The translations under genes and the position numbers were made by a program. Positions 1 to 64,000 of a DNA stretch of 64,000 nucleotides are shown here, one piece after another. The stretch comes from an uncultured Poribacteria bacterium (GTDB taxonomy: Bacteria > Poribacteria > WGA-4E > WGA-3G), in contig CATQHZ020000001.1 in assembly GCA_958296135.2 (NCBI GenBank), positions 2,816,001-2,880,000 of the forward strand. Reading direction: 5' to 3'. Within the stretch, counting starts at the first letter, position 1. Each line of letters opens with the position of its first letter. Under the pieces are notes generated by a model, which saw only the letters and a program-made list of their open reading frames with translations, was not told the origin of the DNA and searched no databases.

Positions 1-706
1 TGTGGACATGATAAATCCGATCGCTCAGCCGCTCAAGAAACGCGACGTAATCAACACCTTGATAGCCGAGATGGCTCGGGTCATAGTTGAACCCGAACGT
101 TTTCCTGCCATCAAGTGCCTCAATCGCGCGCTCCGCCGTGACGATGTCAAACGCAATCTCGGTGGGATGCACCTCAAGCCCGAATTTGACACCGACTTCG
201 TCAAAGACATCAAAAATCGGATGCCAGCGGTTCGCGAAGTCTTCAAAGCCTGCATCGATTTGCCCCGGGGCGTTCGGCGGGAATGAGTAGAGCAGGTGCC
301 AGATCGAACTGCCAGTGAAGCCGTTGACAACGTTCACGCCGAGTTTTGCTGCCGCGCGCGCCGTGTTCTTCATCTCTTCCGCGGCGCGTTCTTGAACACC
401 ACCCGGGTCTCCATCGCCCCACACATAGGCCGGCACGATGCCTTGATGACGCGCATCGATGTTATCGCAAACCGCCTGTCCGACGAGATGATTGCTCACC
501 GCCCAGACCTTCAGGCCATATTTGGCGAGCAAGTCGTGCCGGCCTTGGCAGTAGCCGTCCTCGGCGAGGGCCTTGTCCACCTCAAAATGGTCTCCCCAGC
601 AGGCGAGTTCTAAGCCGTCGTAGCCCCATCCGCTCGCCTTCTGTGCAAGTTCTTCAAGTGTTAAATCTGCCCATTGTCCTGTAAACAGTGTCACGGGTCT
701 TGCCAT
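1..706 (-). CDS. Sugar phosphate isomerase/epimerase (xylose-isomerase TIM barrel, IolE-like), 3' end outside window
   Basis: Manual translation from ATG 706: [41 protein letters not shown]; AGGAGG RBS upstream; follows a Gfo/Idh/MocA gene. Confidence 0.85.
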
Positions 707-757
707 GTTATTCCTCCTATTGAAACCACCGCGAGGGACAGGCCCCCGCGCTACGTG

Positions 758-1930
758 TTAGGCCGGTGGTGTATACCGCGCGTCTACCCAGCCGCGCTGC
801 TGCCCGCTCTCCACAGCGGTGTTGATGAAGTGCACGCCGCGCGCCCCATCTTGGACTGTGGGGAAATCGGTGTCAAATTCACTCGGCACCTCGCCTGCGC
901 TCTTGGCAGCCATCGTGCGAGTGGCGTTGACGTAGATGTTCGCGAACGCTTCAATGAACGCCTCCGGATGCCCAAACGGGATGCGGCTGTTGTGCTGAAC
1001 AATCTCCGCCAGATAGTCGTTGCCGCGCTTGTAAACCTGCTCCGGCCCATCGGGGAACCGGACATAGAGATAATTCGGGTTTTCCTGATGCCAGTCCAAG
1101 GAAGCATCGGTGCCATAGACGCGGATGCGCAGGTTATTCTCTTCACCGACAGAGATTTGCGAGGCGAACAGCACGCCGCGAACCCCGTTTTCATAATGCA
1201 CGAGCAGATTTCCATCGTCTTCTAACAGCCTGCCCTCAACAAACGTCGTCATGTCGGCGCAGATTGCTTCCATTTCAAGCCCGGTGATGTAGTGCGCCAG
1301 ATTTTCTGCATGCGAACCGATATCCCCGATACAGGACGAAGCACCGGCTTGCTTCGGATCTGTGCGCCAGACAGCTTGCTTCGCGCCTTCGTCTTCCAAA
1401 AACGTAGAAAGCCATCCCTGCGGATATTCTACCACAATCTTGCGAATCGTGCCGAGTTTTCCTTCGCGGACAAGCGCGCGCGCCTGCTTCACCATCGGGT
1501 AACCAGTGTAGTTATGCGTCAGCGCGAAAACGACATCGCGCGCCTTGACGAGGCGGCATAACTCCTCCGCATCGGCTACCGTTGTCGTCATCGGTTTATC
1601 GCAGACGACGTGGAACCCTGCTTCGATGAAGGTTTTGGCGACATCAAAATGAACGTGATTGGGTGTCACGATTGAGACAAAATCGATGCGTTCGCCTTCG
1701 GGGAGTCGGCTCTCTTTTTCCGCCATCTCCTTGTAGGAACCGTAGACTCGGTTTTTGTCAAGGAAGAGTTCCGCGCCTTGCTGGCGCGATTTTTCGGGGG
1801 ATGATGAAAACGCGCCTGCAACCAAATCAATTTCGCCATCAAGTGCCGCGGCTTTCCGGTGAACACCTCCAATGAAGGCATCTGGCCCACCGCCTACCAT
1901 TCCATACCGTATTTTTCTACCAAGTGGCAT
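758..1930 (-). CDS. Gfo/Idh/MocA family oxidoreductase
   Basis: GMVGGG Rossmann start, VTPNHVH, HVVCDKP, GDIGSH motifs. Confidence 0.9.
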   Translation of the reverse strand: MPLGRKIRYGMVGGGPDAFIGGVHRKAAALDGEIDLVAGAFSSSPEKSRQQGAELFLDKNRVYGSYKEMAEKESRLPEGERIDFVSIVTPNHVHFDVAKTFIEAGFHVVCDKPMTTTVADAEELCRLVKARDVVFALTHNYTGYPMVKQARALVREGKLGTIRKIVVEYPQGWLSTFLEDEGAKQAVWRTDPKQAGASSCIGDIGSHAENLAHYITGLEMEAICADMTTFVEGRLLEDDGNLLVHYENGVRGVLFASQISVGEENNLRIRVYGTDASLDWHQENPNYLYVRFPDGPEQVYKRGNDYLAEIVQHNSRIPFGHPEAFIEAFANIYVNATRTMAAKSAGEVPSEFDTDFPTVQDGARGVHFINTAVESGQQRGWVDARYTPPA

Positions 1931-2187
1931 AGTCCGTATTTCCTTTCGTCAAAAAATAAATGTATTTGGATTGATAGGTATTATCTCATGTTTCATTAAA
2001 TTTTTCAAGTTTTTTTGTGTCTGCACAGAACAATTCGGTTTTCAGTTTCCGATAGCAACAGTGAAAATCAACACCGGTCCTCTCCCTGTAGGGCAGGTTC
2101 GCCCCATCCTGACCTGTTTGCGCTCGGGAGATCGCAAACTACAGATATTAGGATAACTAAATGCCTCTGAATGTTAATCTTTTTAAC

Positions 2188-2255
2188 TTGCAAACGGTTT
2201 GCAAAAATGCTATACTTTTAATGTCAGGTTTCACGACTTTGGAAAAACGTTTCCA
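2188..2255. promoter_or_regulatory. Two LacI-type operator-like palindromes overlapping or just downstream of a sigma70-like promoter
   Basis: TTGCAAACGGTTTGCAA (~2188-2204) and GGAAAAACGTTTCC (~2241-2254); TGCTATACT extended -10 at ~2208-2216. Confidence 0.5.
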
Positions 2256-2285
2256 GATTGAGGGTGTTAGACTCATAAAAAAAGT

Positions 2286-2314
2286 TTGACATCATAACTG
2301 TTTTGTGGTATTCT
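2286..2314 (+). promoter_or_regulatory. Sigma70-like promoter of the methylase operon
   Basis: TTGACA-17 bp-TATTCT with extended TG. Confidence 0.6.
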
Positions 2315-2345
2315 ACCTAAAAAGCCTTTGAGAGGGTAGCGGGAA

Positions 2346-3371
2346 ATGATTAAAGCGATTGACTTCTTCTGCGGCGCAGGCGGGTTAACAAGAGGGCTGC
2401 TAAATGCAGGTGTCTCTGTGCTCGCGGGTGTTGATAACGATGAACGTTTGCGAAAAACCTATATGCATAATAACGCGCCGAGCCGTTTCATCAATAGCGA
2501 CATCAACGCGGTCAAAATCCATGAATTCCGGAAAGAACTCGGCATTCAAGCTGAGGACGTAACGCTTTACGCTGCCTGCACACCGTGCCAACCTTTCTCT
2601 ACCTTGAGCCGGTTGAAAGGGAAGGATGAACGGAAATTCCTCCTACTAGTTTTCGCACAAATCGTGGAAGAATACCCACCGGACTTTATCCTCGTTGAGA
2701 ATGTGCCCGGGCTGAATAACGGTGCTGGAAAGGATATCTACGAGGAATTCACGCGGGTTCTGGAACGGTGCGGATTTTCGGCGTATGCAGGTTTATTGGA
2801 CGCGAAACATTTCGGCGTGCCGCAAACGCGCAAACGGTTCATCCTCGTCGCATCCCGAGACGCGAATGTGTCCCTGCCTATCCCACAGACAAAAGCAGAC
2901 CGGTTCGCAACCGTGAGGGAGTCTATTGAAAAGTATCCTGCTATCGCTGATGGCGAAGAATCAAACGCGTATCCGAACCATGTCGCGAGGCAGCTGCAAC
3001 CGCATCACAAACGCATTGTTGAAGCAGTTCCGAAAGATGGCGGGAGCCGGCTGGATGTGTCCGATACGTCGCTGCTGCTAACGTGTCATCAAAAGAACCC
3101 TAAGGCGCATAGCAATGTATTTAGTCGGATGGCGTGGGACGCGCCGAGCCCAACGTTGACAAGCCGCTGCGCTGACGTTTATAGTGGGCGTTTTGTCCAT
3201 CCAGAACAGCATCGAGGGCTCTCCTTGCGGGAGGCGGCTGCCCTACAAACTTTCGATGATGATTACGAATTTTTCGGAGCATCTATTTCCGGAATATCAC
3301 GCCAGATTGGGAACGCTGTCCCCGTAAAACTTGCAGAACAATTGGGGAGAGCCATACGAACTGTCTGTTGA
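2346..3371 (+). CDS. DNA (cytosine-5)-methyltransferase
   Basis: Motif I FCGAGG, catalytic PCQPFS, ENV, PQTRKR, LSLREAAALQTF, IGNAVP. Confidence 0.95.
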   Translation: MIKAIDFFCGAGGLTRGLLNAGVSVLAGVDNDERLRKTYMHNNAPSRFINSDINAVKIHEFRKELGIQAEDVTLYAACTPCQPFSTLSRLKGKDERKFLLLVFAQIVEEYPPDFILVENVPGLNNGAGKDIYEEFTRVLERCGFSAYAGLLDAKHFGVPQTRKRFILVASRDANVSLPIPQTKADRFATVRESIEKYPAIADGEESNAYPNHVARQLQPHHKRIVEAVPKDGGSRLDVSDTSLLLTCHQKNPKAHSNVFSRMAWDAPSPTLTSRCADVYSGRFVHPEQHRGLSLREAAALQTFDDDYEFFGASISGISRQIGNAVPVKLAEQLGRAIRTVC

Positions 3372-3390
3372 CAGTCAAGGTAAGCACACG

Positions 3391-5313
3391 ATGAATCAGG
3401 AAATCAATCGTTCCAAAAAGCCCTATCAAATGAAGTTTGATATCGGCACCATTAAGCACCTCGGTTTGCAGATGTATTCAACCTTGCCATCTGTCATCGG
3501 GGAATTGGTGGCCAACAGTTGGGATGCCGACGCAACCAGGGTTGAGATTAAGATCCCTGACAAGCCAATTGACGCGTCGTCGGAAATCGTCATTCGCGAT
3601 GATGGCATCGGTATGTCGGATGCGGATGTGCGAAATAAATATCTCATTATCGGGAGAGACCGGCGCGATGAGGAGAAGGCCGATCACACCCCGGCGCGTC
3701 GCCCTATCATGGGCAGAAAAGGCATCGGTAAATTTTCGGCGTTTGGCATCGCAAAGGAAATCGCTGTCGAAAGCGTGAAAAACGGAGAAGTCAGCTACTT
3801 CCGAATGAATTATGACGAACTCCTTGAAAACGCGGACAACCGAGAAATTGAACTACCGTCCGAGGATCCAACTGGAGATGTCACCAAAGGCACAACAGTG
3901 ACGCTCCGACATCTCACAAAATTCCAAACGCGTAGCATTTCAACTGGTACCCTTCGTCGCAGACTCGCCCGGCGATTCGCTGTCATCGGCGAGCAAAACA
4001 ACTTTGAAGTCGTCATTAACGGCAAATCCATTTCGCTGGAAGACCGGGACTTGCAACGCCTACTCGAAAAAGATATGGCCGATAAACCGTATCTGTGGGA
4101 ATACAACGAAGAAATTGAACCAGAAACTGGCTGGATAGTGTCAGGCTGGATCGGCTGCCTCAATCGGACATCGCCCGCCATCGATGGGATAGACCGCGGT
4201 ATCGCTCTGATGGCGAGAGGTAAATTAGTCCAAGAACCTTTTGTTTTCAACGCGGTTGGTGGACAACAGTTCGCGTTTTCTTACCTCATTGGCGAACTTC
4301 ACGCGGAATTCGTTGATGGACCGGAGGACACCATTGGAACAAGCCGGAACGTCTTGGTGTGGGACACGGAAGCAAACACCGCTCTCAAAAAGTGGGGACA
4401 AAAAGAGGTTAACAAAATTGCCCGCAGGTGGTCTAAGAAACGCCGTGAGGATAACGAACGGGGATTGCAAGAAAACCAACTGTATGTCAACTTTCGGCAG
4501 CGTGCAAAAGAAATAGGCAATACACGCGCGTTAAAATTGGCAGACCAATTAGTACGCCAAGTAATCAACAAGAATCCTACCGACGACGTTAAGGAACTTG
4601 AACCCCTCATCCAAAATTTTCTTGATTTTCTGGAGTTTGACACCTTTTGGGAAATCGCCAACGACTTAACCGAAGCCGAACTTGAAGACCCGGGAAAACT
4701 CCTGGATTTATTCAGGGAGTGGCAAATCGTCGAAGCCAAAGAGATGGAACGGGTTACCCGAGGCCGAATAGCCACCATCGAAAAACTTCAGAAACTCATC
4801 GAAACCAATGCGTTGGAAGTGCCAACACTCCATAATTTCCTACGCGAATTCCCTTGGGTCATCGACCCGCGTTGGGAATTGGTAGATGATGAGATTACAT
4901 ATACTAGATTGCTGCGTGAACAATTTCCCCAAAATAGTGATGTCCCAGAGACGAACAGGCGAATCGATTTTCTCTGTGTTAGCGAAAGGACAAATTTGGT
5001 CGTAGTGGAAATAAAACGCCCACAGTCACAGGCTTCTTGGGAAGATCTCGACCAAATTGAGGATTATGTCGGTTTTATGCGAGATCGCATTAAGCAGACA
5101 ACTGATTCGCGATATCGGGATGTCACGGGATACCTTCTTTGTGGCAGTCTAAGAGACCATTACAAAGTCAGGGAAAAGAAGGACAATTTAGAAGCAGCAC
5201 GAATCTACGTCAAGATGTACACGGATTTACTTCACACGGCAAAACGCGTCCATGCTGAATTCCTAGAACGCTACCAGCAATTGCGGGAAGCAAAACAAAA
5301 GGAAAAGGGGTAA
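3391..5313 (+). CDS. GHKL (MutL/MORC-like HATPase) ATPase fused to a C-terminal PD-(D/E)xK nuclease; probable restriction component
   Basis: ELVANSWDADA, DDGIGM, GRKGIGKF, GT boxes; C-terminal RRIDFL...VVVEIKRP; directly downstream of the Dcm gene. Confidence 0.85.
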   Translation: MNQEINRSKKPYQMKFDIGTIKHLGLQMYSTLPSVIGELVANSWDADATRVEIKIPDKPIDASSEIVIRDDGIGMSDADVRNKYLIIGRDRRDEEKADHTPARRPIMGRKGIGKFSAFGIAKEIAVESVKNGEVSYFRMNYDELLENADNREIELPSEDPTGDVTKGTTVTLRHLTKFQTRSISTGTLRRRLARRFAVIGEQNNFEVVINGKSISLEDRDLQRLLEKDMADKPYLWEYNEEIEPETGWIVSGWIGCLNRTSPAIDGIDRGIALMARGKLVQEPFVFNAVGGQQFAFSYLIGELHAEFVDGPEDTIGTSRNVLVWDTEANTALKKWGQKEVNKIARRWSKKRREDNERGLQENQLYVNFRQRAKEIGNTRALKLADQLVRQVINKNPTDDVKELEPLIQNFLDFLEFDTFWEIANDLTEAELEDPGKLLDLFREWQIVEAKEMERVTRGRIATIEKLQKLIETNALEVPTLHNFLREFPWVIDPRWELVDDEITYTRLLREQFPQNSDVPETNRRIDFLCVSERTNLVVVEIKRPQSQASWEDLDQIEDYVGFMRDRIKQTTDSRYRDVTGYLLCGSLRDHYKVREKKDNLEAARIYVKMYTDLLHTAKRVHAEFLERYQQLREAKQKEKG

Positions 5314-5329
5314 CCCAACACAGTTACCC

Positions 5330-8300
5330 CTACCCATCAACCCCCAATGCCCCCAATCCGGAAACAATCCCCACCGTCTCCACACTCAACCCAACCACCT
5401 GACGCACCAAGCGCACGATGGACTCCGCATCCGAAACGCAATTCGGATCGTTCACAATACCACTGCTTTTATCAGGTTTCACGCGATACTGGTCTACCAC
5501 CCACTCTAACGCCGAACGACTCCCTAACCGATACGCAAACGCCACCGCAGGAATCCCATCCAACGTCAGGAAATCGTTGTAGCGGAGGGATGTCCGATCT
5601 TTGGAAAATTTCATCTGCGACACACGCCAATCTAACGGCGCACCCGGCGTTTCAATTAACCGAAGCGTCCCATCAACTGGCAACTCCTCATAATGGAGAT
5701 GCAAGTGTGCCAACCGCTCTCCCGCCTTCACGAACTCCCAGAAATCTGGCGCGAACGGCATACGCGGCAAATCGCGCTTCAAATCTGCCTGATACCGCTC
5801 CCGATACTGGGGATGATGCAAGACACCGTAGCAATAGTGGAAAATGTCCCACTTCGTGATGCTCGCATCGCCGTAATGCGCACGAAACGCCGATAATGCC
5901 CACGCCGTAATGTTCTCACGACGGTTCGTGCCATCCTCATCGTAGGTGTAAAACGGAAAGCATTGCGCGATTTGGAGGAGCGCGCTGTTCGGAAGCACAT
6001 CCGCCATTAACACCTGAAACGGTTGGCTACTTCCGGTCGCGCTGACACAAATGACCTGGTTTTCTGTCTCAGTTTGAGGTGTGGGAAAAAAGGACGGAAG
6101 CAGGTAGATTACGTCGATGAGATGTCTGTCAAAATATAGATTCCTTTTTGTAAAGGGACGATAGAGCGTGGTCCGCATCTTCTCTTCGGCATACTCAGCA
6201 ATCTTGCCGCGTTTCAGTTTCGCTTTCAAGTCGCGACTCCAACTGATTTGCTGCTGATTGACGGTGACGAAATCATCGACGTTTGTCGCTGCCTTGTCCG
6301 CAAGTGCCTGCCACTGAAACATCTGGGTATTGTAGAAATCCATCGTTCTCCGAACGTTCTTGGCGAGGGCGCGTTTGTCGGCGTTAATCACCCAGGCATC
6401 CCGTCCGGTCTTGAAGCCGTTGCAGTATTGGTGGAAAATCACGCCAGATACATCGCCTTTCGTGGCTTTCGCTTCCTTCGTCCCCATCGGGATGAAAGAG
6501 GCAAACTCGGAGCGGAGCCCTTCCGTAATCCACGTATACCGCGCGTCCGGCTGAAGCCGCTGCCACGTAACGTTGCCGACGTGTTCGCGTGTCTTCAGGA
6601 AGTCAAACGTATCCTCTTTGCTCGCCTCCGCCGTTTCGTCGTTGTAAAAAATTCGAGGGGGGGGTCTCTCCTACCTGTCGAGACCGGGAGGTCTCTCCTA
6701 CCGGGGAGGCGGTTTGCGTTACCGTAGCGCGAGGGCCTGTCCCTCGCGAGGCCAAAGGGCCTACCGGAGAGGCGGTTCGAGACCGGGAGGTCTCTCCTAC
6801 CTGTCGAGACCGGGGGGTCTCTCCTACCGGGGATTTTTTGACAAAAATGTTGATGCTCACGCCGACCTGGATGCCGAAGACGTTGGCAGCACCGGGTTGT
6901 CCCTTGCGGATATTGCCGCCCATGTCAAACAGATACAGCGTGTCAAAATCTTGGGCGAGATGCTTCCGCATCCCATCAAACGACTGCCCAGTGATGAAGT
7001 TGTTATTCGTCACAAGCGCGACGATACCCGCGCCTTCAAGCCGCTTCAATGCCCAGAAGATCGCTTTCACATAGGGATCGTAGAGCATATTTGTGTTCGT
7101 TGAGGCAGAGTCTTGGACGTAGGTCTGCTGCACCTGCTTATCAAGGGCCGGGTACTTCCGATTCTTATTGTTGTCGTTTTCGTTCGTCTGCTTGGCGTTG
7201 TATGGCGGATTGCCGATGACGACAAACATCGGCGACTGCTTTTGCGTCTCAACCCGGCGCGTGTTATCCGGGGCGAACATCGTCACCTGCCGCGCATCCG
7301 TCACATCAAACGTATCCACAAGGCAGATTTTATCGTAAGGGAGATACTGCTGCGTCGCGACATAATACTCATGCTCAATGTTCATGCTCGCGATATAGTA
7401 GGGCAAAAGCAGCACCTCGTTGCAGTGGAGCTCCTCGCGATATTTCGACCGGAGTGCCGTTTTGTCGATTTCCTGCATCAGCCGCACGATGAAGTTGCCG
7501 GTGCCGACGAACGGATCGATGATGTTCACCCCGCTATCCGAAAGCGTCCTGTTGAACTCGGTTTTCAGGACATGCGAAACGCTCTTCACAATGAAATCGA
7601 CAATCGGCTGCGGCGTGTAGACGATGCCGTGCGTATCCGCAACCTTCACAGAGAAGCCTTGGAAGAACTGCTCATACACCGTGTTGATGAAGTGCTGTTT
7701 CTGCGCAAAGTCGATGAAAGTGGTGGCGGCGCGCTCAATAGCGGTATAGAACGGCTTGAGGCTTTTGAGAAACTCGGCACGGTTCCACTGCTGTGAGACG
7801 AGCGCGTCGACTACCTTCTCAATCTCGCGGGCGATGATATTCCGCCGCGTGAAATCGCGGTTATCGAAGACCGAGGTGAAAATCTGTTCGGTGAGGATAT
7901 GTTGAACAAGCATCTCTTCCACGGCAGCCCTTGCGAGATTCGGGTTAATCGCTTCTTGGCATTGGCGATAGAATTCGGCGAATGCCTCCTGAAACAGCGC
8001 GTTGGTCTCCGCTTCGGCGCGGATAAGTGCCGCCAGTTGTTTGCCGAGTGCCGGCACTTTGCCCTTGAATTCGGCGACGGCGCGATACCAATTGGCAATG
8101 TCCGTCTGTTCGTAGTTGAAAAAGGCGCGTAGCACTTGAGCCAGGGCATCCCGATTGGAAATATCCACGTCCAGTACCTGTTCGCCGTTCTGATAGAGAA
8201 TCGCGCGTTTGGGGGTTTGGAAGAGGATGTTATCTGTCGGGTAACCTGCGGCGAATTTCTTGTCGATTTCGGCGGGGAGCTCATCGTGCAGGTCCTTCGC

Positions 8301-8552
8301 TTCCCAGTAGCCGCGCGGCAGCCCGAATTCGTTATCAACCAACATGCCATCGACGACAATGGTGGTATGTTGCGGCGTGCGGAGACGTTTCTCGCAGACA
8401 AGCGTGAGGTTACCCTGCCGAGCGTAGTGCTGGAGGAGCGTTCCGAAAGCAAGTCGCACTGCGCCTTCGTGCGTTTCACCGAGGTGTTCGTATTGCCCCA
8501 GTTCGGCGTAAAAATTCGTTATCGGTTTGTGCGTCGGTTTGATGTCAATCAT
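5330..8552 (-). pseudogene. Type IIG/ISP-like restriction-modification enzyme (nuclease + N6 methylase + LlaBIII-like specificity domain), frameshifted at a C8 tract (6657-6664)
   Basis: ORF 6603-8552: VDG..YWEAK nuclease, GIVYTP, DPFVGTGNF, GNPPY. The shifted frame continues RIFYNDETAEASKEDTFDFL...WITEGLRSEF into ORF 5330-6487 (GFKTGRDAW, YRPF, LKRDLPRMP, YRLGSRSALEWVVDQY). Confidence 0.85.
6657..6832. repeat. Cluster of GTAG-REP-like palindromes inside the RM gene
   Basis: Repeated GTAGGAGAGACCTCCCGGTCTCGA and GTAGCGCGAGGGCCTGTCCCTCGCG; translated as VGETSRSR and SRGTGPRAT. Confidence 0.9.
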
Positions 8553-8677
8553 TGATGTCCTAAATGCTCCACCGGTAGGCGAGGCGGGGCGATGACTTTA
8601 TCGGTTTGTGCGTCGGTTTGATGTCAATCATTGATGTCCTCAATGCTCCACCGGTAGGCGAGGCGGGGCGATGACTT
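8519..8677. repeat. 79-bp tandem duplication covering the RBS and first 11 codons of the RM gene
   Basis: ATCGGTTTGTGCGTCGGTTTGATGTCAATCATTGATGTCC... at 8521 and 8600; one internal mismatch. Confidence 0.95.
8560..8631 (-). CDS. Putative 23-aa leader peptide MIDIKPTHKPIKSSPRLAYRWSI created by the duplication
   Basis: GAGGACATCAATG start in the upstream copy; TAG stop 7 nt before the RM start codon. Confidence 0.4.
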   Translation of the reverse strand: MIDIKPTHKPIKSSPRLAYRWSI

Positions 8678-8682
8678 TGGCG

Positions 8683-10038
8683 TTACTTCTTCACCGCGCC
8701 AAACGTCACCCCTCGCAATAAATGGCGCCGCATCAGAAAGGTGAAAATCGCCACTGGCAATAGAAAAACAAACGTTCCCGCCGCAATCTTCCCCCAATCC
8801 ATGCCGGTAGAGCCAGTCGCGCTAGTAATCGAAGGCGGCGCGGTCACCGCTCTGCCGCCGACTTCCGTTAGCACGAGTGCGAAGGCGAATTCGTTCCACG
8901 CCGTGATGAGACAGAATACCGCAGTCGCCGCCATCCCCGTTACAGATTGCGGCAGCACTACCTTCAGGAACGTTTGGAAGCGCGTGTAGCCATCGACGAG
9001 CGCGGCATCCTCATACTCCCTCGGAATCTCGTCAATAAATCCTTTCATCAGCCAGACTGCGAACGAAACGTTGAACGTCGTATAGAGTAGGATAAGCCCG
9101 AAGTGCGTATCGCGTAGCCCCAGCGCGCTATACATCAGATAAATCGGAATGACGACAACGACAGGCGGCAGCATCCGAGTGCTGAGGATAAAAAAGAGAA
9201 GATCATCCTTCCCAGCAACGTCGAATCGGGAGAAGGCGTAGGCGGCTAACGTGCCTAATCCAACGGCGAGAATTGTGCTACCCCCACCGATGATAATGCT
9301 ATTGAGCAGTTGATAGAAATACTTAGAACCGCCGTTTGCCAATACAACACAGACTGCAATCGTTGCAAAAATAGTGGGACCGATAAAGGCGAGGTGTTGC
9401 CTTTCGGTATCCTGTGGTGGTGCCGAACGCGCGCCACGTCTCCACAACGCGCTCATTGATGAAGGGAAAATGAGGAGATAGGCAGCCACAGCGCACACTA
9501 TCAGCGTCCAAAAGTGGAAACGGACATCCGCTTGGAGGCGGCTCTGAAGCGGCGGCAAACTGAAAAAACTATAGATGCACGTCACAACGAAGATGCCGTT
9601 CCAGACTAAGCCGATGCCCCTCGCTTTTGCAGGCGCGCCCGCCCGGTCGCGCCTCCCCCCGGTAGGAGAGACCTCCCGGTCTCGATTCCCCTCGGTAGGA
9701 GAGACCTCCCGGTCTCGATTGCTTCCCGATTCCTCCCTGTCCCGATTGCTTCCCTGTCCCGATTGCTTCCCTGCAATTGAAAAAAACGCGAACAGGAGCA
9801 TCCCACCAATTGCCTCCACGATAAAGATGAACGCCACCCCCGGTACATCTGCCGAGATCAACTTCTGATAATTTTCCAGCGAAATACTAAAAATGAACTT
9901 GGGGAGTTTAGTGTGGATATCCCCCGGTGCCTTCAGCGATGTCGCCACAATCCAATAAATCGGGACGATATAGAGAACTACGGTGACTGCGATGAGCGCG
10001 ATGATGAGGTAGTGTCCAAAGGTTTTCCGATTCTGCAT
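8683..10038 (-). CDS. Carbohydrate ABC transporter permease (MalG-like) with a large internal insertion containing REP-derived peptides
   Basis: EAA motif EYEDAALVDGY, AWNEF; insert NRDREVSPT x2. Confidence 0.9.
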   Translation of the reverse strand: MQNRKTFGHYLIIALIAVTVVLYIVPIYWIVATSLKAPGDIHTKLPKFIFSISLENYQKLISADVPGVAFIFIVEAIGGMLLFAFFSIAGKQSGQGSNRDREESGSNRDREVSPTEGNRDREVSPTGGRRDRAGAPAKARGIGLVWNGIFVVTCIYSFFSLPPLQSRLQADVRFHFWTLIVCAVAAYLLIFPSSMSALWRRGARSAPPQDTERQHLAFIGPTIFATIAVCVVLANGGSKYFYQLLNSIIIGGGSTILAVGLGTLAAYAFSRFDVAGKDDLLFFILSTRMLPPVVVVIPIYLMYSALGLRDTHFGLILLYTTFNVSFAVWLMKGFIDEIPREYEDAALVDGYTRFQTFLKVVLPQSVTGMAATAVFCLITAWNEFAFALVLTEVGGRAVTAPPSITSATGSTGMDWGKIAAGTFVFLLPVAIFTFLMRRHLLRGVTFGAVKK

Positions 10039-10045
10039 AAGCGTG

Positions 10046-10948
10046 CTATGCTTCTCCCTTTACACGATTGAGATATTTGACGTAGATGTTGCTCAGCGCG
10101 ACGATAATGACGAGCAGGAGATACGCCATCGCGCACGCTTTGCCGGTGTTATAGTTCCGAAACGCCAGCTTGTAGAGGTTCATCGAGACAGTCTCGGTGA
10201 CTGTGCCGGGGCCCCCTTCGCGCGTGAGGACATAAACGATGTCGAACATTTTGAACGCATCCATCGTGCGGAACAAAAGCGCGATGAGCAAGAGCGGCGA
10301 CACCAACGGCAGCGTAATCCATCGGAACTTGAACCACGCGGAGGCTCTGTCCACATCGGCGGCTTCATAGAGAGATTTCGGCACCGCGCTTAATCCTGCC
10401 AGCGCGATGAGCATCATAAACGGGGACCACATCCACGTATCAACGATGACGACTGCCAGCATGGCTACCTTAGGGTTCGTCGTCCAGCCGATAGGCGATT
10501 TCAGAAAGGGACTCAGGAAAAAGTTAAGCAATCCCGCGTTATCGGAGGAGAGGATGAATCGCCAAAAAAGTCCCACGACGACAGGCGACAGCATCATCGG
10601 CAGCAGGAGTAGCGTCGTAATGAAGCCTTTATACCGGAAATCGCGATTGAGCAGCAGGGCGAGCCCAAACCCGATTAGGAATTGCGCAGCGACAGCTAAG
10701 ACGACGAAATAGGCGGTGGTTTGGAAGTAACCCCATATCTCGGGGTCTGCAAGAAGACGCGTGTAGTTACGCGTGCCGATAAACTTCGCCGCCGTCGGCA
10801 TCGAGGCTTTATAGCGATGGAAACTTAAATAGAGGGACCACAGCAACGGGAAAATGTTCATCAAGATAAGCAAAACCATCGTCGGCATGATGAATGCCAT
10901 CTTGAGTTGGTAGTCGCTCATTCCACGCGAAAAACGGTTTGTTTGCAT
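10046..10948 (-). CDS. Carbohydrate ABC transporter permease (MalF-like)
   Basis: LYEAADVDRAS EAA motif, TM helices, GGPGTVTET. Confidence 0.9.
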   Translation of the reverse strand: MQTNRFSRGMSDYQLKMAFIMPTMVLLILMNIFPLLWSLYLSFHRYKASMPTAAKFIGTRNYTRLLADPEIWGYFQTTAYFVVLAVAAQFLIGFGLALLLNRDFRYKGFITTLLLLPMMLSPVVVGLFWRFILSSDNAGLLNFFLSPFLKSPIGWTTNPKVAMLAVVIVDTWMWSPFMMLIALAGLSAVPKSLYEAADVDRASAWFKFRWITLPLVSPLLLIALLFRTMDAFKMFDIVYVLTREGGPGTVTETVSMNLYKLAFRNYNTGKACAMAYLLLVIIVALSNIYVKYLNRVKGEA

Positions 10949-11123
10949 ATATTTTTCATAAGAACGCGGGTTTTGAGACCGGCATTGCACGGCAAGGGAC
11001 AGTGGACATCTCTGCAGCGAAGCGGCAGAGATGACAAAGTTTCGGTGTGACGGCCCTCGCCCTACGGGATGAGGAGCGTTCTCAATAGGGCGAAGGACAG
11101 GCCCTCGCCCTAAAAAGAGTTAC

Positions 11124-12443
11124 TTACTCATCGTAGTAGCCGGCATCCTCGAAGATTTCCTCGTGCTTGCGGGCGATAGCATCGAGTGCCTCCTTCGCGG
11201 ACTTGATTTTGGAGATAGCCGCACTCCAATTCGTCTGGCATACTTCTAACAGCTCCGCATATTCCGGCACCGCCCAGAAATCGCGAAGATACGGGAAACT
11301 CGCAGCGAACGCCTCGTTAAAGGGTGTCGCCTGCTTGAACGCGTCCGATTGCAACACCTCTTTATACGGTGTGAAACCACCGAGCTGCGCCCACTTCTCC
11401 TGAACCGGCTTCTGCATGAACCACTTCATATACTGCTTCGCGACATCCTGATTTTTGGAATACGCGGAAATGGACATGCCTTGCCCACCGATGCTGATAT
11501 AGTGCCCCTTCGGACCGGCAGGTGCGATGAAGAAGCCGCTCTTGTCGTGGGAGATCGGATTCGTATCCGCGTTGACTACACCGGGGAAGAAGGCGAAATA
11601 GTTCATCGCCATCGCAACCTTTCCGGAAGTATAGGCATTCAGCGTCTCCAACCAATAATAGTTGGGGCCGTCCGGCGGCGCGAATTGAAGCAAATCCGTG
11701 TAAAATTCAAGTGCCTTAACAGCATCTTCGGTGTTGAGGTGCCCCGCCACTTTATAACTCTCTGCATCGCCGTATGCGCCGCCGAAACTCCACATCACCT
11801 GTTGGAAGCCCATGGTGATGCCATCGTATTCCTTGCTATACCACGTCGCGATACCGTAGAGGTCCTTCTCCGGGCGCGTGAAAAATTCGGCGATGTCGCG
11901 GAGCTGCGCATAGGTTTTGGGCGGTGCCAGCGCGTAGCCGTATTTCGCTTGGAACATCTCCATCTCACCCGGGTCTTCAAAAAGGTCTTTCCGGTAGACA
12001 TAACCGGCGGCATCCACTTCCGCGGGCAGTGCCCAATACTTTCCGGTGCCTTTCGGATATTCCGCGAACGCTGTCATCGCCGGTCCGTAGATAGCGTCAA
12101 CGTCAATATTAGCGTTAATCCATTCGGTAAGAGGAATGTAGTGTCCACCGACAGAATTTCTCCCAAGCCACTGGCTATCGCCGATGACGATGTCGTAAAG
12201 GTCGCTCTTCCCGACAAAGGCGGTGAATACCTTATCTTGAAAATTCGACCAAGGTATCTGGACGACATCAACAGGAATCCCCGTTTCGGCAGTAAAGTCC
12301 TTGGAGAGTTCCGCTAGATAATTTGCAGGATCCCATTCTGCCCAGACGATGGTGAGGGATTGCTGCGCGTTCGCGGGTATGCTGACGAATACCAACGCAA
12401 CGATTAGCACGAATACCAGACTGATCTGAACGTTTTTCATCAT
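11124..12443 (-). CDS. Sugar ABC transporter substrate-binding protein
   Basis: Signal peptide, YRKDLF, GKVAM, GGQGMSI; AAGGAG RBS. Confidence 0.9.
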   Translation of the reverse strand: MMKNVQISLVFVLIVALVFVSIPANAQQSLTIVWAEWDPANYLAELSKDFTAETGIPVDVVQIPWSNFQDKVFTAFVGKSDLYDIVIGDSQWLGRNSVGGHYIPLTEWINANIDVDAIYGPAMTAFAEYPKGTGKYWALPAEVDAAGYVYRKDLFEDPGEMEMFQAKYGYALAPPKTYAQLRDIAEFFTRPEKDLYGIATWYSKEYDGITMGFQQVMWSFGGAYGDAESYKVAGHLNTEDAVKALEFYTDLLQFAPPDGPNYYWLETLNAYTSGKVAMAMNYFAFFPGVVNADTNPISHDKSGFFIAPAGPKGHYISIGGQGMSISAYSKNQDVAKQYMKWFMQKPVQEKWAQLGGFTPYKEVLQSDAFKQATPFNEAFAASFPYLRDFWAVPEYAELLEVCQTNWSAAISKIKSAKEALDAIARKHEEIFEDAGYYDE

Positions 12444-12821
12444 GTTATGCTCCTTTGTGTGCATTGATTGCGAGGCGCGGGGCCTCGTTAACATTTGTGT
12501 CGCGGCTAGCGTTTGCACGCCACTGAAGGAAGCACGCGATTTTTAAACATTATAGCAAATCACAAAAATTTTGCAAGAAAATTTTAGGCGTGAAGAGAAA
12601 AGTCAGAAATGTGGGTAGGCGCGCTTGTATGAAGATGAATGGAAACGGGCGGATAGAGACATCCGCAGCTGTCCCGCAGTTCCGTAGGACGAGGGGAACC
12701 TGTCCCTCGCCATGCAACGAAACTCGCGGGGGAAACCCTCGGCAGTTAGTGACTGCCGGGCCCCCGCGCTACGTTCCAAGGCGGGTTATCGCGCCCACGG
12801 GGTGGGTTCAGCACAAGAGCG

Positions 12822-14207
12822 TTAATTGGCTCGTTTCAGCGAGATGCCGCCGCCCAAACCGCGAAGTTTCAAAAGCGGCCCGCCGCCGTTAATCGTCCCC
12901 TGCAACTGGCCCGGTTTAACAGGCCCCGTCACCTCCGAGACGACCGGAAATTCTGTCTTCACTGCGCCGCCGAGCCCTTTGGCATCGACGTTCACCGCAA
13001 CATCGGGGATGAGGATAATCTCAATGCTGCCGCCAGCTGTCTCCAAAACACACTCGTCCTGAATCTGTCCGCGGAGATGCGCGCGGATGCTGCCGCCAGC
13101 GGCTTTCGCGTTGACAGCACCGTCAGTCTCCAAATCCACACTCCCGCCGGCAGTTTTTACATCTGCGCCGCCGGTGCACTCGCTCAGTAAGAGATTACCG
13201 CCGGTGGTTCGCCCGGTGATACCCCCAATGACTTCGGTGAAGTGGAGATTGCCGCCGGTCGTTTTCGCGTTCACATCGCCGGTGCCGGTTTGCACCTCAA
13301 TACTGCCACCGGACGTTCGGAGCGCCGCGTCGCCTTCAAAACTCTGTAAGGCGATGCTGCCACCAGCGGCGCGTCCGTCCATTTTGCCGGTGATGTTCTC
13401 AAGCCGAAGTTCACCGCCAGCCGTTCGCGCGTTCACGTCACCCGCGAGATTCTCAACGGAGATGTCATCTCCTACTGTCTTCAAATCGACGTTATAGCGA
13501 CGCGGCACAATGATGTCGAACTGCACATCCAATCGGCTGCGCGCTTTATCCAATACTTTCTTCGGGCCTTTGAACACCGCAGCGATTTTTACATCGGACG
13601 CATCGTGTGTGACGGTGACATCGAAAACTTTGAGGAGTTCACCGGCGCGCCGGTCTGCCTTCAGCTGCGCCGAACGATGCACCCGCAACGCCAGTGTGTC
13701 ACTCTCCGCTGTCTGAACGTCAATCGCACCAAGAGCGGTATCAACCGTGAGACATCCACCGGGCGCGACCGGAAACGCCTCCTCTATGTCCTCTAAAGTG
13801 CTCTCAGTTAAGAAATCGGGGACAGACTTGCGAATCAAATCGCCGATCTTCTCTTCAGCCTCGCTCAGTTCTTCCTGAACGTTCTCCAAGAACCGTTTTC
13901 CAAAAAAGCCGGTTACCCACCCTTTGAAATCGGAGGTGGTGACTAATTCCTCGTTGAGATAAGCGGCGAGTTGATGGCACGCGATGCCTATCTCGCCAAA
14001 AGATGCTTGCGCTCCGAGTGCCTCGAAGAGCCCTTCCGGCACGGCATCAATGTCGCGCAGGCGGGCCAGCACGTTATTAAATTGGGCAATGCATCGGGGT
14101 TCACCAGCTTTGAAAGCGTCCGTATGCACTGCGTCCTCTGCGAGTTTCGCGGTATGTTCCAAGAGATGGAATAGCCCGCGGAGCTCCCTTTGCGTCTGTT
14201 GTTCCAT
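12822..14207 (-). CDS. DUF4097 (putative adhesin) beta-strand repeat protein
   Basis: Repeated TxGGxI/L motifs; C-terminal GTINGGGPLLKL. Confidence 0.8.
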   Translation of the reverse strand: MEQQTQRELRGLFHLLEHTAKLAEDAVHTDAFKAGEPRCIAQFNNVLARLRDIDAVPEGLFEALGAQASFGEIGIACHQLAAYLNEELVTTSDFKGWVTGFFGKRFLENVQEELSEAEEKIGDLIRKSVPDFLTESTLEDIEEAFPVAPGGCLTVDTALGAIDVQTAESDTLALRVHRSAQLKADRRAGELLKVFDVTVTHDASDVKIAAVFKGPKKVLDKARSRLDVQFDIIVPRRYNVDLKTVGDDISVENLAGDVNARTAGGELRLENITGKMDGRAAGGSIALQSFEGDAALRTSGGSIEVQTGTGDVNAKTTGGNLHFTEVIGGITGRTTGGNLLLSECTGGADVKTAGGSVDLETDGAVNAKAAGGSIRAHLRGQIQDECVLETAGGSIEIILIPDVAVNVDAKGLGGAVKTEFPVVSEVTGPVKPGQLQGTINGGGPLLKLRGLGGGISLKRAN

Positions 14208-14339
14208 AATATACACCTCTATAAACCTGTGTCGGGCCTTATGCAGCGCCCAGTCCCGAACTGCCAGCATCGGGACCAGGAGGTCCCTCCTACTGAAAGA
14301 GGAGATCCGAGCGCGATTGCAAACCGCGCCTCCCGCAAA

Positions 14340-14924
14340 TCAATCATCGTCACCGTAGCCGTGCTTCTCCAAAAGCGTTTTGAGCAATGCCTTCGCTCTG
14401 TGCAGCCGCCACTTCACCGTCGTCAACGGGACCGATAGGAACTCCGCCATCCGTTTCTGCGGCATTTCTGCCCAGTAATACAGTTGGATAACCTCCTGAA
14501 ACTCGGTGGGCAGCTCCATAATTGCGTCCCTCACATCCTGCCGCGCCTGTTTCCGTTCAAAAATAGTGGCCGGGTCTGCATCACTCGGGTCTGCTGCCCT
14601 ATTGACATAAGGTTCCATATCCTCCTGCGGTGCGTAGCGGCTGGTGTTTTTGTAATGCCGCACTGCGCGGTTCCGGGTAATCGAATGAAGCCACGCGCCA
14701 AATCGGTTCAGATCATCCAGCTGCGGCAGTGCCTCAAATGCAAGCAACAGTGCATCTTGGACAACATCTTCCGCATCGGTAGGGTTGCGGACAATCTGTT
14801 GCGCTACCGTCAGCATGGCGCGCCGATAGCGCAACACCAGCACATCAAACGCTTCCGTATTCCCTGCGAGTGCAGCGACGATTAACTCAGCATCGCTTGC
14901 GTCGGTTAATTCTTCCGAATGCAT
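14340..14924 (-). CDS. ECF sigma-70 factor
   Basis: AEDVVQDALL, FGAWL, region 4 TVKWRLHRAK. Confidence 0.9.
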   Translation of the reverse strand: MHSEELTDASDAELIVAALAGNTEAFDVLVLRYRRAMLTVAQQIVRNPTDAEDVVQDALLLAFEALPQLDDLNRFGAWLHSITRNRAVRHYKNTSRYAPQEDMEPYVNRAADPSDADPATIFERKQARQDVRDAIMELPTEFQEVIQLYYWAEMPQKRMAEFLSVPLTTVKWRLHRAKALLKTLLEKHGYGDDD

Positions 14925-15161
14925 GAAAATTCCCCTTCCAGACCACTTCGTTACACGTCGTAGGAGAGCCCTCCACGTCCCGATTTTCTCGGGTATCGGG
15001 ACCGGGAGGTGCCTCCTACCGGAAGAGGCAATGAAATGGTCTTGCGCCTTTCTTGCATATTAGAGACAACTCACGCAAAAAGGATAGTAGAAATCGTCTG
15101 ATAAATCGTAAGGGCGGATGTCCATATCCGCCCGACACCCACTTTAACAGCCCCCACCCGA

Positions 15162-15632
15162 TTAACTCGGTTTATAGAATGTAACGAGACAGCCCCCAAT
15201 CGCTGCGAGCAAAATACCGGCAACAAATTGCCAGCGCACCGCGCCCCAGCCCCCCGCCGGTGGATGCGACAGCGTCGCGACAACAGCGTTCACAATTGGC
15301 GCGCACGCGAAGATAATAGACATCACCACGGCCGGTCTGCCGCCTAGTCCGAAGGTGAGCAGCACACTAAACGCGCCGATAGCACCCACAAGCCCAGCGA
15401 GGAAAGACCAGGATACCCCTTTTCCGGTGAAATTCCACGCCGCGCCGTTCAAGAGGAGCATTACTGCTGGACCGATGACAGCTACCAGGAAATAGGCGAG
15501 TCCGACAAACAAAAACGCCTTGAAACGTCCATTGACAGCATCACCCATCGAGAGCTGCCCTTTGTGAAGAAAAAATCCATAAAGTCCCCATGATATCCCA
15601 GTCAGGAAGACAAAAATCATCCATTTTGCCAT
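15162..15632 (-). CDS. Small membrane protein (EamA/DMT-like)
   Basis: Five hydrophobic helices, SWGLYG, APIVN. Confidence 0.6.
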   Translation of the reverse strand: MAKWMIFVFLTGISWGLYGFFLHKGQLSMGDAVNGRFKAFLFVGLAYFLVAVIGPAVMLLLNGAAWNFTGKGVSWSFLAGLVGAIGAFSVLLTFGLGGRPAVVMSIIFACAPIVNAVVATLSHPPAGGWGAVRWQFVAGILLAAIGGCLVTFYKPS

Positions 15633-15748
15633 AATTTGTTTTCCTATAGCCATGAACTCCGCTGGAGTTCTTAGTGGAGCAGGACAAACGCAACCCCATC
15701 CCCGTAGGCGCGCTTTGAAAGCGCGCCTACCAACGTGCGCAAGTCCCT

Positions 15749-17038
15749 TCAAAGATACTTTTGAAATACCCCCAAAAGCTGCTGCGCAACCGCTGCATCG
15801 TTAAACTTCAGATGCACGTTGGATTGTCCGGTGCTTCCGAGGTGCCCCCGCCGCGCTGCATCGTTGTAAAGTGCTAGTATACCCGTTGCCACGGCCTCCG
15901 CCGATTCGGGTGCAACGAGGATGCCGCCCCCGGTCGCCCTAATTATCTCAGGGAACGCGCCGTGCTGAGGTTGAACAACCGGCACGCCATTCGCGAGTGC
16001 CTCCAAAATGGACAAGCCTTTGGATTCCCGGTAAACTGTCGGCACCGAGAAAACGTGCAGGCGGTTGAGGAAGTCAATCTTTTGGGAGCGTGTTACTTCG
16101 CCGTAATGCACAAAACTATCCGCTAATCCCCAGGCCTGAATTTGGTTCACCAACTCCTCAAGATAGGGTTTATCTTTCTTTCCCAAATAGCCAGCGACAT
16201 GGAGGTGGATATTCTCTGCACCCAACTCCTGCGTCAGCGCGTAAAACGCGTCTACCAAGAGATGTAACCCCTTTTCTGGGCAGATGCGCGCCAAATAGCC
16301 GATGCTGAACGGCGGTGGTTCCGGTTTGCTAACCGACGCGCCGTGCCCATCAAGGTTTAACCCGAGCGGCACCACGTCAATTTTGTCCACCGGCACCTTG
16401 AGATAGGCATCTGCCATGAAGCGCGCGTAGTATCGGCACGGCGCGACAAATCCAGCTGCATCTGCCGCGCGTTCGGCGAGGAGAGTTAACGCCTCGTTCT
16501 TGTAAGGCTCAACCAGGTCTTGCAGGAAAATGTCTTCGCCTTGGAGCGCGCAAACGACTGGTACCCCCAGCGCGTTTTTAATTTCCCGCGCGAAGCCGAC
16601 AAGCATAGAGTTCGTCAGATAGACGATATCTGGACGGTTGTCTGTCTTGAGCCATCGTACTAACTTCGCCAATTCCTTTTTTTGATGTCCCTGCTCCGCG
16701 CTGAGCATAGAGACGGTGAGTTGGCCAAGGTCGCGTGCATCAGTTGAACCGCTGAGACGAGCCAATCCGTTCAACAGTGTTGGGCTATCTAACAGCCTGT
16801 CTACCGCCCACGGCGTGTGCCGAAAAAGCGAGAGTTTCTGTTGAAGATAGACGTTGATACCGCCGAAAAAGACGCGGTTGAGACTGACATTCGCCTCATC
16901 GGTGCGAGTCGGCGTGTATGTCGGAATCAAGGTGACGTTATGCCCCTGCTTCTTCAGCACTGTTGCGACGGTGTTGTCATGGATGCAGGTGCCGCAATAC
17001 ATCCCTGCAGCCCCCGCGGTGATATAAGCAACTTTCAT
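15749..17038 (-). CDS. Glycosyltransferase family 4
   Basis: RICPEKG, ESKGLSILEALANGVPVV. Confidence 0.9.
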   Translation of the reverse strand: MKVAYITAGAAGMYCGTCIHDNTVATVLKKQGHNVTLIPTYTPTRTDEANVSLNRVFFGGINVYLQQKLSLFRHTPWAVDRLLDSPTLLNGLARLSGSTDARDLGQLTVSMLSAEQGHQKKELAKLVRWLKTDNRPDIVYLTNSMLVGFAREIKNALGVPVVCALQGEDIFLQDLVEPYKNEALTLLAERAADAAGFVAPCRYYARFMADAYLKVPVDKIDVVPLGLNLDGHGASVSKPEPPPFSIGYLARICPEKGLHLLVDAFYALTQELGAENIHLHVAGYLGKKDKPYLEELVNQIQAWGLADSFVHYGEVTRSQKIDFLNRLHVFSVPTVYRESKGLSILEALANGVPVVQPQHGAFPEIIRATGGGILVAPESAEAVATGILALYNDAARRGHLGSTGQSNVHLKFNDAAVAQQLLGVFQKYL

Positions 17039-17092
17039 GTTTTCTGCCTATCGGACAGAGCAATCCTATTCGGTCCGGAATGTGCATAACGC

Positions 17093-18541
17093 CTATCTCG
17101 TGAAAAACCGCTCAACCGTTGCTGCACTCGGCGGTTTGGTGAGCAAAGAGACGCCTATCAAGGCTACCGAAGAGACAATGAGCAAGATTGCAACAGGCAT
17201 AATCCCCGTGCCGCCGACGGTATATCCCGGTGTTTGCCAATTGCGGAGAAAGAAATAGAGCCATAGCACGATGACACTCGCGCACGCGGCGAACACGCCG
17301 TGCTGCGTGCTGCGTTTCCAAAACAGCGCGGCAACCACAATCGGAAACAACCCCGAAAATCCGGTGAAGGACCAGATTGCGAGTTTAAAAATGCTCGGCG
17401 TAGCAATCAGTGAAATCAGATAGGTAACGCAAAGTACGCCGCTGACAAAGAGCCGTCCTATTCGTACGTGCTGTTTTTCGGACATCTCCTTTTTGCTGTA
17501 ATGGTGGACAATATCGTGCGTGAACATGCTTCCGATGGCAAGCGATTGCGAATCTAGCGAAGACATGAGTGCTGCGAAAACTCCCGCGCCGAGAAATCCA
17601 GCAAGGATACCGGGCGCATGGATATGAATCATCTGAATCAGCACGGTGTTCGCCTGCGCGCCCTTCAACCCCGGCACATCCACATTGCCCAATATGCCGA
17701 GCAGCACACTCGGTATCCACACAATCGCGATGCAGAGCGGGTACAGAATTACCGGGTAGCGGAACGCACCGGCATCTTTCGCCGTTAAGCAATGCGTGAA
17801 AATATGGGGAAACATGCCGACAGAGAGCGGAATGCAGGTGTATGTCAACAACTCCAACGGCTTAATATGTCCCTCTTGCATGAGCAGTCCTGTATCCACT
17901 TTGGCAAGCGCAGTGGACAGGCCACCCATCCGGTGCATAATCACGAAAAAGGTGATACCGCCCAGCGTCATGAAGACGAGCGTTTGGAACGTGTTCACCC
18001 ATGCCGTGCCGCGCATGCCGCCGTAAGTAACATACCCGAGGACGACAGCACAGATTAGCAGGCCGCCGAGCCACTGCGGAATTGTGCCATCGGTAATCGT
18101 TGCCAATGTCCCGCCGCCGCCCATCACGCCGATAAGCAGATACGGAATAATCAGCAGCACCAACACGATGAAGAGGAGGAGCCCCAATCCATCGGATTCC
18201 CAGCGGGCGCGGAAGTATTGAACTTGCGTGAGATACCCGAATCGCTTCCCAACGTGCCACAGGCGCGTGCCGATAAAGTGAAACACGCACGGCACGACGA
18301 GCGCGGACGAAGATGCCATCAGCGCGAACACACCGATGCCGCGGTGATATGCCTCGCCGGATGCACCGAGGATCGAAAACGCTGTCATGTGCGTGCCGAA
18401 AAGCGACATTAACAAGACAAACCAATTAATCGTCCGGCTCGCCACGAAGTAGTCTTCGCCGGTGTTTCGGAAGAGTCGATGACTCAGGATACCGAGGCCC
18501 AGCACCAATACGAGGTAGATAAAGATGATTGCAAGGCTCAT
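17093..18541 (-). CDS. Sodium:solute symporter
   Basis: DYFVASR, GGMRGTAW, AALMSSLDS. Confidence 0.9.
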   Translation of the reverse strand: MSLAIIFIYLVLVLGLGILSHRLFRNTGEDYFVASRTINWFVLLMSLFGTHMTAFSILGASGEAYHRGIGVFALMASSSALVVPCVFHFIGTRLWHVGKRFGYLTQVQYFRARWESDGLGLLLFIVLVLLIIPYLLIGVMGGGGTLATITDGTIPQWLGGLLICAVVLGYVTYGGMRGTAWVNTFQTLVFMTLGGITFFVIMHRMGGLSTALAKVDTGLLMQEGHIKPLELLTYTCIPLSVGMFPHIFTHCLTAKDAGAFRYPVILYPLCIAIVWIPSVLLGILGNVDVPGLKGAQANTVLIQMIHIHAPGILAGFLGAGVFAALMSSLDSQSLAIGSMFTHDIVHHYSKKEMSEKQHVRIGRLFVSGVLCVTYLISLIATPSIFKLAIWSFTGFSGLFPIVVAALFWKRSTQHGVFAACASVIVLWLYFFLRNWQTPGYTVGGTGIMPVAILLIVSSVALIGVSLLTKPPSAATVERFFTR

Positions 18542-18583
18542 TTCTCCTCCCGATTGCTCGCGGATGAGGGAGACGCGGAAGTC

Positions 18584-18772
18584 CTATCTCATACCTGTCT
18601 TAACAAAGGCCGCCATCAGAAGCATCGCGGCGAAGCATAACCCGATGTGATATACCAACCCCACCGGCAACCCGAAAACGAATTGCGGCGTTTCCCAGAA
18701 CCAGAAATCGTTGTGCAGCAAAAATAGCAACCCGACGCAGCCATAGAGAGCCCATCTCATCGCGTTTTTCAT
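18584..18772 (-). CDS. DUF3311-like small membrane partner of the SSS transporter
   Basis: HNDFWFW...FGLPVG motif upstream of the SSS gene. Confidence 0.75.
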   Translation of the reverse strand: MKNAMRWALYGCVGLLFLLHNDFWFWETPQFVFGLPVGLVYHIGLCFAAMLLMAAFVKTGMR

Positions 18773-18879
18773 CGTTTCTCCCCCATTCAGAGCCATTTAG
18801 TTTCCGATTCGACACCGCTTCCGGTAGGCGCGGCCTCCCACTCGTGATGCCATGCGTTATCGGGACAGGGAGGTTCCGC

Positions 18880-20841
18880 CTACCGGGAACTCAATGATTC
18901 TGCCGCCACTTTAATCCTATTATACCAAAAAACGGCAATACTTGCAAGCAGTGCCATTCCATGAATCCACAACAGTCGCGTGTCAGTAGGCACAAAAAAG
19001 AACAGCACGACAGCGGTGAACAAGATGCCGCGTTCCCACAACGACAGCGCCTTGAAGGCGTATCCCGCTACACTCGCCGCAAAAATAACGGTGCCAACTA
19101 ACGTCAAACAGAGGTTCGCGAGAACCGGCCACAATGCGGCGTTGCCGCCAGCTGCGCTGAGCCATAGCAACTCCGGACGCAACACGAACGCATACGGCAG
19201 CGCAAACCCGACAAGCGCGAACCTGAACGCGGCGAACGCTGTCGGCATTATCCCAGAGCCTGCGATGGCAGACGCGGTATACGCCGCTAATGCCACAGGC
19301 GGCGTTACCATCGACATCATCCCGAAATAGAAGATGAAAAAGTGCGCCGCCAACGGGACTACGCCTAAGTCAAGTAGCACCGGCCCTACCAGAATCGCCA
19401 TCAGCAGATAGCAGACAGAAGAGGGTAATCCCATCCCCAAAATAATTGTCGAAATCATGAGAAGCAGGAGAGCTAAGATTAAGTTCGTCGATGCAAGCGG
19501 CAACAGTGCCGATGGCAGTTTCCCGCCGACTCCCGTCAGTGTGACAACACCGAGGATAATGCCGACGCATGCGGCGGCGGCAATTAACGAAACGCCGCTA
19601 TGCGCCGCGTTCTCCATCGCCTTTAAAATCCCAGAAATGCCGATGCGAGTTTCAGGACGAAAGAGACTGACACCGACAATAACGAGCAGACTCCAACTCA
19701 CCGCGCGAAACGGCGTGGCACCCATCAGCAGAAACCCGATGAGTGTCAGAAACGCCGTGAAAAATACAACCCCTTGCATCCCAGTAGGCGTGCCCTCTCG
19801 GGCGCGATGTTCCTCAGTAGGCGCGCCCTCCCGGGCGCGATGCTGCCTCGCACTCCCAATTCGCTTCGCATAAAAATGCACGATGCACAGCAACGCCGTA
19901 TAATAGAGGACTGCAGGCAACAATGCCGCCTTGATGATTTCCAAATAGGTGACAGACGGTTCAACGATTTCCAACATCATATACGCGCCCGCGCCCATAA
20001 TCGGCGGCACTAGCGCGCCGCCAGAACTCGCCGCTGCCTCAATCCCGCCGGCTATCGCAGGTTTGAACCCCGCGCGTTGCATTAAGGGGATGGTAAAAGT
20101 GCCGGTTGTCGCCGTGTTCGCAACAGCAGAGCCGGAGAGCGAACCCATCATCCCGCTGCTCAGCACGGCGACTTTCGCCGGACCGCCTGCACTCGTGCCG
20201 AAAATTCTTCTGGCAAGTTCAAGGATGTAGCGCGTCGCGCCGGTGCGTTCCAGCAGTGCCCCAAACAGCACGAAGAGAAAGACATAGGTGAACATGACGC
20301 GGAGCGCGATGCCGAAGGTGCCTTGACTGTGAAGGAACGTCTGACTCACGATGCGTTCAAGGGTATATCCCCGATGCGGGAAAAGCCACGCCGGCATCAA
20401 CTGTCCAAACGCGGCGTAAAGTAGAAAGAGTGAGGCGAGAAACATGAGCGTCACACCGACTGTTCGGCGCGTTGCTTCTAAAATAAGCATGAGCCCAAGC
20501 GCACCGACAACGTAATCCACGACACGTTCGGCTCCCGCCCGGTCACCGAGGGATTTTCCATCAAGCCAGAGTGCTTCAAAAAGCGGCTCCGTCTGGACAA
20601 TGACATAGCCGAAGCAGAGGAGGACACCCCCTGCTAATATCACGTCTAGTACCTGACACGCGAGATTGTCCGCCACGCGCGGATGGACAGGATATTTGAG
20701 GAATACCAAAATGAGGCCCAGCATGGCGAAGAGTGCCAATTGGGAGTGCGGCGCGAGCCGCGGATAATTTACCTCTGCTAAGATAAAGAGGCACAGCAGG
20801 ACTGCGAATGAAAAAAAGAGGGACTTTTTGAATCTTTTCAA
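18880..20841 (-). CDS. TRAP transporter fused 4TM/12TM permease
   Basis: GGPAKVAV, GTFTIPLM, PPIMGAGA, TPPVALAAY; contains in-frame REP insert HRAREGAPT x2. Confidence 0.9.
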   Translation of the reverse strand: MKRFKKSLFFSFAVLLCLFILAEVNYPRLAPHSQLALFAMLGLILVFLKYPVHPRVADNLACQVLDVILAGGVLLCFGYVIVQTEPLFEALWLDGKSLGDRAGAERVVDYVVGALGLMLILEATRRTVGVTLMFLASLFLLYAAFGQLMPAWLFPHRGYTLERIVSQTFLHSQGTFGIALRVMFTYVFLFVLFGALLERTGATRYILELARRIFGTSAGGPAKVAVLSSGMMGSLSGSAVANTATTGTFTIPLMQRAGFKPAIAGGIEAAASSGGALVPPIMGAGAYMMLEIVEPSVTYLEIIKAALLPAVLYYTALLCIVHFYAKRIGSARQHRAREGAPTEEHRAREGTPTGMQGVVFFTAFLTLIGFLLMGATPFRAVSWSLLVIVGVSLFRPETRIGISGILKAMENAAHSGVSLIAAAACVGIILGVVTLTGVGGKLPSALLPLASTNLILALLLLMISTIILGMGLPSSVCYLLMAILVGPVLLDLGVVPLAAHFFIFYFGMMSMVTPPVALAAYTASAIAGSGIMPTAFAAFRFALVGFALPYAFVLRPELLWLSAAGGNAALWPVLANLCLTLVGTVIFAASVAGYAFKALSLWERGILFTAVVLFFFVPTDTRLLWIHGMALLASIAVFWYNRIKVAAESLSSR

Positions 20842-21022
20842 TTTCGTTAACTATAGGCCGGACGCAGCTTCAACCCCGTAGGCGCGCTCGGGAAGCGCGC
20901 AACCTGGCCCGGGCGCGGTTGAAAACCGCGCCCACGGTAGTCACCATGCTTTCGCGATGCAACGCAGTGTTTCTTTCCTGTCGGCGTAATGGTGGAAAAT
21001 GATGGCAGTTGCAGCCTTTCTA

Positions 21023-22483
21023 TTAGAAATTTAACGGCAACGAACGCAGCAGCGGCTTTCCCGTATACGGATTAATCATATCCGGCAGCCGCGGCAGACA
21101 TTCATTAAATCGACTCTCAACCGAGTAAAGCTGGACGCGCGGCAAAACGTGGTTACCTACCTGCACCGTGCCCAGTTTCGCCACCTCGTTCAGCGCCGCC
21201 GATGAGGTGACATCCTCCAAGGTGATATAGATACCCATCACGGCGTTTTCACGTTGCACGACATGCAAGAAGTCGCGCAGTTGACTCAGCGAGAACTTCC
21301 CACTTTTCACCTGTCCGAGGACAATTTTGGTATAGTCTCCATCCGGGGTTTCCAGCGTATTGCCGATGCCATCGATGCCGCCATCGGCACCGCCTGTTTC
21401 ATTTGGCGCGAGGCCAGGAATGAGGTTGACAGCCCATATCTCAAAGTGCCGACGATTCTCTCTCGCGAGCCGCGTAGCACTCGCCAAGTCAGCCGGCATG
21501 CCGTAGGTTGGGATATTTCGCCCCGGGAACCGCTGAGTTTTGATGACATCCAGCGCAGAGGGATTGATATCGATGCCAATCCACTTGCGGTTGAGGGTAT
21601 CCGCGGCGACGACGGTGGTGCCGCACCCACAGAACGGATCCAGCACCACATCGCCCTCACTTGAGGAGGCTCTGATAATCCTGTCCAGTAAGGCGAGGGG
21701 CTTCTGCGTCTCGTATCCAAGGCGTTCTTTCGCCCTAGAGTTAAGTTGTGTGAGTTTTTTGTCCTCACAGTAGGACCAGACATCATCGGGGATTTTTCCC
21801 TCATCCATATAGAACCTTTTCCCAACGCCGTTTTCGTGATAGCGTCTCCCGCTTTCATCCACTTTGTTGTACCGGGAGGCAACCATCCTCCTCGGCACCC
21901 TAATATCAACGCCTTTGTAATCAGCGGTTTTGGAGTATCGAAAAATGATGTCATGCTTTCGGCGGAAATCTTTCTTTGGGGCATTTCCCATGTGGTAGTG
22001 CCACACAATTTCGTTACGGAAGTTCTCCGCACCGAAAACGCCATCCAATGCGATTTTGAGATAATGACTCGCTGTCGCATCGCAATGGAGATAGAACGTG
22101 CCAGTCGGCTTGAGGACGCGTTTTATCTCAATCAAATGCATCGCCATGTAACTGACATAAGCCATCATCCCACAGTCGCCGAGAATCTGGTGCAACCCAC
22201 CGATAGCTTTCGCAATCGGGGAGGCAACCATGCCAGTCAGTTCATCAACGCGCGCGTGTGCATCCGGACTCCAATGCCACGTATCGTCAAACGCTTTGAG
22301 CGATGCAGCGCGCGTGCCTTTGTTGGCCGTTTCCGCCTCAAGCACGTAAAGCTGATTATACTTCTGCTTGGAATTGAACGGCGCATCTCCGTAGGCGATA
22401 TCCACCCAGTTGTCCGGCCATTGACGCAGAATGTAGAGATTGTCACCATAGTAGAGGCTATTCAATGCGGGACGTGTTAACAT
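21023..22483 (-). CDS. DNA N4/N6 methyltransferase (beta class) with C-terminal Mrr-like domain
   Basis: YGDNL, variant motif IV DAPF, GYETQKP, LDPFCGCGTT; C-terminal GADGGIDG...QVKSG. Confidence 0.85.
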   Translation of the reverse strand: MLTRPALNSLYYGDNLYILRQWPDNWVDIAYGDAPFNSKQKYNQLYVLEAETANKGTRAASLKAFDDTWHWSPDAHARVDELTGMVASPIAKAIGGLHQILGDCGMMAYVSYMAMHLIEIKRVLKPTGTFYLHCDATASHYLKIALDGVFGAENFRNEIVWHYHMGNAPKKDFRRKHDIIFRYSKTADYKGVDIRVPRRMVASRYNKVDESGRRYHENGVGKRFYMDEGKIPDDVWSYCEDKKLTQLNSRAKERLGYETQKPLALLDRIIRASSSEGDVVLDPFCGCGTTVVAADTLNRKWIGIDINPSALDVIKTQRFPGRNIPTYGMPADLASATRLARENRRHFEIWAVNLIPGLAPNETGGADGGIDGIGNTLETPDGDYTKIVLGQVKSGKFSLSQLRDFLHVVQRENAVMGIYITLEDVTSSAALNEVAKLGTVQVGNHVLPRVQLYSVESRFNECLPRLPDMINPYTGKPLLRSLPLNF

Positions 22484-22788
22484 AAGGGGTGTCCTTTTCC
22501 GTTATCTCTAAAACCTTATCGTGGATTTCTATCTTCTGAGGCTTGCGAGGACTACGCTGTCCTTCGCAACGTCAGCTGTCTCTTCAGTACCCGACGAAAG
22601 CCCTAAACTTCTATCGTCCTGCTGAGCATGTCTTTCCTGCCGACTATGAGCCTCATCAGTCACGTTCGCCGGGATGCAGGGAATAAAAAATTTGGTTTGC
22701 CGCTTTTTCTCTCCTATTCGGTAAAGATTTCTGATGAGAGAAGTTTTTTCTGCCTTGTGGTTTAACGGTTACCAAACATCTTAACATT

Positions 22789-22818
22789 ATAATACCACAC
22801 TGGACAACATTTTGTCAA
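22789..22818 (-). promoter_or_regulatory. Sigma70-like promoter about 300 nt upstream of the methylase
   Basis: TTGACA-18 bp-TATTAT with extended TG on the minus strand. Confidence 0.55.
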
Positions 22819-22908
22819 ACAAAACCGGGACGATCAGAGCCATTCAGTTTTCGGTTGTCGCTGCCGATTTTCGCGAAAAATGCAATTTTTTAGAACGTGA
22901 AACCTGCG

Positions 22909-23091
22909 TCACCCTCGCCCCTTAAACACCGCATAAAGATACCAAAACGCCGGCACCAAATCCCGCGTTTTCAGCCACAGCCCTTCGGCGATTACCATAA
23001 GCAGCGGCATCGCCATGCCGACAGCGGCGAAGATGATGTGAAAAGCGAGTGACATCGCCATCTGTGCGCGTGCAGCGAGTAGATTATCCAT
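22909..23091 (-). pseudogene. Cytochrome bd remnant: CydA N-terminus fused to a CydB-like C-terminus
   Basis: MDNLLAARAQMAMSLAFHIIF...PLLMVIAEGLW joined to VPAFWYLYAVFKG; AAGGAGG RBS. Confidence 0.75.
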
Positions 23092-23114
23092 GAGCAGCCT
23101 CCTTAGAACCACCG

Positions 23115-23405
23115 GTAGGCGCGCTTTCAAAAAACCGGACTTGCCCCGTAGCGCGAGGGAAAACCTGTCCCTCGCGAAACCCCGAACGAAACGAAAAACG
23201 GCCTTAGCCCGTAGCGCGAGGGCCGTCACGCCGAAACGCTGTCATCTCTGCAGCCCCGCTGCAGAGATGTCCACTGTCCCTCGCGAAACCCCGAACGAAA
23301 CGAAAAACGTTCCAAACCTAGGACTGCAGACGATTTCTGTTACGCTTGAGCATAGCGAGAGAAACCCTCGGCGATTCGCGCTCGCCGGGTTTTCCCTCGC
23401 CCTAC
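23115..23405. repeat. BIME-like cluster of REP and expanded-REP elements
   Basis: GTAGCGCGAGGG...CCCTCGCG units with repeated AAACCCCGAACGAAACGAAAAACG linker. Confidence 0.85.
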
Positions 23406-23432
23406 GGTAATGAGACAACAAAAACCGGATGC

Positions 23433-24260
23433 CTAGGCACCCCACGAATCCAGGCCGAGGAGCTTCCTCCCAAGAGGGGTCAACGCCGCGGTTTCGCCGT
23501 GGTAATGCTCTTTCTCCTTCTGCTCTTTTCCGAGGCCGGTGAGGCGTTCGCGCCATCCCTCAATTCGCTTCTCGCGCGATTCGGGGTTACCGTTCATCGG
23601 CGCGGGTGACATCGTGATATACTGCGCCATGCGGGGCCGCTCGGCAGAATTCGGGCTACTGCCGTGCGGCAAAGCACTGTGCCAGATAACCAGATCGCCG
23701 GCTTTCCCCTCGACGGGGACTGCGTCTGCTTGGTACTCGCGCACCACTTCCCTCGGGTTCGCGTCCGACGGCAGTTCTTTCAGCCACGGCTCCAATTTCT
23801 TATGGAAACCGGGGATGCAGGTGAACGCGCCTTGGTTGCCGGGCGTATCGGCGAGGTATAGCACGCCTTGCACCCGCAAGCGCACCGGCATAGCGTCTAA
23901 CGACATATCCCAATGCAAATAGGGACCGGTGAATTCCCAATCCGGACGTTCGGGTGGGTTCATGCTGGCGCGATCGAAACTTACCCAGAGTTCATCGGTA
24001 CCCCAGATCTCCGAGAACGCCTGATGCACGCGCGGATATTGGCGGTTATCCCACAGAGCCTGATGCTGATAAATTTCCACCATGATGCTCTTCCGCCGCG
24101 GGGTGGGATACCAACTCTCCGGATTGTCGCGTTCCATCTCAAGAAAGTCCCAGACAGCTTGTTCGGCGGCGCGGCAATTCTCAAGCGGAACCGCCTCCGG
24201 CACGACGACATAGCCGTTCTCTTCCCAAAATTCAAGTGCTTTTGCATCAAAGACAGGCAT
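23433..24260 (-). CDS. Phytanoyl-CoA dioxygenase family protein
   Basis: GYVVV, HWD, GDLVIWHSALPHGS..R. Confidence 0.9.
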   Translation of the reverse strand: MPVFDAKALEFWEENGYVVVPEAVPLENCRAAEQAVWDFLEMERDNPESWYPTPRRKSIMVEIYQHQALWDNRQYPRVHQAFSEIWGTDELWVSFDRASMNPPERPDWEFTGPYLHWDMSLDAMPVRLRVQGVLYLADTPGNQGAFTCIPGFHKKLEPWLKELPSDANPREVVREYQADAVPVEGKAGDLVIWHSALPHGSSPNSAERPRMAQYITMSPAPMNGNPESREKRIEGWRERLTGLGKEQKEKEHYHGETAALTPLGRKLLGLDSWGA

Positions 24261-24324
24261 GAGTTTCTCCTTATTTGACTGCGAGGCGCGGTTGGAAACC
24301 GCGTCTACGGGGTGCAGCGTTAAT

Positions 24325-25035
24325 TTATCGCACACTGAAATGTTGCCGGGCGTATTCCAACCGCTCCGGCACGCCAATATCTATCCAGAATCGCGACCGG
24401 GAGGCCGCGTTGACATCTTCAACTTTGTAAACATACAGATTCGTCACAGACGGAAAAACGTCGCGTTCAATCGAAAAAGCGTCCTTCTGTGGAAAAGCGT
24501 TGACAATCGTTCGGTTGAAAAGGAAGACGGCCCCGTTTGCGCAACCGGGGCGCGCTACCTGTTGCTTTTCCCGAAAGGCAGTGATGCATCCGTGCGCATC
24601 GGCGACGATCTCCCCATAAGAACCAAGGTCGGCGACCGGAATGCCAAGCACCAAACCGTCCATTTCAGGACGAAGCGCGACGCGCATCTCAGCCAGCGAG
24701 ATGCCTTTTAACAAAATATCGCCGTGTAACACGAAGACAGGAAACTTATCAACGAACCGGAACGCGTTCCGAATCGCGCCCCCGGTGCCAAGCGGTTTCT
24801 CTTCCTTCGCGTATCGGATTTTGACACCGTTGCAACTCCCCCCAACATGCGCGTAAAGCACATCGTGCAGGTGCCCGGAGGCGAGGATGACTTCTGTCAC
24901 GCCCGTTTCGGCGAGCAGCGCGAGCTGCCATTCCAGCACCGTCCTCTCCCCGATTTTGAGGAGGATTTTGGGAAGATGCTCCGTTGTTTTTCCGAGTCGG
25001 GTAGACAGTCCGCCGCAGAGAATAATTGCTTGCAT
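24325..25035 (-). CDS. Nucleotidyltransferase (sugar-1-phosphate NTP transferase)
   Basis: ILCGGLSTRL, PK, PLGTGG, WIDIG. Confidence 0.85.
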   Translation of the reverse strand: MQAIILCGGLSTRLGKTTEHLPKILLKIGERTVLEWQLALLAETGVTEVILASGHLHDVLYAHVGGSCNGVKIRYAKEEKPLGTGGAIRNAFRFVDKFPVFVLHGDILLKGISLAEMRVALRPEMDGLVLGIPVADLGSYGEIVADAHGCITAFREKQQVARPGCANGAVFLFNRTIVNAFPQKDAFSIERDVFPSVTNLYVYKVEDVNAASRSRFWIDIGVPERLEYARQHFSVR

Positions 25036-25116
25036 ATTTTCCCGCCCTATCCTTAACTGACACGCGAGTTGAACGGGCGGAAACCATAGAAATCCGCCCA
25101 TATAGGATACACCTCG

Positions 25117-25935
25117 TCACTCTCCAGGAAACCAATCTTCCCTTATCGGGCACTTTTCGCCTAAATCCTGCGGGGCCAACTGATAATCGTGAATCACAAG
25201 ATTGCTGATAATGCAATACGTCGGTCTGTCGCAATCCTCCGGGTCTGTCGAGGCATTGTTCACGACAAAATGTCCACTCAGATGTTTGGGTCCGTCCGTG
25301 TAGTGTTCATTATGCCCCGCGTGTTTGCCATCGATGTATAGATTCAATCCACTTTTCCCCCAAGTGCCAGCGATATGATAGTGCTCCCCAACTTCCCACT
25401 CAAGCCTGTTTTGACTCAGAACACGGCCGTTGTTTTTGACTTTATCACCGTCGCCGCTTTTAATACGCAAACGGATGTGTGAAGGATGCTTCACCACATT
25501 GTCATCAACGAGTTGCATAATAATAGCATTGGGAGCCGGTGCCGTACTGAACAAATAAAAATCCCTGTCTGCCTTTTCGAGTTTGCGCTGCGGGGTTAGG
25601 CACAACTCAACGGTCCCTGCCTTGAGGTACGTGAGATTGCCATCCACCGGAAAAGTAACCCGATCCCTATCTTTTATGCTGATAAAGCCGGAGCGGCATC
25701 CACCGTCGTCAAAATTTTCGCTGCTGTGGATATCAACCTCTCCGTGCGCATTCTGAACAACCGTGCTGTTCTCCAAGGAGCAAAAGAAAGGTTCGCCTGC
25801 GGACAGCAGGTGCAGCTGATCTAGCACAACCGATTTTACTGCCTCAAACCGAATGCCAAAGAAACCTAATAAGGCGAGAATCACGGCAAGAATGGGAACG
25901 TTCTTGCGAGTAAACAAGGTGCGGATTATTTTCAT
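25117..25935 (-). CDS. LamG/concanavalin-like jelly-roll domain protein
   Basis: GTVEL, HYHIAGTW, LYIDG; N-terminal TM or signal segment. Confidence 0.7.
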   Translation of the reverse strand: MKIIRTLFTRKNVPILAVILALLGFFGIRFEAVKSVVLDQLHLLSAGEPFFCSLENSTVVQNAHGEVDIHSSENFDDGGCRSGFISIKDRDRVTFPVDGNLTYLKAGTVELCLTPQRKLEKADRDFYLFSTAPAPNAIIMQLVDDNVVKHPSHIRLRIKSGDGDKVKNNGRVLSQNRLEWEVGEHYHIAGTWGKSGLNLYIDGKHAGHNEHYTDGPKHLSGHFVVNNASTDPEDCDRPTYCIISNLVIHDYQLAPQDLGEKCPIREDWFPGE

Positions 25936-26429
25936 CGTCAGACCTCCTTCGCTTTTCCCTCACGGGTTGTGAGAAACATGCGCGAACCGTGAGCGATTGC
26001 ATTAAAATTTACCATAAATTCGCTTTGGATGTCAAACATTTTTTTATTATTAAGAGGGTTTCCGACGAAAACTGCCTTTTTACCGTAGCGCGGGGGCCCG
26101 GCGATCACGAATCGCCGAGGGTTCCCCCCGCGATCTTTCAACCGGCACGAAAAACGTCCGCAGCCCAAAAGCCGCGAACGTTTTTGAGAGGATCGTGGCA
26201 TGGCGAGGGAAACCCTCGGCGATTCGCGATCGCCGGGCCCTCGCCCTACGTTTCGTGGACGCGGTTTGGATAGCCACGAAATAAAAAGCACAAAGAAGTG
26301 TTTTGTCACGATAAGAATCCCTCATCCTGAAAATCTTGCTAATCTTGTGAATCCTGCCTCAGACAGTTTGACAAAATATGAGATTGCCTATAGAATGTAA
26401 TGCATATTAGTCCAAAAAGGAAACGACAC

Positions 26430-27776
26430 ATGATTCAAACTGCTTACAAGGAAGCGTATCGTCCGCAATTCCACTTCACGCCGAAAACGAATTGGACGAA
26501 CGATCCGAACGGCTTAATCCACTATAAAGGCGAGTTCCATCTCTTCTTTCAACATAACCCCTTTGGCATCGATTGGGGAAATATGACGTGGGGGCACGCT
26601 GTCAGCCCAGATCTGGTGCATTGGAAGCAGCTGCCGCACGCTCTTCATCCCGATGAACTCGGCACGATTTTCTCTGGTTCCGGTGTTGTGGACTGGAACA
26701 ATACAGGGGGATTCCAGACCGGCGACGAGGCGGTGCTGGTGAATTTCTATACCTCTGCTGGGAACCACGCCCCCGAACCGGTGCCGTTTACGCAAAGCAT
26801 CGCCTATAGCAACGACCGGGGTAGAAGCTGGACGAAATATGAGGGAAATCCTGTGATTGCGCACATCGTCGGGAGCAACCGCGACCCGAAGGTGATTTGG
26901 CATGAAACGACGCAAAAGTGGGTGATGGCACTCTATCTCGACAAGAACGACTACGCGCTGTTCGGTTCAACGAACCTTAAAGAGTGGACGCGGCTCTCCG
27001 ATTTACAGATTCCGGATACGGAATGCCCGGACATCTTTGAACTCCCCGTTGACGGTGACTCGGAGAATACCCGATGGGTTTTCTGGGGAGCAGCTGGAAA
27101 GTATTACGTCGGCGATTTCGATGGCACAACTTTTACGCCGGAAGGCGACGCACATCGCGCAGACTACGGTGCCAATTTCTACGCCGCGCAAACGTGGAGT
27201 GACGTGCCTGATTCCGATGGCCGCCGTCTCCAGATCGCATGGATGAGCGGCAGTAAGCCGCCGGATATGCCCTTTAATCAGCAGATGAGTTTCCCGTGCG
27301 AGTTGACGCTGCGCAAGACAGCGGATGGCATCCGCTTGCATCGGGAACCAGTCGCCGAGATTGAGACTCTCCATGCTTACACGCACGCTTGGAGCAATAT
27401 TGCGATGAAACCGGGGGAAGACCGGCTCGCGGGTTTAACAGGAGAACTGTTTGATCTCCGCGCCGAGGTGGCGTTAAACGATGCTTCCGCTGTCGGTTTC
27501 AAAATTCGCGGCGAAGATGTCCGTTACGATGTTGCTGAGAAGCAGCTCACCTTCCTTGAGCGAAGTGGCCCACTCGCGCCGCAGGATGGGAAGATTCGGC
27601 TGCACATTCTCCTCGATCGCATCTCCATAGAGGCGTTCGGCAACAACGGCGAACTCTCGATGACTTCGTATTTCCTCCCAGAATTGGATAACGCGGACAT
27701 CGGCATTTACGCGGAGGGCGGCACGGCGACGCTCGTTTCGCTGAAGGTGCATGAGTTGAAGTCGGCATGGGTATAA
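26430..27776 (+). CDS. Glycoside hydrolase family 32 (levanase/invertase)
   Basis: WTNDPNG, WGHAVS, FSGS, RDP, ECP motifs. Confidence 0.95.
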   Translation: MIQTAYKEAYRPQFHFTPKTNWTNDPNGLIHYKGEFHLFFQHNPFGIDWGNMTWGHAVSPDLVHWKQLPHALHPDELGTIFSGSGVVDWNNTGGFQTGDEAVLVNFYTSAGNHAPEPVPFTQSIAYSNDRGRSWTKYEGNPVIAHIVGSNRDPKVIWHETTQKWVMALYLDKNDYALFGSTNLKEWTRLSDLQIPDTECPDIFELPVDGDSENTRWVFWGAAGKYYVGDFDGTTFTPEGDAHRADYGANFYAAQTWSDVPDSDGRRLQIAWMSGSKPPDMPFNQQMSFPCELTLRKTADGIRLHREPVAEIETLHAYTHAWSNIAMKPGEDRLAGLTGELFDLRAEVALNDASAVGFKIRGEDVRYDVAEKQLTFLERSGPLAPQDGKIRLHILLDRISIEAFGNNGELSMTSYFLPELDNADIGIYAEGGTATLVSLKVHELKSAWV

Positions 27777-27873
27777 TACCCAATTAACCTATGTAGTTTG
27801 CGCTCGCCTCAAGCTCGGGTGCTCTTTACCTATAGGTGTGAGAAGAATCAAGTACATTTGGTATAAGAGCACG

Positions 27874-28284
27874 CTAGGTATAGAGCGTCGCTATCAAATT
27901 TCGTCTGCCGCCCCGATTGCGGAATTCGCACAGATAGATGCCTTGCCACACGCCCAAATCTAGGCGATGGTTGGCAATTGGAACGGACACGGCGAATCCG
28001 ACAAGCGCCGCTTTGATGTGCGCGGGCATATCGTCATCGCCTTCTATCGTGTGCCGATAAAAGGGTTCGCGCTCCTTAACGAGCCGGTCAAAACTATTGG
28101 CGAAGTCTTCCCGCACCGTCGGATCGGCGTTTTCGTTGATGGTGAGCCCTGCCGACGTATGCTTGATAAACAGGTGTAAGATGCCATTTTTCGGCAGTTC
28201 ACCGAGGGATGTCAGGATTTCATCGGTGATGAGATGAAACCCGCGCGGGTATTCGCGTAGGGTGAGCTCAATGTGTTGAATCAT
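27874..28284 (-). CDS. yjbQ: YjbQ/UPF0047 secondary thiamine-phosphate synthase family
   Basis: HTSAGLTINENADP, AHIK, LGVWQGIYLCE. Confidence 0.9.
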   Translation of the reverse strand: MIQHIELTLREYPRGFHLITDEILTSLGELPKNGILHLFIKHTSAGLTINENADPTVREDFANSFDRLVKEREPFYRHTIEGDDDMPAHIKAALVGFAVSVPIANHRLDLGVWQGIYLCEFRNRGGRRNLIATLYT

Positions 28285-28322
28285 CAGGGCAGTCTGCTCC
28301 AAACAAGAAGAGGTTTGTATCA

Positions 28323-29117
28323 ATGGACATTATTTGTGCTTCTATTTGCTACCGAGGCTACGCCGAAGATGAGGTAGCCGCAACGTTGGCATACGCGCCG
28401 AAAATCGGTTACCGTCTCATGGAAATTCACGGGCCCCTCATCTGGAGTGTCGATGCTGCACACGCGTTTGAAACGGCCAGTATGAAAGCAAAAATTGACG
28501 CATCCGGCATGCGATGCGCTGGGCTCTATCCCCCCGGATGGGGTGGACAGGACGATGCCGATGTCCAAGCCCGCGCCGAGGCAATCGCAAAATGTGTGGG
28601 CATCGCTGAAGAACTCAACGCGACGCACCTCACAACGAGCGGCGCGCAACGCCGGACAGAACCGGGGGCGTTAGCCCGTGTCATCGCCTGTGTGCAAGAA
28701 GTACTGGCTCGGATACCCGCCGAAAGTCCGATCAAATTGACGCTTGAACCGCACCACGGTAACGTCCTCCAACAGCCGGAGGATTTCCAACGTGTGCTAG
28801 ATGCGATTCCGGATGAGCGAGTCGGTATCTGTATTGATACCGGGCATTTTCACACGTCCAGCGTTGACACGCTTGCTGCAATTCGGCAATTCGCTTCGCG
28901 CATCTATGCGGTGCATCTGAAAGACCATCTGGGTGCCGTATCCGTCGGTATTGGGCGCGGTGAACTCAACCTGCGGCAGATTATCGGCACGCTACAAGAA
29001 GTGGGTTATCCGGGAGATCTGACGCTGGAATTGGAAGTGGCAGATCCGGAAAACTTGCCTCGCTATACAGAAGAGGCTTATTTCTATCTCAGCGGGATGT
29101 TGGGGTTGCAGCTATAG
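28323..29117 (+). CDS. Sugar phosphate isomerase/epimerase
   Basis: LEPH, DTGH, HLKD, LELE metal-binding motifs. Confidence 0.85.
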   Translation: MDIICASICYRGYAEDEVAATLAYAPKIGYRLMEIHGPLIWSVDAAHAFETASMKAKIDASGMRCAGLYPPGWGGQDDADVQARAEAIAKCVGIAEELNATHLTTSGAQRRTEPGALARVIACVQEVLARIPAESPIKLTLEPHHGNVLQQPEDFQRVLDAIPDERVGICIDTGHFHTSSVDTLAAIRQFASRIYAVHLKDHLGAVSVGIGRGELNLRQIIGTLQEVGYPGDLTLELEVADPENLPRYTEEAYFYLSGMLGLQL

Positions 29118-29198
29118 TGTGCGCTGACATGAATCGCTCAGGGCGGATATAGAAATCCGCCCTGACAAAGCGGCGACATCCACTCTTACGCAGTGCTC

Positions 29199-30422
29199 CT
29201 ACACCTTCCAACTCTCAATGAAATCTGCGACACCATAATTTATCGGCATTTCATTAAAATAATAACGCATAGGCCCTGATTGGAAGCCGGGTGAAAAATG
29301 CTCCTCGTCGGTTTTGAGGCGTGCGTCTAGGGGCTGAAACCTTTTCCACAGCAGCGATGCCTCGTCGCGGGTGAACCATTCCTCGGCGAAAGCGGGGCCC
29401 CAATTGAGGGTGATGGCGTGCGAGCTCTTACCGCGGTTGCGGAAGTCATCGGGGATGTCCGCAATCTCACATCCGTGCGCGAGTGCGACGAAACAGGCGG
29501 CTTTGCATAAAAACACCGTTGACAGCAATGTCCCTTTTTCACCCCTGCTCGGATGCATGTTGTCCAGCGCGGTGTGGTAGGCATCGGCATCTTTGTCAAT
29601 GACGGCTCGGAGCGCGTTTTCTGTCCACACTTGCAGCTGCGAACTGCGTTCATCCCACCGATCGAACATTGCTTGCACTCCCGGTGCCAGACAATCGACG
29701 TAGTCAAATGCGGGATAGGACGTGAACTCTGAAAACCCGCCGTGAATCGTGCGGCGCATCTTCCGACTATAATTACTTCCCCAGTGCAAGACCGGCAAGA
29801 TGTAAACTACACCATCGCCTGCATTGAGATGCGTTTGGACACCACCGTGCAAAGGTGCCCGCGGATCTGCCAATAATTGCTGGTTTTCCGCCTCCGTGTT
29901 TACTCGCAGATGGCTGCCGGGGAGGACCCACAGTACATTGTCGTCGTAGAGCGAGAGATTCCACTGCACGTACCGAGGTCCCGCTTCCACAATGTCGTCA
30001 ATATAGCCTTGTAGTGGCGCGGTATCAATCGGATGATGGTCCCGGTGCCATGCGGCGGGCCCACGGTCGCGCACTGGATTGCACATGAGCATCATCTCGG
30101 TAACCCCGGCATCCTCTACACCGAGCAGTTCACTACTCACACCTTGCGTGTTTTCGTGCGCCCAAATTTCCACCGCGTTTGCTGTCTTTTCATCGACAAG
30201 CGAAGCGAGCGGTTCACGACTGAGGAGTAGGCGCGGTTGTGGCGAGTTCTCCCAAACGCCGCCTGGTGGTTCGTCCGGTGCGCGTTCTTTCGCCCAGATT
30301 TCTCGCTGCCGCGAAACGAGCAGTTCATAGCTTTCGCGAAGGGCGGCCAATTCTTCAGGCGGGACTACTTCCCGCAGCACCAGATACCCTTCTTCCAGAA
30401 ATTGGGTTCGATTGACGTGCAT
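29199..30422 (-). CDS. Phytanoyl-CoA dioxygenase family protein
   Basis: GYLVL, WHRD, PGSH, GDGV...HWG. Confidence 0.8.
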   Translation of the reverse strand: MHVNRTQFLEEGYLVLREVVPPEELAALRESYELLVSRQREIWAKERAPDEPPGGVWENSPQPRLLLSREPLASLVDEKTANAVEIWAHENTQGVSSELLGVEDAGVTEMMLMCNPVRDRGPAAWHRDHHPIDTAPLQGYIDDIVEAGPRYVQWNLSLYDDNVLWVLPGSHLRVNTEAENQQLLADPRAPLHGGVQTHLNAGDGVVYILPVLHWGSNYSRKMRRTIHGGFSEFTSYPAFDYVDCLAPGVQAMFDRWDERSSQLQVWTENALRAVIDKDADAYHTALDNMHPSRGEKGTLLSTVFLCKAACFVALAHGCEIADIPDDFRNRGKSSHAITLNWGPAFAEEWFTRDEASLLWKRFQPLDARLKTDEEHFSPGFQSGPMRYYFNEMPINYGVADFIESWKV

Positions 30423-30512
30423 GATTGTTCTCCAATGCGCGCGGGTGGCGAGGGAAACCCTCGGCGATTCACGATCGCCGGGCCCTCGCGCTACGTTTCT
30501 GCTTGGTTCGTG

Positions 30513-31247
30513 TTACCCGCGTCCGATATAGAGCTGCCCTACCGGTAGCACCGTCGCCTCCAACATATTGATATTCGGGGGTAGCGTTGCCATGAGGACA
30601 GCGGCTTGCGCCAGATCAGCCACGTCCATCATCGGCTCAGTGGGTGGCTGGGGGCGGTTCTGGACGCGCTCCACGTATGTGTTGCCGGGTTGCAAGCAGC
30701 TCGCCGTGATGCCGTGGGGTCTGCCTTCCAGTGCTGTTACTTGCGTCAATCCCCAGATGCCGAATTTGCTGGCACTGTAAGGCGCGGTGCGCGGCCGAAC
30801 GCGGTGCGCGGAAATACTACCGACGTTGATAATCCGTCCGCCTTGTCCTTGCGCTTTCATAATCCGCATTGCTTCCCGCGTGCAGAGGAACGGTGCGCGG
30901 AGGTTTACCCCGATAACCCAGTCCCATGCCTCTGTTGAGAGTTCGTCGATAGGACCGCCATCAAACGCGCCAGCGTTGTTTACCATGATGTCCAGCTGGC
31001 CGTATTCCTCTGTCACTTTTTCAAAGAGAGCCTTAATCTGCGCCTCATCTGTCACATCGGTGGGAACAGCCAAGACGCGCGCGCCATTTGCACGTATTTC
31101 AGCGGCGGTTTGCTCTAACAACTCGGCGTTTCGCGCAGCGATGGTGAGGGATGCGCCTTCCGCGGCGAGCCCCTTGGCAATGCCTTTACCGATACCACGG
31201 TTGCCGCCTGTCACAATCGCAACTTTTCCATCTAATTGTCCCATCAT
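30513..31247 (-). CDS. Short-chain dehydrogenase/reductase
   Basis: TGGNRGIG, NNAG, YSASK. Confidence 0.95.
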   Translation of the reverse strand: MMGQLDGKVAIVTGGNRGIGKGIAKGLAAEGASLTIAARNAELLEQTAAEIRANGARVLAVPTDVTDEAQIKALFEKVTEEYGQLDIMVNNAGAFDGGPIDELSTEAWDWVIGVNLRAPFLCTREAMRIMKAQGQGGRIINVGSISAHRVRPRTAPYSASKFGIWGLTQVTALEGRPHGITASCLQPGNTYVERVQNRPQPPTEPMMDVADLAQAAVLMATLPPNINMLEATVLPVGQLYIGRG

Positions 31248-31406
31248 CAATTCTCCTTTTTCGTCTTTTGCAATGCGTCTGATAAGGGTTCCTGGTGCAA
31301 GAACGTCTTTCTCCGTTTATCCGATATCTCGGTTTTCGATGCGAAATGACGAGGGTGGCATGCGCGGTTGTTGCATGCTATCTTTATGAACTCGGTAGAG
31401 TTCTCA

Positions 31407-32111
31407 TCAGCGGACACCTGATGAAAACAGTTCTGTTAACAAACGTTCGGTTCTCACCGCCTGTATTTTGTCTCCAGCGAGCCGCATGGCGGAAATATGC
31501 GCGTGTAAAAACGCTACGTCTGCAGGTGTATCCACATCATACCACGGAGGTAGGAGGCCCATCGTTGCGCCCGTTGAACGCGCGCGCGCGACCGTCTGTT
31601 GAAAAACGGAGTCGGTGCTCCACGCGATCTCCTCAAAAACGAAAGGCACCGTGCTCGCGAGGTTCTCCGCAGAAAATCCGATGAGGTAATAGCCTCCGTC
31701 AACACTCGGCCCAAGCACAATATCCCGTGAGTCCAGCGTCGCAATTGCCTGAGAAACGGACGAAAGCGGCAGTGTCGGGCTGTCGGAACCGACGATTAAA
31801 ATCTTCGGATACCCTTGTTCGGCTGCCCACTGCGTTGCTGAGATGAGGCGTTCCCCGAGGTCATCGCCAACTTGCGGAATGTAGATAGCATCCTTTCCGA
31901 TTAACGCTTGTAAATCAGATAGACTTTCTGGTGGCGTATACGCGATAATCCGCGTCGCATTGGGCAGTGCGGCGAGCGTTTCGCACCAATCCATGAGGAA
32001 CGCGCGATATAACCGTGCCGCTTGCTCTGGCGAGAGTTGCGGAATGAGCCGCGTTTTGACCTGGTTCGGCATCGGATTCTTCGCGAAGATAATCAGACAC
32101 GTTTCTGTCAT
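31407..32111 (-). CDS. TIGR04282/DUF2064 glycosyltransferase-like protein
   Basis: FAKNP..VKTRL, Q.GDDLGER, GSDSP, GPSVDGGYYLIG, DVD. Confidence 0.85.
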   Translation of the reverse strand: MTETCLIIFAKNPMPNQVKTRLIPQLSPEQAARLYRAFLMDWCETLAALPNATRIIAYTPPESLSDLQALIGKDAIYIPQVGDDLGERLISATQWAAEQGYPKILIVGSDSPTLPLSSVSQAIATLDSRDIVLGPSVDGGYYLIGFSAENLASTVPFVFEEIAWSTDSVFQQTVARARSTGATMGLLPPWYDVDTPADVAFLHAHISAMRLAGDKIQAVRTERLLTELFSSGVR

Positions 32112-32122
32112 GGGAATTGTTT

Positions 32123-32377
32123 TCAGGATGTCTGCCGGAGTGCTGCGCGCAAACGTGAAAGTAAACCGCCACCGTGCTTTTGAGGTGGGCTCTCTGGTTT
32201 TTGACAAACTTCAATGTAGAAATCCACCATTCCTTCAAAAGCGGTGCGCAGTTCCTCGGCGGTATCCCCATCAAAACTGACAATATCATCAATATCAACG
32301 ACGCGGCCGACGAAGCAGCTGTCTTCCTCGCTATAGCGGATTTCGGCGGTGTAGCCTCTATGCGTCATTGTCTTCAT
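32123..32377 (-). CDS. hicB: HicB-family antitoxin (DNA-binding C-terminus truncated or degenerate)
   Basis: GYTAEIRYSEED..FVGRV..I.DIVSF.G.T.EELR.AF..VD.Y. Confidence 0.8.
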   Translation of the reverse strand: MKTMTHRGYTAEIRYSEEDSCFVGRVVDIDDIVSFDGDTAEELRTAFEGMVDFYIEVCQKPESPPQKHGGGLLSRLRAALRQTS

Positions 32378-32544
32378 GGTGTGTGCAGACCTGCCTCGTA
32401 TTCGTCAGATAAATTTAGGGCGGTGCCGTTGTAAACCCGCGAAGAAATGACAATGGCGGGCCGCCGGTTTTGAATCTCATTCCCACTTTGGGGACTAAAG
32501 TCAATCCAAACGACATCACCTATATCGGGAACATATTCCGACAC
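32374..32544 (-). pseudogene. Truncated MazF/PemK toxin with a foreign (possibly HicA-derived) tail
   Basis: MSEYVPDIGDVVWIDFSPQSGNEIQNRRPAIVISSRVYN then TALNLSDEYEAGLHTP*; ATGA overlap with hicB. Confidence 0.8.
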
Positions 32545-32556
32545 CGATTTGTTCTC

Positions 32557-32916
32557 CTATCCTACTTCGTTGCCGACTGCCGGCCCTGTGTCTACCTCAC
32601 CGTGCGCGTGTTCCTCGGTGATTTCGGCCACGAGTTCCTCGAGTTTCAGACGAGGGAGTTTCACCGTGCGGCGAGTTTTTTCGCAACGATGCGGCACACC
32701 GTTGGGATCCTTAACATCCCCACCGTGCGAGTTTTTCTCAGGCATCTGGCCCACGAGTTCCTCGAGTTTCAGACGAGGGAGTTTCACCGTGCGGCGAGTT
32801 TTTTCGCAACGATGCGGCACACCGTTGGGATCCTTAACAAGCGAATTGTGCGCTATCTTCGAGAGATCTGCCAACTTCGCCAACGCTTTCTCGGATTTTG
32901 TCGTTTTTGCCGCCAT
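32557..32916 (-). CDS. MazE/ChpS-like antitoxin with an internal 123-bp (41-aa) duplication
   Basis: C-terminus LEELVAEITEEHAHGEVDTGPAVGNEV; repeat copies at ~32628 and ~32751. Confidence 0.7.
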   Translation of the reverse strand: MAAKTTKSEKALAKLADLSKIAHNSLVKDPNGVPHRCEKTRRTVKLPRLKLEELVGQMPEKNSHGGDVKDPNGVPHRCEKTRRTVKLPRLKLEELVAEITEEHAHGEVDTGPAVGNEVG

Positions 32917-33011
32917 GTCCTATTTTCCTCCTGAACGAAACACAAAACGTCGATTGTCCTTAAGTGCTAATTATACCACGTCAACTCGGAAGATAGCAAA
33001 TTAAAAACAGG

Positions 33012-34040
33012 CTACCGGTCTTCAATCAGTTCGCGAACCGGTGGATTCTCTGGTTCTGCTGGCGGCCGCTGACTGAACCACCACGCCAACACCATCGCGA
33101 GGCACGCAAGGAGAATCGCGCTGAATGCCATCGGGATGCCTTTTACCTGCCCCTCACTCGCATCGATCTGGGATTTGGCAATAATTGCAGATACCCCGCT
33201 CACCAGCGAAAGCCCGAGGATAACTGTCCACGGCATCTGGAAAAGCGCGGCGAATAGGGCAATAACTGCAACAGAGAGACTCAGTTTGGCAAGCGCGTTG
33301 TAGCGTGTCGCGTTAGGCGCGGTTTGACTCTCCGCAGTGTTGTCGTGTCTATATGGTATTGGAACCGGCGCGCCTTCCTGATACGTCATCTCAATGAGGC
33401 GAATGAATTCCGCCAGCGACTTTCCTTGTTGAATCCACTCAAACAGCACCGGATATTCGTGCCGGAGGAGGATAACAAACTCTTGACGTTGCGCGCTAAA
33501 ATCGGTGAACTCCTCCCACTCGTCTTCGGGCACGGTGATGAACGGTTCGGGCCCGACGCGAATTTCGTATCCTTGTTCAGGCACATAGACGACACTACCG
33601 ATGCCCTCGCGTTCCGCAAGCGTTACCTCTGCGGAATCTGTAGACACTGCCGCTTGATTTTCCGCTGTCTCAACAGCGGCGAGATCGCGTTGTTTGAGTG
33701 CTTCTGCTGCTTCCTCGTGCATATTCGCCATTTCGTTATCTGTGATGGCAACGCCAATGCGGCTTACCAACTCCATAGCGGCTACCTGATGTTGCTGTTC
33801 AACTAAAAGTGCGGTTCGGCGTTCGGAGCGCACTTTGAGCGGGCGGCATCGGATCTGTTGCGCCTCCAACGTCGTTTGAACGAGTTTCGCCTCCCACTCG
33901 TCATCGGTGCAATGGATCTCCACCCAATCTGAAGGTTGAGACATTTCCGAGCCGACGAGTTGAGAAGCCTGGTCTAGTTTGCCGCTGCCGATTTTTATTT
34001 CGTCGTACGGCGGTGTGGTAACCTTTTTTTTTGCATCCAT
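33012..34040 (-). CDS. Hypothetical membrane protein (N-terminal DUF2007-like motif, C-terminal TM helices)
   Basis: EWEAKLVQTTLEAQQI motif; hydrophobic C-terminus. Confidence 0.6.
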   Translation of the reverse strand: MDAKKKVTTPPYDEIKIGSGKLDQASQLVGSEMSQPSDWVEIHCTDDEWEAKLVQTTLEAQQIRCRPLKVRSERRTALLVEQQHQVAAMELVSRIGVAITDNEMANMHEEAAEALKQRDLAAVETAENQAAVSTDSAEVTLAEREGIGSVVYVPEQGYEIRVGPEPFITVPEDEWEEFTDFSAQRQEFVILLRHEYPVLFEWIQQGKSLAEFIRLIEMTYQEGAPVPIPYRHDNTAESQTAPNATRYNALAKLSLSVAVIALFAALFQMPWTVILGLSLVSGVSAIIAKSQIDASEGQVKGIPMAFSAILLACLAMVLAWWFSQRPPAEPENPPVRELIEDR

Positions 34041-34042
34041 CG

Positions 34043-34723
34043 TTATACCCCGCGTTTGTCGCCCCAGATATCCACATGCACGCGAGGCGAATAGCGATAC
34101 CCGTTTGCTTTACAGAGTTCAACCAGCCATTCCTGTTTCTGCTGGAGCATCTGCGGCGTTATCCCTTGAGGCATCAGCATAATTGTCTCGGCAGGAATAC
34201 CGATGTCCGCCTGCAACGCTTGAATCTCCGCCAAGTCGTCAGGTGTATCTACGACAAACTTGACTTGGCACGGGTACGCGTCCAAAAACTTTCGGATAAC
34301 GTCAGGCTGAATGCGTTCGCGTTCGTGCCGTTTCAAAAAGCGATTGTCCGCCGGTGGATTGGAGTTGCGCAGTTTCGGGCTCATCGAAATGAGATGCGCG
34401 GCAACCTCGGCGAAAACCGTGGCGTTCGTCTCAATCGTGATGTGATGTCCCCGTTTAGCCAACTTGTCACAGAGGGCTCTCAACTCTTCTGTCTGAATAA
34501 ACGGTTCACCGCCAGTGATGACGACGTGTTTGCAGCCATATTGCGCGATCGCCGCGACACTCTCTGCTACGGTGATGTCCTTGTTTTCAGGCTTCCACGA
34601 GGTGTAAGGGGTGTCGCACCAAACACAGCGCAGATTGCAGTAGCTGGTCCGAAAAAAAACAGAGGGAACACCGATAAGCTGCCCTTCACCTTGGATTGTG
34701 TGGAACAGTTCGCTAAATTTCAT
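34043..34723 (-). CDS. queE: 7-carboxy-7-deazaguanine synthase (radical SAM)
   Basis: TIQGEG, CNLRCVWCDT, TGGEP, ETN, SPK, PRVH. Confidence 0.92.
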   Translation of the reverse strand: MKFSELFHTIQGEGQLIGVPSVFFRTSYCNLRCVWCDTPYTSWKPENKDITVAESVAAIAQYGCKHVVITGGEPFIQTEELRALCDKLAKRGHHITIETNATVFAEVAAHLISMSPKLRNSNPPADNRFLKRHERERIQPDVIRKFLDAYPCQVKFVVDTPDDLAEIQALQADIGIPAETIMLMPQGITPQMLQQKQEWLVELCKANGYRYSPRVHVDIWGDKRGV

Positions 34724-34920
34724 GGTTCAGTCCAACGCTGGATTGTAGTGTTCCCGGCGTTTTCGGCGCACGGCGAGGAACAGTGGCCATCTCTGCAGCG
34801 AGGCTGCAGAGATGCCAGCGTTACAGGTAAGGTAGTTTGCTTTTGCGCGCCTACCGTAGGCACGTTTGCTGTAGACGTGGCCGTGACTGCCCTCGCCCTA
34901 CAAGACGATGGAGAAGACGG

Positions 34921-35292
34921 CTAGGCCTCAATAAGCTCGATTTGGACGTTATCGGGGCCCTTGAAAAACGCCATCATCAGGCCGGAGGGTTTCAGATCTT
35001 CGAGTTCTGCCCCTTTTGCCTGCAGTTCGGCGACGGCTGCATCCAGGTCTTCAACGGTAAAGGCGAGTTGGTAGACACCCCAGCGCGGATTGCCGCTGGT
35101 GGCTTCTATCTCCATGTCGCCGAGTTTGGGGGAGAGGAAAATCCGTTCCCCACCGATGTCCATCCGGATAATTTTCAAGCCCCGCACCTCAACGGTTTCG
35201 GTGACTTTTCCATCAAACATCTCTTGATAATACTGAACGGCCCCTCCCAGGTCTTCGCACCGGAGGTGGACGTGATGAAACGTGTATGCCAT
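34921..35292 (-). CDS. VOC/glyoxalase family protein
   Basis: HHVHL, LAFTVED, GPDNVQIEL. Confidence 0.85.
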   Translation of the reverse strand: MAYTFHHVHLRCEDLGGAVQYYQEMFDGKVTETVEVRGLKIIRMDIGGERIFLSPKLGDMEIEATSGNPRWGVYQLAFTVEDLDAAVAELQAKGAELEDLKPSGLMMAFFKGPDNVQIELIEA

Positions 35293-35555
35293 AGTGAAAT
35301 CTCCTATAAACGTTGCACCCCTAAACGGGTTTTAAAGGAATAGAACTTTTCTTTCTGTTTTCCGCGCCTCAATGGTGCGCGCGGTTTTTGTCAGATTACA
35401 CCCATTTTCGCATAACGTCACTATTTTTTCAAGTTAATTTTTTCTTAGGTAGACGCGTGCGAGGGACAGGCCCTCGCCCTATGGGCATCCGGTACTTTTG
35501 ACATTTCAAACGCTATATGGTATCATCATTTCTGTTGAATGGAGGAACAAACCTG

Positions 35556-37607
35556 ATGTCATTACACAAATGGACAACACTTCAACCTGCACAGATTCGC
35601 CGACTTGCATCCGAACTTGCAAGGCGAGAGATGCCCGTGATTGTGCCCCTGGAGCCTATCGCTGATTTTGAAGAGCTCCTCACGTTTGCGGAAGCGCGCC
35701 CTACGCCAATTGCATTCGCACCACAGGAACCTGCTTGGAGACCGGAATCGGTGGCGGCGCGCGTGCAGGAGGCAATTGCTATTGCCGCCCATGAACCGCT
35801 CAGCGATGACAACTGGGGGCCGCTGGCGCGTATCCTTTTGGAGCACGCCGAATACTTGTATACCTATCCTGATGCTGCTACCGCGCGAGAAAAACTAGCC
35901 GCTGGCACCGCATTGGCATTGGCTAGCTGTGTGTGCCACTCCATGCCGCAAGCGGATTTGTGGCGGCTCGCTGGGTTCGGACGCATTGCCAACTCCCTTG
36001 CCGAAGCCGCGCAGGCGGCCGCCGACACGCATCTGATTGCGCCGTTGGATCTCGCCTTTTCGTTCGCATACGAACTGAATCTGCAGATTTTAGAACCTGC
36101 GCTCTCTGTCTATAACGTTGTGAGAGAATCGCGGCCGTTTATGCCAAAGAACCCTCTCACATTTCCCTTAACGACCCGAGATTTCTTTCGCCAACTCAAT
36201 TTGGATTTTCCGGGGATGGAACAAGTTAAATCTGCTGTTTTGGCTGGCAATCTCGTCGATGCAAAGGCAGCTTACACGGAATTTCGGCAGCAATTCTTAT
36301 CGGCATTTCAGGGCTGGCGAGGGACAGGCCCTCGCCCTACGGGTGAAGAAGTAATTGACGTAGACATGATGCTGGAAAGATCGGATACGGCCAGCACTGC
36401 CACATCCTATTTAGCGTCCCTGCTTCAGTTGTCCATTCACCCGGCACCAGCGATTTCGGGAACTACGGAGATAGGCATCGCGGCACTGCTCTTCCCCGAA
36501 TTCCGCGGCAGTGAGCAGCTGCTCGCGCTTGCGTTACGCCGCTATCAGTGGATAACCGATGCCTTCTTCTATCCCGATGGATTTCACAGAGACCGGACGC
36601 TGCGCGCCCAAGTTGACGCAATCGCCGACTTCGCCAGATTCCTGCGCTGTCAACGCGAACACCAGACTACGGAATTACGTCCCTTCCTTGAAAAACTGAT
36701 AGAAGCGTGCCTCGCTTTGAGCCATCCAGATCTCTCTTTTCCCGAACTCGGTGCGGGGCCCGCTCCCAATTTCCGCGCTGATGAACTGTGCGAGATTGGC
36801 GACATCGGTATCAGACGACAGACGACATCACACGCGCTCCCTGACACCGGCTACTACGTGATGCGAAACGGTGGGGGGCTTGATGAACAGTATCTGCTTT
36901 TCGATGCTGCGCAGTTGGAAATTCGTTCCCTTTTCGCGCGCGGGAGACAACTCTGCAGCGAGGCGGCAGAGATGACAAAGTTTCGGCGTAACGGCCCTCA
37001 CCCTACGGGTTCAGAAACGAGTTCCCCCCAACGCGAGGCTGCCGATACCCGATGGATAACATCTCCTACCTTCGATTTTGTGGAGAGTTGGCACAAAGGG
37101 CGCGACGTTCATCACAAACGCTCCATTTTCTATGTGAAAGGCGACTATTTTATCGTGCACGATTTATTTATCGGTGATGGGGAGCATGCAGTGGAACCGG
37201 CTTTTCGTCTTGCCGCACAGCAGCACACACACCTTTTCATTAGCACAGTCGGTGATACTGATAAATTACCCGCTGTCATGAACACGCTTTTGTTTCCGAT
37301 GAGACCGGAAGTCGGAGAACATCCGACTATTTCCTCTATCGTTGTTGACACTGCCGCTGATGTGCTGGCAACCGGCTTCACGGTGGAGGCGAATGGCGTA
37401 ACAGACACGTTTCTCATTTCCGATGACGGTTTCGCGGAAATGTCTACAGCGGATATTGAGTTTGTCGGAGAATATCTCTTTTTACGCGGTGAGCAGTTCG
37501 TGATGCTCAACGCGCGGTTCCTCAAAGTAGCGGATAACATCCTCGCCGATTTTGGTGAACCGCGCGAAAGTTATATACGGATGAACCGCGCCACGGATGG
37601 ACATTAG
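35556..37607 (+). CDS. Heparinase II/III-like protein, degenerate, with in-frame REP inserts
   Basis: LNLDFPGM, YPDG, LPDTGYYVMR, YLLFD, HKRSIFYV..YFIVHD; GGAGG RBS; TTGACA-TATCAT promoter at 35498-35526. Confidence 0.7.
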   Translation: MSLHKWTTLQPAQIRRLASELARREMPVIVPLEPIADFEELLTFAEARPTPIAFAPQEPAWRPESVAARVQEAIAIAAHEPLSDDNWGPLARILLEHAEYLYTYPDAATAREKLAAGTALALASCVCHSMPQADLWRLAGFGRIANSLAEAAQAAADTHLIAPLDLAFSFAYELNLQILEPALSVYNVVRESRPFMPKNPLTFPLTTRDFFRQLNLDFPGMEQVKSAVLAGNLVDAKAAYTEFRQQFLSAFQGWRGTGPRPTGEEVIDVDMMLERSDTASTATSYLASLLQLSIHPAPAISGTTEIGIAALLFPEFRGSEQLLALALRRYQWITDAFFYPDGFHRDRTLRAQVDAIADFARFLRCQREHQTTELRPFLEKLIEACLALSHPDLSFPELGAGPAPNFRADELCEIGDIGIRRQTTSHALPDTGYYVMRNGGGLDEQYLLFDAAQLEIRSLFARGRQLCSEAAEMTKFRRNGPHPTGSETSSPQREAADTRWITSPTFDFVESWHKGRDVHHKRSIFYVKGDYFIVHDLFIGDGEHAVEPAFRLAAQQHTHLFISTVGDTDKLPAVMNTLLFPMRPEVGEHPTISSIVVDTAADVLATGFTVEANGVTDTFLISDDGFAEMSTADIEFVGEYLFLRGEQFVMLNARFLKVADNILADFGEPRESYIRMNRATDGH

Positions 37608-37795
37608 GGCACCCTTCTCAACCAAGCAAATGCGCCTGAGTCAGGTATTGTTCTGGTATAGCACCTTCACGTGGCAAATAGATTGCGACGTTGATGCCTA
37701 ATCCGTGTAAGTAACGGCACATCAACGGTCCGACATCCTTCCACATGTCAACTCTTTTTTTTGACTAGTGGGAACTCGTTCCCACCACTGCCCAT

Positions 37796-37853
37796 TAGCG
37801 TTTTCTACATACCCCGCCTGAAGACAGGGGTTTTGAAAACGGGGAGCTTGATA
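37796..37853 (-). mobile_element. IS200/IS605-like subterminal hairpin end (non-autonomous remnant)
   Basis: Minus strand TTTATCAAG...AAAACCCCTGTCTTCAGGCGGGGTATGTAG; no transposase nearby. Confidence 0.5.
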
Positions 37854-37897
37854 AAAAGGATACCATATCCCAGATTAATTGTCAAACGGCTCCGCGG

Positions 37898-38575
37898 TCA
37901 TTCCGGTGGATTGCAAGTAGCGCAAGGGGCGTGCTCTTGCTTTGCGACTTCCAGCGGAATTCCGACCTTCTTTTTAGTCCTTTTTATGAATATGCAATTC
38001 GCACGATGATACTTCGCTCCTGAAGGGGTCACGTAGACCAGGGTATCATCAGCCGCTGGAATTCCCTGACGAGTCGGGGTCCACAACCCTTTTTCCGCTG
38101 CCCGTGCGCGGCCTTCGTAATGCTCAAACAATGCAAGATGCTTGAACGGAGCAAGTGTGTTCACCTGCGCGTAGCCTTGGCGGATACCCTCCAGATTCAC
38201 AAACAGCCGATCCGGTGCCCGGTAAAGATACGCTTGCAAATCTCCGGCCGTGTCAGGTGTGTCTGTCTCAAATTCGAGATAGACAGACTCCCCAAGCAAG
38301 AGGTTGTGCAGGAACGCCGCCGCCTTTTCTCGCGCCACTTCAACCGGGTTATCAGGATGCATCACCTCTGGCATCTTCACGCCGATGAGTTTGACACGCG
38401 TGGGAGTGCCTTCGTAGTGGAGTTCCACCGTGGCGGCATCGATGCCTTTGAGCACCGGGTAAGTAGTTTCGTCGGCGAACTCTACATCAGGATAGGGGAG
38501 TAGCCCGTTGTCGCTGTAGTCAACGGGTACGAATCCGAAGACGAGTAGTAGTGCTAAGAATATTTTTAATTTCAT
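37898..38575 (-). CDS. Secreted thermonuclease (SNase)-fold protein with C-terminal Cys/His metal-binding motif, copy 1; active site degenerate
   Basis: Signal peptide, KLIGVKMPE, LQAYLY, FVNLE..RQGYA, AR...KGLW, VYVT.SG.KYH..C...PC..C.P. Confidence 0.85.
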   Translation of the reverse strand: MKLKIFLALLLVFGFVPVDYSDNGLLPYPDVEFADETTYPVLKGIDAATVELHYEGTPTRVKLIGVKMPEVMHPDNPVEVAREKAAAFLHNLLLGESVYLEFETDTPDTAGDLQAYLYRAPDRLFVNLEGIRQGYAQVNTLAPFKHLALFEHYEGRARAAEKGLWTPTRQGIPAADDTLVYVTPSGAKYHRANCIFIKRTKKKVGIPLEVAKQEHAPCATCNPPE

Positions 38576-38645
38576 GGATAAATCCTCCATGCGAGGCAGA
38601 AGGGCAAATTTCCGGATTCGCCCGTTTAATTAATGCTCCGCCTTA

Positions 38646-39455
38646 TTATCCCCAATAATTTAAGTGGCCGTATTTCTCCGTGAATTCCTGATAATCTCGC
38701 AGGTTTCTCATGTGGGAATGCCCAGGTTGCTCGGCATGGCAACGAATGCAGAGCGCAATCAAATCCTCAGGGTTGTTATACCCCGTTCCTCTGATATGGT
38801 GGGCGTGGAGAAAACGCCTTTGAGGTCTAAGTCTTAGATCTATACGGCATTTCTCACATTGCCAATTGGCTCTTTCACGACACTGCAGTGAGCGCAAATG
38901 CCAATCTGGCGGATAATTTGATGGAGAACCTGTGATTGGGGTAGTTATGGGGCCGTAAAGTCCATCAATCGGAGGTGGCTCATAACCAGGGTCGATGGCA
39001 TTAAACCAGTCAACTAAAGGAAAAGCATCTACGGTGTAGCGATACTTCATGTTCAGTTCTAGCCACAAGCAGTTTTTACAGATGTGCAATCTATGTGTCT
39101 TTGGCTCAGCACGCTGAAGGTTATCGGAGAAATTGAGTAGGAATTCCCCATCTGTTCGCCTCGTTACAACATAGCGTTTGTATCTACCCGCGCTTCGCAT
39201 CATCTTGAGGGTGCGACAATCTACGACGTGGTATTTCGGCAGACCACCTTTCATGTCTCGTATATAGAGAACAACTTTTCGCCCCTTGTATTCGAGGGTT
39301 CCGTTGGAAGCAACTTCGACTTCATCGCCTCCCACGATTTTGCCCTTTTCCAGGTCTCGATCAAGTTTCGGATCTGAGACGGCAAAAGGACGGAACGGAA
39401 CGCCCATTTGCCGAAGTAGATCATCCAAGTTTGGAAACTCAGTTGGTAACTTCAA
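38646..39455 (-). CDS. zorE: Zorya type II HNH nuclease
   Basis: KYHVVDC, CKNCL, CEKC...LHAHH...N..DLIALCIRCH; third gene after MotA/MotB homologues. Confidence 0.8.
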   Translation of the reverse strand: MKLPTEFPNLDDLLRQMGVPFRPFAVSDPKLDRDLEKGKIVGGDEVEVASNGTLEYKGRKVVLYIRDMKGGLPKYHVVDCRTLKMMRSAGRYKRYVVTRRTDGEFLLNFSDNLQRAEPKTHRLHICKNCLWLELNMKYRYTVDAFPLVDWFNAIDPGYEPPPIDGLYGPITTPITGSPSNYPPDWHLRSLQCRERANWQCEKCRIDLRLRPQRRFLHAHHIRGTGYNNPEDLIALCIRCHAEQPGHSHMRNLRDYQEFTEKYGHLNYWG

Positions 39456-40471
39456 TTCTCCACTCCCGAGTCATTGAATCGTTTCATAAGTTGTTCAATC
39501 TCCTCAATGAGTTTTTCAGATTTTGTGACAACCCGAAACTCAACACGACGAGATTCCGTTTTGTTTTCCATCAGAAGGCCGACAGCCCTTTCCAGAGCCT
39601 CTTGTTTAAAATTAGAAAACGTTTGAATAGCCCTAACCCTATTGACAATGTCCAACTGGGTAGGTTTTTCGCTGCTCTGCCAATCCCGCATTTCGCGACG
39701 AATCTGCGAATGCAATTGTTCGACTTCCAACTCAGGAATTCCAGTTTCCTTTGCCACAGCGTCATAAGAATTGGCTGGAAGTAAACGAGTTCTATCCAAA
39801 TCCAAAACGAGTTGGCTAGAAGAGAGCCCATTGGCTGTCAAATTTTTCTTGAGCCATTCCTTGTTTGGGGTTACCGCAGGACGTGCGATTCGTAGAACGT
39901 AGTGGAGCACGTTCCTCGCCCGGTCCTGCGATAACTCCATATTGTTAATATAAGCTTCATTGCCCGTGACTTTGACGAACCATTCGCTGGACGTGTGGCC
40001 TTCAATACGAATTTCCGAAATTTCGTTCCGGTAGTCGTCTTTCGTTAAAATTGCAACATACCGCGGGAAGAAATCGCGTAAGACACTCTTGAACGCGTTC
40101 GGAACGGTGGCCTCCCCTTGTTTAAATGGCTTTTTAAAACGGATAGATAGGGTTTCTATGTCCAAGTAACCCCTCCACTCTGTCCTAAACTGCCTCTTTT
40201 TGGTGGGACTACCCTCAAATTCCTCCTGCAAATCGTCTGATAGTTGTGCCTGCAAATTTTTGTAAGCACCAAGCAGGTCTTTAATCTTCATCTGAAGACC
40301 CTGAATCCTATTCGATTCACGCTCAGCATTTGCTCTGTGACGGTTGGCATTCACCATGTAACTGATGGCGATGAAAAGAAATATCACCATTAGCCCGGCC
40401 ATCACATCGGATATGGAAACCCAATGTTCTTCGGTGTCGTGTTCCTGCGTTCCCAACCAATTCCCCAACAT
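39452..40471 (-). CDS. zorB: Zorya ZorB (MotB/OmpA-like)
   Basis: WVSISDVMAGLM TM with conserved Asp, IRIEGHTS, LSQDRA, NGLSSS, SRRVEFRV. Confidence 0.9.
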   Translation of the reverse strand: MLGNWLGTQEHDTEEHWVSISDVMAGLMVIFLFIAISYMVNANRHRANAERESNRIQGLQMKIKDLLGAYKNLQAQLSDDLQEEFEGSPTKKRQFRTEWRGYLDIETLSIRFKKPFKQGEATVPNAFKSVLRDFFPRYVAILTKDDYRNEISEIRIEGHTSSEWFVKVTGNEAYINNMELSQDRARNVLHYVLRIARPAVTPNKEWLKKNLTANGLSSSQLVLDLDRTRLLPANSYDAVAKETGIPELEVEQLHSQIRREMRDWQSSEKPTQLDIVNRVRAIQTFSNFKQEALERAVGLLMENKTESRRVEFRVVTKSEKLIEEIEQLMKRFNDSGVEN

Positions 40472-40498
40472 ATCTTACCCCTCTCAGATCTGTTAACG

Positions 40499-41899
40499 CT
40501 ACCGGCGAGTTGCGTTGACAAAGTCACGAAGTTCGTTAATGACTTCGGTATAGTGCCCAGTTAATTCACCGTAATTCTGAACAAACCCCTTAGACAGCTC
40601 TTCAAAATACCCTGCTAGCCTGCTTAGGGATTCCGCTAATTCTTCCCGAAGGGCTTTGTCCAGACTGTCAACGTGATTTTTCATATCCTCTTTGTTACGC
40701 TCAACGATGTTCCCAAGTTCTAGGGCAGTGTCTTCTAAAGTTTTCTGCAGTTGCTTACACTGTTCTGTCAGTGCACGGCGTTGTTTTTCCATACTCTTAT
40801 GGGAATCAACAATCGCTGCACTAACCGATCCTGAAAACTCCTTCGTGAGATCGTCTAGTTGCTTTGCAATGATCGGAAAGGCATCAATAGCCTGCTGACG
40901 CAATTTACTGAACGCCTCTAATTGACCGTTTAAAGTATGAAGGAGAGGCTCCAGTTTTGCCGCGCAGTCAACAATACTACTGCTCTGCTCGGCGATTGTC
41001 CTTGAAGAACTCTCTATCTTTTCCAACGAGTCGCGAGACCGTTCAATGCTAGCCGCGGCAATCTGGAATTCGGAGGCAAGTTTGACCATCTGCTGGCGGT
41101 ACTGTTTTTGCCATTCTACGGTTTGCCTGACAGCCTCGTTGAGTTGCTTGAAGTTGTCACCAAACTGCTCGGAGATTTTGGTGTTGAAGTCCTCAATGAC
41201 GGTTTTGAGGGCATCAATTAATTCCTCAGTAGCGAGTTTCGCGATACTTTCAGCAAGGTTCTGTGAAAATGTCTGAAATTCCTTTACCAATAGGTCGTGC
41301 TTTTCGGCGGAGGTAGTTGCCAGTGCTTGCAATTGCGCCGAGAGAGACGCTTCCATTTCCTTTAATGTCCGCCGGGTTTGACTCCCCTCTTCACTTTGCA
41401 TCGTCGTTAACTCGGTATGATTTTTGGTAACAACCGTTTTAATGCCTCCTAAACTCCCTCGGGTCTCTTGTCCCTCTCTTTCCACGGTTGTCGTTAATGC
41501 TTTTAACTGTGAGGCGAGATTGCTTTCGCCTGATGTCTCAACCTTTGTTAGCGCGTCAATAAACGCCTTAATCGCTGGGTCGTCCCCGTCTCTAGTTTTG
41601 GATAGAGCTACGAACTTCAAACCGAGCGCGGATCCGATTCCTACGAGAGAAGTGAGGAAGGCAAGTTTGAGTCCTTCTAGTAAGGGCCCAATGCTCCCTT
41701 CAATGTTCTCAACGTTGAAACCCAGAAGTCCGATGAAGATACCCAGGAACGTTCCAAAGATACCGAAAACCGTTAAAATCGAGGCCCACGCGTTAGTCCG
41801 TGTATGCCACGCGTTATCTTCCGTAGACAGTTTCCGCCAAGCGACAACCAACAGGCCCATTTGGAAGAAAACAAAGAGAGCAAGAAGCCAATTTCCCAT
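40499..41899 (-). CDS. zorA: Zorya ZorA (MotA/TolQ-like TM domain plus long helical tail)
   Basis: GIFGTFLGIFIGL, LLEGLKLAFLTS; DFNTKISEQFGDNFKQLN. Confidence 0.9.
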   Translation of the reverse strand: MGNWLLALFVFFQMGLLVVAWRKLSTEDNAWHTRTNAWASILTVFGIFGTFLGIFIGLLGFNVENIEGSIGPLLEGLKLAFLTSLVGIGSALGLKFVALSKTRDGDDPAIKAFIDALTKVETSGESNLASQLKALTTTVEREGQETRGSLGGIKTVVTKNHTELTTMQSEEGSQTRRTLKEMEASLSAQLQALATTSAEKHDLLVKEFQTFSQNLAESIAKLATEELIDALKTVIEDFNTKISEQFGDNFKQLNEAVRQTVEWQKQYRQQMVKLASEFQIAAASIERSRDSLEKIESSSRTIAEQSSSIVDCAAKLEPLLHTLNGQLEAFSKLRQQAIDAFPIIAKQLDDLTKEFSGSVSAAIVDSHKSMEKQRRALTEQCKQLQKTLEDTALELGNIVERNKEDMKNHVDSLDKALREELAESLSRLAGYFEELSKGFVQNYGELTGHYTEVINELRDFVNATRR

Positions 41900-41999
41900 C
41901 TAACATTCCTTAGCAGCGTAAAATAATACGTTAATTATTGCACGAAATGGACAAAAAGTCAAGAAAATTTTGCAAAACGCGCCAGGTTTTCAAAAATTC

Positions 42000-42689
42000 C
42001 TACGGATTGCAATGAAGGCACGGAGAGTAATATCGCTTGGCATCTTCCAATGATATGGAAATTTGACTTCTTCTCAAGAAACCGCACCCTGCACGATGAT
42101 ACTTACTTCCTGTTCGCGTGATGTAGACCGCGGTGTCAGCAGTTGGTAATGCCTGAGACGCTGTGACATCCCCACGAATGCTCTCCTTCACCTGCCACAA
42201 GCCTTTTTTCACCACCCGGGCGCGCCCTTCGTAGTACGAAAACTGTGAGAGGTGCGCGAATGGAACCAGTGTGCTCACCTGCGCATAGCCTTGCCGCACC
42301 ACCTCTAAATTCACGAATAGCCGATCCGGAGCTCGGTAAAGATACGCCTGCAAATCTTCAGCAGCTTCCGGCGCATTCGCCTCAAAGCGGAGATAGACAG
42401 ACTCACCAAGCAAGAGGTTGTGCAGGAACGCCGCCGCCTTTTCTCGCGCCACTTCAACCGGGTTATCAGGATGCATCACCTCTGGCATCTTCACGCCGAT
42501 GAGTTTGACACGCGTGGGAGTGCCTTCGTAGTGGAGCTCCACCGTGGCGGCATCGATGCCTTTGAGCACCGGGTAAGTAGTTTCGTCGGCGAACTCCGCA
42601 TCAGGATAGGGGAGTAGCCCGTTGTCGCTGTAGTCAACGGATACGAATCCGAAGACGAGTAGTAGTGCTAAGAATATTTTTAATTTCAT
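42000..42689 (-). CDS. Secreted thermonuclease-fold protein, copy 2; active site degenerate
   Basis: First ~100 aa nearly identical to copy 1; divergent C-terminus VYITRTGSKYH..C...PCLHCNP. Confidence 0.85.
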   Translation of the reverse strand: MKLKIFLALLLVFGFVSVDYSDNGLLPYPDAEFADETTYPVLKGIDAATVELHYEGTPTRVKLIGVKMPEVMHPDNPVEVAREKAAAFLHNLLLGESVYLRFEANAPEAAEDLQAYLYRAPDRLFVNLEVVRQGYAQVSTLVPFAHLSQFSYYEGRARVVKKGLWQVKESIRGDVTASQALPTADTAVYITRTGSKYHRAGCGFLRRSQISISLEDAKRYYSPCLHCNP

Positions 42690-42759
42690 GGATAAATCCT
42701 CCGTTGCAGACTTCGCAGTCGATCGCCGCGTTGCATTCTAGCCATGAGGCTGTGAGAAC

Positions 42760-42999
42760 TTAAAACGGAATATCATCATCGGAAATGCGTGCGCGGTTGG
42801 CCTCCGCGCCGGCTGAGGGCTGCATCGCGTATTGCGGCACGAAGGTGGCTCCCACCTGTCGGGCGCAGGTGTCAAGCAGCGTTTGGAGTGGCAAGCTGAC
42901 TGCGCCTTCGTGCGTGATGACATGGAAATCGTATTGCCGGAGTGCTGCGTAATAGTTGCGGAGTGCTTTGCTATTGGGGGTGAGGTTTAGGTCTCGCAT
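42760..42999 (-). pseudogene. N-terminal stub of a Type IIG/ISP-like RM enzyme, paralogous to the 8552 gene
   Basis: LTPNSKALRNYYAALRQY...THEGAV...LL...ARQ resembles IKPTHKPITNFYAELGQY...THEGAV...LL..YARQ. Confidence 0.75.
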
Positions 43000-43358
43000 A
43001 GAGATATGATAATAGAAGTGGGTTTAAATGTCAAGGGGAAAATGATTTAGTTCAGTTCTCATTTTCTCCAGGTCAGGACCAGGGGCTCTGCTCATAAGGA
43101 TGCTGTCCTCATGCGACAAAAAACGCGGCGCGAGGCATAAACCTTCGCGCAGCGTTCTGATGAATTGGCTGGTTATTGTTACAAACGCTTTGATTAGTTA
43201 TTAGCTTACGTAAAGTTAAAATCACGACTTGACATTTGGAGCGCGATATGCTATAATTTTTGTTAAGATATCTACACAGGCGTACCCCGTAGGCGCGGTT
43301 TTCCTAAGAACGCGCTTTCAAAGCGCGCCCACCGGCGGAAATATAGGAGGAGTGCAAT

Positions 43359-45002
43359 ATGGAAAATCGACAAAGGAGAACCTTCGGTACCCGAGGTCCC
43401 GTGAATCCGCAACAGCACTACGTTGTCGCGCGCCCAGAAGAGCTCGCGGATTTCATTTACCGTGTCAAAGAGGGACGCTACATCGTCATCTTTGCGCCGC
43501 GACAAACGGGGAAGACAACGTTTTTCCGCCGCGTCTTGGATACCGTCGCGGTGGAAGAACCGGACTATTTTCCGCTTGAACTGAATTTTGAGATGTATAA
43601 AAACCTCACCGCGGCGGCTTTTTACGCGAATCTCTATGAAGAGCTCCTAGAGGCAATTGAGGTAAGTTTCCAGTGGCAGGGGAGCGTTCCCTCTGAAGCT
43701 TTAACGCAATTTTTGGAGAGTGCAAAGCCCGCCGACCATCTCTCCCTGAGGCGTTTCTTTAGAAGGCTTCCGAGTCTGCTCGGTGCGCAGCGGGTGGTGC
43801 TCATCATCGACGAATTTGATGGCATTCCGCCGGTGGTCCTGAGTGATTTTCTTCATACGCTTCGGCGCATTTATCACACCGATTTGTCCATGCGGAGCCC
43901 TTACAGCGTTGGCATCGTCGGTGTGAAGGACATCACGCAGCTCAACTATGACAGGAGCATTTCGCCGTTTAATATCCAAGATGAATTCTTTTTGCCGCCT
44001 TTCACGCAGGAACAGGTGGCGGAGCTCCTTGGACAATACACGGCAGAAGTCGGACAAGCCTTCACGCCGGAAGTTGTTGAGACACTGCATCGGCAGACCG
44101 GGGGACAGCCGTTTCTCGTCAACCGTCTTGCGGAGATACTTACCGAGGAGATGGGTATCCCGAGAACCGAACCGATTACCCTCGTGCACTTTGCCAAGGC
44201 ACACACGACACTCCTGCATGAGGATAACGTCAACTTTAACCATCTCACAACCAATGTCCGGCGGGATGCGCGCTTTGAAAGCGTCCTGATGCAGATTGCG
44301 TCTGGGAAAGGGCTTCTCTTCACGCCGCGCAATGAAGTCATACGTGAACTGGCCACCTACGGTGTTATTCAAAGGGGGCGCGGTGGGATGTGTGAGATTG
44401 TCAACCCGATTTATCAGCGTTGCATTATGCAGGCGTTCCAACCCCCCATTAACGGATTGGAGCGGGACTATTTCCCGGAAGATACCTGCCCAAAGGGCTC
44501 GGATTATCTCACGCCGGCTGGGGAGTTGAACATGGAGTTGCTGCTGAATAACTTCCAGGACTTCATTGCCCGTGTCGGTTTTCGCATCCTCCAAGTTCCC
44601 GGCATTCCTAGGGAGTCGGTAGGGCAGCATTTGCTTGCAACCTACCTTGATGCGTTTGTGCAGATGGTGGGAGGTGACATGTATTTGGAACTGCCAACCG
44701 GGCGTGGCCGGATGGATCTGGTGGTGTTCCACAAGAATCGGAAATATATCGTCGAGATCAAACTTTGGCAAGGCGCGCAGAGTTATGAGGGCGGCAAGAA
44801 ACAGTTGGCAGCCTATCTCAAATCGGAGAAGGTTTCGGAAGGCTACTACGTCGTCTTCGATCATCGTCCGCATCCGGCACCTTGCTCCGAGACAGAAACG
44901 GTGGATGGGTTACGGATTCGGAGTTACGTGATTCCGGTGGTGCAGGAGCGGCCGGCCGATCTCTCGGAGGAAGAGGCGGCGTACAGGCAGTTTTCTCAAT
45001 AA
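43359..45002 (+). CDS. AAA-like ATPase with C-terminal PD-(D/E)xK nuclease domain
   Basis: Walker A APRQTGKT, Walker B LIIDEFD, GGQPFLVN, GRMDL...IVEIK; TTGACA/TATAAT promoter at ~43229-43257. Confidence 0.85.
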   Translation: MENRQRRTFGTRGPVNPQQHYVVARPEELADFIYRVKEGRYIVIFAPRQTGKTTFFRRVLDTVAVEEPDYFPLELNFEMYKNLTAAAFYANLYEELLEAIEVSFQWQGSVPSEALTQFLESAKPADHLSLRRFFRRLPSLLGAQRVVLIIDEFDGIPPVVLSDFLHTLRRIYHTDLSMRSPYSVGIVGVKDITQLNYDRSISPFNIQDEFFLPPFTQEQVAELLGQYTAEVGQAFTPEVVETLHRQTGGQPFLVNRLAEILTEEMGIPRTEPITLVHFAKAHTTLLHEDNVNFNHLTTNVRRDARFESVLMQIASGKGLLFTPRNEVIRELATYGVIQRGRGGMCEIVNPIYQRCIMQAFQPPINGLERDYFPEDTCPKGSDYLTPAGELNMELLLNNFQDFIARVGFRILQVPGIPRESVGQHLLATYLDAFVQMVGGDMYLELPTGRGRMDLVVFHKNRKYIVEIKLWQGAQSYEGGKKQLAAYLKSEKVSEGYYVVFDHRPHPAPCSETETVDGLRIRSYVIPVVQERPADLSEEEAAYRQFSQ

Positions 45003-45031
45003 TCGCCATGGGTGCCGTTGGGCGATTTGCA

Positions 45032-46498
45032 TCAATCCAACGGAAACATCGGCCGCCGAATTTCCTGATACGTAAAATGCTGCGGATTCACCGCTGTCAG
45101 CCCCGGTGTGTCCACCTCAATAATTTCGCCGGCGATAGGTTCGTAGGCGGCGCGGTAGGCAATTGCTGCCTTGACAACGATAATCTGCATCGCCTGCGGC
45201 TGAATGCCGAGGCTGAGCAACTGATGCAGGCTAAACGGCGTTTGTCGTTTGCTCGTTAGGACAACGAGTGCACGACACGGGGATGCTAATTCAATCACAG
45301 TTGTCAGGCCCTGATTATGATATTTGTGTCCGCCGTGCCGGGGTTCTGTCTCGACAAAATGCCCATCGTGAATGAGGCGGATGCTGCCGCGAATGGGAAT
45401 GGGTTCGCCGTGCAGCGTATCTGTCTTTCCACCGACGCTGAGCGCAACGTTTTCGCCAACACCGGTGTGCAGACATGTCTTCACACTCTCGGCATCACAG
45501 AGGACGACGACAAACCCTGCGGCCTTCTGTTTCAGCAGTTCTGCGAGAATAACGGTGCTATCCCCCGGCGAGCCGCCGCCGATGTTATCGCCCATTTCAA
45601 CGAGGATGACGGGATGCTTTTCGGAGTGGATGGCTTGCCGGACTGCCGCCGCTGCATCGGGCAAATCGAGCGTCAGTTGCCCGCGGACATGCCACAACAT
45701 ATCCGATAACCTGTCTGCTTCTCTTCGTGCAAGCCGTAGATTATCATCCGTGACGACGACGAAGGAGGGGCCTGCCTCAGGGACATCGGCGTAGGGATAC
45801 CCCGCGGCGACATTTGCGACAAGGACATCGTCCCGCGCCTCTAATTCAGCAGCGGCGTTAAGAATAGAATGCAGCGGCTCAGCACTCGTGTTTTGATAAC
45901 GGATATTGAGGAGCATCGGCGGTTTTGACAATGCCTGCGTCGGCGTGATGCCTTCACAAAGGATGCGGTTTAGCAGTGCCGCTGCCTGAAGCCCGCGTTG
46001 CCGCTGGTCTGTGTGCGGATTCGTCTTGTAAATCACAAGTGCTGTGGAGTGGGAAACCATCGCTTCGGAAACGTTGGCGTGATGGTCCAACGTGACAACG
46101 ATAGGCAATTCCTCCGGGAGAACCGTCCGCAGTCGGCGTAGTAATTCGCCATCCCCATCGGGATGACTCTCCACTACCATTGCTCCGTGCAGCGCGAGCA
46201 GTAATCCATCATATTTCGGTGCTGAAACGTTGAGACGTTGGATGAGCAGATCGGTGAGCCGGTCGAAAGCGGCATCAGTGACGCGGCCCGCTGGCGTTGC
46301 AGAAGCCATGAGGGTAGGATAGCGGCGGTTGCCGTGATGTGCGGCCCCGTGAATAAAACCGCCCATTTCATGGTGTGTGTCTGCCCAGGCATCGACTATT
46401 TCATCGCCAAGCGAGGTGTGAAACGCGTCAAAATCGGTTGGTGTATCGCTAAATGTGTTGGATTCGTGCATTATGCCGCCGATGGCAATCGTTTGCAT
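45032..46498 (-). CDS. M81 family metallopeptidase (MlrC-like)
   Basis: HESNTFS, LHGAM, DHHAN, PHTD, DNIGGG..GD. Confidence 0.9.
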   Translation of the reverse strand: MQTIAIGGIMHESNTFSDTPTDFDAFHTSLGDEIVDAWADTHHEMGGFIHGAAHHGNRRYPTLMASATPAGRVTDAAFDRLTDLLIQRLNVSAPKYDGLLLALHGAMVVESHPDGDGELLRRLRTVLPEELPIVVTLDHHANVSEAMVSHSTALVIYKTNPHTDQRQRGLQAAALLNRILCEGITPTQALSKPPMLLNIRYQNTSAEPLHSILNAAAELEARDDVLVANVAAGYPYADVPEAGPSFVVVTDDNLRLARREADRLSDMLWHVRGQLTLDLPDAAAAVRQAIHSEKHPVILVEMGDNIGGGSPGDSTVILAELLKQKAAGFVVVLCDAESVKTCLHTGVGENVALSVGGKTDTLHGEPIPIRGSIRLIHDGHFVETEPRHGGHKYHNQGLTTVIELASPCRALVVLTSKRQTPFSLHQLLSLGIQPQAMQIIVVKAAIAYRAAYEPIAGEIIEVDTPGLTAVNPQHFTYQEIRRPMFPLD

Positions 46499-46625
46499 AA
46501 GGTTCTCCGGGGACTCAACAGAATTGGGATTTTCGTCACTCCTGAAAAAATTCTTGACATATCGGTGCTAAATATGGTATCATATTTTTAGAATCTAAAT
46601 CATCAAAAACGTGAAGATTGGAATT

Positions 46626-47249
46626 ATGGTTTGTAGTGGGAAAAGCCAGATTGAATACGCCCTTGAGATTGCGGCGAAAGCGCATCAGGGACAATACCGG
46701 AAAGGCACTGACACGCCCTACATCTCGCATCCGTATGCTGTCGGGTTGCTGTTGACAGAGGCAGGTTGCACCGAGGCGGTTATTATCGCCGGCATTCTGC
46801 ACGATACCGTTGAAGATACGCCTCTGACGTTAGATTTCATTCGGGAGGCGTTTGGCGAGCAGGTTGCGACTATCGTTGATGGCTGTACTGAAAATAAAGG
46901 TTTGCGGTGGCGCGCCCGGAAAACGGAACGCATAGAGGCGTTGAGAACCGCCAGCATGGAGGTGTGTCTCGTTACGTGTGCGGACAAACTCCACAACCTG
47001 CGCACCATCATCTCAGAATATGAGCAGATTGGCGATGCGGTGTGGGAACGATTCCACGGCGAAGTGGCAGACCAGGCGTGGTATTATCGCAGCATGACGC
47101 ACGGGCTCCAGACACAGCTCACCTCAATAAAAAGTGGACAAAAACAAGGAGAATGTGATAAACTAGTTGCTAGCGTTGTTAATCGGCAATTCGATTCCAT
47201 CTTTCAACAGCTTCAGCGTGCTGTAGCCTATTTATTTAATGGAGAATAG
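46626..47249 (+). CDS. HD-domain protein, small (p)ppGpp hydrolase-like (Mesh1/SAH)
   Basis: AHQGQYRK, PYISHP, LHDTVED, ADKLHN. Confidence 0.85.
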   Translation: MVCSGKSQIEYALEIAAKAHQGQYRKGTDTPYISHPYAVGLLLTEAGCTEAVIIAGILHDTVEDTPLTLDFIREAFGEQVATIVDGCTENKGLRWRARKTERIEALRTASMEVCLVTCADKLHNLRTIISEYEQIGDAVWERFHGEVADQAWYYRSMTHGLQTQLTSIKSGQKQGECDKLVASVVNRQFDSIFQQLQRAVAYLFNGE

Positions 47250-47320
47250 GATGGACGCGGAACAAACCGTTTAGGCGCGCCTACCGGATTAGGATTTGCG
47301 TAAGTCATAGGAGAAAACCA

Positions 47321-48217
47321 ATGAAGATTGCGTATGCTTTTCGGCGATGTGCATCGTATCCGTATAACGGGCCTGGGTTACCCACCGATGCCTCGGAGAG
47401 ACGACAATTTTTGGCGAAAGCGAAAGAAATCGGGTTTGATGGGATAGAACTTCCGGCGATGAGCCTAGGGGACGCGGCGGTAAAAACGCTTCGCGCTGAA
47501 CTTGAGGATGCCGGTGTGCCGTGCGTTGCAATTCGCGGTGGCGGCGGAGCCGCGCATCCCCGCGTCGCTGCCGCCAACAAGGGACGGATGGAAGACGCTG
47601 TCCATTTTGCATCTAAAGTTGGCGCGAGCATCGTCAATTCTACCGTGACTACGCCGCCTCGCGACCCGAGTGGCAAAGGCACCTATCGCGGCGAATCGGT
47701 GTCGCAAGGTTCCAGCCGATATGCAAGCGAGGCGGATTATGAACGCACCGCGAGTGCCGTCGCGGATGTTGCCAACATCGCGGCAGAGCTCGGTGTAGAA
47801 ATTTCCATTGAAGTCCATCAAAACTCCATTGCGGATAACTCTTGGGCGACGTTGCATCTGCTTGAGTTGATTGATGCGCCGAACGTCGGCATCAATCCGG
47901 ACTTGGGCAACATCTATTGGACTTACGATATTCCGGAGGAATCGTGTGAGGATGCGATTGTCGCCCTCGCGCCGCGTGTCAACTATTGGCACTGCAAGAG
48001 CCTCTACCGCGTCCATATTCCGGATTTAGAGACGGCTATCTATTTGCAGGTGCCGCTGCACGATGGCGAAATTGACTACCGCTTCGCCATTGCCGCGCTG
48101 TTGGATGTCGGCTACGACGGTTATCTCGCGATTGAAGGTGTCCGCTACGGAGACCAGTTCCATCAGGACGGTGCCAGCGTCGCGTATGTCAAATCTGTGT
48201 TAGCCGAATTGGGTTGA
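47321..48217 (+). CDS. Sugar phosphate isomerase/epimerase
   Basis: GFDGIEL, IEVH, DLGN, GEIDY, GYDGYLAIE. Confidence 0.85.
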   Translation: MKIAYAFRRCASYPYNGPGLPTDASERRQFLAKAKEIGFDGIELPAMSLGDAAVKTLRAELEDAGVPCVAIRGGGGAAHPRVAAANKGRMEDAVHFASKVGASIVNSTVTTPPRDPSGKGTYRGESVSQGSSRYASEADYERTASAVADVANIAAELGVEISIEVHQNSIADNSWATLHLLELIDAPNVGINPDLGNIYWTYDIPEESCEDAIVALAPRVNYWHCKSLYRVHIPDLETAIYLQVPLHDGEIDYRFAIAALLDVGYDGYLAIEGVRYGDQFHQDGASVAYVKSVLAELG

Positions 48218-48280
48218 GACGTAATGCAGTGACATGCAGCGACTGTGGGGGACGGGCCTCCGCGCTACGGAAAATAAAAA

Positions 48281-49372
48281 ATGACACGACAGAAAATCCG
48301 CCTTACTGCCACCGTGAAATGCGCTGGGTGAGCGTCAAAACTGGCTCCGGGGGAGCTTGCACACGTTTTGAGCAATATACCCAGGTCGACGGACCCGCAC
48401 CTGCTTGTCGGTACCGAGACATCCGATGATGCGGGCATTTATCGGCTTTCCGATGAGTTGGCGCTCGTCAACACGGTGGACTATTTCACGCCGATTGTGG
48501 ATGAGCCTTACACGTTCGGTGCTATCGCCGCGACGAATTCGCTCAGCGATGTCTACAGCATGGGTGGCACGCCGAAAACGGCGTTGAACATCACCTGCTG
48601 GCCGAAGGCTGACTTGGAGTTATCGGTGCTCGGTGAAATCATCCGTGGCGGAACCGATAAGGTGCTTGAGTCGGGGGCTGCGCTCGTCGGTGGACATACC
48701 GTTGATTCGCCGGAGCTCATGTATGGGCTCGCCGTGACAGGCGTTGTGCATCCGGAGCGGTTTGTGAGAAACTATGGCGCGCGCCCCGGCGATGTGCTGA
48801 TTCTTACCAAGAAACTCGGCATCGGTATTTTGACGACTGGGTTGAAATTCAATAAGATTGGCGATGAAGTGTTGCCGAAGATAGTGGCATCCATGACACG
48901 CCTCAACGCTTACGCCTCCAAAGTGATGCTGAAATATGGCGCGCATGCCTGCACCGATGTCACCGGTTATGGATTGCTTGGGCACGGAATGGAGATGGCA
49001 GAAGGCAATAACGTTGCCTTGAGAATCGACAGTCGTGCTGTGCCGTTTTTTGCCGAAGCACCAGAACTCGTCGCACAAGATACCTACACGCAGGCGTATC
49101 TGGCGAATATGGCGTTTCTCGCTGATAAGGTCACCTTTCATTCGGGAGGTGGGGGCGGCCATGAACGACATCCGCCCCTACAAAACGGGGCTTCAATTGA
49201 CACGGTGCGCCATATCCTCATGGAGGCAGAAACCTCCGGCGGATTGCTCTTCGCGCTGTCTGCTGAACACGCGGATGCTGCGTTAACTGAACTGCACGCC
49301 GGCGATTGTCCGGAAGCCGCCATCATCGGTGAAGTTGTCGCGGCGGAAACGGCGCATATTGAAGTTTTTTAG
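48281..49372 (+). CDS. selD: Selenide, water dikinase; selenoprotein with in-frame UGA at 48329-48331
   Basis: MTRQKIRLTATVKCAG-UGA-ASKLAPGEL; DDAGIY, TVDYFTPIVD, GGHT, DVTGYGLLGH, ETSGGLL. Confidence 0.93.
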
Positions 49373-49497
49373 GCCGGGCGCGAAATTTCAATAGGCATTA
49401 CTTAGCAGAAGGCTATCTCTGCGTCAAGGTGCGCGGGGGAAACCCTCGGCAGTTAGTGACTGCCGGGCCCCCGCGCTACGCTTAATTTTAGAGATAA

Positions 49498-50025
49498 ATG
49501 ACAAAGACAGAACTTGCCACACACATTCGGGAAGCCGCCTATCTGACCGGGGAGTTTAAACTCCGTTCCGGCAAAATCAGCCACTTTTACTGGGACAAAT
49601 ACCGGTTTGAGAGCAATCCGGTCCTGCTGTCCGCTATCGCAAAGGAGATGACGAAACGGCTTCCCGGAAACATAGACGGCCTCGCCGGGTTAGAGCTCGG
49701 CGGCATTCCGCTCGCGACCGCGCTTTCCTTGCAAACTGGCCATCCCTGCTACTACGTCCGCAAGGCTCCAAAAGACTACGGGACTTGTAACCTTATTGAA
49801 GGCGGGGTGCCGAAAGGTGCCAATCTTGTCGTCATTGAAGATGTGATTACCACCGCCGGCCAGGTTTGCACCTCTATTGAGCAGATGCGCGCCGAAGGGA
49901 TTGTCGTTGAACACGTCATCGCCGCTATTGACAGACAGGCAGGCGGCGAAGAGAAAATCAAAGCACTAGGTTGCACGTTCGCGGCTGTTTTCACACTGGC
50001 AGAATTGAATGAGGTAACCTTTTGA
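49498..50025 (+). CDS. pyrE: Orotate phosphoribosyltransferase
   Basis: FKLRSG, RK..KDYG, VIEDVITT PRPP motif. Confidence 0.9.
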   Translation: MTKTELATHIREAAYLTGEFKLRSGKISHFYWDKYRFESNPVLLSAIAKEMTKRLPGNIDGLAGLELGGIPLATALSLQTGHPCYYVRKAPKDYGTCNLIEGGVPKGANLVVIEDVITTAGQVCTSIEQMRAEGIVVEHVIAAIDRQAGGEEKIKALGCTFAAVFTLAELNEVTF

Positions 50026-50798
50026 AGATACTTTTTATCGGAGACATCGTCGGAAATCCTGGGCGAAAAGCTGTCATTGATTTCCTTAAAAGACACCGCG
50101 CCAGTTATGATTTCATCGTGGCGAACGGCGAAAATGCCGCCGGTGGGAAAGGCATCACCTTTGAAATCACTGACGCGCTGTTCGCATTCGGTGTCTCCGC
50201 GATTACTACCGGAAACCACGTTTGGGATAACAAGGAGATTTTTGACTTTATTGAGACAACGCCGCATCTCATCCGGCCCGCGAACTATCCGGCGAAGGTG
50301 CCGGGGCGCGGGTGGACGCTCGTTTCGTCGGCGGACGGCGGGACGAAGTTGGGTATCCTGAACCTTGCGGGGCAGGTTTTCATGAAGGCGTACGCGAATC
50401 CCTTTCACGCGTTGGATGCGATTTTGCCAGCCCTCCAAGCGGAAACAAGGTTTGTGCTGCTTGATTTCCACGCCGAGGCGACTTCAGAGAAAATAGCGAT
50501 GGGGTGGTATGCCGATGGCCGCATCGGCGCGGTTGTTGGCACGCATACGCATGTCCAGACAGCCGATGCGCGCGTCTTACCCCGCGGCACCGCTTACATC
50601 ACGGATGTCGGTATGACCGGGCCTTACGATTCTGTTATTGGTGTCAAAACGGAGCCTATTCTGGAGCGGTTTCTCACGACGATGCCGGTACGGCAGATTG
50701 TCGCCAAAGGCAACGTCAAACTCTGCGCTGTCAGCATCGAATTGGACGACGATACGGGGATGGCCGTCAGCATCGAACCGATGCAATGCCAATTTTAA
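50022..50798 (+). CDS. TIGR00282/YmdB metallophosphoesterase
   Basis: GDIVG, NGENAAGG, GNH, DFHAEATSEK, GTHTHV, DVGMTG. Confidence 0.92.
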   Translation: MKILFIGDIVGNPGRKAVIDFLKRHRASYDFIVANGENAAGGKGITFEITDALFAFGVSAITTGNHVWDNKEIFDFIETTPHLIRPANYPAKVPGRGWTLVSSADGGTKLGILNLAGQVFMKAYANPFHALDAILPALQAETRFVLLDFHAEATSEKIAMGWYADGRIGAVVGTHTHVQTADARVLPRGTAYITDVGMTGPYDSVIGVKTEPILERFLTTMPVRQIVAKGNVKLCAVSIELDDDTGMAVSIEPMQCQF

Positions 50799-50873
50799 CA
50801 TGGCGAGGGCCAAAAGACGAAGATGTAGGTTGGGGATGTCCAAAACGCTAACGGGATAGTCTTGAAAAAAGAT

Positions 50874-50902
50874 TTGACATTTACGAGGAAACGTGGTATC
50901 AT
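50874..50902 (+). promoter_or_regulatory. Sigma70 promoter of the xseA operon
   Basis: TTGACA-17 bp-TATCAT with extended TG. Confidence 0.7.
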
Positions 50903-51018
50903 ACAGATTACTATCGGCACGGCAGTGTTACGCTCGCGAATCCCAAGTGAGGGGTTCTCCGTGCTACCTCGTAACACAGGCGTGATGGGGGTGCTTCTTC
51001 CAGGGGAGTAGGTCACAG

Positions 51019-52245
51019 ATGCAAATAGAATTCCAAATTCCTCGAACGGTCCACAGTGTGAGTGAGATAACGGAGACATTATCCCGCCTCATTCAGGCAC
51101 AGCCGCATCTCCAAAGCGTGTGGGTGCAGGGACAGATTTCAAATTGGGTGCGTTCTTCACCGGGGCATATCTATTTCACGTTGAAAGACGCGAAGAGTCA
51201 AATCAGATGTGTGCTCTTTCGGCCGAATGCCAACCGTCTCTCGTTTCGGCCGCGGGATGGCGATGCGGTGCGCGTCGAGGGCAAAATCAATATCTATGTT
51301 CGGTATGGCGAATATCAGATTAACGTCAACGACATAGAACCGCTCGGCATTGGCGCGTTGCAAAGGGCCTTTGAAGCGTTGAAACAGCGGCTCGCGGACG
51401 AAGGCTTGTTTGACGCGAAGCACAAAAAACCACTCCCAAGGTTTCCGCAGAAAATCGGTGTCGTGACCTCGGAGAAGGGTAAAGCCATTAATGATATCCG
51501 CACGCAATTAGCGAAACGGTATCCGTTGGCGGAATTGTGGCTTTATCCAACGCTTGTCCAAGGTGAACAGGCAGCCGAGCAGATTGCGCATGCAATCCGG
51601 GTCATGAATCAACATGACGATATTGATGTCTTGATAGTCGGCCGCGGTGGCGGCAGCATCGAAGATCTTTGGGCATTTAACGAAGAAAGCGTGGCGCGCG
51701 CCATTTTTGACTCCGCCATCCCTGTCGTCTCCGCCGTTGGCCATCAGCCAGATTTCACCATCGCCGATATGGTGTCAGACAATCGGGCACCGACACCTTC
51801 CGCTGCTGTCGAGAGTATCGTCCCCGACCGGGATGAACTCCTCGTGCAGCTCGGGGGACAGGAATCGCGGCTGCGCCGCAGCGCGACCCAGAACATCAAG
51901 AACCTGAACGGAAAATTGGCAGAGATGCAGACGGCCCTTTCCCCGACGCGCCGAAAAGAAGCAATATACCAACGCTACCAAACGGTAGATAATTTGGAAG
52001 CAGCGTGCCGCGCTACGGGCGAACGCCGACTCAACAATGCCGAACATGCTCTGTATACCCTCGCACAACGCCTGCATACCCTCAGTCCGTTAGGCACCCT
52101 CCAGCGAGGGTATAGTATCAGCCGAGACGAAGACGGCGCGGTCCTCACGGATTCGGGACAGGTTGCGGTGGGCGAACGTATTGAGGTGGAGCTCTCACAA
52201 GGTGCGCTCACCTGCAAAGTTGAAGATAAGAGGCGTACCCCGTAG
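51019..52245 (+). CDS. xseA: Exodeoxyribonuclease VII large subunit
   Basis: GHIYFTLKD, GRGGGSIEDLWAFN, RAPTPS, LQRGY. Confidence 0.95.
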   Translation: MQIEFQIPRTVHSVSEITETLSRLIQAQPHLQSVWVQGQISNWVRSSPGHIYFTLKDAKSQIRCVLFRPNANRLSFRPRDGDAVRVEGKINIYVRYGEYQINVNDIEPLGIGALQRAFEALKQRLADEGLFDAKHKKPLPRFPQKIGVVTSEKGKAINDIRTQLAKRYPLAELWLYPTLVQGEQAAEQIAHAIRVMNQHDDIDVLIVGRGGGSIEDLWAFNEESVARAIFDSAIPVVSAVGHQPDFTIADMVSDNRAPTPSAAVESIVPDRDELLVQLGGQESRLRRSATQNIKNLNGKLAEMQTALSPTRRKEAIYQRYQTVDNLEAACRATGERRLNNAEHALYTLAQRLHTLSPLGTLQRGYSISRDEDGAVLTDSGQVAVGERIEVELSQGALTCKVEDKRRTP

Positions 52246-52323
52246 GTAGCCGCAATGAATTGATACCACCGGTAGGCGCGCTTACAACGCGTGCCCGCGG
52301 GAGAACTCTGAGGAAAAACACAC

Positions 52324-52521
52324 GTGACTTTTGAAGAAAAGCTTGAAAGACTTAACAACATCGTTGAACAACTTGAAGCCGGCGACGCGTTAACGCTGGA
52401 CGCATCCCTCACCCTTTTTGAAGAAGGCATCACCCTTGTCCGCGATTGCCGGCAGATGCTAGCATCCGCCGAACTCCGCGTGCAAAACGTGCTAGAACAA
52501 GACCCGCAAGTTGAACCGTAG
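52324..52521 (+). CDS. xseB: Exodeoxyribonuclease VII small subunit
   Basis: FEE.L.RL..IV..LE, LFEEG..L...C. Confidence 0.9.
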   Translation: MTFEEKLERLNNIVEQLEAGDALTLDASLTLFEEGITLVRDCRQMLASAELRVQNVLEQDPQVEP

Positions 52522-52666
52522 CGTGAGGGAAAACCTGTCCCTCGCAAATGTCTATAGTGCCCCGCTACTTTAAAAACGGAGTCATTGACAACGTCGATGA
52601 TGGATTTGGCAAGGAGAGGCTATTGCACTTGATACATATACGAACGCTTTGCGCCAATACGAAAAA

Positions 52667-54580
52667 ATGTTCTTAGAAAAAATCGACACCCCAGTTGTCC
52701 TCAAAACGTTTGATATTGCCGAACTCAAGACGCTCGCTGAGGAGATGCGCGCCTATCTGCTCGCCGTGCTTTCCGAACATCCTGGGCATTTCGCCCCCAA
52801 CTTCGGCACTGTTGAATTGGCCATTGCGCTGCATACCGTCTTCGATACGCCGCGCGATAAAGTGGTGTGGGACATCGGCCATCAAGCCTATCCGCACAAA
52901 CTGTTGACGGGCCGCAGGGCGGCTTTCCCCACGCTCCGCCAATTGGATGGCATCAGCGGCTTCCTCAGCCGAAATGAGAGCGAATACGATGTGTTCGGTG
53001 CCGGGCATTCTAGCACTTCTATCGCCGCTGCCCTCGGCATTGCGGCCGCCCGCGACTTGACGAACGCCGATTACAAAGTTGTTGCTGTCATTGGCGATGG
53101 CGGCATGACCGGCGGCATGGCACTCGAAGGCTTGAACGCCGCCGGCTCCCTCGGCACCCAGAAAAGTCAGAAGGACCTGCTCGTTATCCTCAACGACAAC
53201 CAGATGTCCATCTCGTCTACTGTCGGCGCGCTCGGGCACCACTTGAAGGCGTACCTTGAAACCTCTAAACATTTTCACACCCTCACTAGTTCGCCGAATT
53301 ACAACTTTCTGCGTTCCGGTGTGAAAGAACTGATGAACCACATCTCTCCGGAGGCCAAGGCACTCGCAAGTAAGGTGGAAGCCGCTTTGAAACCCGGCAC
53401 CCTCTTTGAAGAACTCGGCTTCCGATACTTCGGCCCAATTGATGGCAACGACTTAGACGCGTTAATCCCTGTTCTCACCGGTATTCGCGCGCTCTCCGGC
53501 CCCATTCTGCTTCATCTCTGGACAGAGAAAGGCCGCGGGTATCCCCCTGCCGAAGAAGACCCGGTCGGATTTTACAGCGTGAGCGCGCCTTTTAATCTCA
53601 AAACCGGCAAGACAACGCCGCAAAAATCCCGAACTCCGACGTATACCCAGGTATTCAGCCAAACCTTGACGCAATTGGCACGCCGCGATGCACGCATCGT
53701 CGGCGTAACAGCCGCAATGCCTGGGGGAACGGGACTTGACACATTCGCCCAGACCTTTCCCAACCGATGCTTCGACCTGGGATTAGCCGAGCAATGCGCT
53801 GTCACCTTTGCCGCCGGCCTCGCCACACAAGGACTGCGGCCTGTCGTCGCCATCTATTCGACCTTCCTGCAACGTGGTTATGACCAGGTGTTGCACGATG
53901 TCTGCATCCAAAACCTGCCAGTTATTTTCGCGTTGGATAGAGCCGGACTCGTTGGTGCCGATGGCCCCACGCATCACGGCGTGTTCGATCTTGCCTACCT
54001 CCGCTCAATCCCCAACATCGTTGTCATGGCACCTAAGGATGAGAACGAGTTACAGCATGCGGTAAAAACAGCACTTGAATACCAAGACGGCCCCATCGCC
54101 TTCCGTTATCCGCGCGGCACCGGCATCGGCGTGAAAATGGCCGAAAAACCCAAAGCACTCCCTATTGGCAAAGCTGAGCTTGTCAGAGGGACCGAAGATG
54201 GAACAGCCGACGATATCCTCATTCTCGCCATCGGCAACCGAGTGCATCCTGCACTCACTGCCGCCAAGAGCTTGGAAGAAACCGGCATCTCTGCCGCTGT
54301 CATCAACGCCCGGTTCGTCAAACCGCTAGATACCGGTCTCATCCTGCCGCTCGCTCAACGCATTCGCAAAGTCATTACCGTCGAAGATGGCGTGTTGATA
54401 GGCGGTTTCGGCAGTGCCGTGCTTGAGGCCCTGTCGGCTGCCAGCATCACCGGCGTGCAAGTGAAACGCCTCGGTATCCCCGATGCATTCATTGAACACG
54501 GCGATACTGCCCAACTCCACGCCTTATGCTGCTCTGATGAAAACGCCATCGTCCGCGCCGCCGAGACAATGATGCAGTAG
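52667..54580 (+). CDS. dxs: 1-deoxy-D-xylulose-5-phosphate synthase
   Basis: WDIGHQAY, GHSSTS, GDGG..GG, YSTFLQR, DRAG, DGPTH. Confidence 0.95.
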   Translation: MFLEKIDTPVVLKTFDIAELKTLAEEMRAYLLAVLSEHPGHFAPNFGTVELAIALHTVFDTPRDKVVWDIGHQAYPHKLLTGRRAAFPTLRQLDGISGFLSRNESEYDVFGAGHSSTSIAAALGIAAARDLTNADYKVVAVIGDGGMTGGMALEGLNAAGSLGTQKSQKDLLVILNDNQMSISSTVGALGHHLKAYLETSKHFHTLTSSPNYNFLRSGVKELMNHISPEAKALASKVEAALKPGTLFEELGFRYFGPIDGNDLDALIPVLTGIRALSGPILLHLWTEKGRGYPPAEEDPVGFYSVSAPFNLKTGKTTPQKSRTPTYTQVFSQTLTQLARRDARIVGVTAAMPGGTGLDTFAQTFPNRCFDLGLAEQCAVTFAAGLATQGLRPVVAIYSTFLQRGYDQVLHDVCIQNLPVIFALDRAGLVGADGPTHHGVFDLAYLRSIPNIVVMAPKDENELQHAVKTALEYQDGPIAFRYPRGTGIGVKMAEKPKALPIGKAELVRGTEDGTADDILILAIGNRVHPALTAAKSLEETGISAAVINARFVKPLDTGLILPLAQRIRKVITVEDGVLIGGFGSAVLEALSAASITGVQVKRLGIPDAFIEHGDTAQLHALCCSDENAIVRAAETMMQ

Positions 54581-54755
54581 TGCAGGTGCCGATGGGAGAA
54601 AAATAGCCCCAGGAACGTAGTCATCGAAACGGGCGTGCCTATCAAGATGGGCGAGCTGCGTTGTCAGAGCGACAGACTCGCCGTAATGAGGGATAACGAA
54701 AAAGAATGTCATTGCCCTAACAACGCGTATTGAAGCCTTGCGAACAACAGAAAAC

Positions 54756-55658
54756 ATGCAAACAAAAACACGCATAGACACATTACTCGTGCAGCGCAAA
54801 CTCGTCCAAAGCCGGGAACAAGCCAGACGCTTCATCTTAGCCGGTTCCGTTCGCATCAACGGACAAGCCCAAACCAAACCAGGGAACCGCGTCTCCACTG
54901 ATGCCGACGTTGTCCTGTTGCACCCCCAAAAATACGTCAGCCGCGGCGGTATCAAATTAGAAAAGGCCCTCCGTGTTTTTGACATAGACGTGCAAGAGCG
55001 GGTTGCGCTGGATGTCGGTGCCTCCACCGGTGGCTTCACCGATTGTCTGCTCCAACACGGCGCACAGTTCGTCTACGCCCTCGATGTCGGGTATGGGCAG
55101 CTCGCGTGGAAACTCCGAACCGACCCGCGCGTCAAAACCGTAGAAAAAACCAATATCCGTAGCGTAGCACCAGAATTATTCAGAAATTGCACCAGTAGGA
55201 GAGCCCTCCCAGTCTTGAATCCCCAACATCCTGAGTCCGTAGCGCGAGGGTTTGTCCCTCGCGACGGCTCGCCGTTACACCTCGCTGTCATCGATGTCTC
55301 CTTTATCTCCCTCAGGACAGTTTTGCCCAAGGTTATCGCCCTCGGTCCGCAGGACATCATTGCCCTCATGAAACCCCAATTTGAGGCGGGGCGCGCACAC
55401 GTGAAAAAAGGTGGAATTGTGCCCGATAAACACGTGCATATTGAGACACTCAACAATCTCAGTGCCTTCTGCGCGGAACATCTCACTGCAGGCTTGCAAG
55501 GGTTGACATACTCACCGATCCGCCGCGACATCCGAAACATCGAATACCTTCTCTGGCTGCAACCCGGCGTTCCCGGAAAAACCGAGTCCGCGGAAGAGGT
55601 CGTCCACGCAGCCCATCATCATTTTCAGGTGGGGAGAGAACCGTGCGTCACTTCATAA
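54756..55658 (+). CDS. tlyA: TlyA family rRNA 2'-O-methyltransferase with in-frame REP insert
   Basis: S4 domain, YVSRGG.KL, DVGASTGGFTD, DVSFIS, KPQFE. Confidence 0.92.
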   Translation: MQTKTRIDTLLVQRKLVQSREQARRFILAGSVRINGQAQTKPGNRVSTDADVVLLHPQKYVSRGGIKLEKALRVFDIDVQERVALDVGASTGGFTDCLLQHGAQFVYALDVGYGQLAWKLRTDPRVKTVEKTNIRSVAPELFRNCTSRRALPVLNPQHPESVARGFVPRDGSPLHLAVIDVSFISLRTVLPKVIALGPQDIIALMKPQFEAGRAHVKKGGIVPDKHVHIETLNNLSAFCAEHLTAGLQGLTYSPIRRDIRNIEYLLWLQPGVPGKTESAEEVVHAAHHHFQVGREPCVTS

Positions 55659-58600
55659 GACGTTTTATCCAGCGCAAGATTCTATTAGGCATTCTCGCCG
55701 TTTTCAGTCTGACACTCATCGGCGGCGCACTCTTCATCCGTTCAGACGCGTTCCTGAATTGGATAAAACACCGCGCCGAAGCCGAAATCCGCAACCGGAT
55801 AGAGGCTACCTACACCGTAGAGATTGGCAAAATCACCGGGAATGTGCTGACAGGTGTCAAGCTTGATAACATCGCGGTGTTTCCAACCGATGGTACACCT
55901 GACGAGCCTATCTTGGCTCTGCAGCAGCTTGTTCTCAAGTACAACCTATTCGCGCTGCTCCGCCGCAAAGTTGAGGTGACGACACTTGAAATTTCCAAGC
56001 CGCGTCTTCACGCCCAAGTGGAGGCAGGAGGGCATTTCAACCTGACACAACTCTTTAGGTTAGAAGACACCCCCAAGTCCGTAGGGCGAGGGCCTGTCCC
56101 GCGCGATGCCTCGGACAACGGCGTGTCTTCTTGGACATTTGCCGTGCAACGCGTCCGCTGTTCCGATGGCACCCTCCGCTTCTCCGATAGACAGCGCGAC
56201 CTAGACATCACCGTTACCGGCGTTACTCTAGATTTCCGGGGGCCGCTCACCACATGGCATCATCAAGGCACCTTCAGCATCAACAATGGCACCGTCGCCT
56301 TCAACGATGCAGAGACAGCGATAACGGCTTTTGACGCAGATTTTCTCATTGTCGCCAGCGGTGGCCAGTTAACCCAGTTACGTATCAACGTTGGCAACTC
56401 CGTTTTAGACGCGACTGGCAGTTACGATGAAGCCATGAATTGGCGCGCCAACGTTGACATTCAGGTGGATGCCGCCGATATCCAAAAATTCGCGATGCCG
56501 CCGGTGAGGCACATCCCATCTCTTCGAGGCAAAACCCCGGATCCTTTAAACCGCTTTAGAGGTAACATGTTTAGAGGCATTGCGTCCCTTCATATCACAG
56601 CTGAAGGCACACCAGACACGGTATCTGGCATCCTCACTGCGACGGTGCCGCATTTCACAATATCAGGACTCTCCGGTCATTTCACACCTACTGGCGGCGC
56701 GCTGAATATTCGCGATGTAGCAGTGGCGGCAGATTTCAGCACGCATCCTGTCCCAACGTTTGCGCTCAACCGCTTGCAGATGCACGTTGCCGAGGGACTC
56801 TTCCAAGCGAGCGCGCGTATGAAAATAGAACGGAATCGGCTGACTCGGTTACCTGCCTTTGAAGGCAGGTGGCATGCCGCTGGCATCCAACTCGCCGCCA
56901 TTCCGCCGATGCAACCTTTCCGCAACTGGGAGGGCAGCGTCACCACAACCGGCACTTTCAGCGGCAAAGGCACGGACATTAGCGGGCTCCGGCTGGATAG
57001 CATTTTGGAAGTGACAGATACCCTGCTGAACGGTATCCCCGTTGCGGATTCACGTCTTACAGGCACCCTTGTTGCACCGCCGCTAGCAAGGGTTGAGAGA
57101 TTGCAAGGGACAGGCCCGCGCCCTGCGGTTAAAAGCGCGGTTTCAACCCGCGCCTACGGGAGAGTCAGTGAACTCAACGTTATCGGCACACTTGCAGAAG
57201 CGAACGTGTATCTCGGCGGGTTCCTTGGAGAAGATTTGCGTCTCCACGCTACCTCACTCCGTATGGACAAACTGATGGCTATTTTCGGCGGCGCGCCCCT
57301 CAACGGACTTGGGGAGATGAACGCGAAGATTTCAACGAATGGATGGGAGCCGAGATGGACATCGGGCGGTTCTAGCAATCCGCCCTTGAGCGGTTCTATC
57401 GAAATTCCTCATACAACTTTCATGGATGTCCCGATTGGTATGCTGGCAGGCGATTTTCGTTATCAAGATGGACAGGTGTTCGTTGAAAACGGACTCCTGA
57501 CAAAAGGGGATAGCCGCGTCTCCATAGAAGGAACGGTGGATATGGAAGGCGAGCTCCCCGCGAACTTCCGTGTCCTCGCCGAACCGTGCCAAGTCGCCGA
57601 GTATCGGCAGCTCTTATTCGGGAGCGCCGAATATGATGTCACCGGTCTTGTCACTGGCGAACTGATATGTGATGGTTCGCTCACCCGTCTTGACGGTAGA
57701 GGAACGTTTGATGTTACCGAGGGCTACGCTTGGGGTATGCGTTTAGATGCATTAAAGCTCCCATTAGCAATTGAAGACTACGCCATCACTATCGCGGATT
57801 TCCAGATTTCAGCGAGAGAACAGCAGGTAGTGCTGAATTTGGAGATGGCGGCATCCGGCGACTTCGATTTGGACATCCGGAGCCGTGTCCCCGTGCAACT
57901 CGTCGAACTCGTGCGCGCCGCCGATGTCCCAGATTTTCCGATAGATGCAGCCATGGACATCGTCTCTATCGGGACACAGCGGGAAAAGCAATTTAACCTG
58001 GGTGTGGACATCACGCTGGCTGACATCACATACCAAGGTAATCCGCTAACCGATGCCACCCTGCATGGCACCCTCGTTGAACGAGAAAAGGCGACAGGTG
58101 AACCAGACATTTTTCAATTTGTTGGGGAAGCATTTGACGGTGCGAGCCAAATCACCGGCGAAATTAGCACCGCTACCGATAGTCCCTATCACTTCGCCGT
58201 GCAGAGCCGCGCGATGCCTGCCACCCCTATCTTGCGGTGCCTCCATCCGATGCTGGATGCAGTGACAGGCACAGCGGATAGCACGGTTGAAATCACCGGA
58301 ACATTGGCAGAACTTTCGCCTAAGAACAGCTCAAAGTCAGCGAGCGAGCGCGAGGGACAGGCCATTACGTCTAAACGAAAGACATCGGGTGTTGCCTCGC
58401 AAAAGCGCGATGAACGGCACGCGCTACGGACGCAGCGTCGGGTGTATCCCTACGACGTGGATATTACCGTTGAGGCGACAACGCTTCACTATCGGGGTGT
58501 ACCGATGACAAATCCTCACCCTATTCGCCTCCACCTTATTGATGACGTGTGGACGTTCACCGATGTCGCCCTTATCATAGAAGAACGGGCGGATAGAGAC

Positions 58601-61600
58601 ATTCGCAACCCCGGTCAAAAAGTCACCGGCACCTTTTCTGCACGAGATGAAGTGATGGACATTAAAGTAACATCGGCAGGAGTTGCGCTTGAACCCGTAG
58701 GCACAGCGTTCGGCATCCCTATTGATGGCACAGCGCGCTATGAAATGTCTATAAACGGAACGGTGACTGCGCCGAGGCTCGCACTTGAAGTGACGGTGCC
58801 TGAGTTGCGAGTGCAAACGGAATTCGGAGGCATCCTTTTATCCACAGCAGGCGCGCGGGTTCGTTACGAGAATAACTCGGTGCAGATTGAACCGTTCGTC
58901 TTGCAAATCCATGGGAATAAAATAGACGTAGCGGGTGACATTGCTGTGATGCCAGAGGACGTGAACGCATCACGGCTGAACGTGAACCTCCGCGCGCCGC
59001 AGTTGGAACTCGCGAATTATGAGCATTTCATCAGGGACGTTATGCCGCCTGGCATTGACTTATTCGGTGCATCGCGAGGGACAGGCCCTCGCGCTACGGT
59101 TACAGAGGATGTTGGTGTGTCGCGCGGGACAGGCCCTCGCGCTACGGTTACAGGGGATGTCGGTGTGTCGCGCGGGACAGGGCTTCGCGCTACGGTTACA
59201 GGGGATGTCGGTGTGTCGCGCGGGACAGGCCCTCGCGCTACGGGTGCAGCGGATGCGGAAGGGATAACGGGCTCGCTAGACGTTTCCGTAGACGTAACAG
59301 GCAGTCTGGCTGAGCCTCTAATTGCCGTTCAGGCCGGCTCCGCTGCAACCAACCTCTCGGAAATTCGCATCGGCAAGTTTCCACAGCCGATTGTTTTGGA
59401 CGCGCTGCAGGCCAATGTTACACTAAATCGGGAGACGATGCATATCGGCGACGTTGACGCAAACTGGCGGATAGGCGATGCCACTTATCACGCACAAGGC
59501 GAGGCGAGCTTCCCCGGCTCAAGCGAGCGCGAGGGACAGGTTTCTGCGCAACGGCTTGAGGACAGGGGCTTGACACCGCGGTTCGCGTTCACTGTATCCG
59601 CAAATCAGTTGGAGGTAGCCGATTTTGCTGTCCTGTTCCTCAAACAGGCCGAACCGTCGATACACGGCACGCTTTCCGCAGAAGTGGCATTGACAGGGAC
59701 AGGGATATCGCCAGACCGGATTTCGGCAGTGTGCGAGATGCGTTCGCTTAACCTCCGCATTGGCACGGTGGACATCGCTAGCACTGCGCCGCTTACATTT
59801 GCATCAGTCTATGGAAGTCTTGAGGGAAACTTCCCCGCTTTGGCGATAGTCTCACCGCTGATGGAGACACAGTTGAGCGTGGAGCTCGGTGGCACGCACG
59901 CAGCCCCAAACATCACCGCTGATTGGCAGGGCACTTTCTACCACCTCGGCTGGCGCGGCACTGTTGATTACCGTGACGAACACATCACCGTTCATCGCAT
60001 GGAACTCGCCTCGCGGGAAGGGAAGACATTAACGCTGACCGGCGGTATCCCGTTCGATCTTGCGTTGGAAGCCGTGCCGGTAGCGGAACGGTTTTTGGAG
60101 AAACCCATGGCGGTGCGTCTCCGCGGAAACGAACTGCCTCTTGCGTTTTTCCCGCGAGTGGCCGAGGTGATTTCAGAGCACGAAGGCGTTGTCGATATTG
60201 ACATGCGTATCGTTGGCACAACGCGCGCGCCGCGGCTCAGTGGGAGCGTTTCCGTGTTGGCACCGCATCTCCGCTTGAGGGACTTTCCGGAGCCAATTCA
60301 CAACGCAACGCTGCACCTCAAAGCGGGTGAGGATGGGCTTGATTTCACACAATTCCGTTTTGAGAGCGGATCCGGTGACTGCACAGGACAGCACGGCTAC
60401 ATAGGGCTTGACGGCCTCATCCCGAAAGAATTTGCGTTCACAGGGCTGCGCATCCGCCGGTTTCCGCTCGGAGCCCTCGCGCGGCAGGCTGTCCCGTCCG
60501 AGGTGCTAGGGGAGGTTCGCGGACATGTCACCGCCACTCTATCGGAATTCCGAATACCGCTAGATAGTTTTTTCACAGCGGCGATTCCCGGTGTGCTTTT
60601 TCCGCGATTCAGCCGAGTGCCTTCGCTTACTGCACTTGTCGAGGTTGCCACCGCATCAGCGTTAATAGAAGACGTTGACTTCGCCTTTAACGCGGAAGTA
60701 ACGGGCTCAGGCGAGCCTATTCACTATGACTTTCGGAACACAGAGCCCGTGCTGCTCGTGCTAGAGGGAGGCAGTGCACGCCTTGCGCAGGAACTTTTGA
60801 TGAAAGATTTTTCGTATTTGCATGAGGCGTTCGGTAAGGACACGGCGCGCCGTGACGTGCCGATTTTTAGGATAGAGGGTGATTTTTCCGCGCAGCTCAA
60901 CGCGGGTATTCTGCCCTCGGAACTTCAAACGCGATTGCAGAAACGCGCGCCGATGGAAACCTACACGCTCACGAAAAGAGAAGGCTTGTGGCGCGTTGCG
61001 GGTGTGGATGCAAGCATCGGCAACGGCGATGCGGTTTGGAAAAACACCCCTCTCTCTCTGCCTCGCGAAACACAAAAAATCTGGATTTGGCAGCGGGTGC
61101 CGGCCTCTGTTTCCTCACAGAAACAGCCCAAAGGACGGATGCAGATTTTTGAGGCATCCCTTGCGCTTGGCATAGACAGAGAGGCATCTTTTGGGCTCAA
61201 GGCAGATTTCTCGCGGCAACTTGATGCGGGGACGATGCCTGCAGCACTTCGCAGCCAATTGCAGTCCAAAGGGCTTATGCTTCCGGAGACGCTCCGCGTC
61301 GCCAAAATCGACACCCTCTGGCAGGTGCAGGATGAAGAGACCAAACGTCGTTGGACATTCGTCCAAGAGAACGCTTCGCTATCGGTTTTTGAGCACAGCC
61401 TTCAGCTCAGTGTAGATAAGGGGAGCGAAATTCAGGTGGCGGTGTGCGATGTCGTGGGGCGCGTCAAGAATTTTGATGTCTCGCCGCTGACGATGGACTG
61501 GCCTATGGCATATCGGGTGAAAGGGACACTGTCCGCGAGTTTACATATTGGAGACACCGGCGGGGCCCCTCAGATAACGCTCCGGCGGAAAAAGCCGAGG

Positions 61601-62998
61601 ACCCGCACGCAACTCGATGGCATCCATCTCAATGGTGTGCCGATTGAACTCAATGGGCGGCTGCGTTATCGAGAAGGCGCGTGGGAGATTTCAAAAAACA
61701 GACAGTTGACAACCATCCTCGGTCCGGATGAAAATACGCTCACCTGTTCGCTCAGAGTAGAGACAGTGCTAGCTTCGCTCGCTTTTTGGGAACAACTCTT
61801 TCAGGCGCCGGCACATCTGTTAACTGGGGAGTTGACTGGGGAGTTGAATGTGCAGGCGAAAGACTTCGGGCCGCTCCAATTTATCGTGCCCACCGTCAGC
61901 GATGCAAGCGGGGATAGCGAGCTCTATGCAGCCTTGTCAGGCACGCTGGATACGCCGCAAATTGATGGCAAAGTGACGTTCAAAAATCTCGCGCTTGAAC
62001 TTGAAGAATCTGGCGTTTCCCTTCGCGAAGCGGAAGGAGAGTTCAAGCTATCCAACTCGCAGCTCGCCATAACGCGCTTTGGCGGCACGTTGAACGGCGG
62101 ATACTTATCCGTTACCGGCGACGTTTTTTTGTGGGCAACGGACGAACGGCTATGGAACCCTGCTGAGCCGACGCTCGCGCTTGAAGCAACACTAGTGGAG
62201 GCAACGTTTGCGCAGCCAGGGCAGTATCAAGTTGAAATCGATTCTGCCACTTTTGCGTTTGACGGTAAATTGTCCTCACCGCTTCTCACCGGTAGTGTGG
62301 ATATCCGCGCAGGCGAGTATCACCAAAATTGGGAAAATGTGCGCGAGTGGTTTACTGGTACCTCGGTAACAGAGATAGAAGTCGTGTTAGACGAGTCGCC
62401 GCTCCGTGAACTTCAGTTAGACATTAACATCAACGTTCCGAGTTTCTATCTTCTCTCCTCGGTGGTGGGTCCGATGGACGTCCACGTCGCCTGTGATGGT
62501 ATTCTCACCGGTTTGGTTCAATCACCGATTTTCAAAGGGGATGTCCGTATCCTTGAGGGTAGGATGGATTTCTTAAAGCAATTTGCTGTGGTGGAAGGTT
62601 CATACATCATCAATGAAAGCACCACCGAGTTTGACCCGAGTATGGACATCCGTCTCAAGACTGTTAATCCGCTTCGAGCTGTCCCGCTGCGCGATGGCAG
62701 CACGGCAGACCTGGATGTTATCCTCACTTATCAAGGGAAGCTGAGCAATCCTAATTTCAATCTGCGTGCCGAACCTTTGAACACGTCGACGACTGAATTG
62801 CCGACACAAGAGGAGCTTCTCGCGTTGCTCTCGCAACCTTTCGTTGGCGTGACTTTCGGTGGCGTGACTTTCGGCTTTGAACCCTACTCCCGCCAGCTCA
62901 GTGTGGAATACCTGATGCCGGGGAATATGTCCCTCAAATTTGAACGTGATAGACATGAAACATACGGTGTTGATTTCCAATTTGAAGGCCGGTTTTAG
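55643..62998 (+). CDS. TamB/AsmA-like translocation and assembly protein (2451 aa) with multiple in-frame REP inserts
   Basis: N-terminal TM anchor, beta-rich repeats, C-terminal DUF490-like region ending EGRF; precedes a POTRA protein. Confidence 0.8.
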   Translation: MRHFIRRFIQRKILLGILAVFSLTLIGGALFIRSDAFLNWIKHRAEAEIRNRIEATYTVEIGKITGNVLTGVKLDNIAVFPTDGTPDEPILALQQLVLKYNLFALLRRKVEVTTLEISKPRLHAQVEAGGHFNLTQLFRLEDTPKSVGRGPVPRDASDNGVSSWTFAVQRVRCSDGTLRFSDRQRDLDITVTGVTLDFRGPLTTWHHQGTFSINNGTVAFNDAETAITAFDADFLIVASGGQLTQLRINVGNSVLDATGSYDEAMNWRANVDIQVDAADIQKFAMPPVRHIPSLRGKTPDPLNRFRGNMFRGIASLHITAEGTPDTVSGILTATVPHFTISGLSGHFTPTGGALNIRDVAVAADFSTHPVPTFALNRLQMHVAEGLFQASARMKIERNRLTRLPAFEGRWHAAGIQLAAIPPMQPFRNWEGSVTTTGTFSGKGTDISGLRLDSILEVTDTLLNGIPVADSRLTGTLVAPPLARVERLQGTGPRPAVKSAVSTRAYGRVSELNVIGTLAEANVYLGGFLGEDLRLHATSLRMDKLMAIFGGAPLNGLGEMNAKISTNGWEPRWTSGGSSNPPLSGSIEIPHTTFMDVPIGMLAGDFRYQDGQVFVENGLLTKGDSRVSIEGTVDMEGELPANFRVLAEPCQVAEYRQLLFGSAEYDVTGLVTGELICDGSLTRLDGRGTFDVTEGYAWGMRLDALKLPLAIEDYAITIADFQISAREQQVVLNLEMAASGDFDLDIRSRVPVQLVELVRAADVPDFPIDAAMDIVSIGTQREKQFNLGVDITLADITYQGNPLTDATLHGTLVEREKATGEPDIFQFVGEAFDGASQITGEISTATDSPYHFAVQSRAMPATPILRCLHPMLDAVTGTADSTVEITGTLAELSPKNSSKSASEREGQAITSKRKTSGVASQKRDERHALRTQRRVYPYDVDITVEATTLHYRGVPMTNPHPIRLHLIDDVWTFTDVALIIEERADRDIRNPGQKVTGTFSARDEVMDIKVTSAGVALEPVGTAFGIPIDGTARYEMSINGTVTAPRLALEVTVPELRVQTEFGGILLSTAGARVRYENNSVQIEPFVLQIHGNKIDVAGDIAVMPEDVNASRLNVNLRAPQLELANYEHFIRDVMPPGIDLFGASRGTGPRATVTEDVGVSRGTGPRATVTGDVGVSRGTGLRATVTGDVGVSRGTGPRATGAADAEGITGSLDVSVDVTGSLAEPLIAVQAGSAATNLSEIRIGKFPQPIVLDALQANVTLNRETMHIGDVDANWRIGDATYHAQGEASFPGSSEREGQVSAQRLEDRGLTPRFAFTVSANQLEVADFAVLFLKQAEPSIHGTLSAEVALTGTGISPDRISAVCEMRSLNLRIGTVDIASTAPLTFASVYGSLEGNFPALAIVSPLMETQLSVELGGTHAAPNITADWQGTFYHLGWRGTVDYRDEHITVHRMELASREGKTLTLTGGIPFDLALEAVPVAERFLEKPMAVRLRGNELPLAFFPRVAEVISEHEGVVDIDMRIVGTTRAPRLSGSVSVLAPHLRLRDFPEPIHNATLHLKAGEDGLDFTQFRFESGSGDCTGQHGYIGLDGLIPKEFAFTGLRIRRFPLGALARQAVPSEVLGEVRGHVTATLSEFRIPLDSFFTAAIPGVLFPRFSRVPSLTALVEVATASALIEDVDFAFNAEVTGSGEPIHYDFRNTEPVLLVLEGGSARLAQELLMKDFSYLHEAFGKDTARRDVPIFRIEGDFSAQLNAGILPSELQTRLQKRAPMETYTLTKREGLWRVAGVDASIGNGDAVWKNTPLSLPRETQKIWIWQRVPASVSSQKQPKGRMQIFEASLALGIDREASFGLKADFSRQLDAGTMPAALRSQLQSKGLMLPETLRVAKIDTLWQVQDEETKRRWTFVQENASLSVFEHSLQLSVDKGSEIQVAVCDVVGRVKNFDVSPLTMDWPMAYRVKGTLSASLHIGDTGGAPQITLRRKKPRTRTQLDGIHLNGVPIELNGRLRYREGAWEISKNRQLTTILGPDENTLTCSLRVETVLASLAFWEQLFQAPAHLLTGELTGELNVQAKDFGPLQFIVPTVSDASGDSELYAALSGTLDTPQIDGKVTFKNLALELEESGVSLREAEGEFKLSNSQLAITRFGGTLNGGYLSVTGDVFLWATDERLWNPAEPTLALEATLVEATFAQPGQYQVEIDSATFAFDGKLSSPLLTGSVDIRAGEYHQNWENVREWFTGTSVTEIEVVLDESPLRELQLDININVPSFYLLSSVVGPMDVHVACDGILTGLVQSPIFKGDVRILEGRMDFLKQFAVVEGSYIINESTTEFDPSMDIRLKTVNPLRAVPLRDGSTADLDVILTYQGKLSNPNFNLRAEPLNTSTTELPTQEELLALLSQPFVGVTFGGVTFGFEPYSRQLSVEYLMPGNMSLKFERDRHETYGVDFQFEGRF
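59072..59243 (+). repeat. Four tandem 48-bp REP-containing units in frame ([16 protein letters not shown])
   Basis: Units start at 59072, 59120, 59168, 59216. Confidence 0.92.
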
Positions 62999-64000
62999 GG
63001 GCATCGTCGTGACGCTCTGCTTTTGCCTAATAACTGCTTCAGCATTAGGGCAGCCCGAGTTACAGCGGGGAGAACTTTTTACCGTAGGGCGGGGGCCGTT
63101 ACGCCTTCAGTCTGTCATCTCTGTGGGTTTTCCGGCGGCGATGTCCACTGTTCCTCGCCGTGCAACGGTGATGCGGGACATCGCAGGGGACAGGCCCTCA
63201 CGCCACGTGCCAAACCACGTTGCAGAACGTGCCTCGTTCGCTGTGCCGGTCGCGCATCTTGCCTATCACCTCGATGCTATTCCCGTTACCGACGTAGAAA
63301 CGTTGTCGATACTTCGCGAGCGCACCTATCTCAAAGTCGGCGAACCTTTTTCTCGCCATGCTATCCACCGGAGTGTTGTCTCGCTCTATGCTTCGGCGCA
63401 GTTTTCAAAGGTTGAGGTTTACGCGAAGGAATCTCATAACGGTGTGTCGCTGACGTTTTCACTCACTTCTGTGAGGCGCATCGCGGCCGTCCACACGCTT
63501 GGTGTGCCGGAAGAGTTGCGTCGTCTACTCCAAAGTGCTATGAAGAGGATTCTGCCGCGGGGGCAGAATCGGTTACAAGTCGGCGAGTCGTATCACCCCG
63601 CTTACGCGCAGCGGGATGTTGCTGGTATCAAAGCGGGGTGCGCGGCTCTGGGGTATTTTGGTGCTACCGTAAAGGCAACATTCTCGCAGGAAACAGGCAC
63701 TCTGACGTATCAGATAACCCTTGGCGCGCCCTCGCGGGTTACTGACATTCAGATTCAGGAGAATACAGCAAGTTCGACGCAGACGCTCAAAGATGCCCTG
63801 CATATAAGCCGAGTAGGCGAGATTTACCGGCGGGCTGCTGTGGAGACGGATGCCGATGCACTCGTGGCACTTTACCGGAAAAGGGGTTACCTCGCGGCGA
63901 CAGTGCTCCACACCTTCGCGCCAGAAACGGGTATCTTGCAATTTTCTGTTGATGCCGGCAAACGGCTTGTCTTCATATTCCTTGAAGAACCCTTAACCAC
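62955..64000 (+). CDS. BamA/TamA family outer-membrane protein (POTRA domains), 3' end outside window
   Basis: Manual translation: MKHTVLIS...LKVGEPFS...LYASAQFSKV...LYRKRGY; frame open to the window end. Confidence 0.75.
   Translation, partial: MKHTVLISNLKAGFRGIVVTLCFCLITASALGQPELQRGELFTVGRGPLRLQSVISVGFPAAMSTVPRRATVMRDIAGDRPSRHVPNHVAERASFAVPVAHLAYHLDAIPVTDVETLSILRERTYLKVGEPFSRHAIHRSVVSLYASAQFSKVEVYAKESHNGVSLTFSLTSVRRIAAVHTLGVPEELRRLLQSAMKRILPRGQNRLQVGESYHPAYAQRDVAGIKAGCAALGYFGATVKATFSQETGTLTYQITLGAPSRVTDIQIQENTASSTQTLKDALHISRVGEIYRRAAVETDADALVALYRKRGYLAATVLHTFAPETGILQFSVDAGKRLVFIFLEEPLT

What the first reader, a model, noticed from the sequence alone, without database searches (positions are those of the whole stretch)
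6657..63206. GTAG-REP palindromes inserted in frame in at least nine different proteins
Seen: the same ~25-nt GTAG-led hairpins that fill the intergenic DNA also sit inside reading frames as extra peptides. They occur in the RM enzyme (6657-6832), ABC permease (9629-9772, NRDREVSPT), TRAP permease (19784-19842, HRAREGAPT x2), nucleotidyltransferase (~24390-24410, remnant), heparinase-like protein (36316-36340 WRGTGPRPTG; 36935-37006), SelD (49151-49181), TlyA (55195-55264, VARGFVPRD), TamB (56081, 57103, 58341, 58586, 59072-59243, 59522) and BamA (63084-63206). Several frames of both strands are used ([29 protein letters not shown]), never the frame that reads TAG. Known: GTAG REPs are mobilised by RAYT Y1 transposases and are typically extragenic; Rickettsia RPEs are the classic coding exception. 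Inference: a lineage-wide system that continually grafts Pro/Arg/Gly-rich loops into housekeeping and envelope proteins.
Basis: partly seen in the sequence, partly recalled or inferred. Interest (0 to 1): 0.85.

Follow-up and report, generated by a model that had tools for sequence, protein, structure and literature searches.

The report
REP hairpins translated inside Poribacteria genes
Small mobile DNA hairpins (GTAG-type REP elements, spread by RAYT transposases) really do sit in frame inside many genes of this sponge-symbiont (Candidatus Poribacteria) genome as extra protein loops, but this behaviour of REPs has been described before in other bacteria, so it is a rich new example and not a new phenomenon.

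Summary
The genome holds about 2,800 GTAG-led REP hairpins in at least four families. It also has two RAYT genes, each embedded in arrays of its own REPs. About 78% of copies are intergenic and about 17% lie in ORFs.

Orthologue alignments confirm in-frame, genus- or species-specific REP-coded inserts in seven proteins: the ABC permease, TRAP permease, heparinase-like protein, SelD, TlyA, TamB (several sites) and BamA. Flanks on both sides are under purifying selection (dN/dS 0.05-0.43).

Two of the nine cases fail or are weak:
- The restriction-modification gene is frameshifted by its REP array, which is 160 nt longer than the orthologue.
- The nucleotidyltransferase "remnant" is only a 4-8 residue extra with an imperfect hairpin.

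The best explanation is passive. RAYT-driven REP spread is filtered by selection, so only stop-free inserts of multiple-of-3 length in tolerant loops survive. It is not a dedicated loop-grafting system.

Intragenic GTAG REPs were catalogued by Di Nocera et al. 2013 (for example about 70 rows for Opitutus terrae), and this scan has noted the same thing in other genomes. What is new here:
- the host lineage;
- the scale (at least 134 genes);
- a 10-fold difference in REP copy number between congeners;
- re-insertion at one TamB site in opposite orientations.

The parts
6657..6835 (-). REP array (four to five family-B units and one family-A unit) at the methyltransferase/specificity-domain linker of a DrdV-like single-chain RM gene. 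It shifts the frame and splits the gene into ORFs 6603-8552 and 5330-6487.
   Evidence: HMM hits. PDB 7lo5, one chain of 1029 aa, aligns to both ORFs. Three-frame translation. The G002 orthologue has an open frame of 1035 aa and matches only residues 1-578. The segment is 160 nt longer than in G002, and a C8 run lies at 6657-6664.
9629..9772 (-). In-frame insert in the ABC (BPD_transp_1) permease, between two conserved hydrophobic helices. It holds two perfect family-B REPs (peptide NRDREVSPT) plus B-like half repeats, about 40-46 residues in all.
19782..19842 (-). Two GTAGGCGYGCCCTCYCGGGCGCG hairpins read as HRAREGAPT and HRAREGTPT, in a hypervariable loop of the fused TRAP (DctM) permease.
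   Evidence: (D12).
24390..24410 (-). Possible REP remnant in the NTP_transferase gene: an imperfect hairpin with no GTAG. The genus carries 4-8 extra residues here.
   Evidence: Weak.
36307..36354 (+). Exact 48-nt (16-codon) insertion in the heparinase II/III-like gene. It carries one antisense family-A REP, read as WRGTGPRPT.
36935..37008 (+). Composite palindromic element (a CTCTGCAGCGAGGCGGCAGAG hairpin plus a degenerate family-A REP) in frame in the heparinase-like gene. It is 88% identical to the intergenic copy at 11005-11078, and the same composite flanks RAYT2.
   Evidence: (D10, D16).
49146..49190 (+). Hairpin of a low-copy dispersed family (GGGCGGATGTCGTTCAT..CCGCCC) in frame in the SelD-like (AIRS/AIRS_C) gene.
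   Evidence: The fuzzy core pattern matched 43 places, of which roughly 25-30 are clear hairpin copies, mostly intergenic.
55192..55264 (+). Family-B plus family-A REP pair in frame in TlyA (TSRRALPVLN...SVARGFVPRD).
   Evidence: In the AF2 model, pLDDT <50 falls at model residues 147-169 (the insert) and at the C-terminal 295-300.
56079..56106 (+). Family-A REP in frame in TamB (SVGRGPVPRD).
57085..57159 (+). TamB: a 48-nt insertion specific to this genome, holding a REP (RLQGTGPRP). It sits directly beside an older family-C double-foot REP (SAVSTRAY) that is shared with G002.
58341..58366 (+). Half-REP remnant (SEREGQ) inside a TamB insert of about 35 residues specific to this genome.
   Evidence: 8.9 bits, below threshold.
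59062..59253 (+). Four tandem 48-nt units in TamB, each with an antisense family-A REP ([16 protein letters not shown]). At the same site G002 carries REPs in the opposite orientation (VARGPVPRN) plus a family-B unit.
   Evidence: (D1, D6).
59521..59553 (+). Half-REP remnant (SEREGQVSA) in TamB.
   Evidence: D3; 6.9 bits, below threshold.
63081..63207 (+). Degenerate inverted REP pair (REPIN-like, 41-42 codons) in frame between the signal peptide and the first conserved segment of BamA.
730..52296 (.). Twenty intergenic REP copies of families A-D spread along the window (for example 730-755, 11042-11112, 23112-23408, 26082-26251). They belong to the same families as the coding copies.

Best explanation
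These are GTAG-type REP/REPIN elements of a Candidatus Poribacteria genome. They are short hairpins with a GTAG foot and are multiplied by REP-associated tyrosine (HUH/Y1) transposases.

Shown:
- Four main families (A-D, about 2,800 copies) fill the intergenic DNA.
- Family B surrounds RAYT1, and families A and D surround RAYT2.
- A minority of copies lie inside genes, and there they are read as part of the protein.
- They are absent from orthologues in other genera and often from congeners.
- The host genes are conserved on both sides of each insert.
- The one confident structural model places the TlyA insert in a low-confidence loop.

Inferred: insertion is not aimed at genes. Copies that carry a stop, shift the frame or hit structured parts are removed by selection. 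What remains is stop-free, a multiple of 3 in length, and sits in linkers or variable loops.

Five of the six frames of the family-A unit are open, and the peptides are rich in Gly, Pro and Arg. This makes survival relatively likely.

Once a REP sits in a loop it acts as a landing pad. New units insert beside it, or amplify in tandem, as at the TamB sites and in the ABC permease. Occasionally the array breaks the gene, as in the RM gene.
For: REP identity and abundance.

RAYT genes:
- RAYT1 scores 127.7 bits against NF047646 (cut-off 80) and has 14 family-B REPs within 1.2 kb.
- RAYT2 scores 29.8 bits against PF01797 (cut-off 23) and has 16 family-A/D REPs within 1.2 kb.

Selection filter:
- Of the 2826 copies, 2207 are intergenic, 136 overlap a gene end and 483 lie in ORFs, although 84% of the DNA is ORF.
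- Spacing between neighbouring REPs of the same family and strand is a multiple of 3 in 89 of 95 pairs in ORFs, against 182 of 591 outside.
- Clean insertions of exactly 48 nt occur in the heparinase-like gene and in TamB, and the TamB tandem unit is 48 nt.

Inserts missing from orthologues.

Host genes are not pseudogenes: dN/dS against G002 is 0.05-0.43 in 13 flanking segments of four genes.

Loop location: the TlyA AF2 model has mean pLDDT 82.5, and pLDDT <50 falls only at model residues 147-156 and 158-169 (the insert) and at the C-terminus.

Landing-pad behaviour: the new 48-nt unit abuts the older shared family-C REP in TamB, and at one TamB site G000 and G002 carry REPs in opposite orientations.

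Failure case: the RM gene.

Not an artefact of the genome assembly: per-run contigs of 4 runs (one sample, possibly the source) cover 54700-59098 and 59214-63095 with 0 differences in three runs.

Precedent: PMC3733652.
Against: - No direct evidence of translation. No RNA run was listed and no proteomics is available.
- Gene calls come from my own crude dicodon ORF caller, which takes the longest ORF. 143 of the 483 in-ORF hits fall in the first tenth of their ORF and are probably upstream of the true start.
- The multiple-of-3 statistic is partly circular, because an array with period 3n keeps one open frame and can itself lengthen an ORF call.
- Only one confident structural model was obtained. 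The ABC permease model was too poor to use.
- TamB carries 6 hits where 0.84 are expected, and the frame usage of families B and C is uneven. A purely neutral filter does not obviously predict either.
- Family C has no neighbouring RAYT in this 95%-complete assembly.
- RAYT2 is below the NCBIfam cut-off (57 against 80 bits).
Confidence: 0.85

Rival explanations
1. Adaptive loop diversification. The REP-coded peptides are retained because they are useful, for example as fast-changing exposed loops in envelope-assembly proteins (TamB, BamA) and transporters of a sponge symbiont. Alternatively the in-gene hairpins act at the RNA level, in pausing, stability or attenuation.
For: - TamB holds 6 REP hits where 0.84 are expected.
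- The same TamB site carries different REP arrangements in two congeners.
- Some inserts are kept in both species: SAVSTRAY in TamB, plus the SelD and nucleotidyltransferase extras.
- Frame usage is uneven. Family C reads ARLxSAPT in 39 of 69 robust copies, and the open SRPGGLSY frame of family B appears in 0 of 55.
Against: - Host proteins are unrelated in function and include cytoplasmic enzymes (TlyA, SelD, nucleotidyltransferase).
- REPs are about 24-fold rarer per kb in ORFs than outside.
- One gene is broken by its array.
- TamB is long, fast-evolving (dN/dS 0.22) and rich in indels in all relatives, so enrichment may only reflect tolerance.
- Clustering is expected if REPs insert next to REPs.
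- Frame bias is partly explained by stops in loop variants.
Confidence: 0.1
2. Artefact. The 'inserts' are products of ORF over-extension, pseudogenes or assembly errors in a metagenome-derived genome.
For: - 143 of 483 in-ORF hits lie in the first tenth of my longest-ORF calls.
- ORFs made purely of REP arrays exist beside RAYT1.
- The RM gene is frameshifted next to a C8 run.
- Per-run contigs break at the TamB tandem array and at the BamA REP, so the count of four tandem units is not independently confirmed.
Against: - For the seven confirmed proteins, conserved orthologous sequence continues in the same frame on both sides.
- dN/dS on both flanks is 0.05-0.43.
- Per-run contigs reproduce the TlyA inserts and four TamB inserts without differences.
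- Congeners from other assemblies carry related inserts: G001 in the ABC and TRAP permeases, G002 in TamB, SelD and the nucleotidyltransferase.
Confidence: 0.03
3. Ancestral segments lost elsewhere. The extra peptides are old parts of the proteins that other lineages deleted, and their likeness to REPs is secondary.
For: The TRAP loop exists in all relatives at similar length. The SelD and nucleotidyltransferase extras are shared by the genus.
Against: - The segments are near-identical copies of repeats present in hundreds to thousands of intergenic copies.
- They are absent in five to twelve orthologues from other genera.
- Family A occurs only in this genus (3 of 31 genomes).
- The indels relative to G002 have clean 48-nt boundaries.
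Confidence: 0.02

Closest known systems
Intragenic GTAG- and CGTC-tagged REPs (Di Nocera, De Gregorio, Rocco 2013, BMC Genomics 14:522, PMC3733652; passages and part 1 of 3 of Additional file 3 read)
   Same: - GTAG-footed hairpins of 20-40 nt with RAYT 'REPtrons'.
- Mostly intergenic, with a minority wholly inside ORFs of unrelated function.
- Single units encode about 7-10 residues, and dimers or groups encode 20-80.
- Several frames and both orientations are used.
- Many apparent N-terminal cases are suspected to be mis-annotation.
- The highest GTAG count in that survey was in Opitutus terrae (about 70 rows in the part read).
   Different: - The host is Candidatus Poribacteria, which did not appear in the passages and supplement part I read.
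- The REP sequences differ.
- The conservative count here is larger: 174 copies in 134 genes, and 317 ORFs by the loose count.
- Congener comparisons date individual events and show a 10-fold copy-number burst in a sister species.
Rickettsia palindromic elements (RPE; described in passages of PMC10969869 and PMC3733652. The original Ogata et al. 2000 paper is recalled and was not read.)
   Same: Selfish palindromic repeats inserted in frame into unrelated, functional genes. They add peptide segments that are compatible with the fold.
   Different: RPE-1 type elements are about 100-150 bp and encode a conserved peptide, and no RAYT is assigned to them. The units here are 25-48 nt, have a GTAG foot, are read in five different frames, and are tied to RAYT genes. 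They work alike but this is not a member of that family.
REP/REPIN-RAYT systems (Nunvar et al. 2010, PMC2817692, search listing only. Quentin et al. 2018, PMC6006769, passages read. Bertels and Rainey 2011, recalled.)
   Same: - GT[AG]G guide tetranucleotide at the hairpin foot.
- High copy number.
- Few-copy Y1/HUH transposase genes flanked by their own REPs.
- Inverted doublets.
- 'Double-foot' REPs with GTAG at both ends, which is family C here.
   Different: Those descriptions concern mostly extragenic copies. The subclass of the two RAYTs here was not determined, and no RAYT was found next to family C.
REPs inserted in frame inside tnpA-REP subclass 2.4 genes (Quentin et al. 2018, PMC6006769, passages read)
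   Same: REP copies sit inside a coding sequence without breaking the frame, in a peripheral variable region.
   Different: In that case the host gene is the transposase itself. Here the two RAYT ORFs were not seen to contain REPs; only upstream ORF extensions made of REP arrays were seen.

Membership tests
GTAG-type REP / REPIN elements | 5' GT[AG]G tetranucleotide at the foot of a short G+C-rich hairpin (about 20-40 nt) | tested here: met
   Families A-D all start with GTAG followed by 6-11 bp stems. 8.0% of GTAG sites lead perfect hairpins, against 1.5-2.5% for control tetramers.
GTAG-type REP / REPIN elements | High copy number, predominantly extragenic, often in arrays or inverted pairs | tested here: met
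   2826 HMM hits against 16 on the reversed control; 2207 are intergenic. Close opposite-strand neighbour pairs number 521 outside ORFs and 24 inside.
GTAG-type REP / REPIN elements | A cognate RAYT (Y1/HUH transposase of the REP_Tyr_transpos type) flanked by copies of the same REP | tested here: met
   RAYT1 scores 127.7 bits against NF047646 (cut-off 80) and has family-B REPs on both sides. RAYT2 scores 57 bits against NF047646 (below the cut-off) and 29.8 bits against PF01797 (cut-off 23), and has family-A and D REPs on both sides. No RAYT was found for family C.
GTAG-type REP / REPIN elements | RAYT binds and cleaves its REP as single-stranded DNA and mobilises it | not testable with these tools
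   This needs biochemistry. Recent activity is inferred only from differences in copy number and sites between congeners.
Intragenic (translated) REPs in the sense of Di Nocera et al. 2013 | A REP lies entirely inside a real ORF (>120 aa), in frame and without a stop, with homologous protein sequence on both sides and no insert in shorter homologues | tested here: met
   Met for the ABC permease, TRAP permease, heparinase-like protein, SelD, TlyA, TamB and BamA. Not met for the RM gene, which is frameshifted. Inconclusive for the nucleotidyltransferase.
Intragenic (translated) REPs in the sense of Di Nocera et al. 2013 | The REP-coded peptide is actually present in the protein | not testable with these tools
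   No RNA holder was listed and no proteomics is available. Translation is inferred from the frame and stop constraints.
Rickettsia palindromic elements (RPE) | Element of about 100-150 bp encoding a family-specific conserved peptide read in one frame | tested here: not met
   Units are 25-48 nt and are read in five frames. This works like an RPE but is not a member.

The most novel reading that the evidence does not exclude
In Poribacteria, REP landing pads inside genes may act as self-renewing hypervariable loops. Once a REP is tolerated in a loop, RAYT activity keeps rewriting that spot through new units, orientation changes and in-frame 48-nt tandem amplification. Envelope-assembly proteins and transporters of closely related symbionts would then differ mainly at these sites, and the variation might be used, for example against phage or in dealing with the sponge host. 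On this reading REPs would be a major engine of lineage-specific protein novelty in this phylum, not passive passengers.
Probability: 0.1. Interest if true: 0.6.

Novelty: new member of a known kind. Interest (0 to 1): 0.33.

Why it matters
This finding shows that a sponge-symbiont phylum known only from metagenomes is among the most REP-laden lineages seen: about 0.56 copies per kb, and 3581 exact family-A copies in a sister species. At least 134 of its genes tolerate translated REP segments.

It matters in three practical ways:
- Annotation. REP arrays create false ORFs, false N-terminal extensions and split genes in Poribacteria genomes assembled from metagenomes.
- Comparative genomics. 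Many lineage-specific indels in these proteins are REP copies.
- A natural experiment. The inserts mark where proteins such as TamB, BamA, TlyA and membrane permeases tolerate insertions of 8-64 residues.

It does not change the picture of what REPs are.

Tried and rejected
- AF2 model of the ABC permease from 13 close orthologues: mean pLDDT 51, too poor to place the insert. Only its secondary-structure line puts residues 103-133 in coil between two helices.
- Expression: no RNA holder was listed for window 58800-59600, so nothing can be said about expression.
- Read support: the four runs are one sample and may be the source of the assembly. Their k-mer contigs break at the TamB tandem array (59098-59214) and at the BamA REP (about 63095-63110), so neither the number of tandem units nor the BamA junction is independently confirmed. 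One run's contig had three single-base insertions, taken as contig errors.
- Literature on REPs in this phylum: searches for 'Poribacteria' with 'palindromic' (31 papers, 15 listed), 'Poribacteria' with 'RAYT' (10 papers; in the one I opened the match was the author name Raytselis, and the others were not opened) and 'repetitive extragenic palindrom' with 'sponge symbiont' (1 unrelated review) gave nothing on topic in the listings seen. This covers the held library only.
- TamB 58586 (RADRDIRNP): no REP HMM hit at >=5 bits. Rejected as a GTAG REP.
- Earlier notes on this genome: none fitted.
- Rejected reading: that the hairpins are removed from the mRNA or bypassed. If they were, frame and stop content would not be constrained, yet they are.
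- Not used because not needed: the large protein-database searches, fold searches and complex prediction.

Full report
**What is there**

The window is G000:C1:2816001-2880000 of a 5.19-Mb assembly in four contigs; the main contig has 54% G+C.
- GTAGG occurs 94 times in the window, against 55.1 +/- 7.8 in dinucleotide shuffles. None of 100 shuffles reached 94.
- A scan for GTAG followed by a perfect hairpin found 23 in the window.
- The same scan found 2128 among the 26496 GTAG sites of contig C1 (8.0%). Six control tetramers gave 1.5-2.5%.
- The commonest GTAG-led words define four main families:
  - A: GTAGSGCGRGGGCCTGTCCCYCGCS.
  - B: GTAGGAGAGACCTCCCGGTCTCGA and variants.
  - C: GTAGGCGCGCTTTnnAAGCGCGCCTAC and a GCGG variant. 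This is a 'double-foot' palindrome with GTAG at both ends.
  - D: GTAGGGCGCGGTCCTGTGCCGCGCC.
- Profile HMMs built from these gave 2826 merged hits at >=12 bits on C1: A 1334, B 623, C 561, D 308. The reversed sequence gave 16 summed hits.

**Transposases**

Pfam Y1_Tnp matches two places in the genome, both outside the window.
- C1:3734421-3734834 scores 127.7 bits against NCBIfam REP_Tyr_transpos (cut-off 80). It has HUH-like (DHVH) and Tyr motifs and 14 family-B REPs within 1.2 kb on both sides.
- C1:4791152-4791556 scores 57 bits against the same model, below its cut-off, but 29.8 bits against Pfam (cut-off 23). It is surrounded by 16 family-A and D REPs.
- No such gene was found beside family C.
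- This is the REPtron arrangement described for RAYTs (PMC3733652 and PMC6006769, passages read).

**Where the copies lie**

No annotation was available, so I called ORFs with a simple dicodon model: 3613 calls on C1, covering 84% of the DNA.
- Of the 2826 REP hits, 2207 are intergenic, 136 overlap a gene end and 483 lie wholly in a called ORF.
- Per kb, that is about 2.8 in non-ORF DNA against 0.115 in ORFs (arithmetic).
- Of the 483 in-ORF hits, 143 fall in the first tenth of the ORF. They are probably upstream of the true start, because my caller takes the longest ORF.
- A conservative subset has 40-codon flanks on both sides that score as coding. It holds 174 hits in 134 genes. Copies inside REP arrays, such as three of the TamB units, fail this flank test, so the subset undercounts.
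- Neighbouring REPs of the same family and strand are spaced by a multiple of 3 in 89 of 95 pairs in ORFs, against 182 of 591 outside. This fits a reading-frame constraint. It is partly circular, because arrays of period 3n keep one frame open and so help an ORF to be called.
- All open frames of both strands are used for family A. The TAG frame is necessarily absent.

**The nine claimed host proteins**

Pfam confirms the gene identities. Orthologues came from 30 relatives through the genome search. A 45-kb syntenic stretch of the same-genus genome G002 covers window 26400-64000.
1. **ABC permease.** All 12 other-genus orthologues and G002 match residues 1-90 and 138-451 in one frame and lack the segment between. 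G001 has a shorter REP-like version. The flanking hydrophobic helices are conserved. Confirmed.
2. **TRAP permease.** The two hairpins fill a loop after HFYAKR that varies in sequence and length in every relative, so there is no net gain in length. G001 has related peptides. Confirmed as in-frame REPs, but not as an 'extra' segment.
3. **Heparinase-like protein.** The first insert is an exact 48-nt insertion relative to G002. The second is a composite element that also occurs between genes (88% identity to 11005-11078) and beside RAYT2. G002 has a version 7 residues shorter.
4. **SelD-like protein.** There are 15-16 extra residues relative to two other genera, and 11-12 in G002. The hairpin belongs to a small separate family. 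The fuzzy core pattern matched 43 places, of which roughly 25-30 are clear copies, mostly intergenic and mostly with a GTAA or GTCA lead.
5. **TlyA.** One family-B and one family-A REP give about 19-24 extra residues. G002 keeps only fragments, and 17 orthologues from other genera have nothing there.
   - The AlphaFold2 model was built from 19 orthologues and has mean pLDDT 82.5. Its only segments with pLDDT <50 are model residues 147-156 and 158-169 (ORF residues 153-175, the insert) and the C-terminus.
6. **TamB.**
   - Inserts at residues 147-155, 481-496, about 897-935, 1144-1201 and 1294-1312 are absent from five other-genus orthologues.
   - The insert at 481-496 is a clean 48-nt insertion. 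It sits directly beside a family-C REP (SAVSTRAY) that G002 shares.
   - The block at 1144-1201 is four tandem 48-nt units. At the same place G002 has family-A REPs in the opposite orientation plus a family-B unit.
   - The sites at 58341 and 59522 are sub-threshold half-REPs. The site at 58586 has no REP match.
7. **BamA.** A degenerate inverted REP pair of 41-42 codons lies between the signal peptide and the first conserved segment. It is absent in G002 and in five other orthologues.
8. **RM enzyme.**
   - The solved single-chain enzyme PDB 7lo5 (1029 aa) aligns to ORF 6603-8552 (residues 25-577) and to ORF 5330-6487 (residues 5-378).
   - After the REP array the conserved sequence continues in a different frame.
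   - The G002 orthologue is 91% identical, has an open frame of 1035 aa, and matches only up to residue 578.
   - The segment between two conserved anchors is 160 nt longer here than in G002, and 160 mod 3 = 1. A C8 run lies in the last, shortened REP.
   - As assembled, this gene is split by its REP array. Whether that is a real mutation or a homopolymer consensus error cannot be decided here.
   - A paralogue carries an in-frame REP at the same linker.
9. **Nucleotidyltransferase.** The three genomes of the genus have 4-8 extra residues before the conserved WIDIG motif. The DNA shows only an imperfect hairpin without GTAG. Weak.

**The host genes are alive and the sequence is sound**
- Nei-Gojobori dN/dS between G000 and G002 is 0.05-0.43 in 13 segments on both sides of the inserts in the heparinase-like gene, TlyA, SelD and TamB.
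- Per-run contigs of four public runs (one sample, possibly the source of the assembly) cover 54700-59098 and 59214-63095 with no differences in three runs. This reproduces the TlyA inserts and four TamB inserts.
- Those contigs break at the TamB tandem array and at the BamA REP, as k-mer assemblies do at repeats.

**Lineage and turnover**
- Exact copies of the family-A unit in the species-representative genome collection were all in records titled Candidatus Poribacteria bacterium.
- Among 31 genomes (own plus 30 relatives), the degenerate family-A pattern occurs only in the three of this genus: 361, 542 and 3581 copies. It occurs 0 times in 28 genomes of 12 other genera.
- RAYT genes over the NCBIfam cut-off occur in 17 of the 31 genomes.
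- In TlyA of another genus, a different palindromic element sits in a different loop.
- So the habit is widespread in the order, the REP families are genus-specific, and copy number has changed ten-fold between congeners.

**Mechanism**

Shown:
- The inserts are REP copies.
- RAYTs with matching REPs exist.
- The inserts are lineage-specific, in frame and stop-free.
- The flanks are under purifying selection.
- One insert maps to a low-confidence loop.
- One gene is broken.

Inferred:
- RAYT-driven spread is indiscriminate and selection removes damaging copies.
- Because five of six frames of the family-A unit are open, and the usual unit length is near 48 nt, a fair share of hits in tolerant loops survive.
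- REPs attract further REPs, which produces arrays and re-use of the same site.

Uneven frame use and the excess in TamB (6 hits against 0.84 expected) are not fully explained. They leave a small chance of selection for the peptides or for the hairpins.

**Comparison with what is known**
- Di Nocera et al. 2013 surveyed GTAG and CGTC REPs and listed intragenic copies in many species. The most GTAG cases were in Opitutus terrae, about 70 rows in the part of Additional file 3 that I read.
- They reported the same properties: singles of about 7-10 residues, dimers of 20-30, clusters of 43-82, many doubtful N-terminal cases, and a 'flexible linker or loop' interpretation.
- Quentin et al. 2018 describe double-foot REPs and in-frame REPs inside tnpA-REP genes.
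- A 2024 review treats in-frame fusions by Rickettsia palindromic elements as the extreme case.
- Notes from this scan report the same phenomenon in at least 42 other genomes.
- I found no paper in the held library on REPs or RAYTs in Poribacteria.

**Verdict**

The finding is real and mostly accurate, but it is a new and rich member of a known kind. The proposed 'loop-grafting system' is better read as the surviving fraction of ordinary REP proliferation.

Noticed in passing
window 5330-8552; also G000:C1:1485616-1488897 and other paralogues: The RM gene belongs to a very large paralogous family of single-chain enzymes of about 1030 aa. They resemble DrdV (PDB 7lo5) and combine a methyltransferase with a specificity domain. 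There are 17 matches in this genome, 23 in G002 and 25 in G004, mostly at 56-65% identity. That many copies of one RM architecture is unusual.
   Followed up: partly
G000:C1:221439-223985, 224577-227123, 513547-516093, 2437186-2439723 (848-aa class); 781169-782833 is a shorter ORF with the same REP peptide: A multi-copy WD40-repeat protein of 845-848 aa (a eukaryote-like repeat protein) carries a family-B REP, read as ETGRSLLR, at the same position (about residue 700-707) in four copies. A 554-aa ORF carries the same peptide at residue 411. The insert appears to predate the gene duplications.
   Followed up: partly
genome contig C2 (143,886 nt): Contig C2 has 36.8% G+C, against 54% for the main contig. 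It may be a plasmid, a foreign element or a binning contaminant.
   Followed up: no
window 8519-8676: A 79-nt unit is duplicated in tandem at 99% identity. It spans the 5' end and upstream region of the RM gene and contains a GTAGGCGAGGCGGGGCG motif (D15).
   Followed up: no
window 32595-32840: A 123-nt (41-codon) tandem duplication at 91% identity lies inside ORF 32557-32916 (D7, 19).
   Followed up: no
window 37898-38590 and 42000-42689: Two paralogous genes of about 230 aa lie 4.1 kb apart (300 nt at 83% identity, D2). G002 has both.
   Followed up: no
L011 and L015 (TlyA of two genomes of genus g5): A different palindromic element, with core GGTTTTTCGCAGAAAAACC, is inserted in frame in another TlyA loop. 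It adds about 50 residues, and the core is read as KVFRRKT in one genome and RFFCEKP in the other.
   Followed up: partly
L001 (flanks of RAYT1) and L002 (flanks of RAYT2): REP arrays beside the RAYT genes produce stop-free ORFs of 85-117 aa, and a 112-residue false N-terminal extension of RAYT1. These ORFs are made only of REP-coded peptides and are a trap for gene callers.
   Followed up: yes
G002:C1:40400-40402 (start of the heparinase-like orthologue): G002 has an in-frame stop four codons after the ATG that aligns with the start called here. The true start of this gene in both species is probably the downstream Met.
   Followed up: partly
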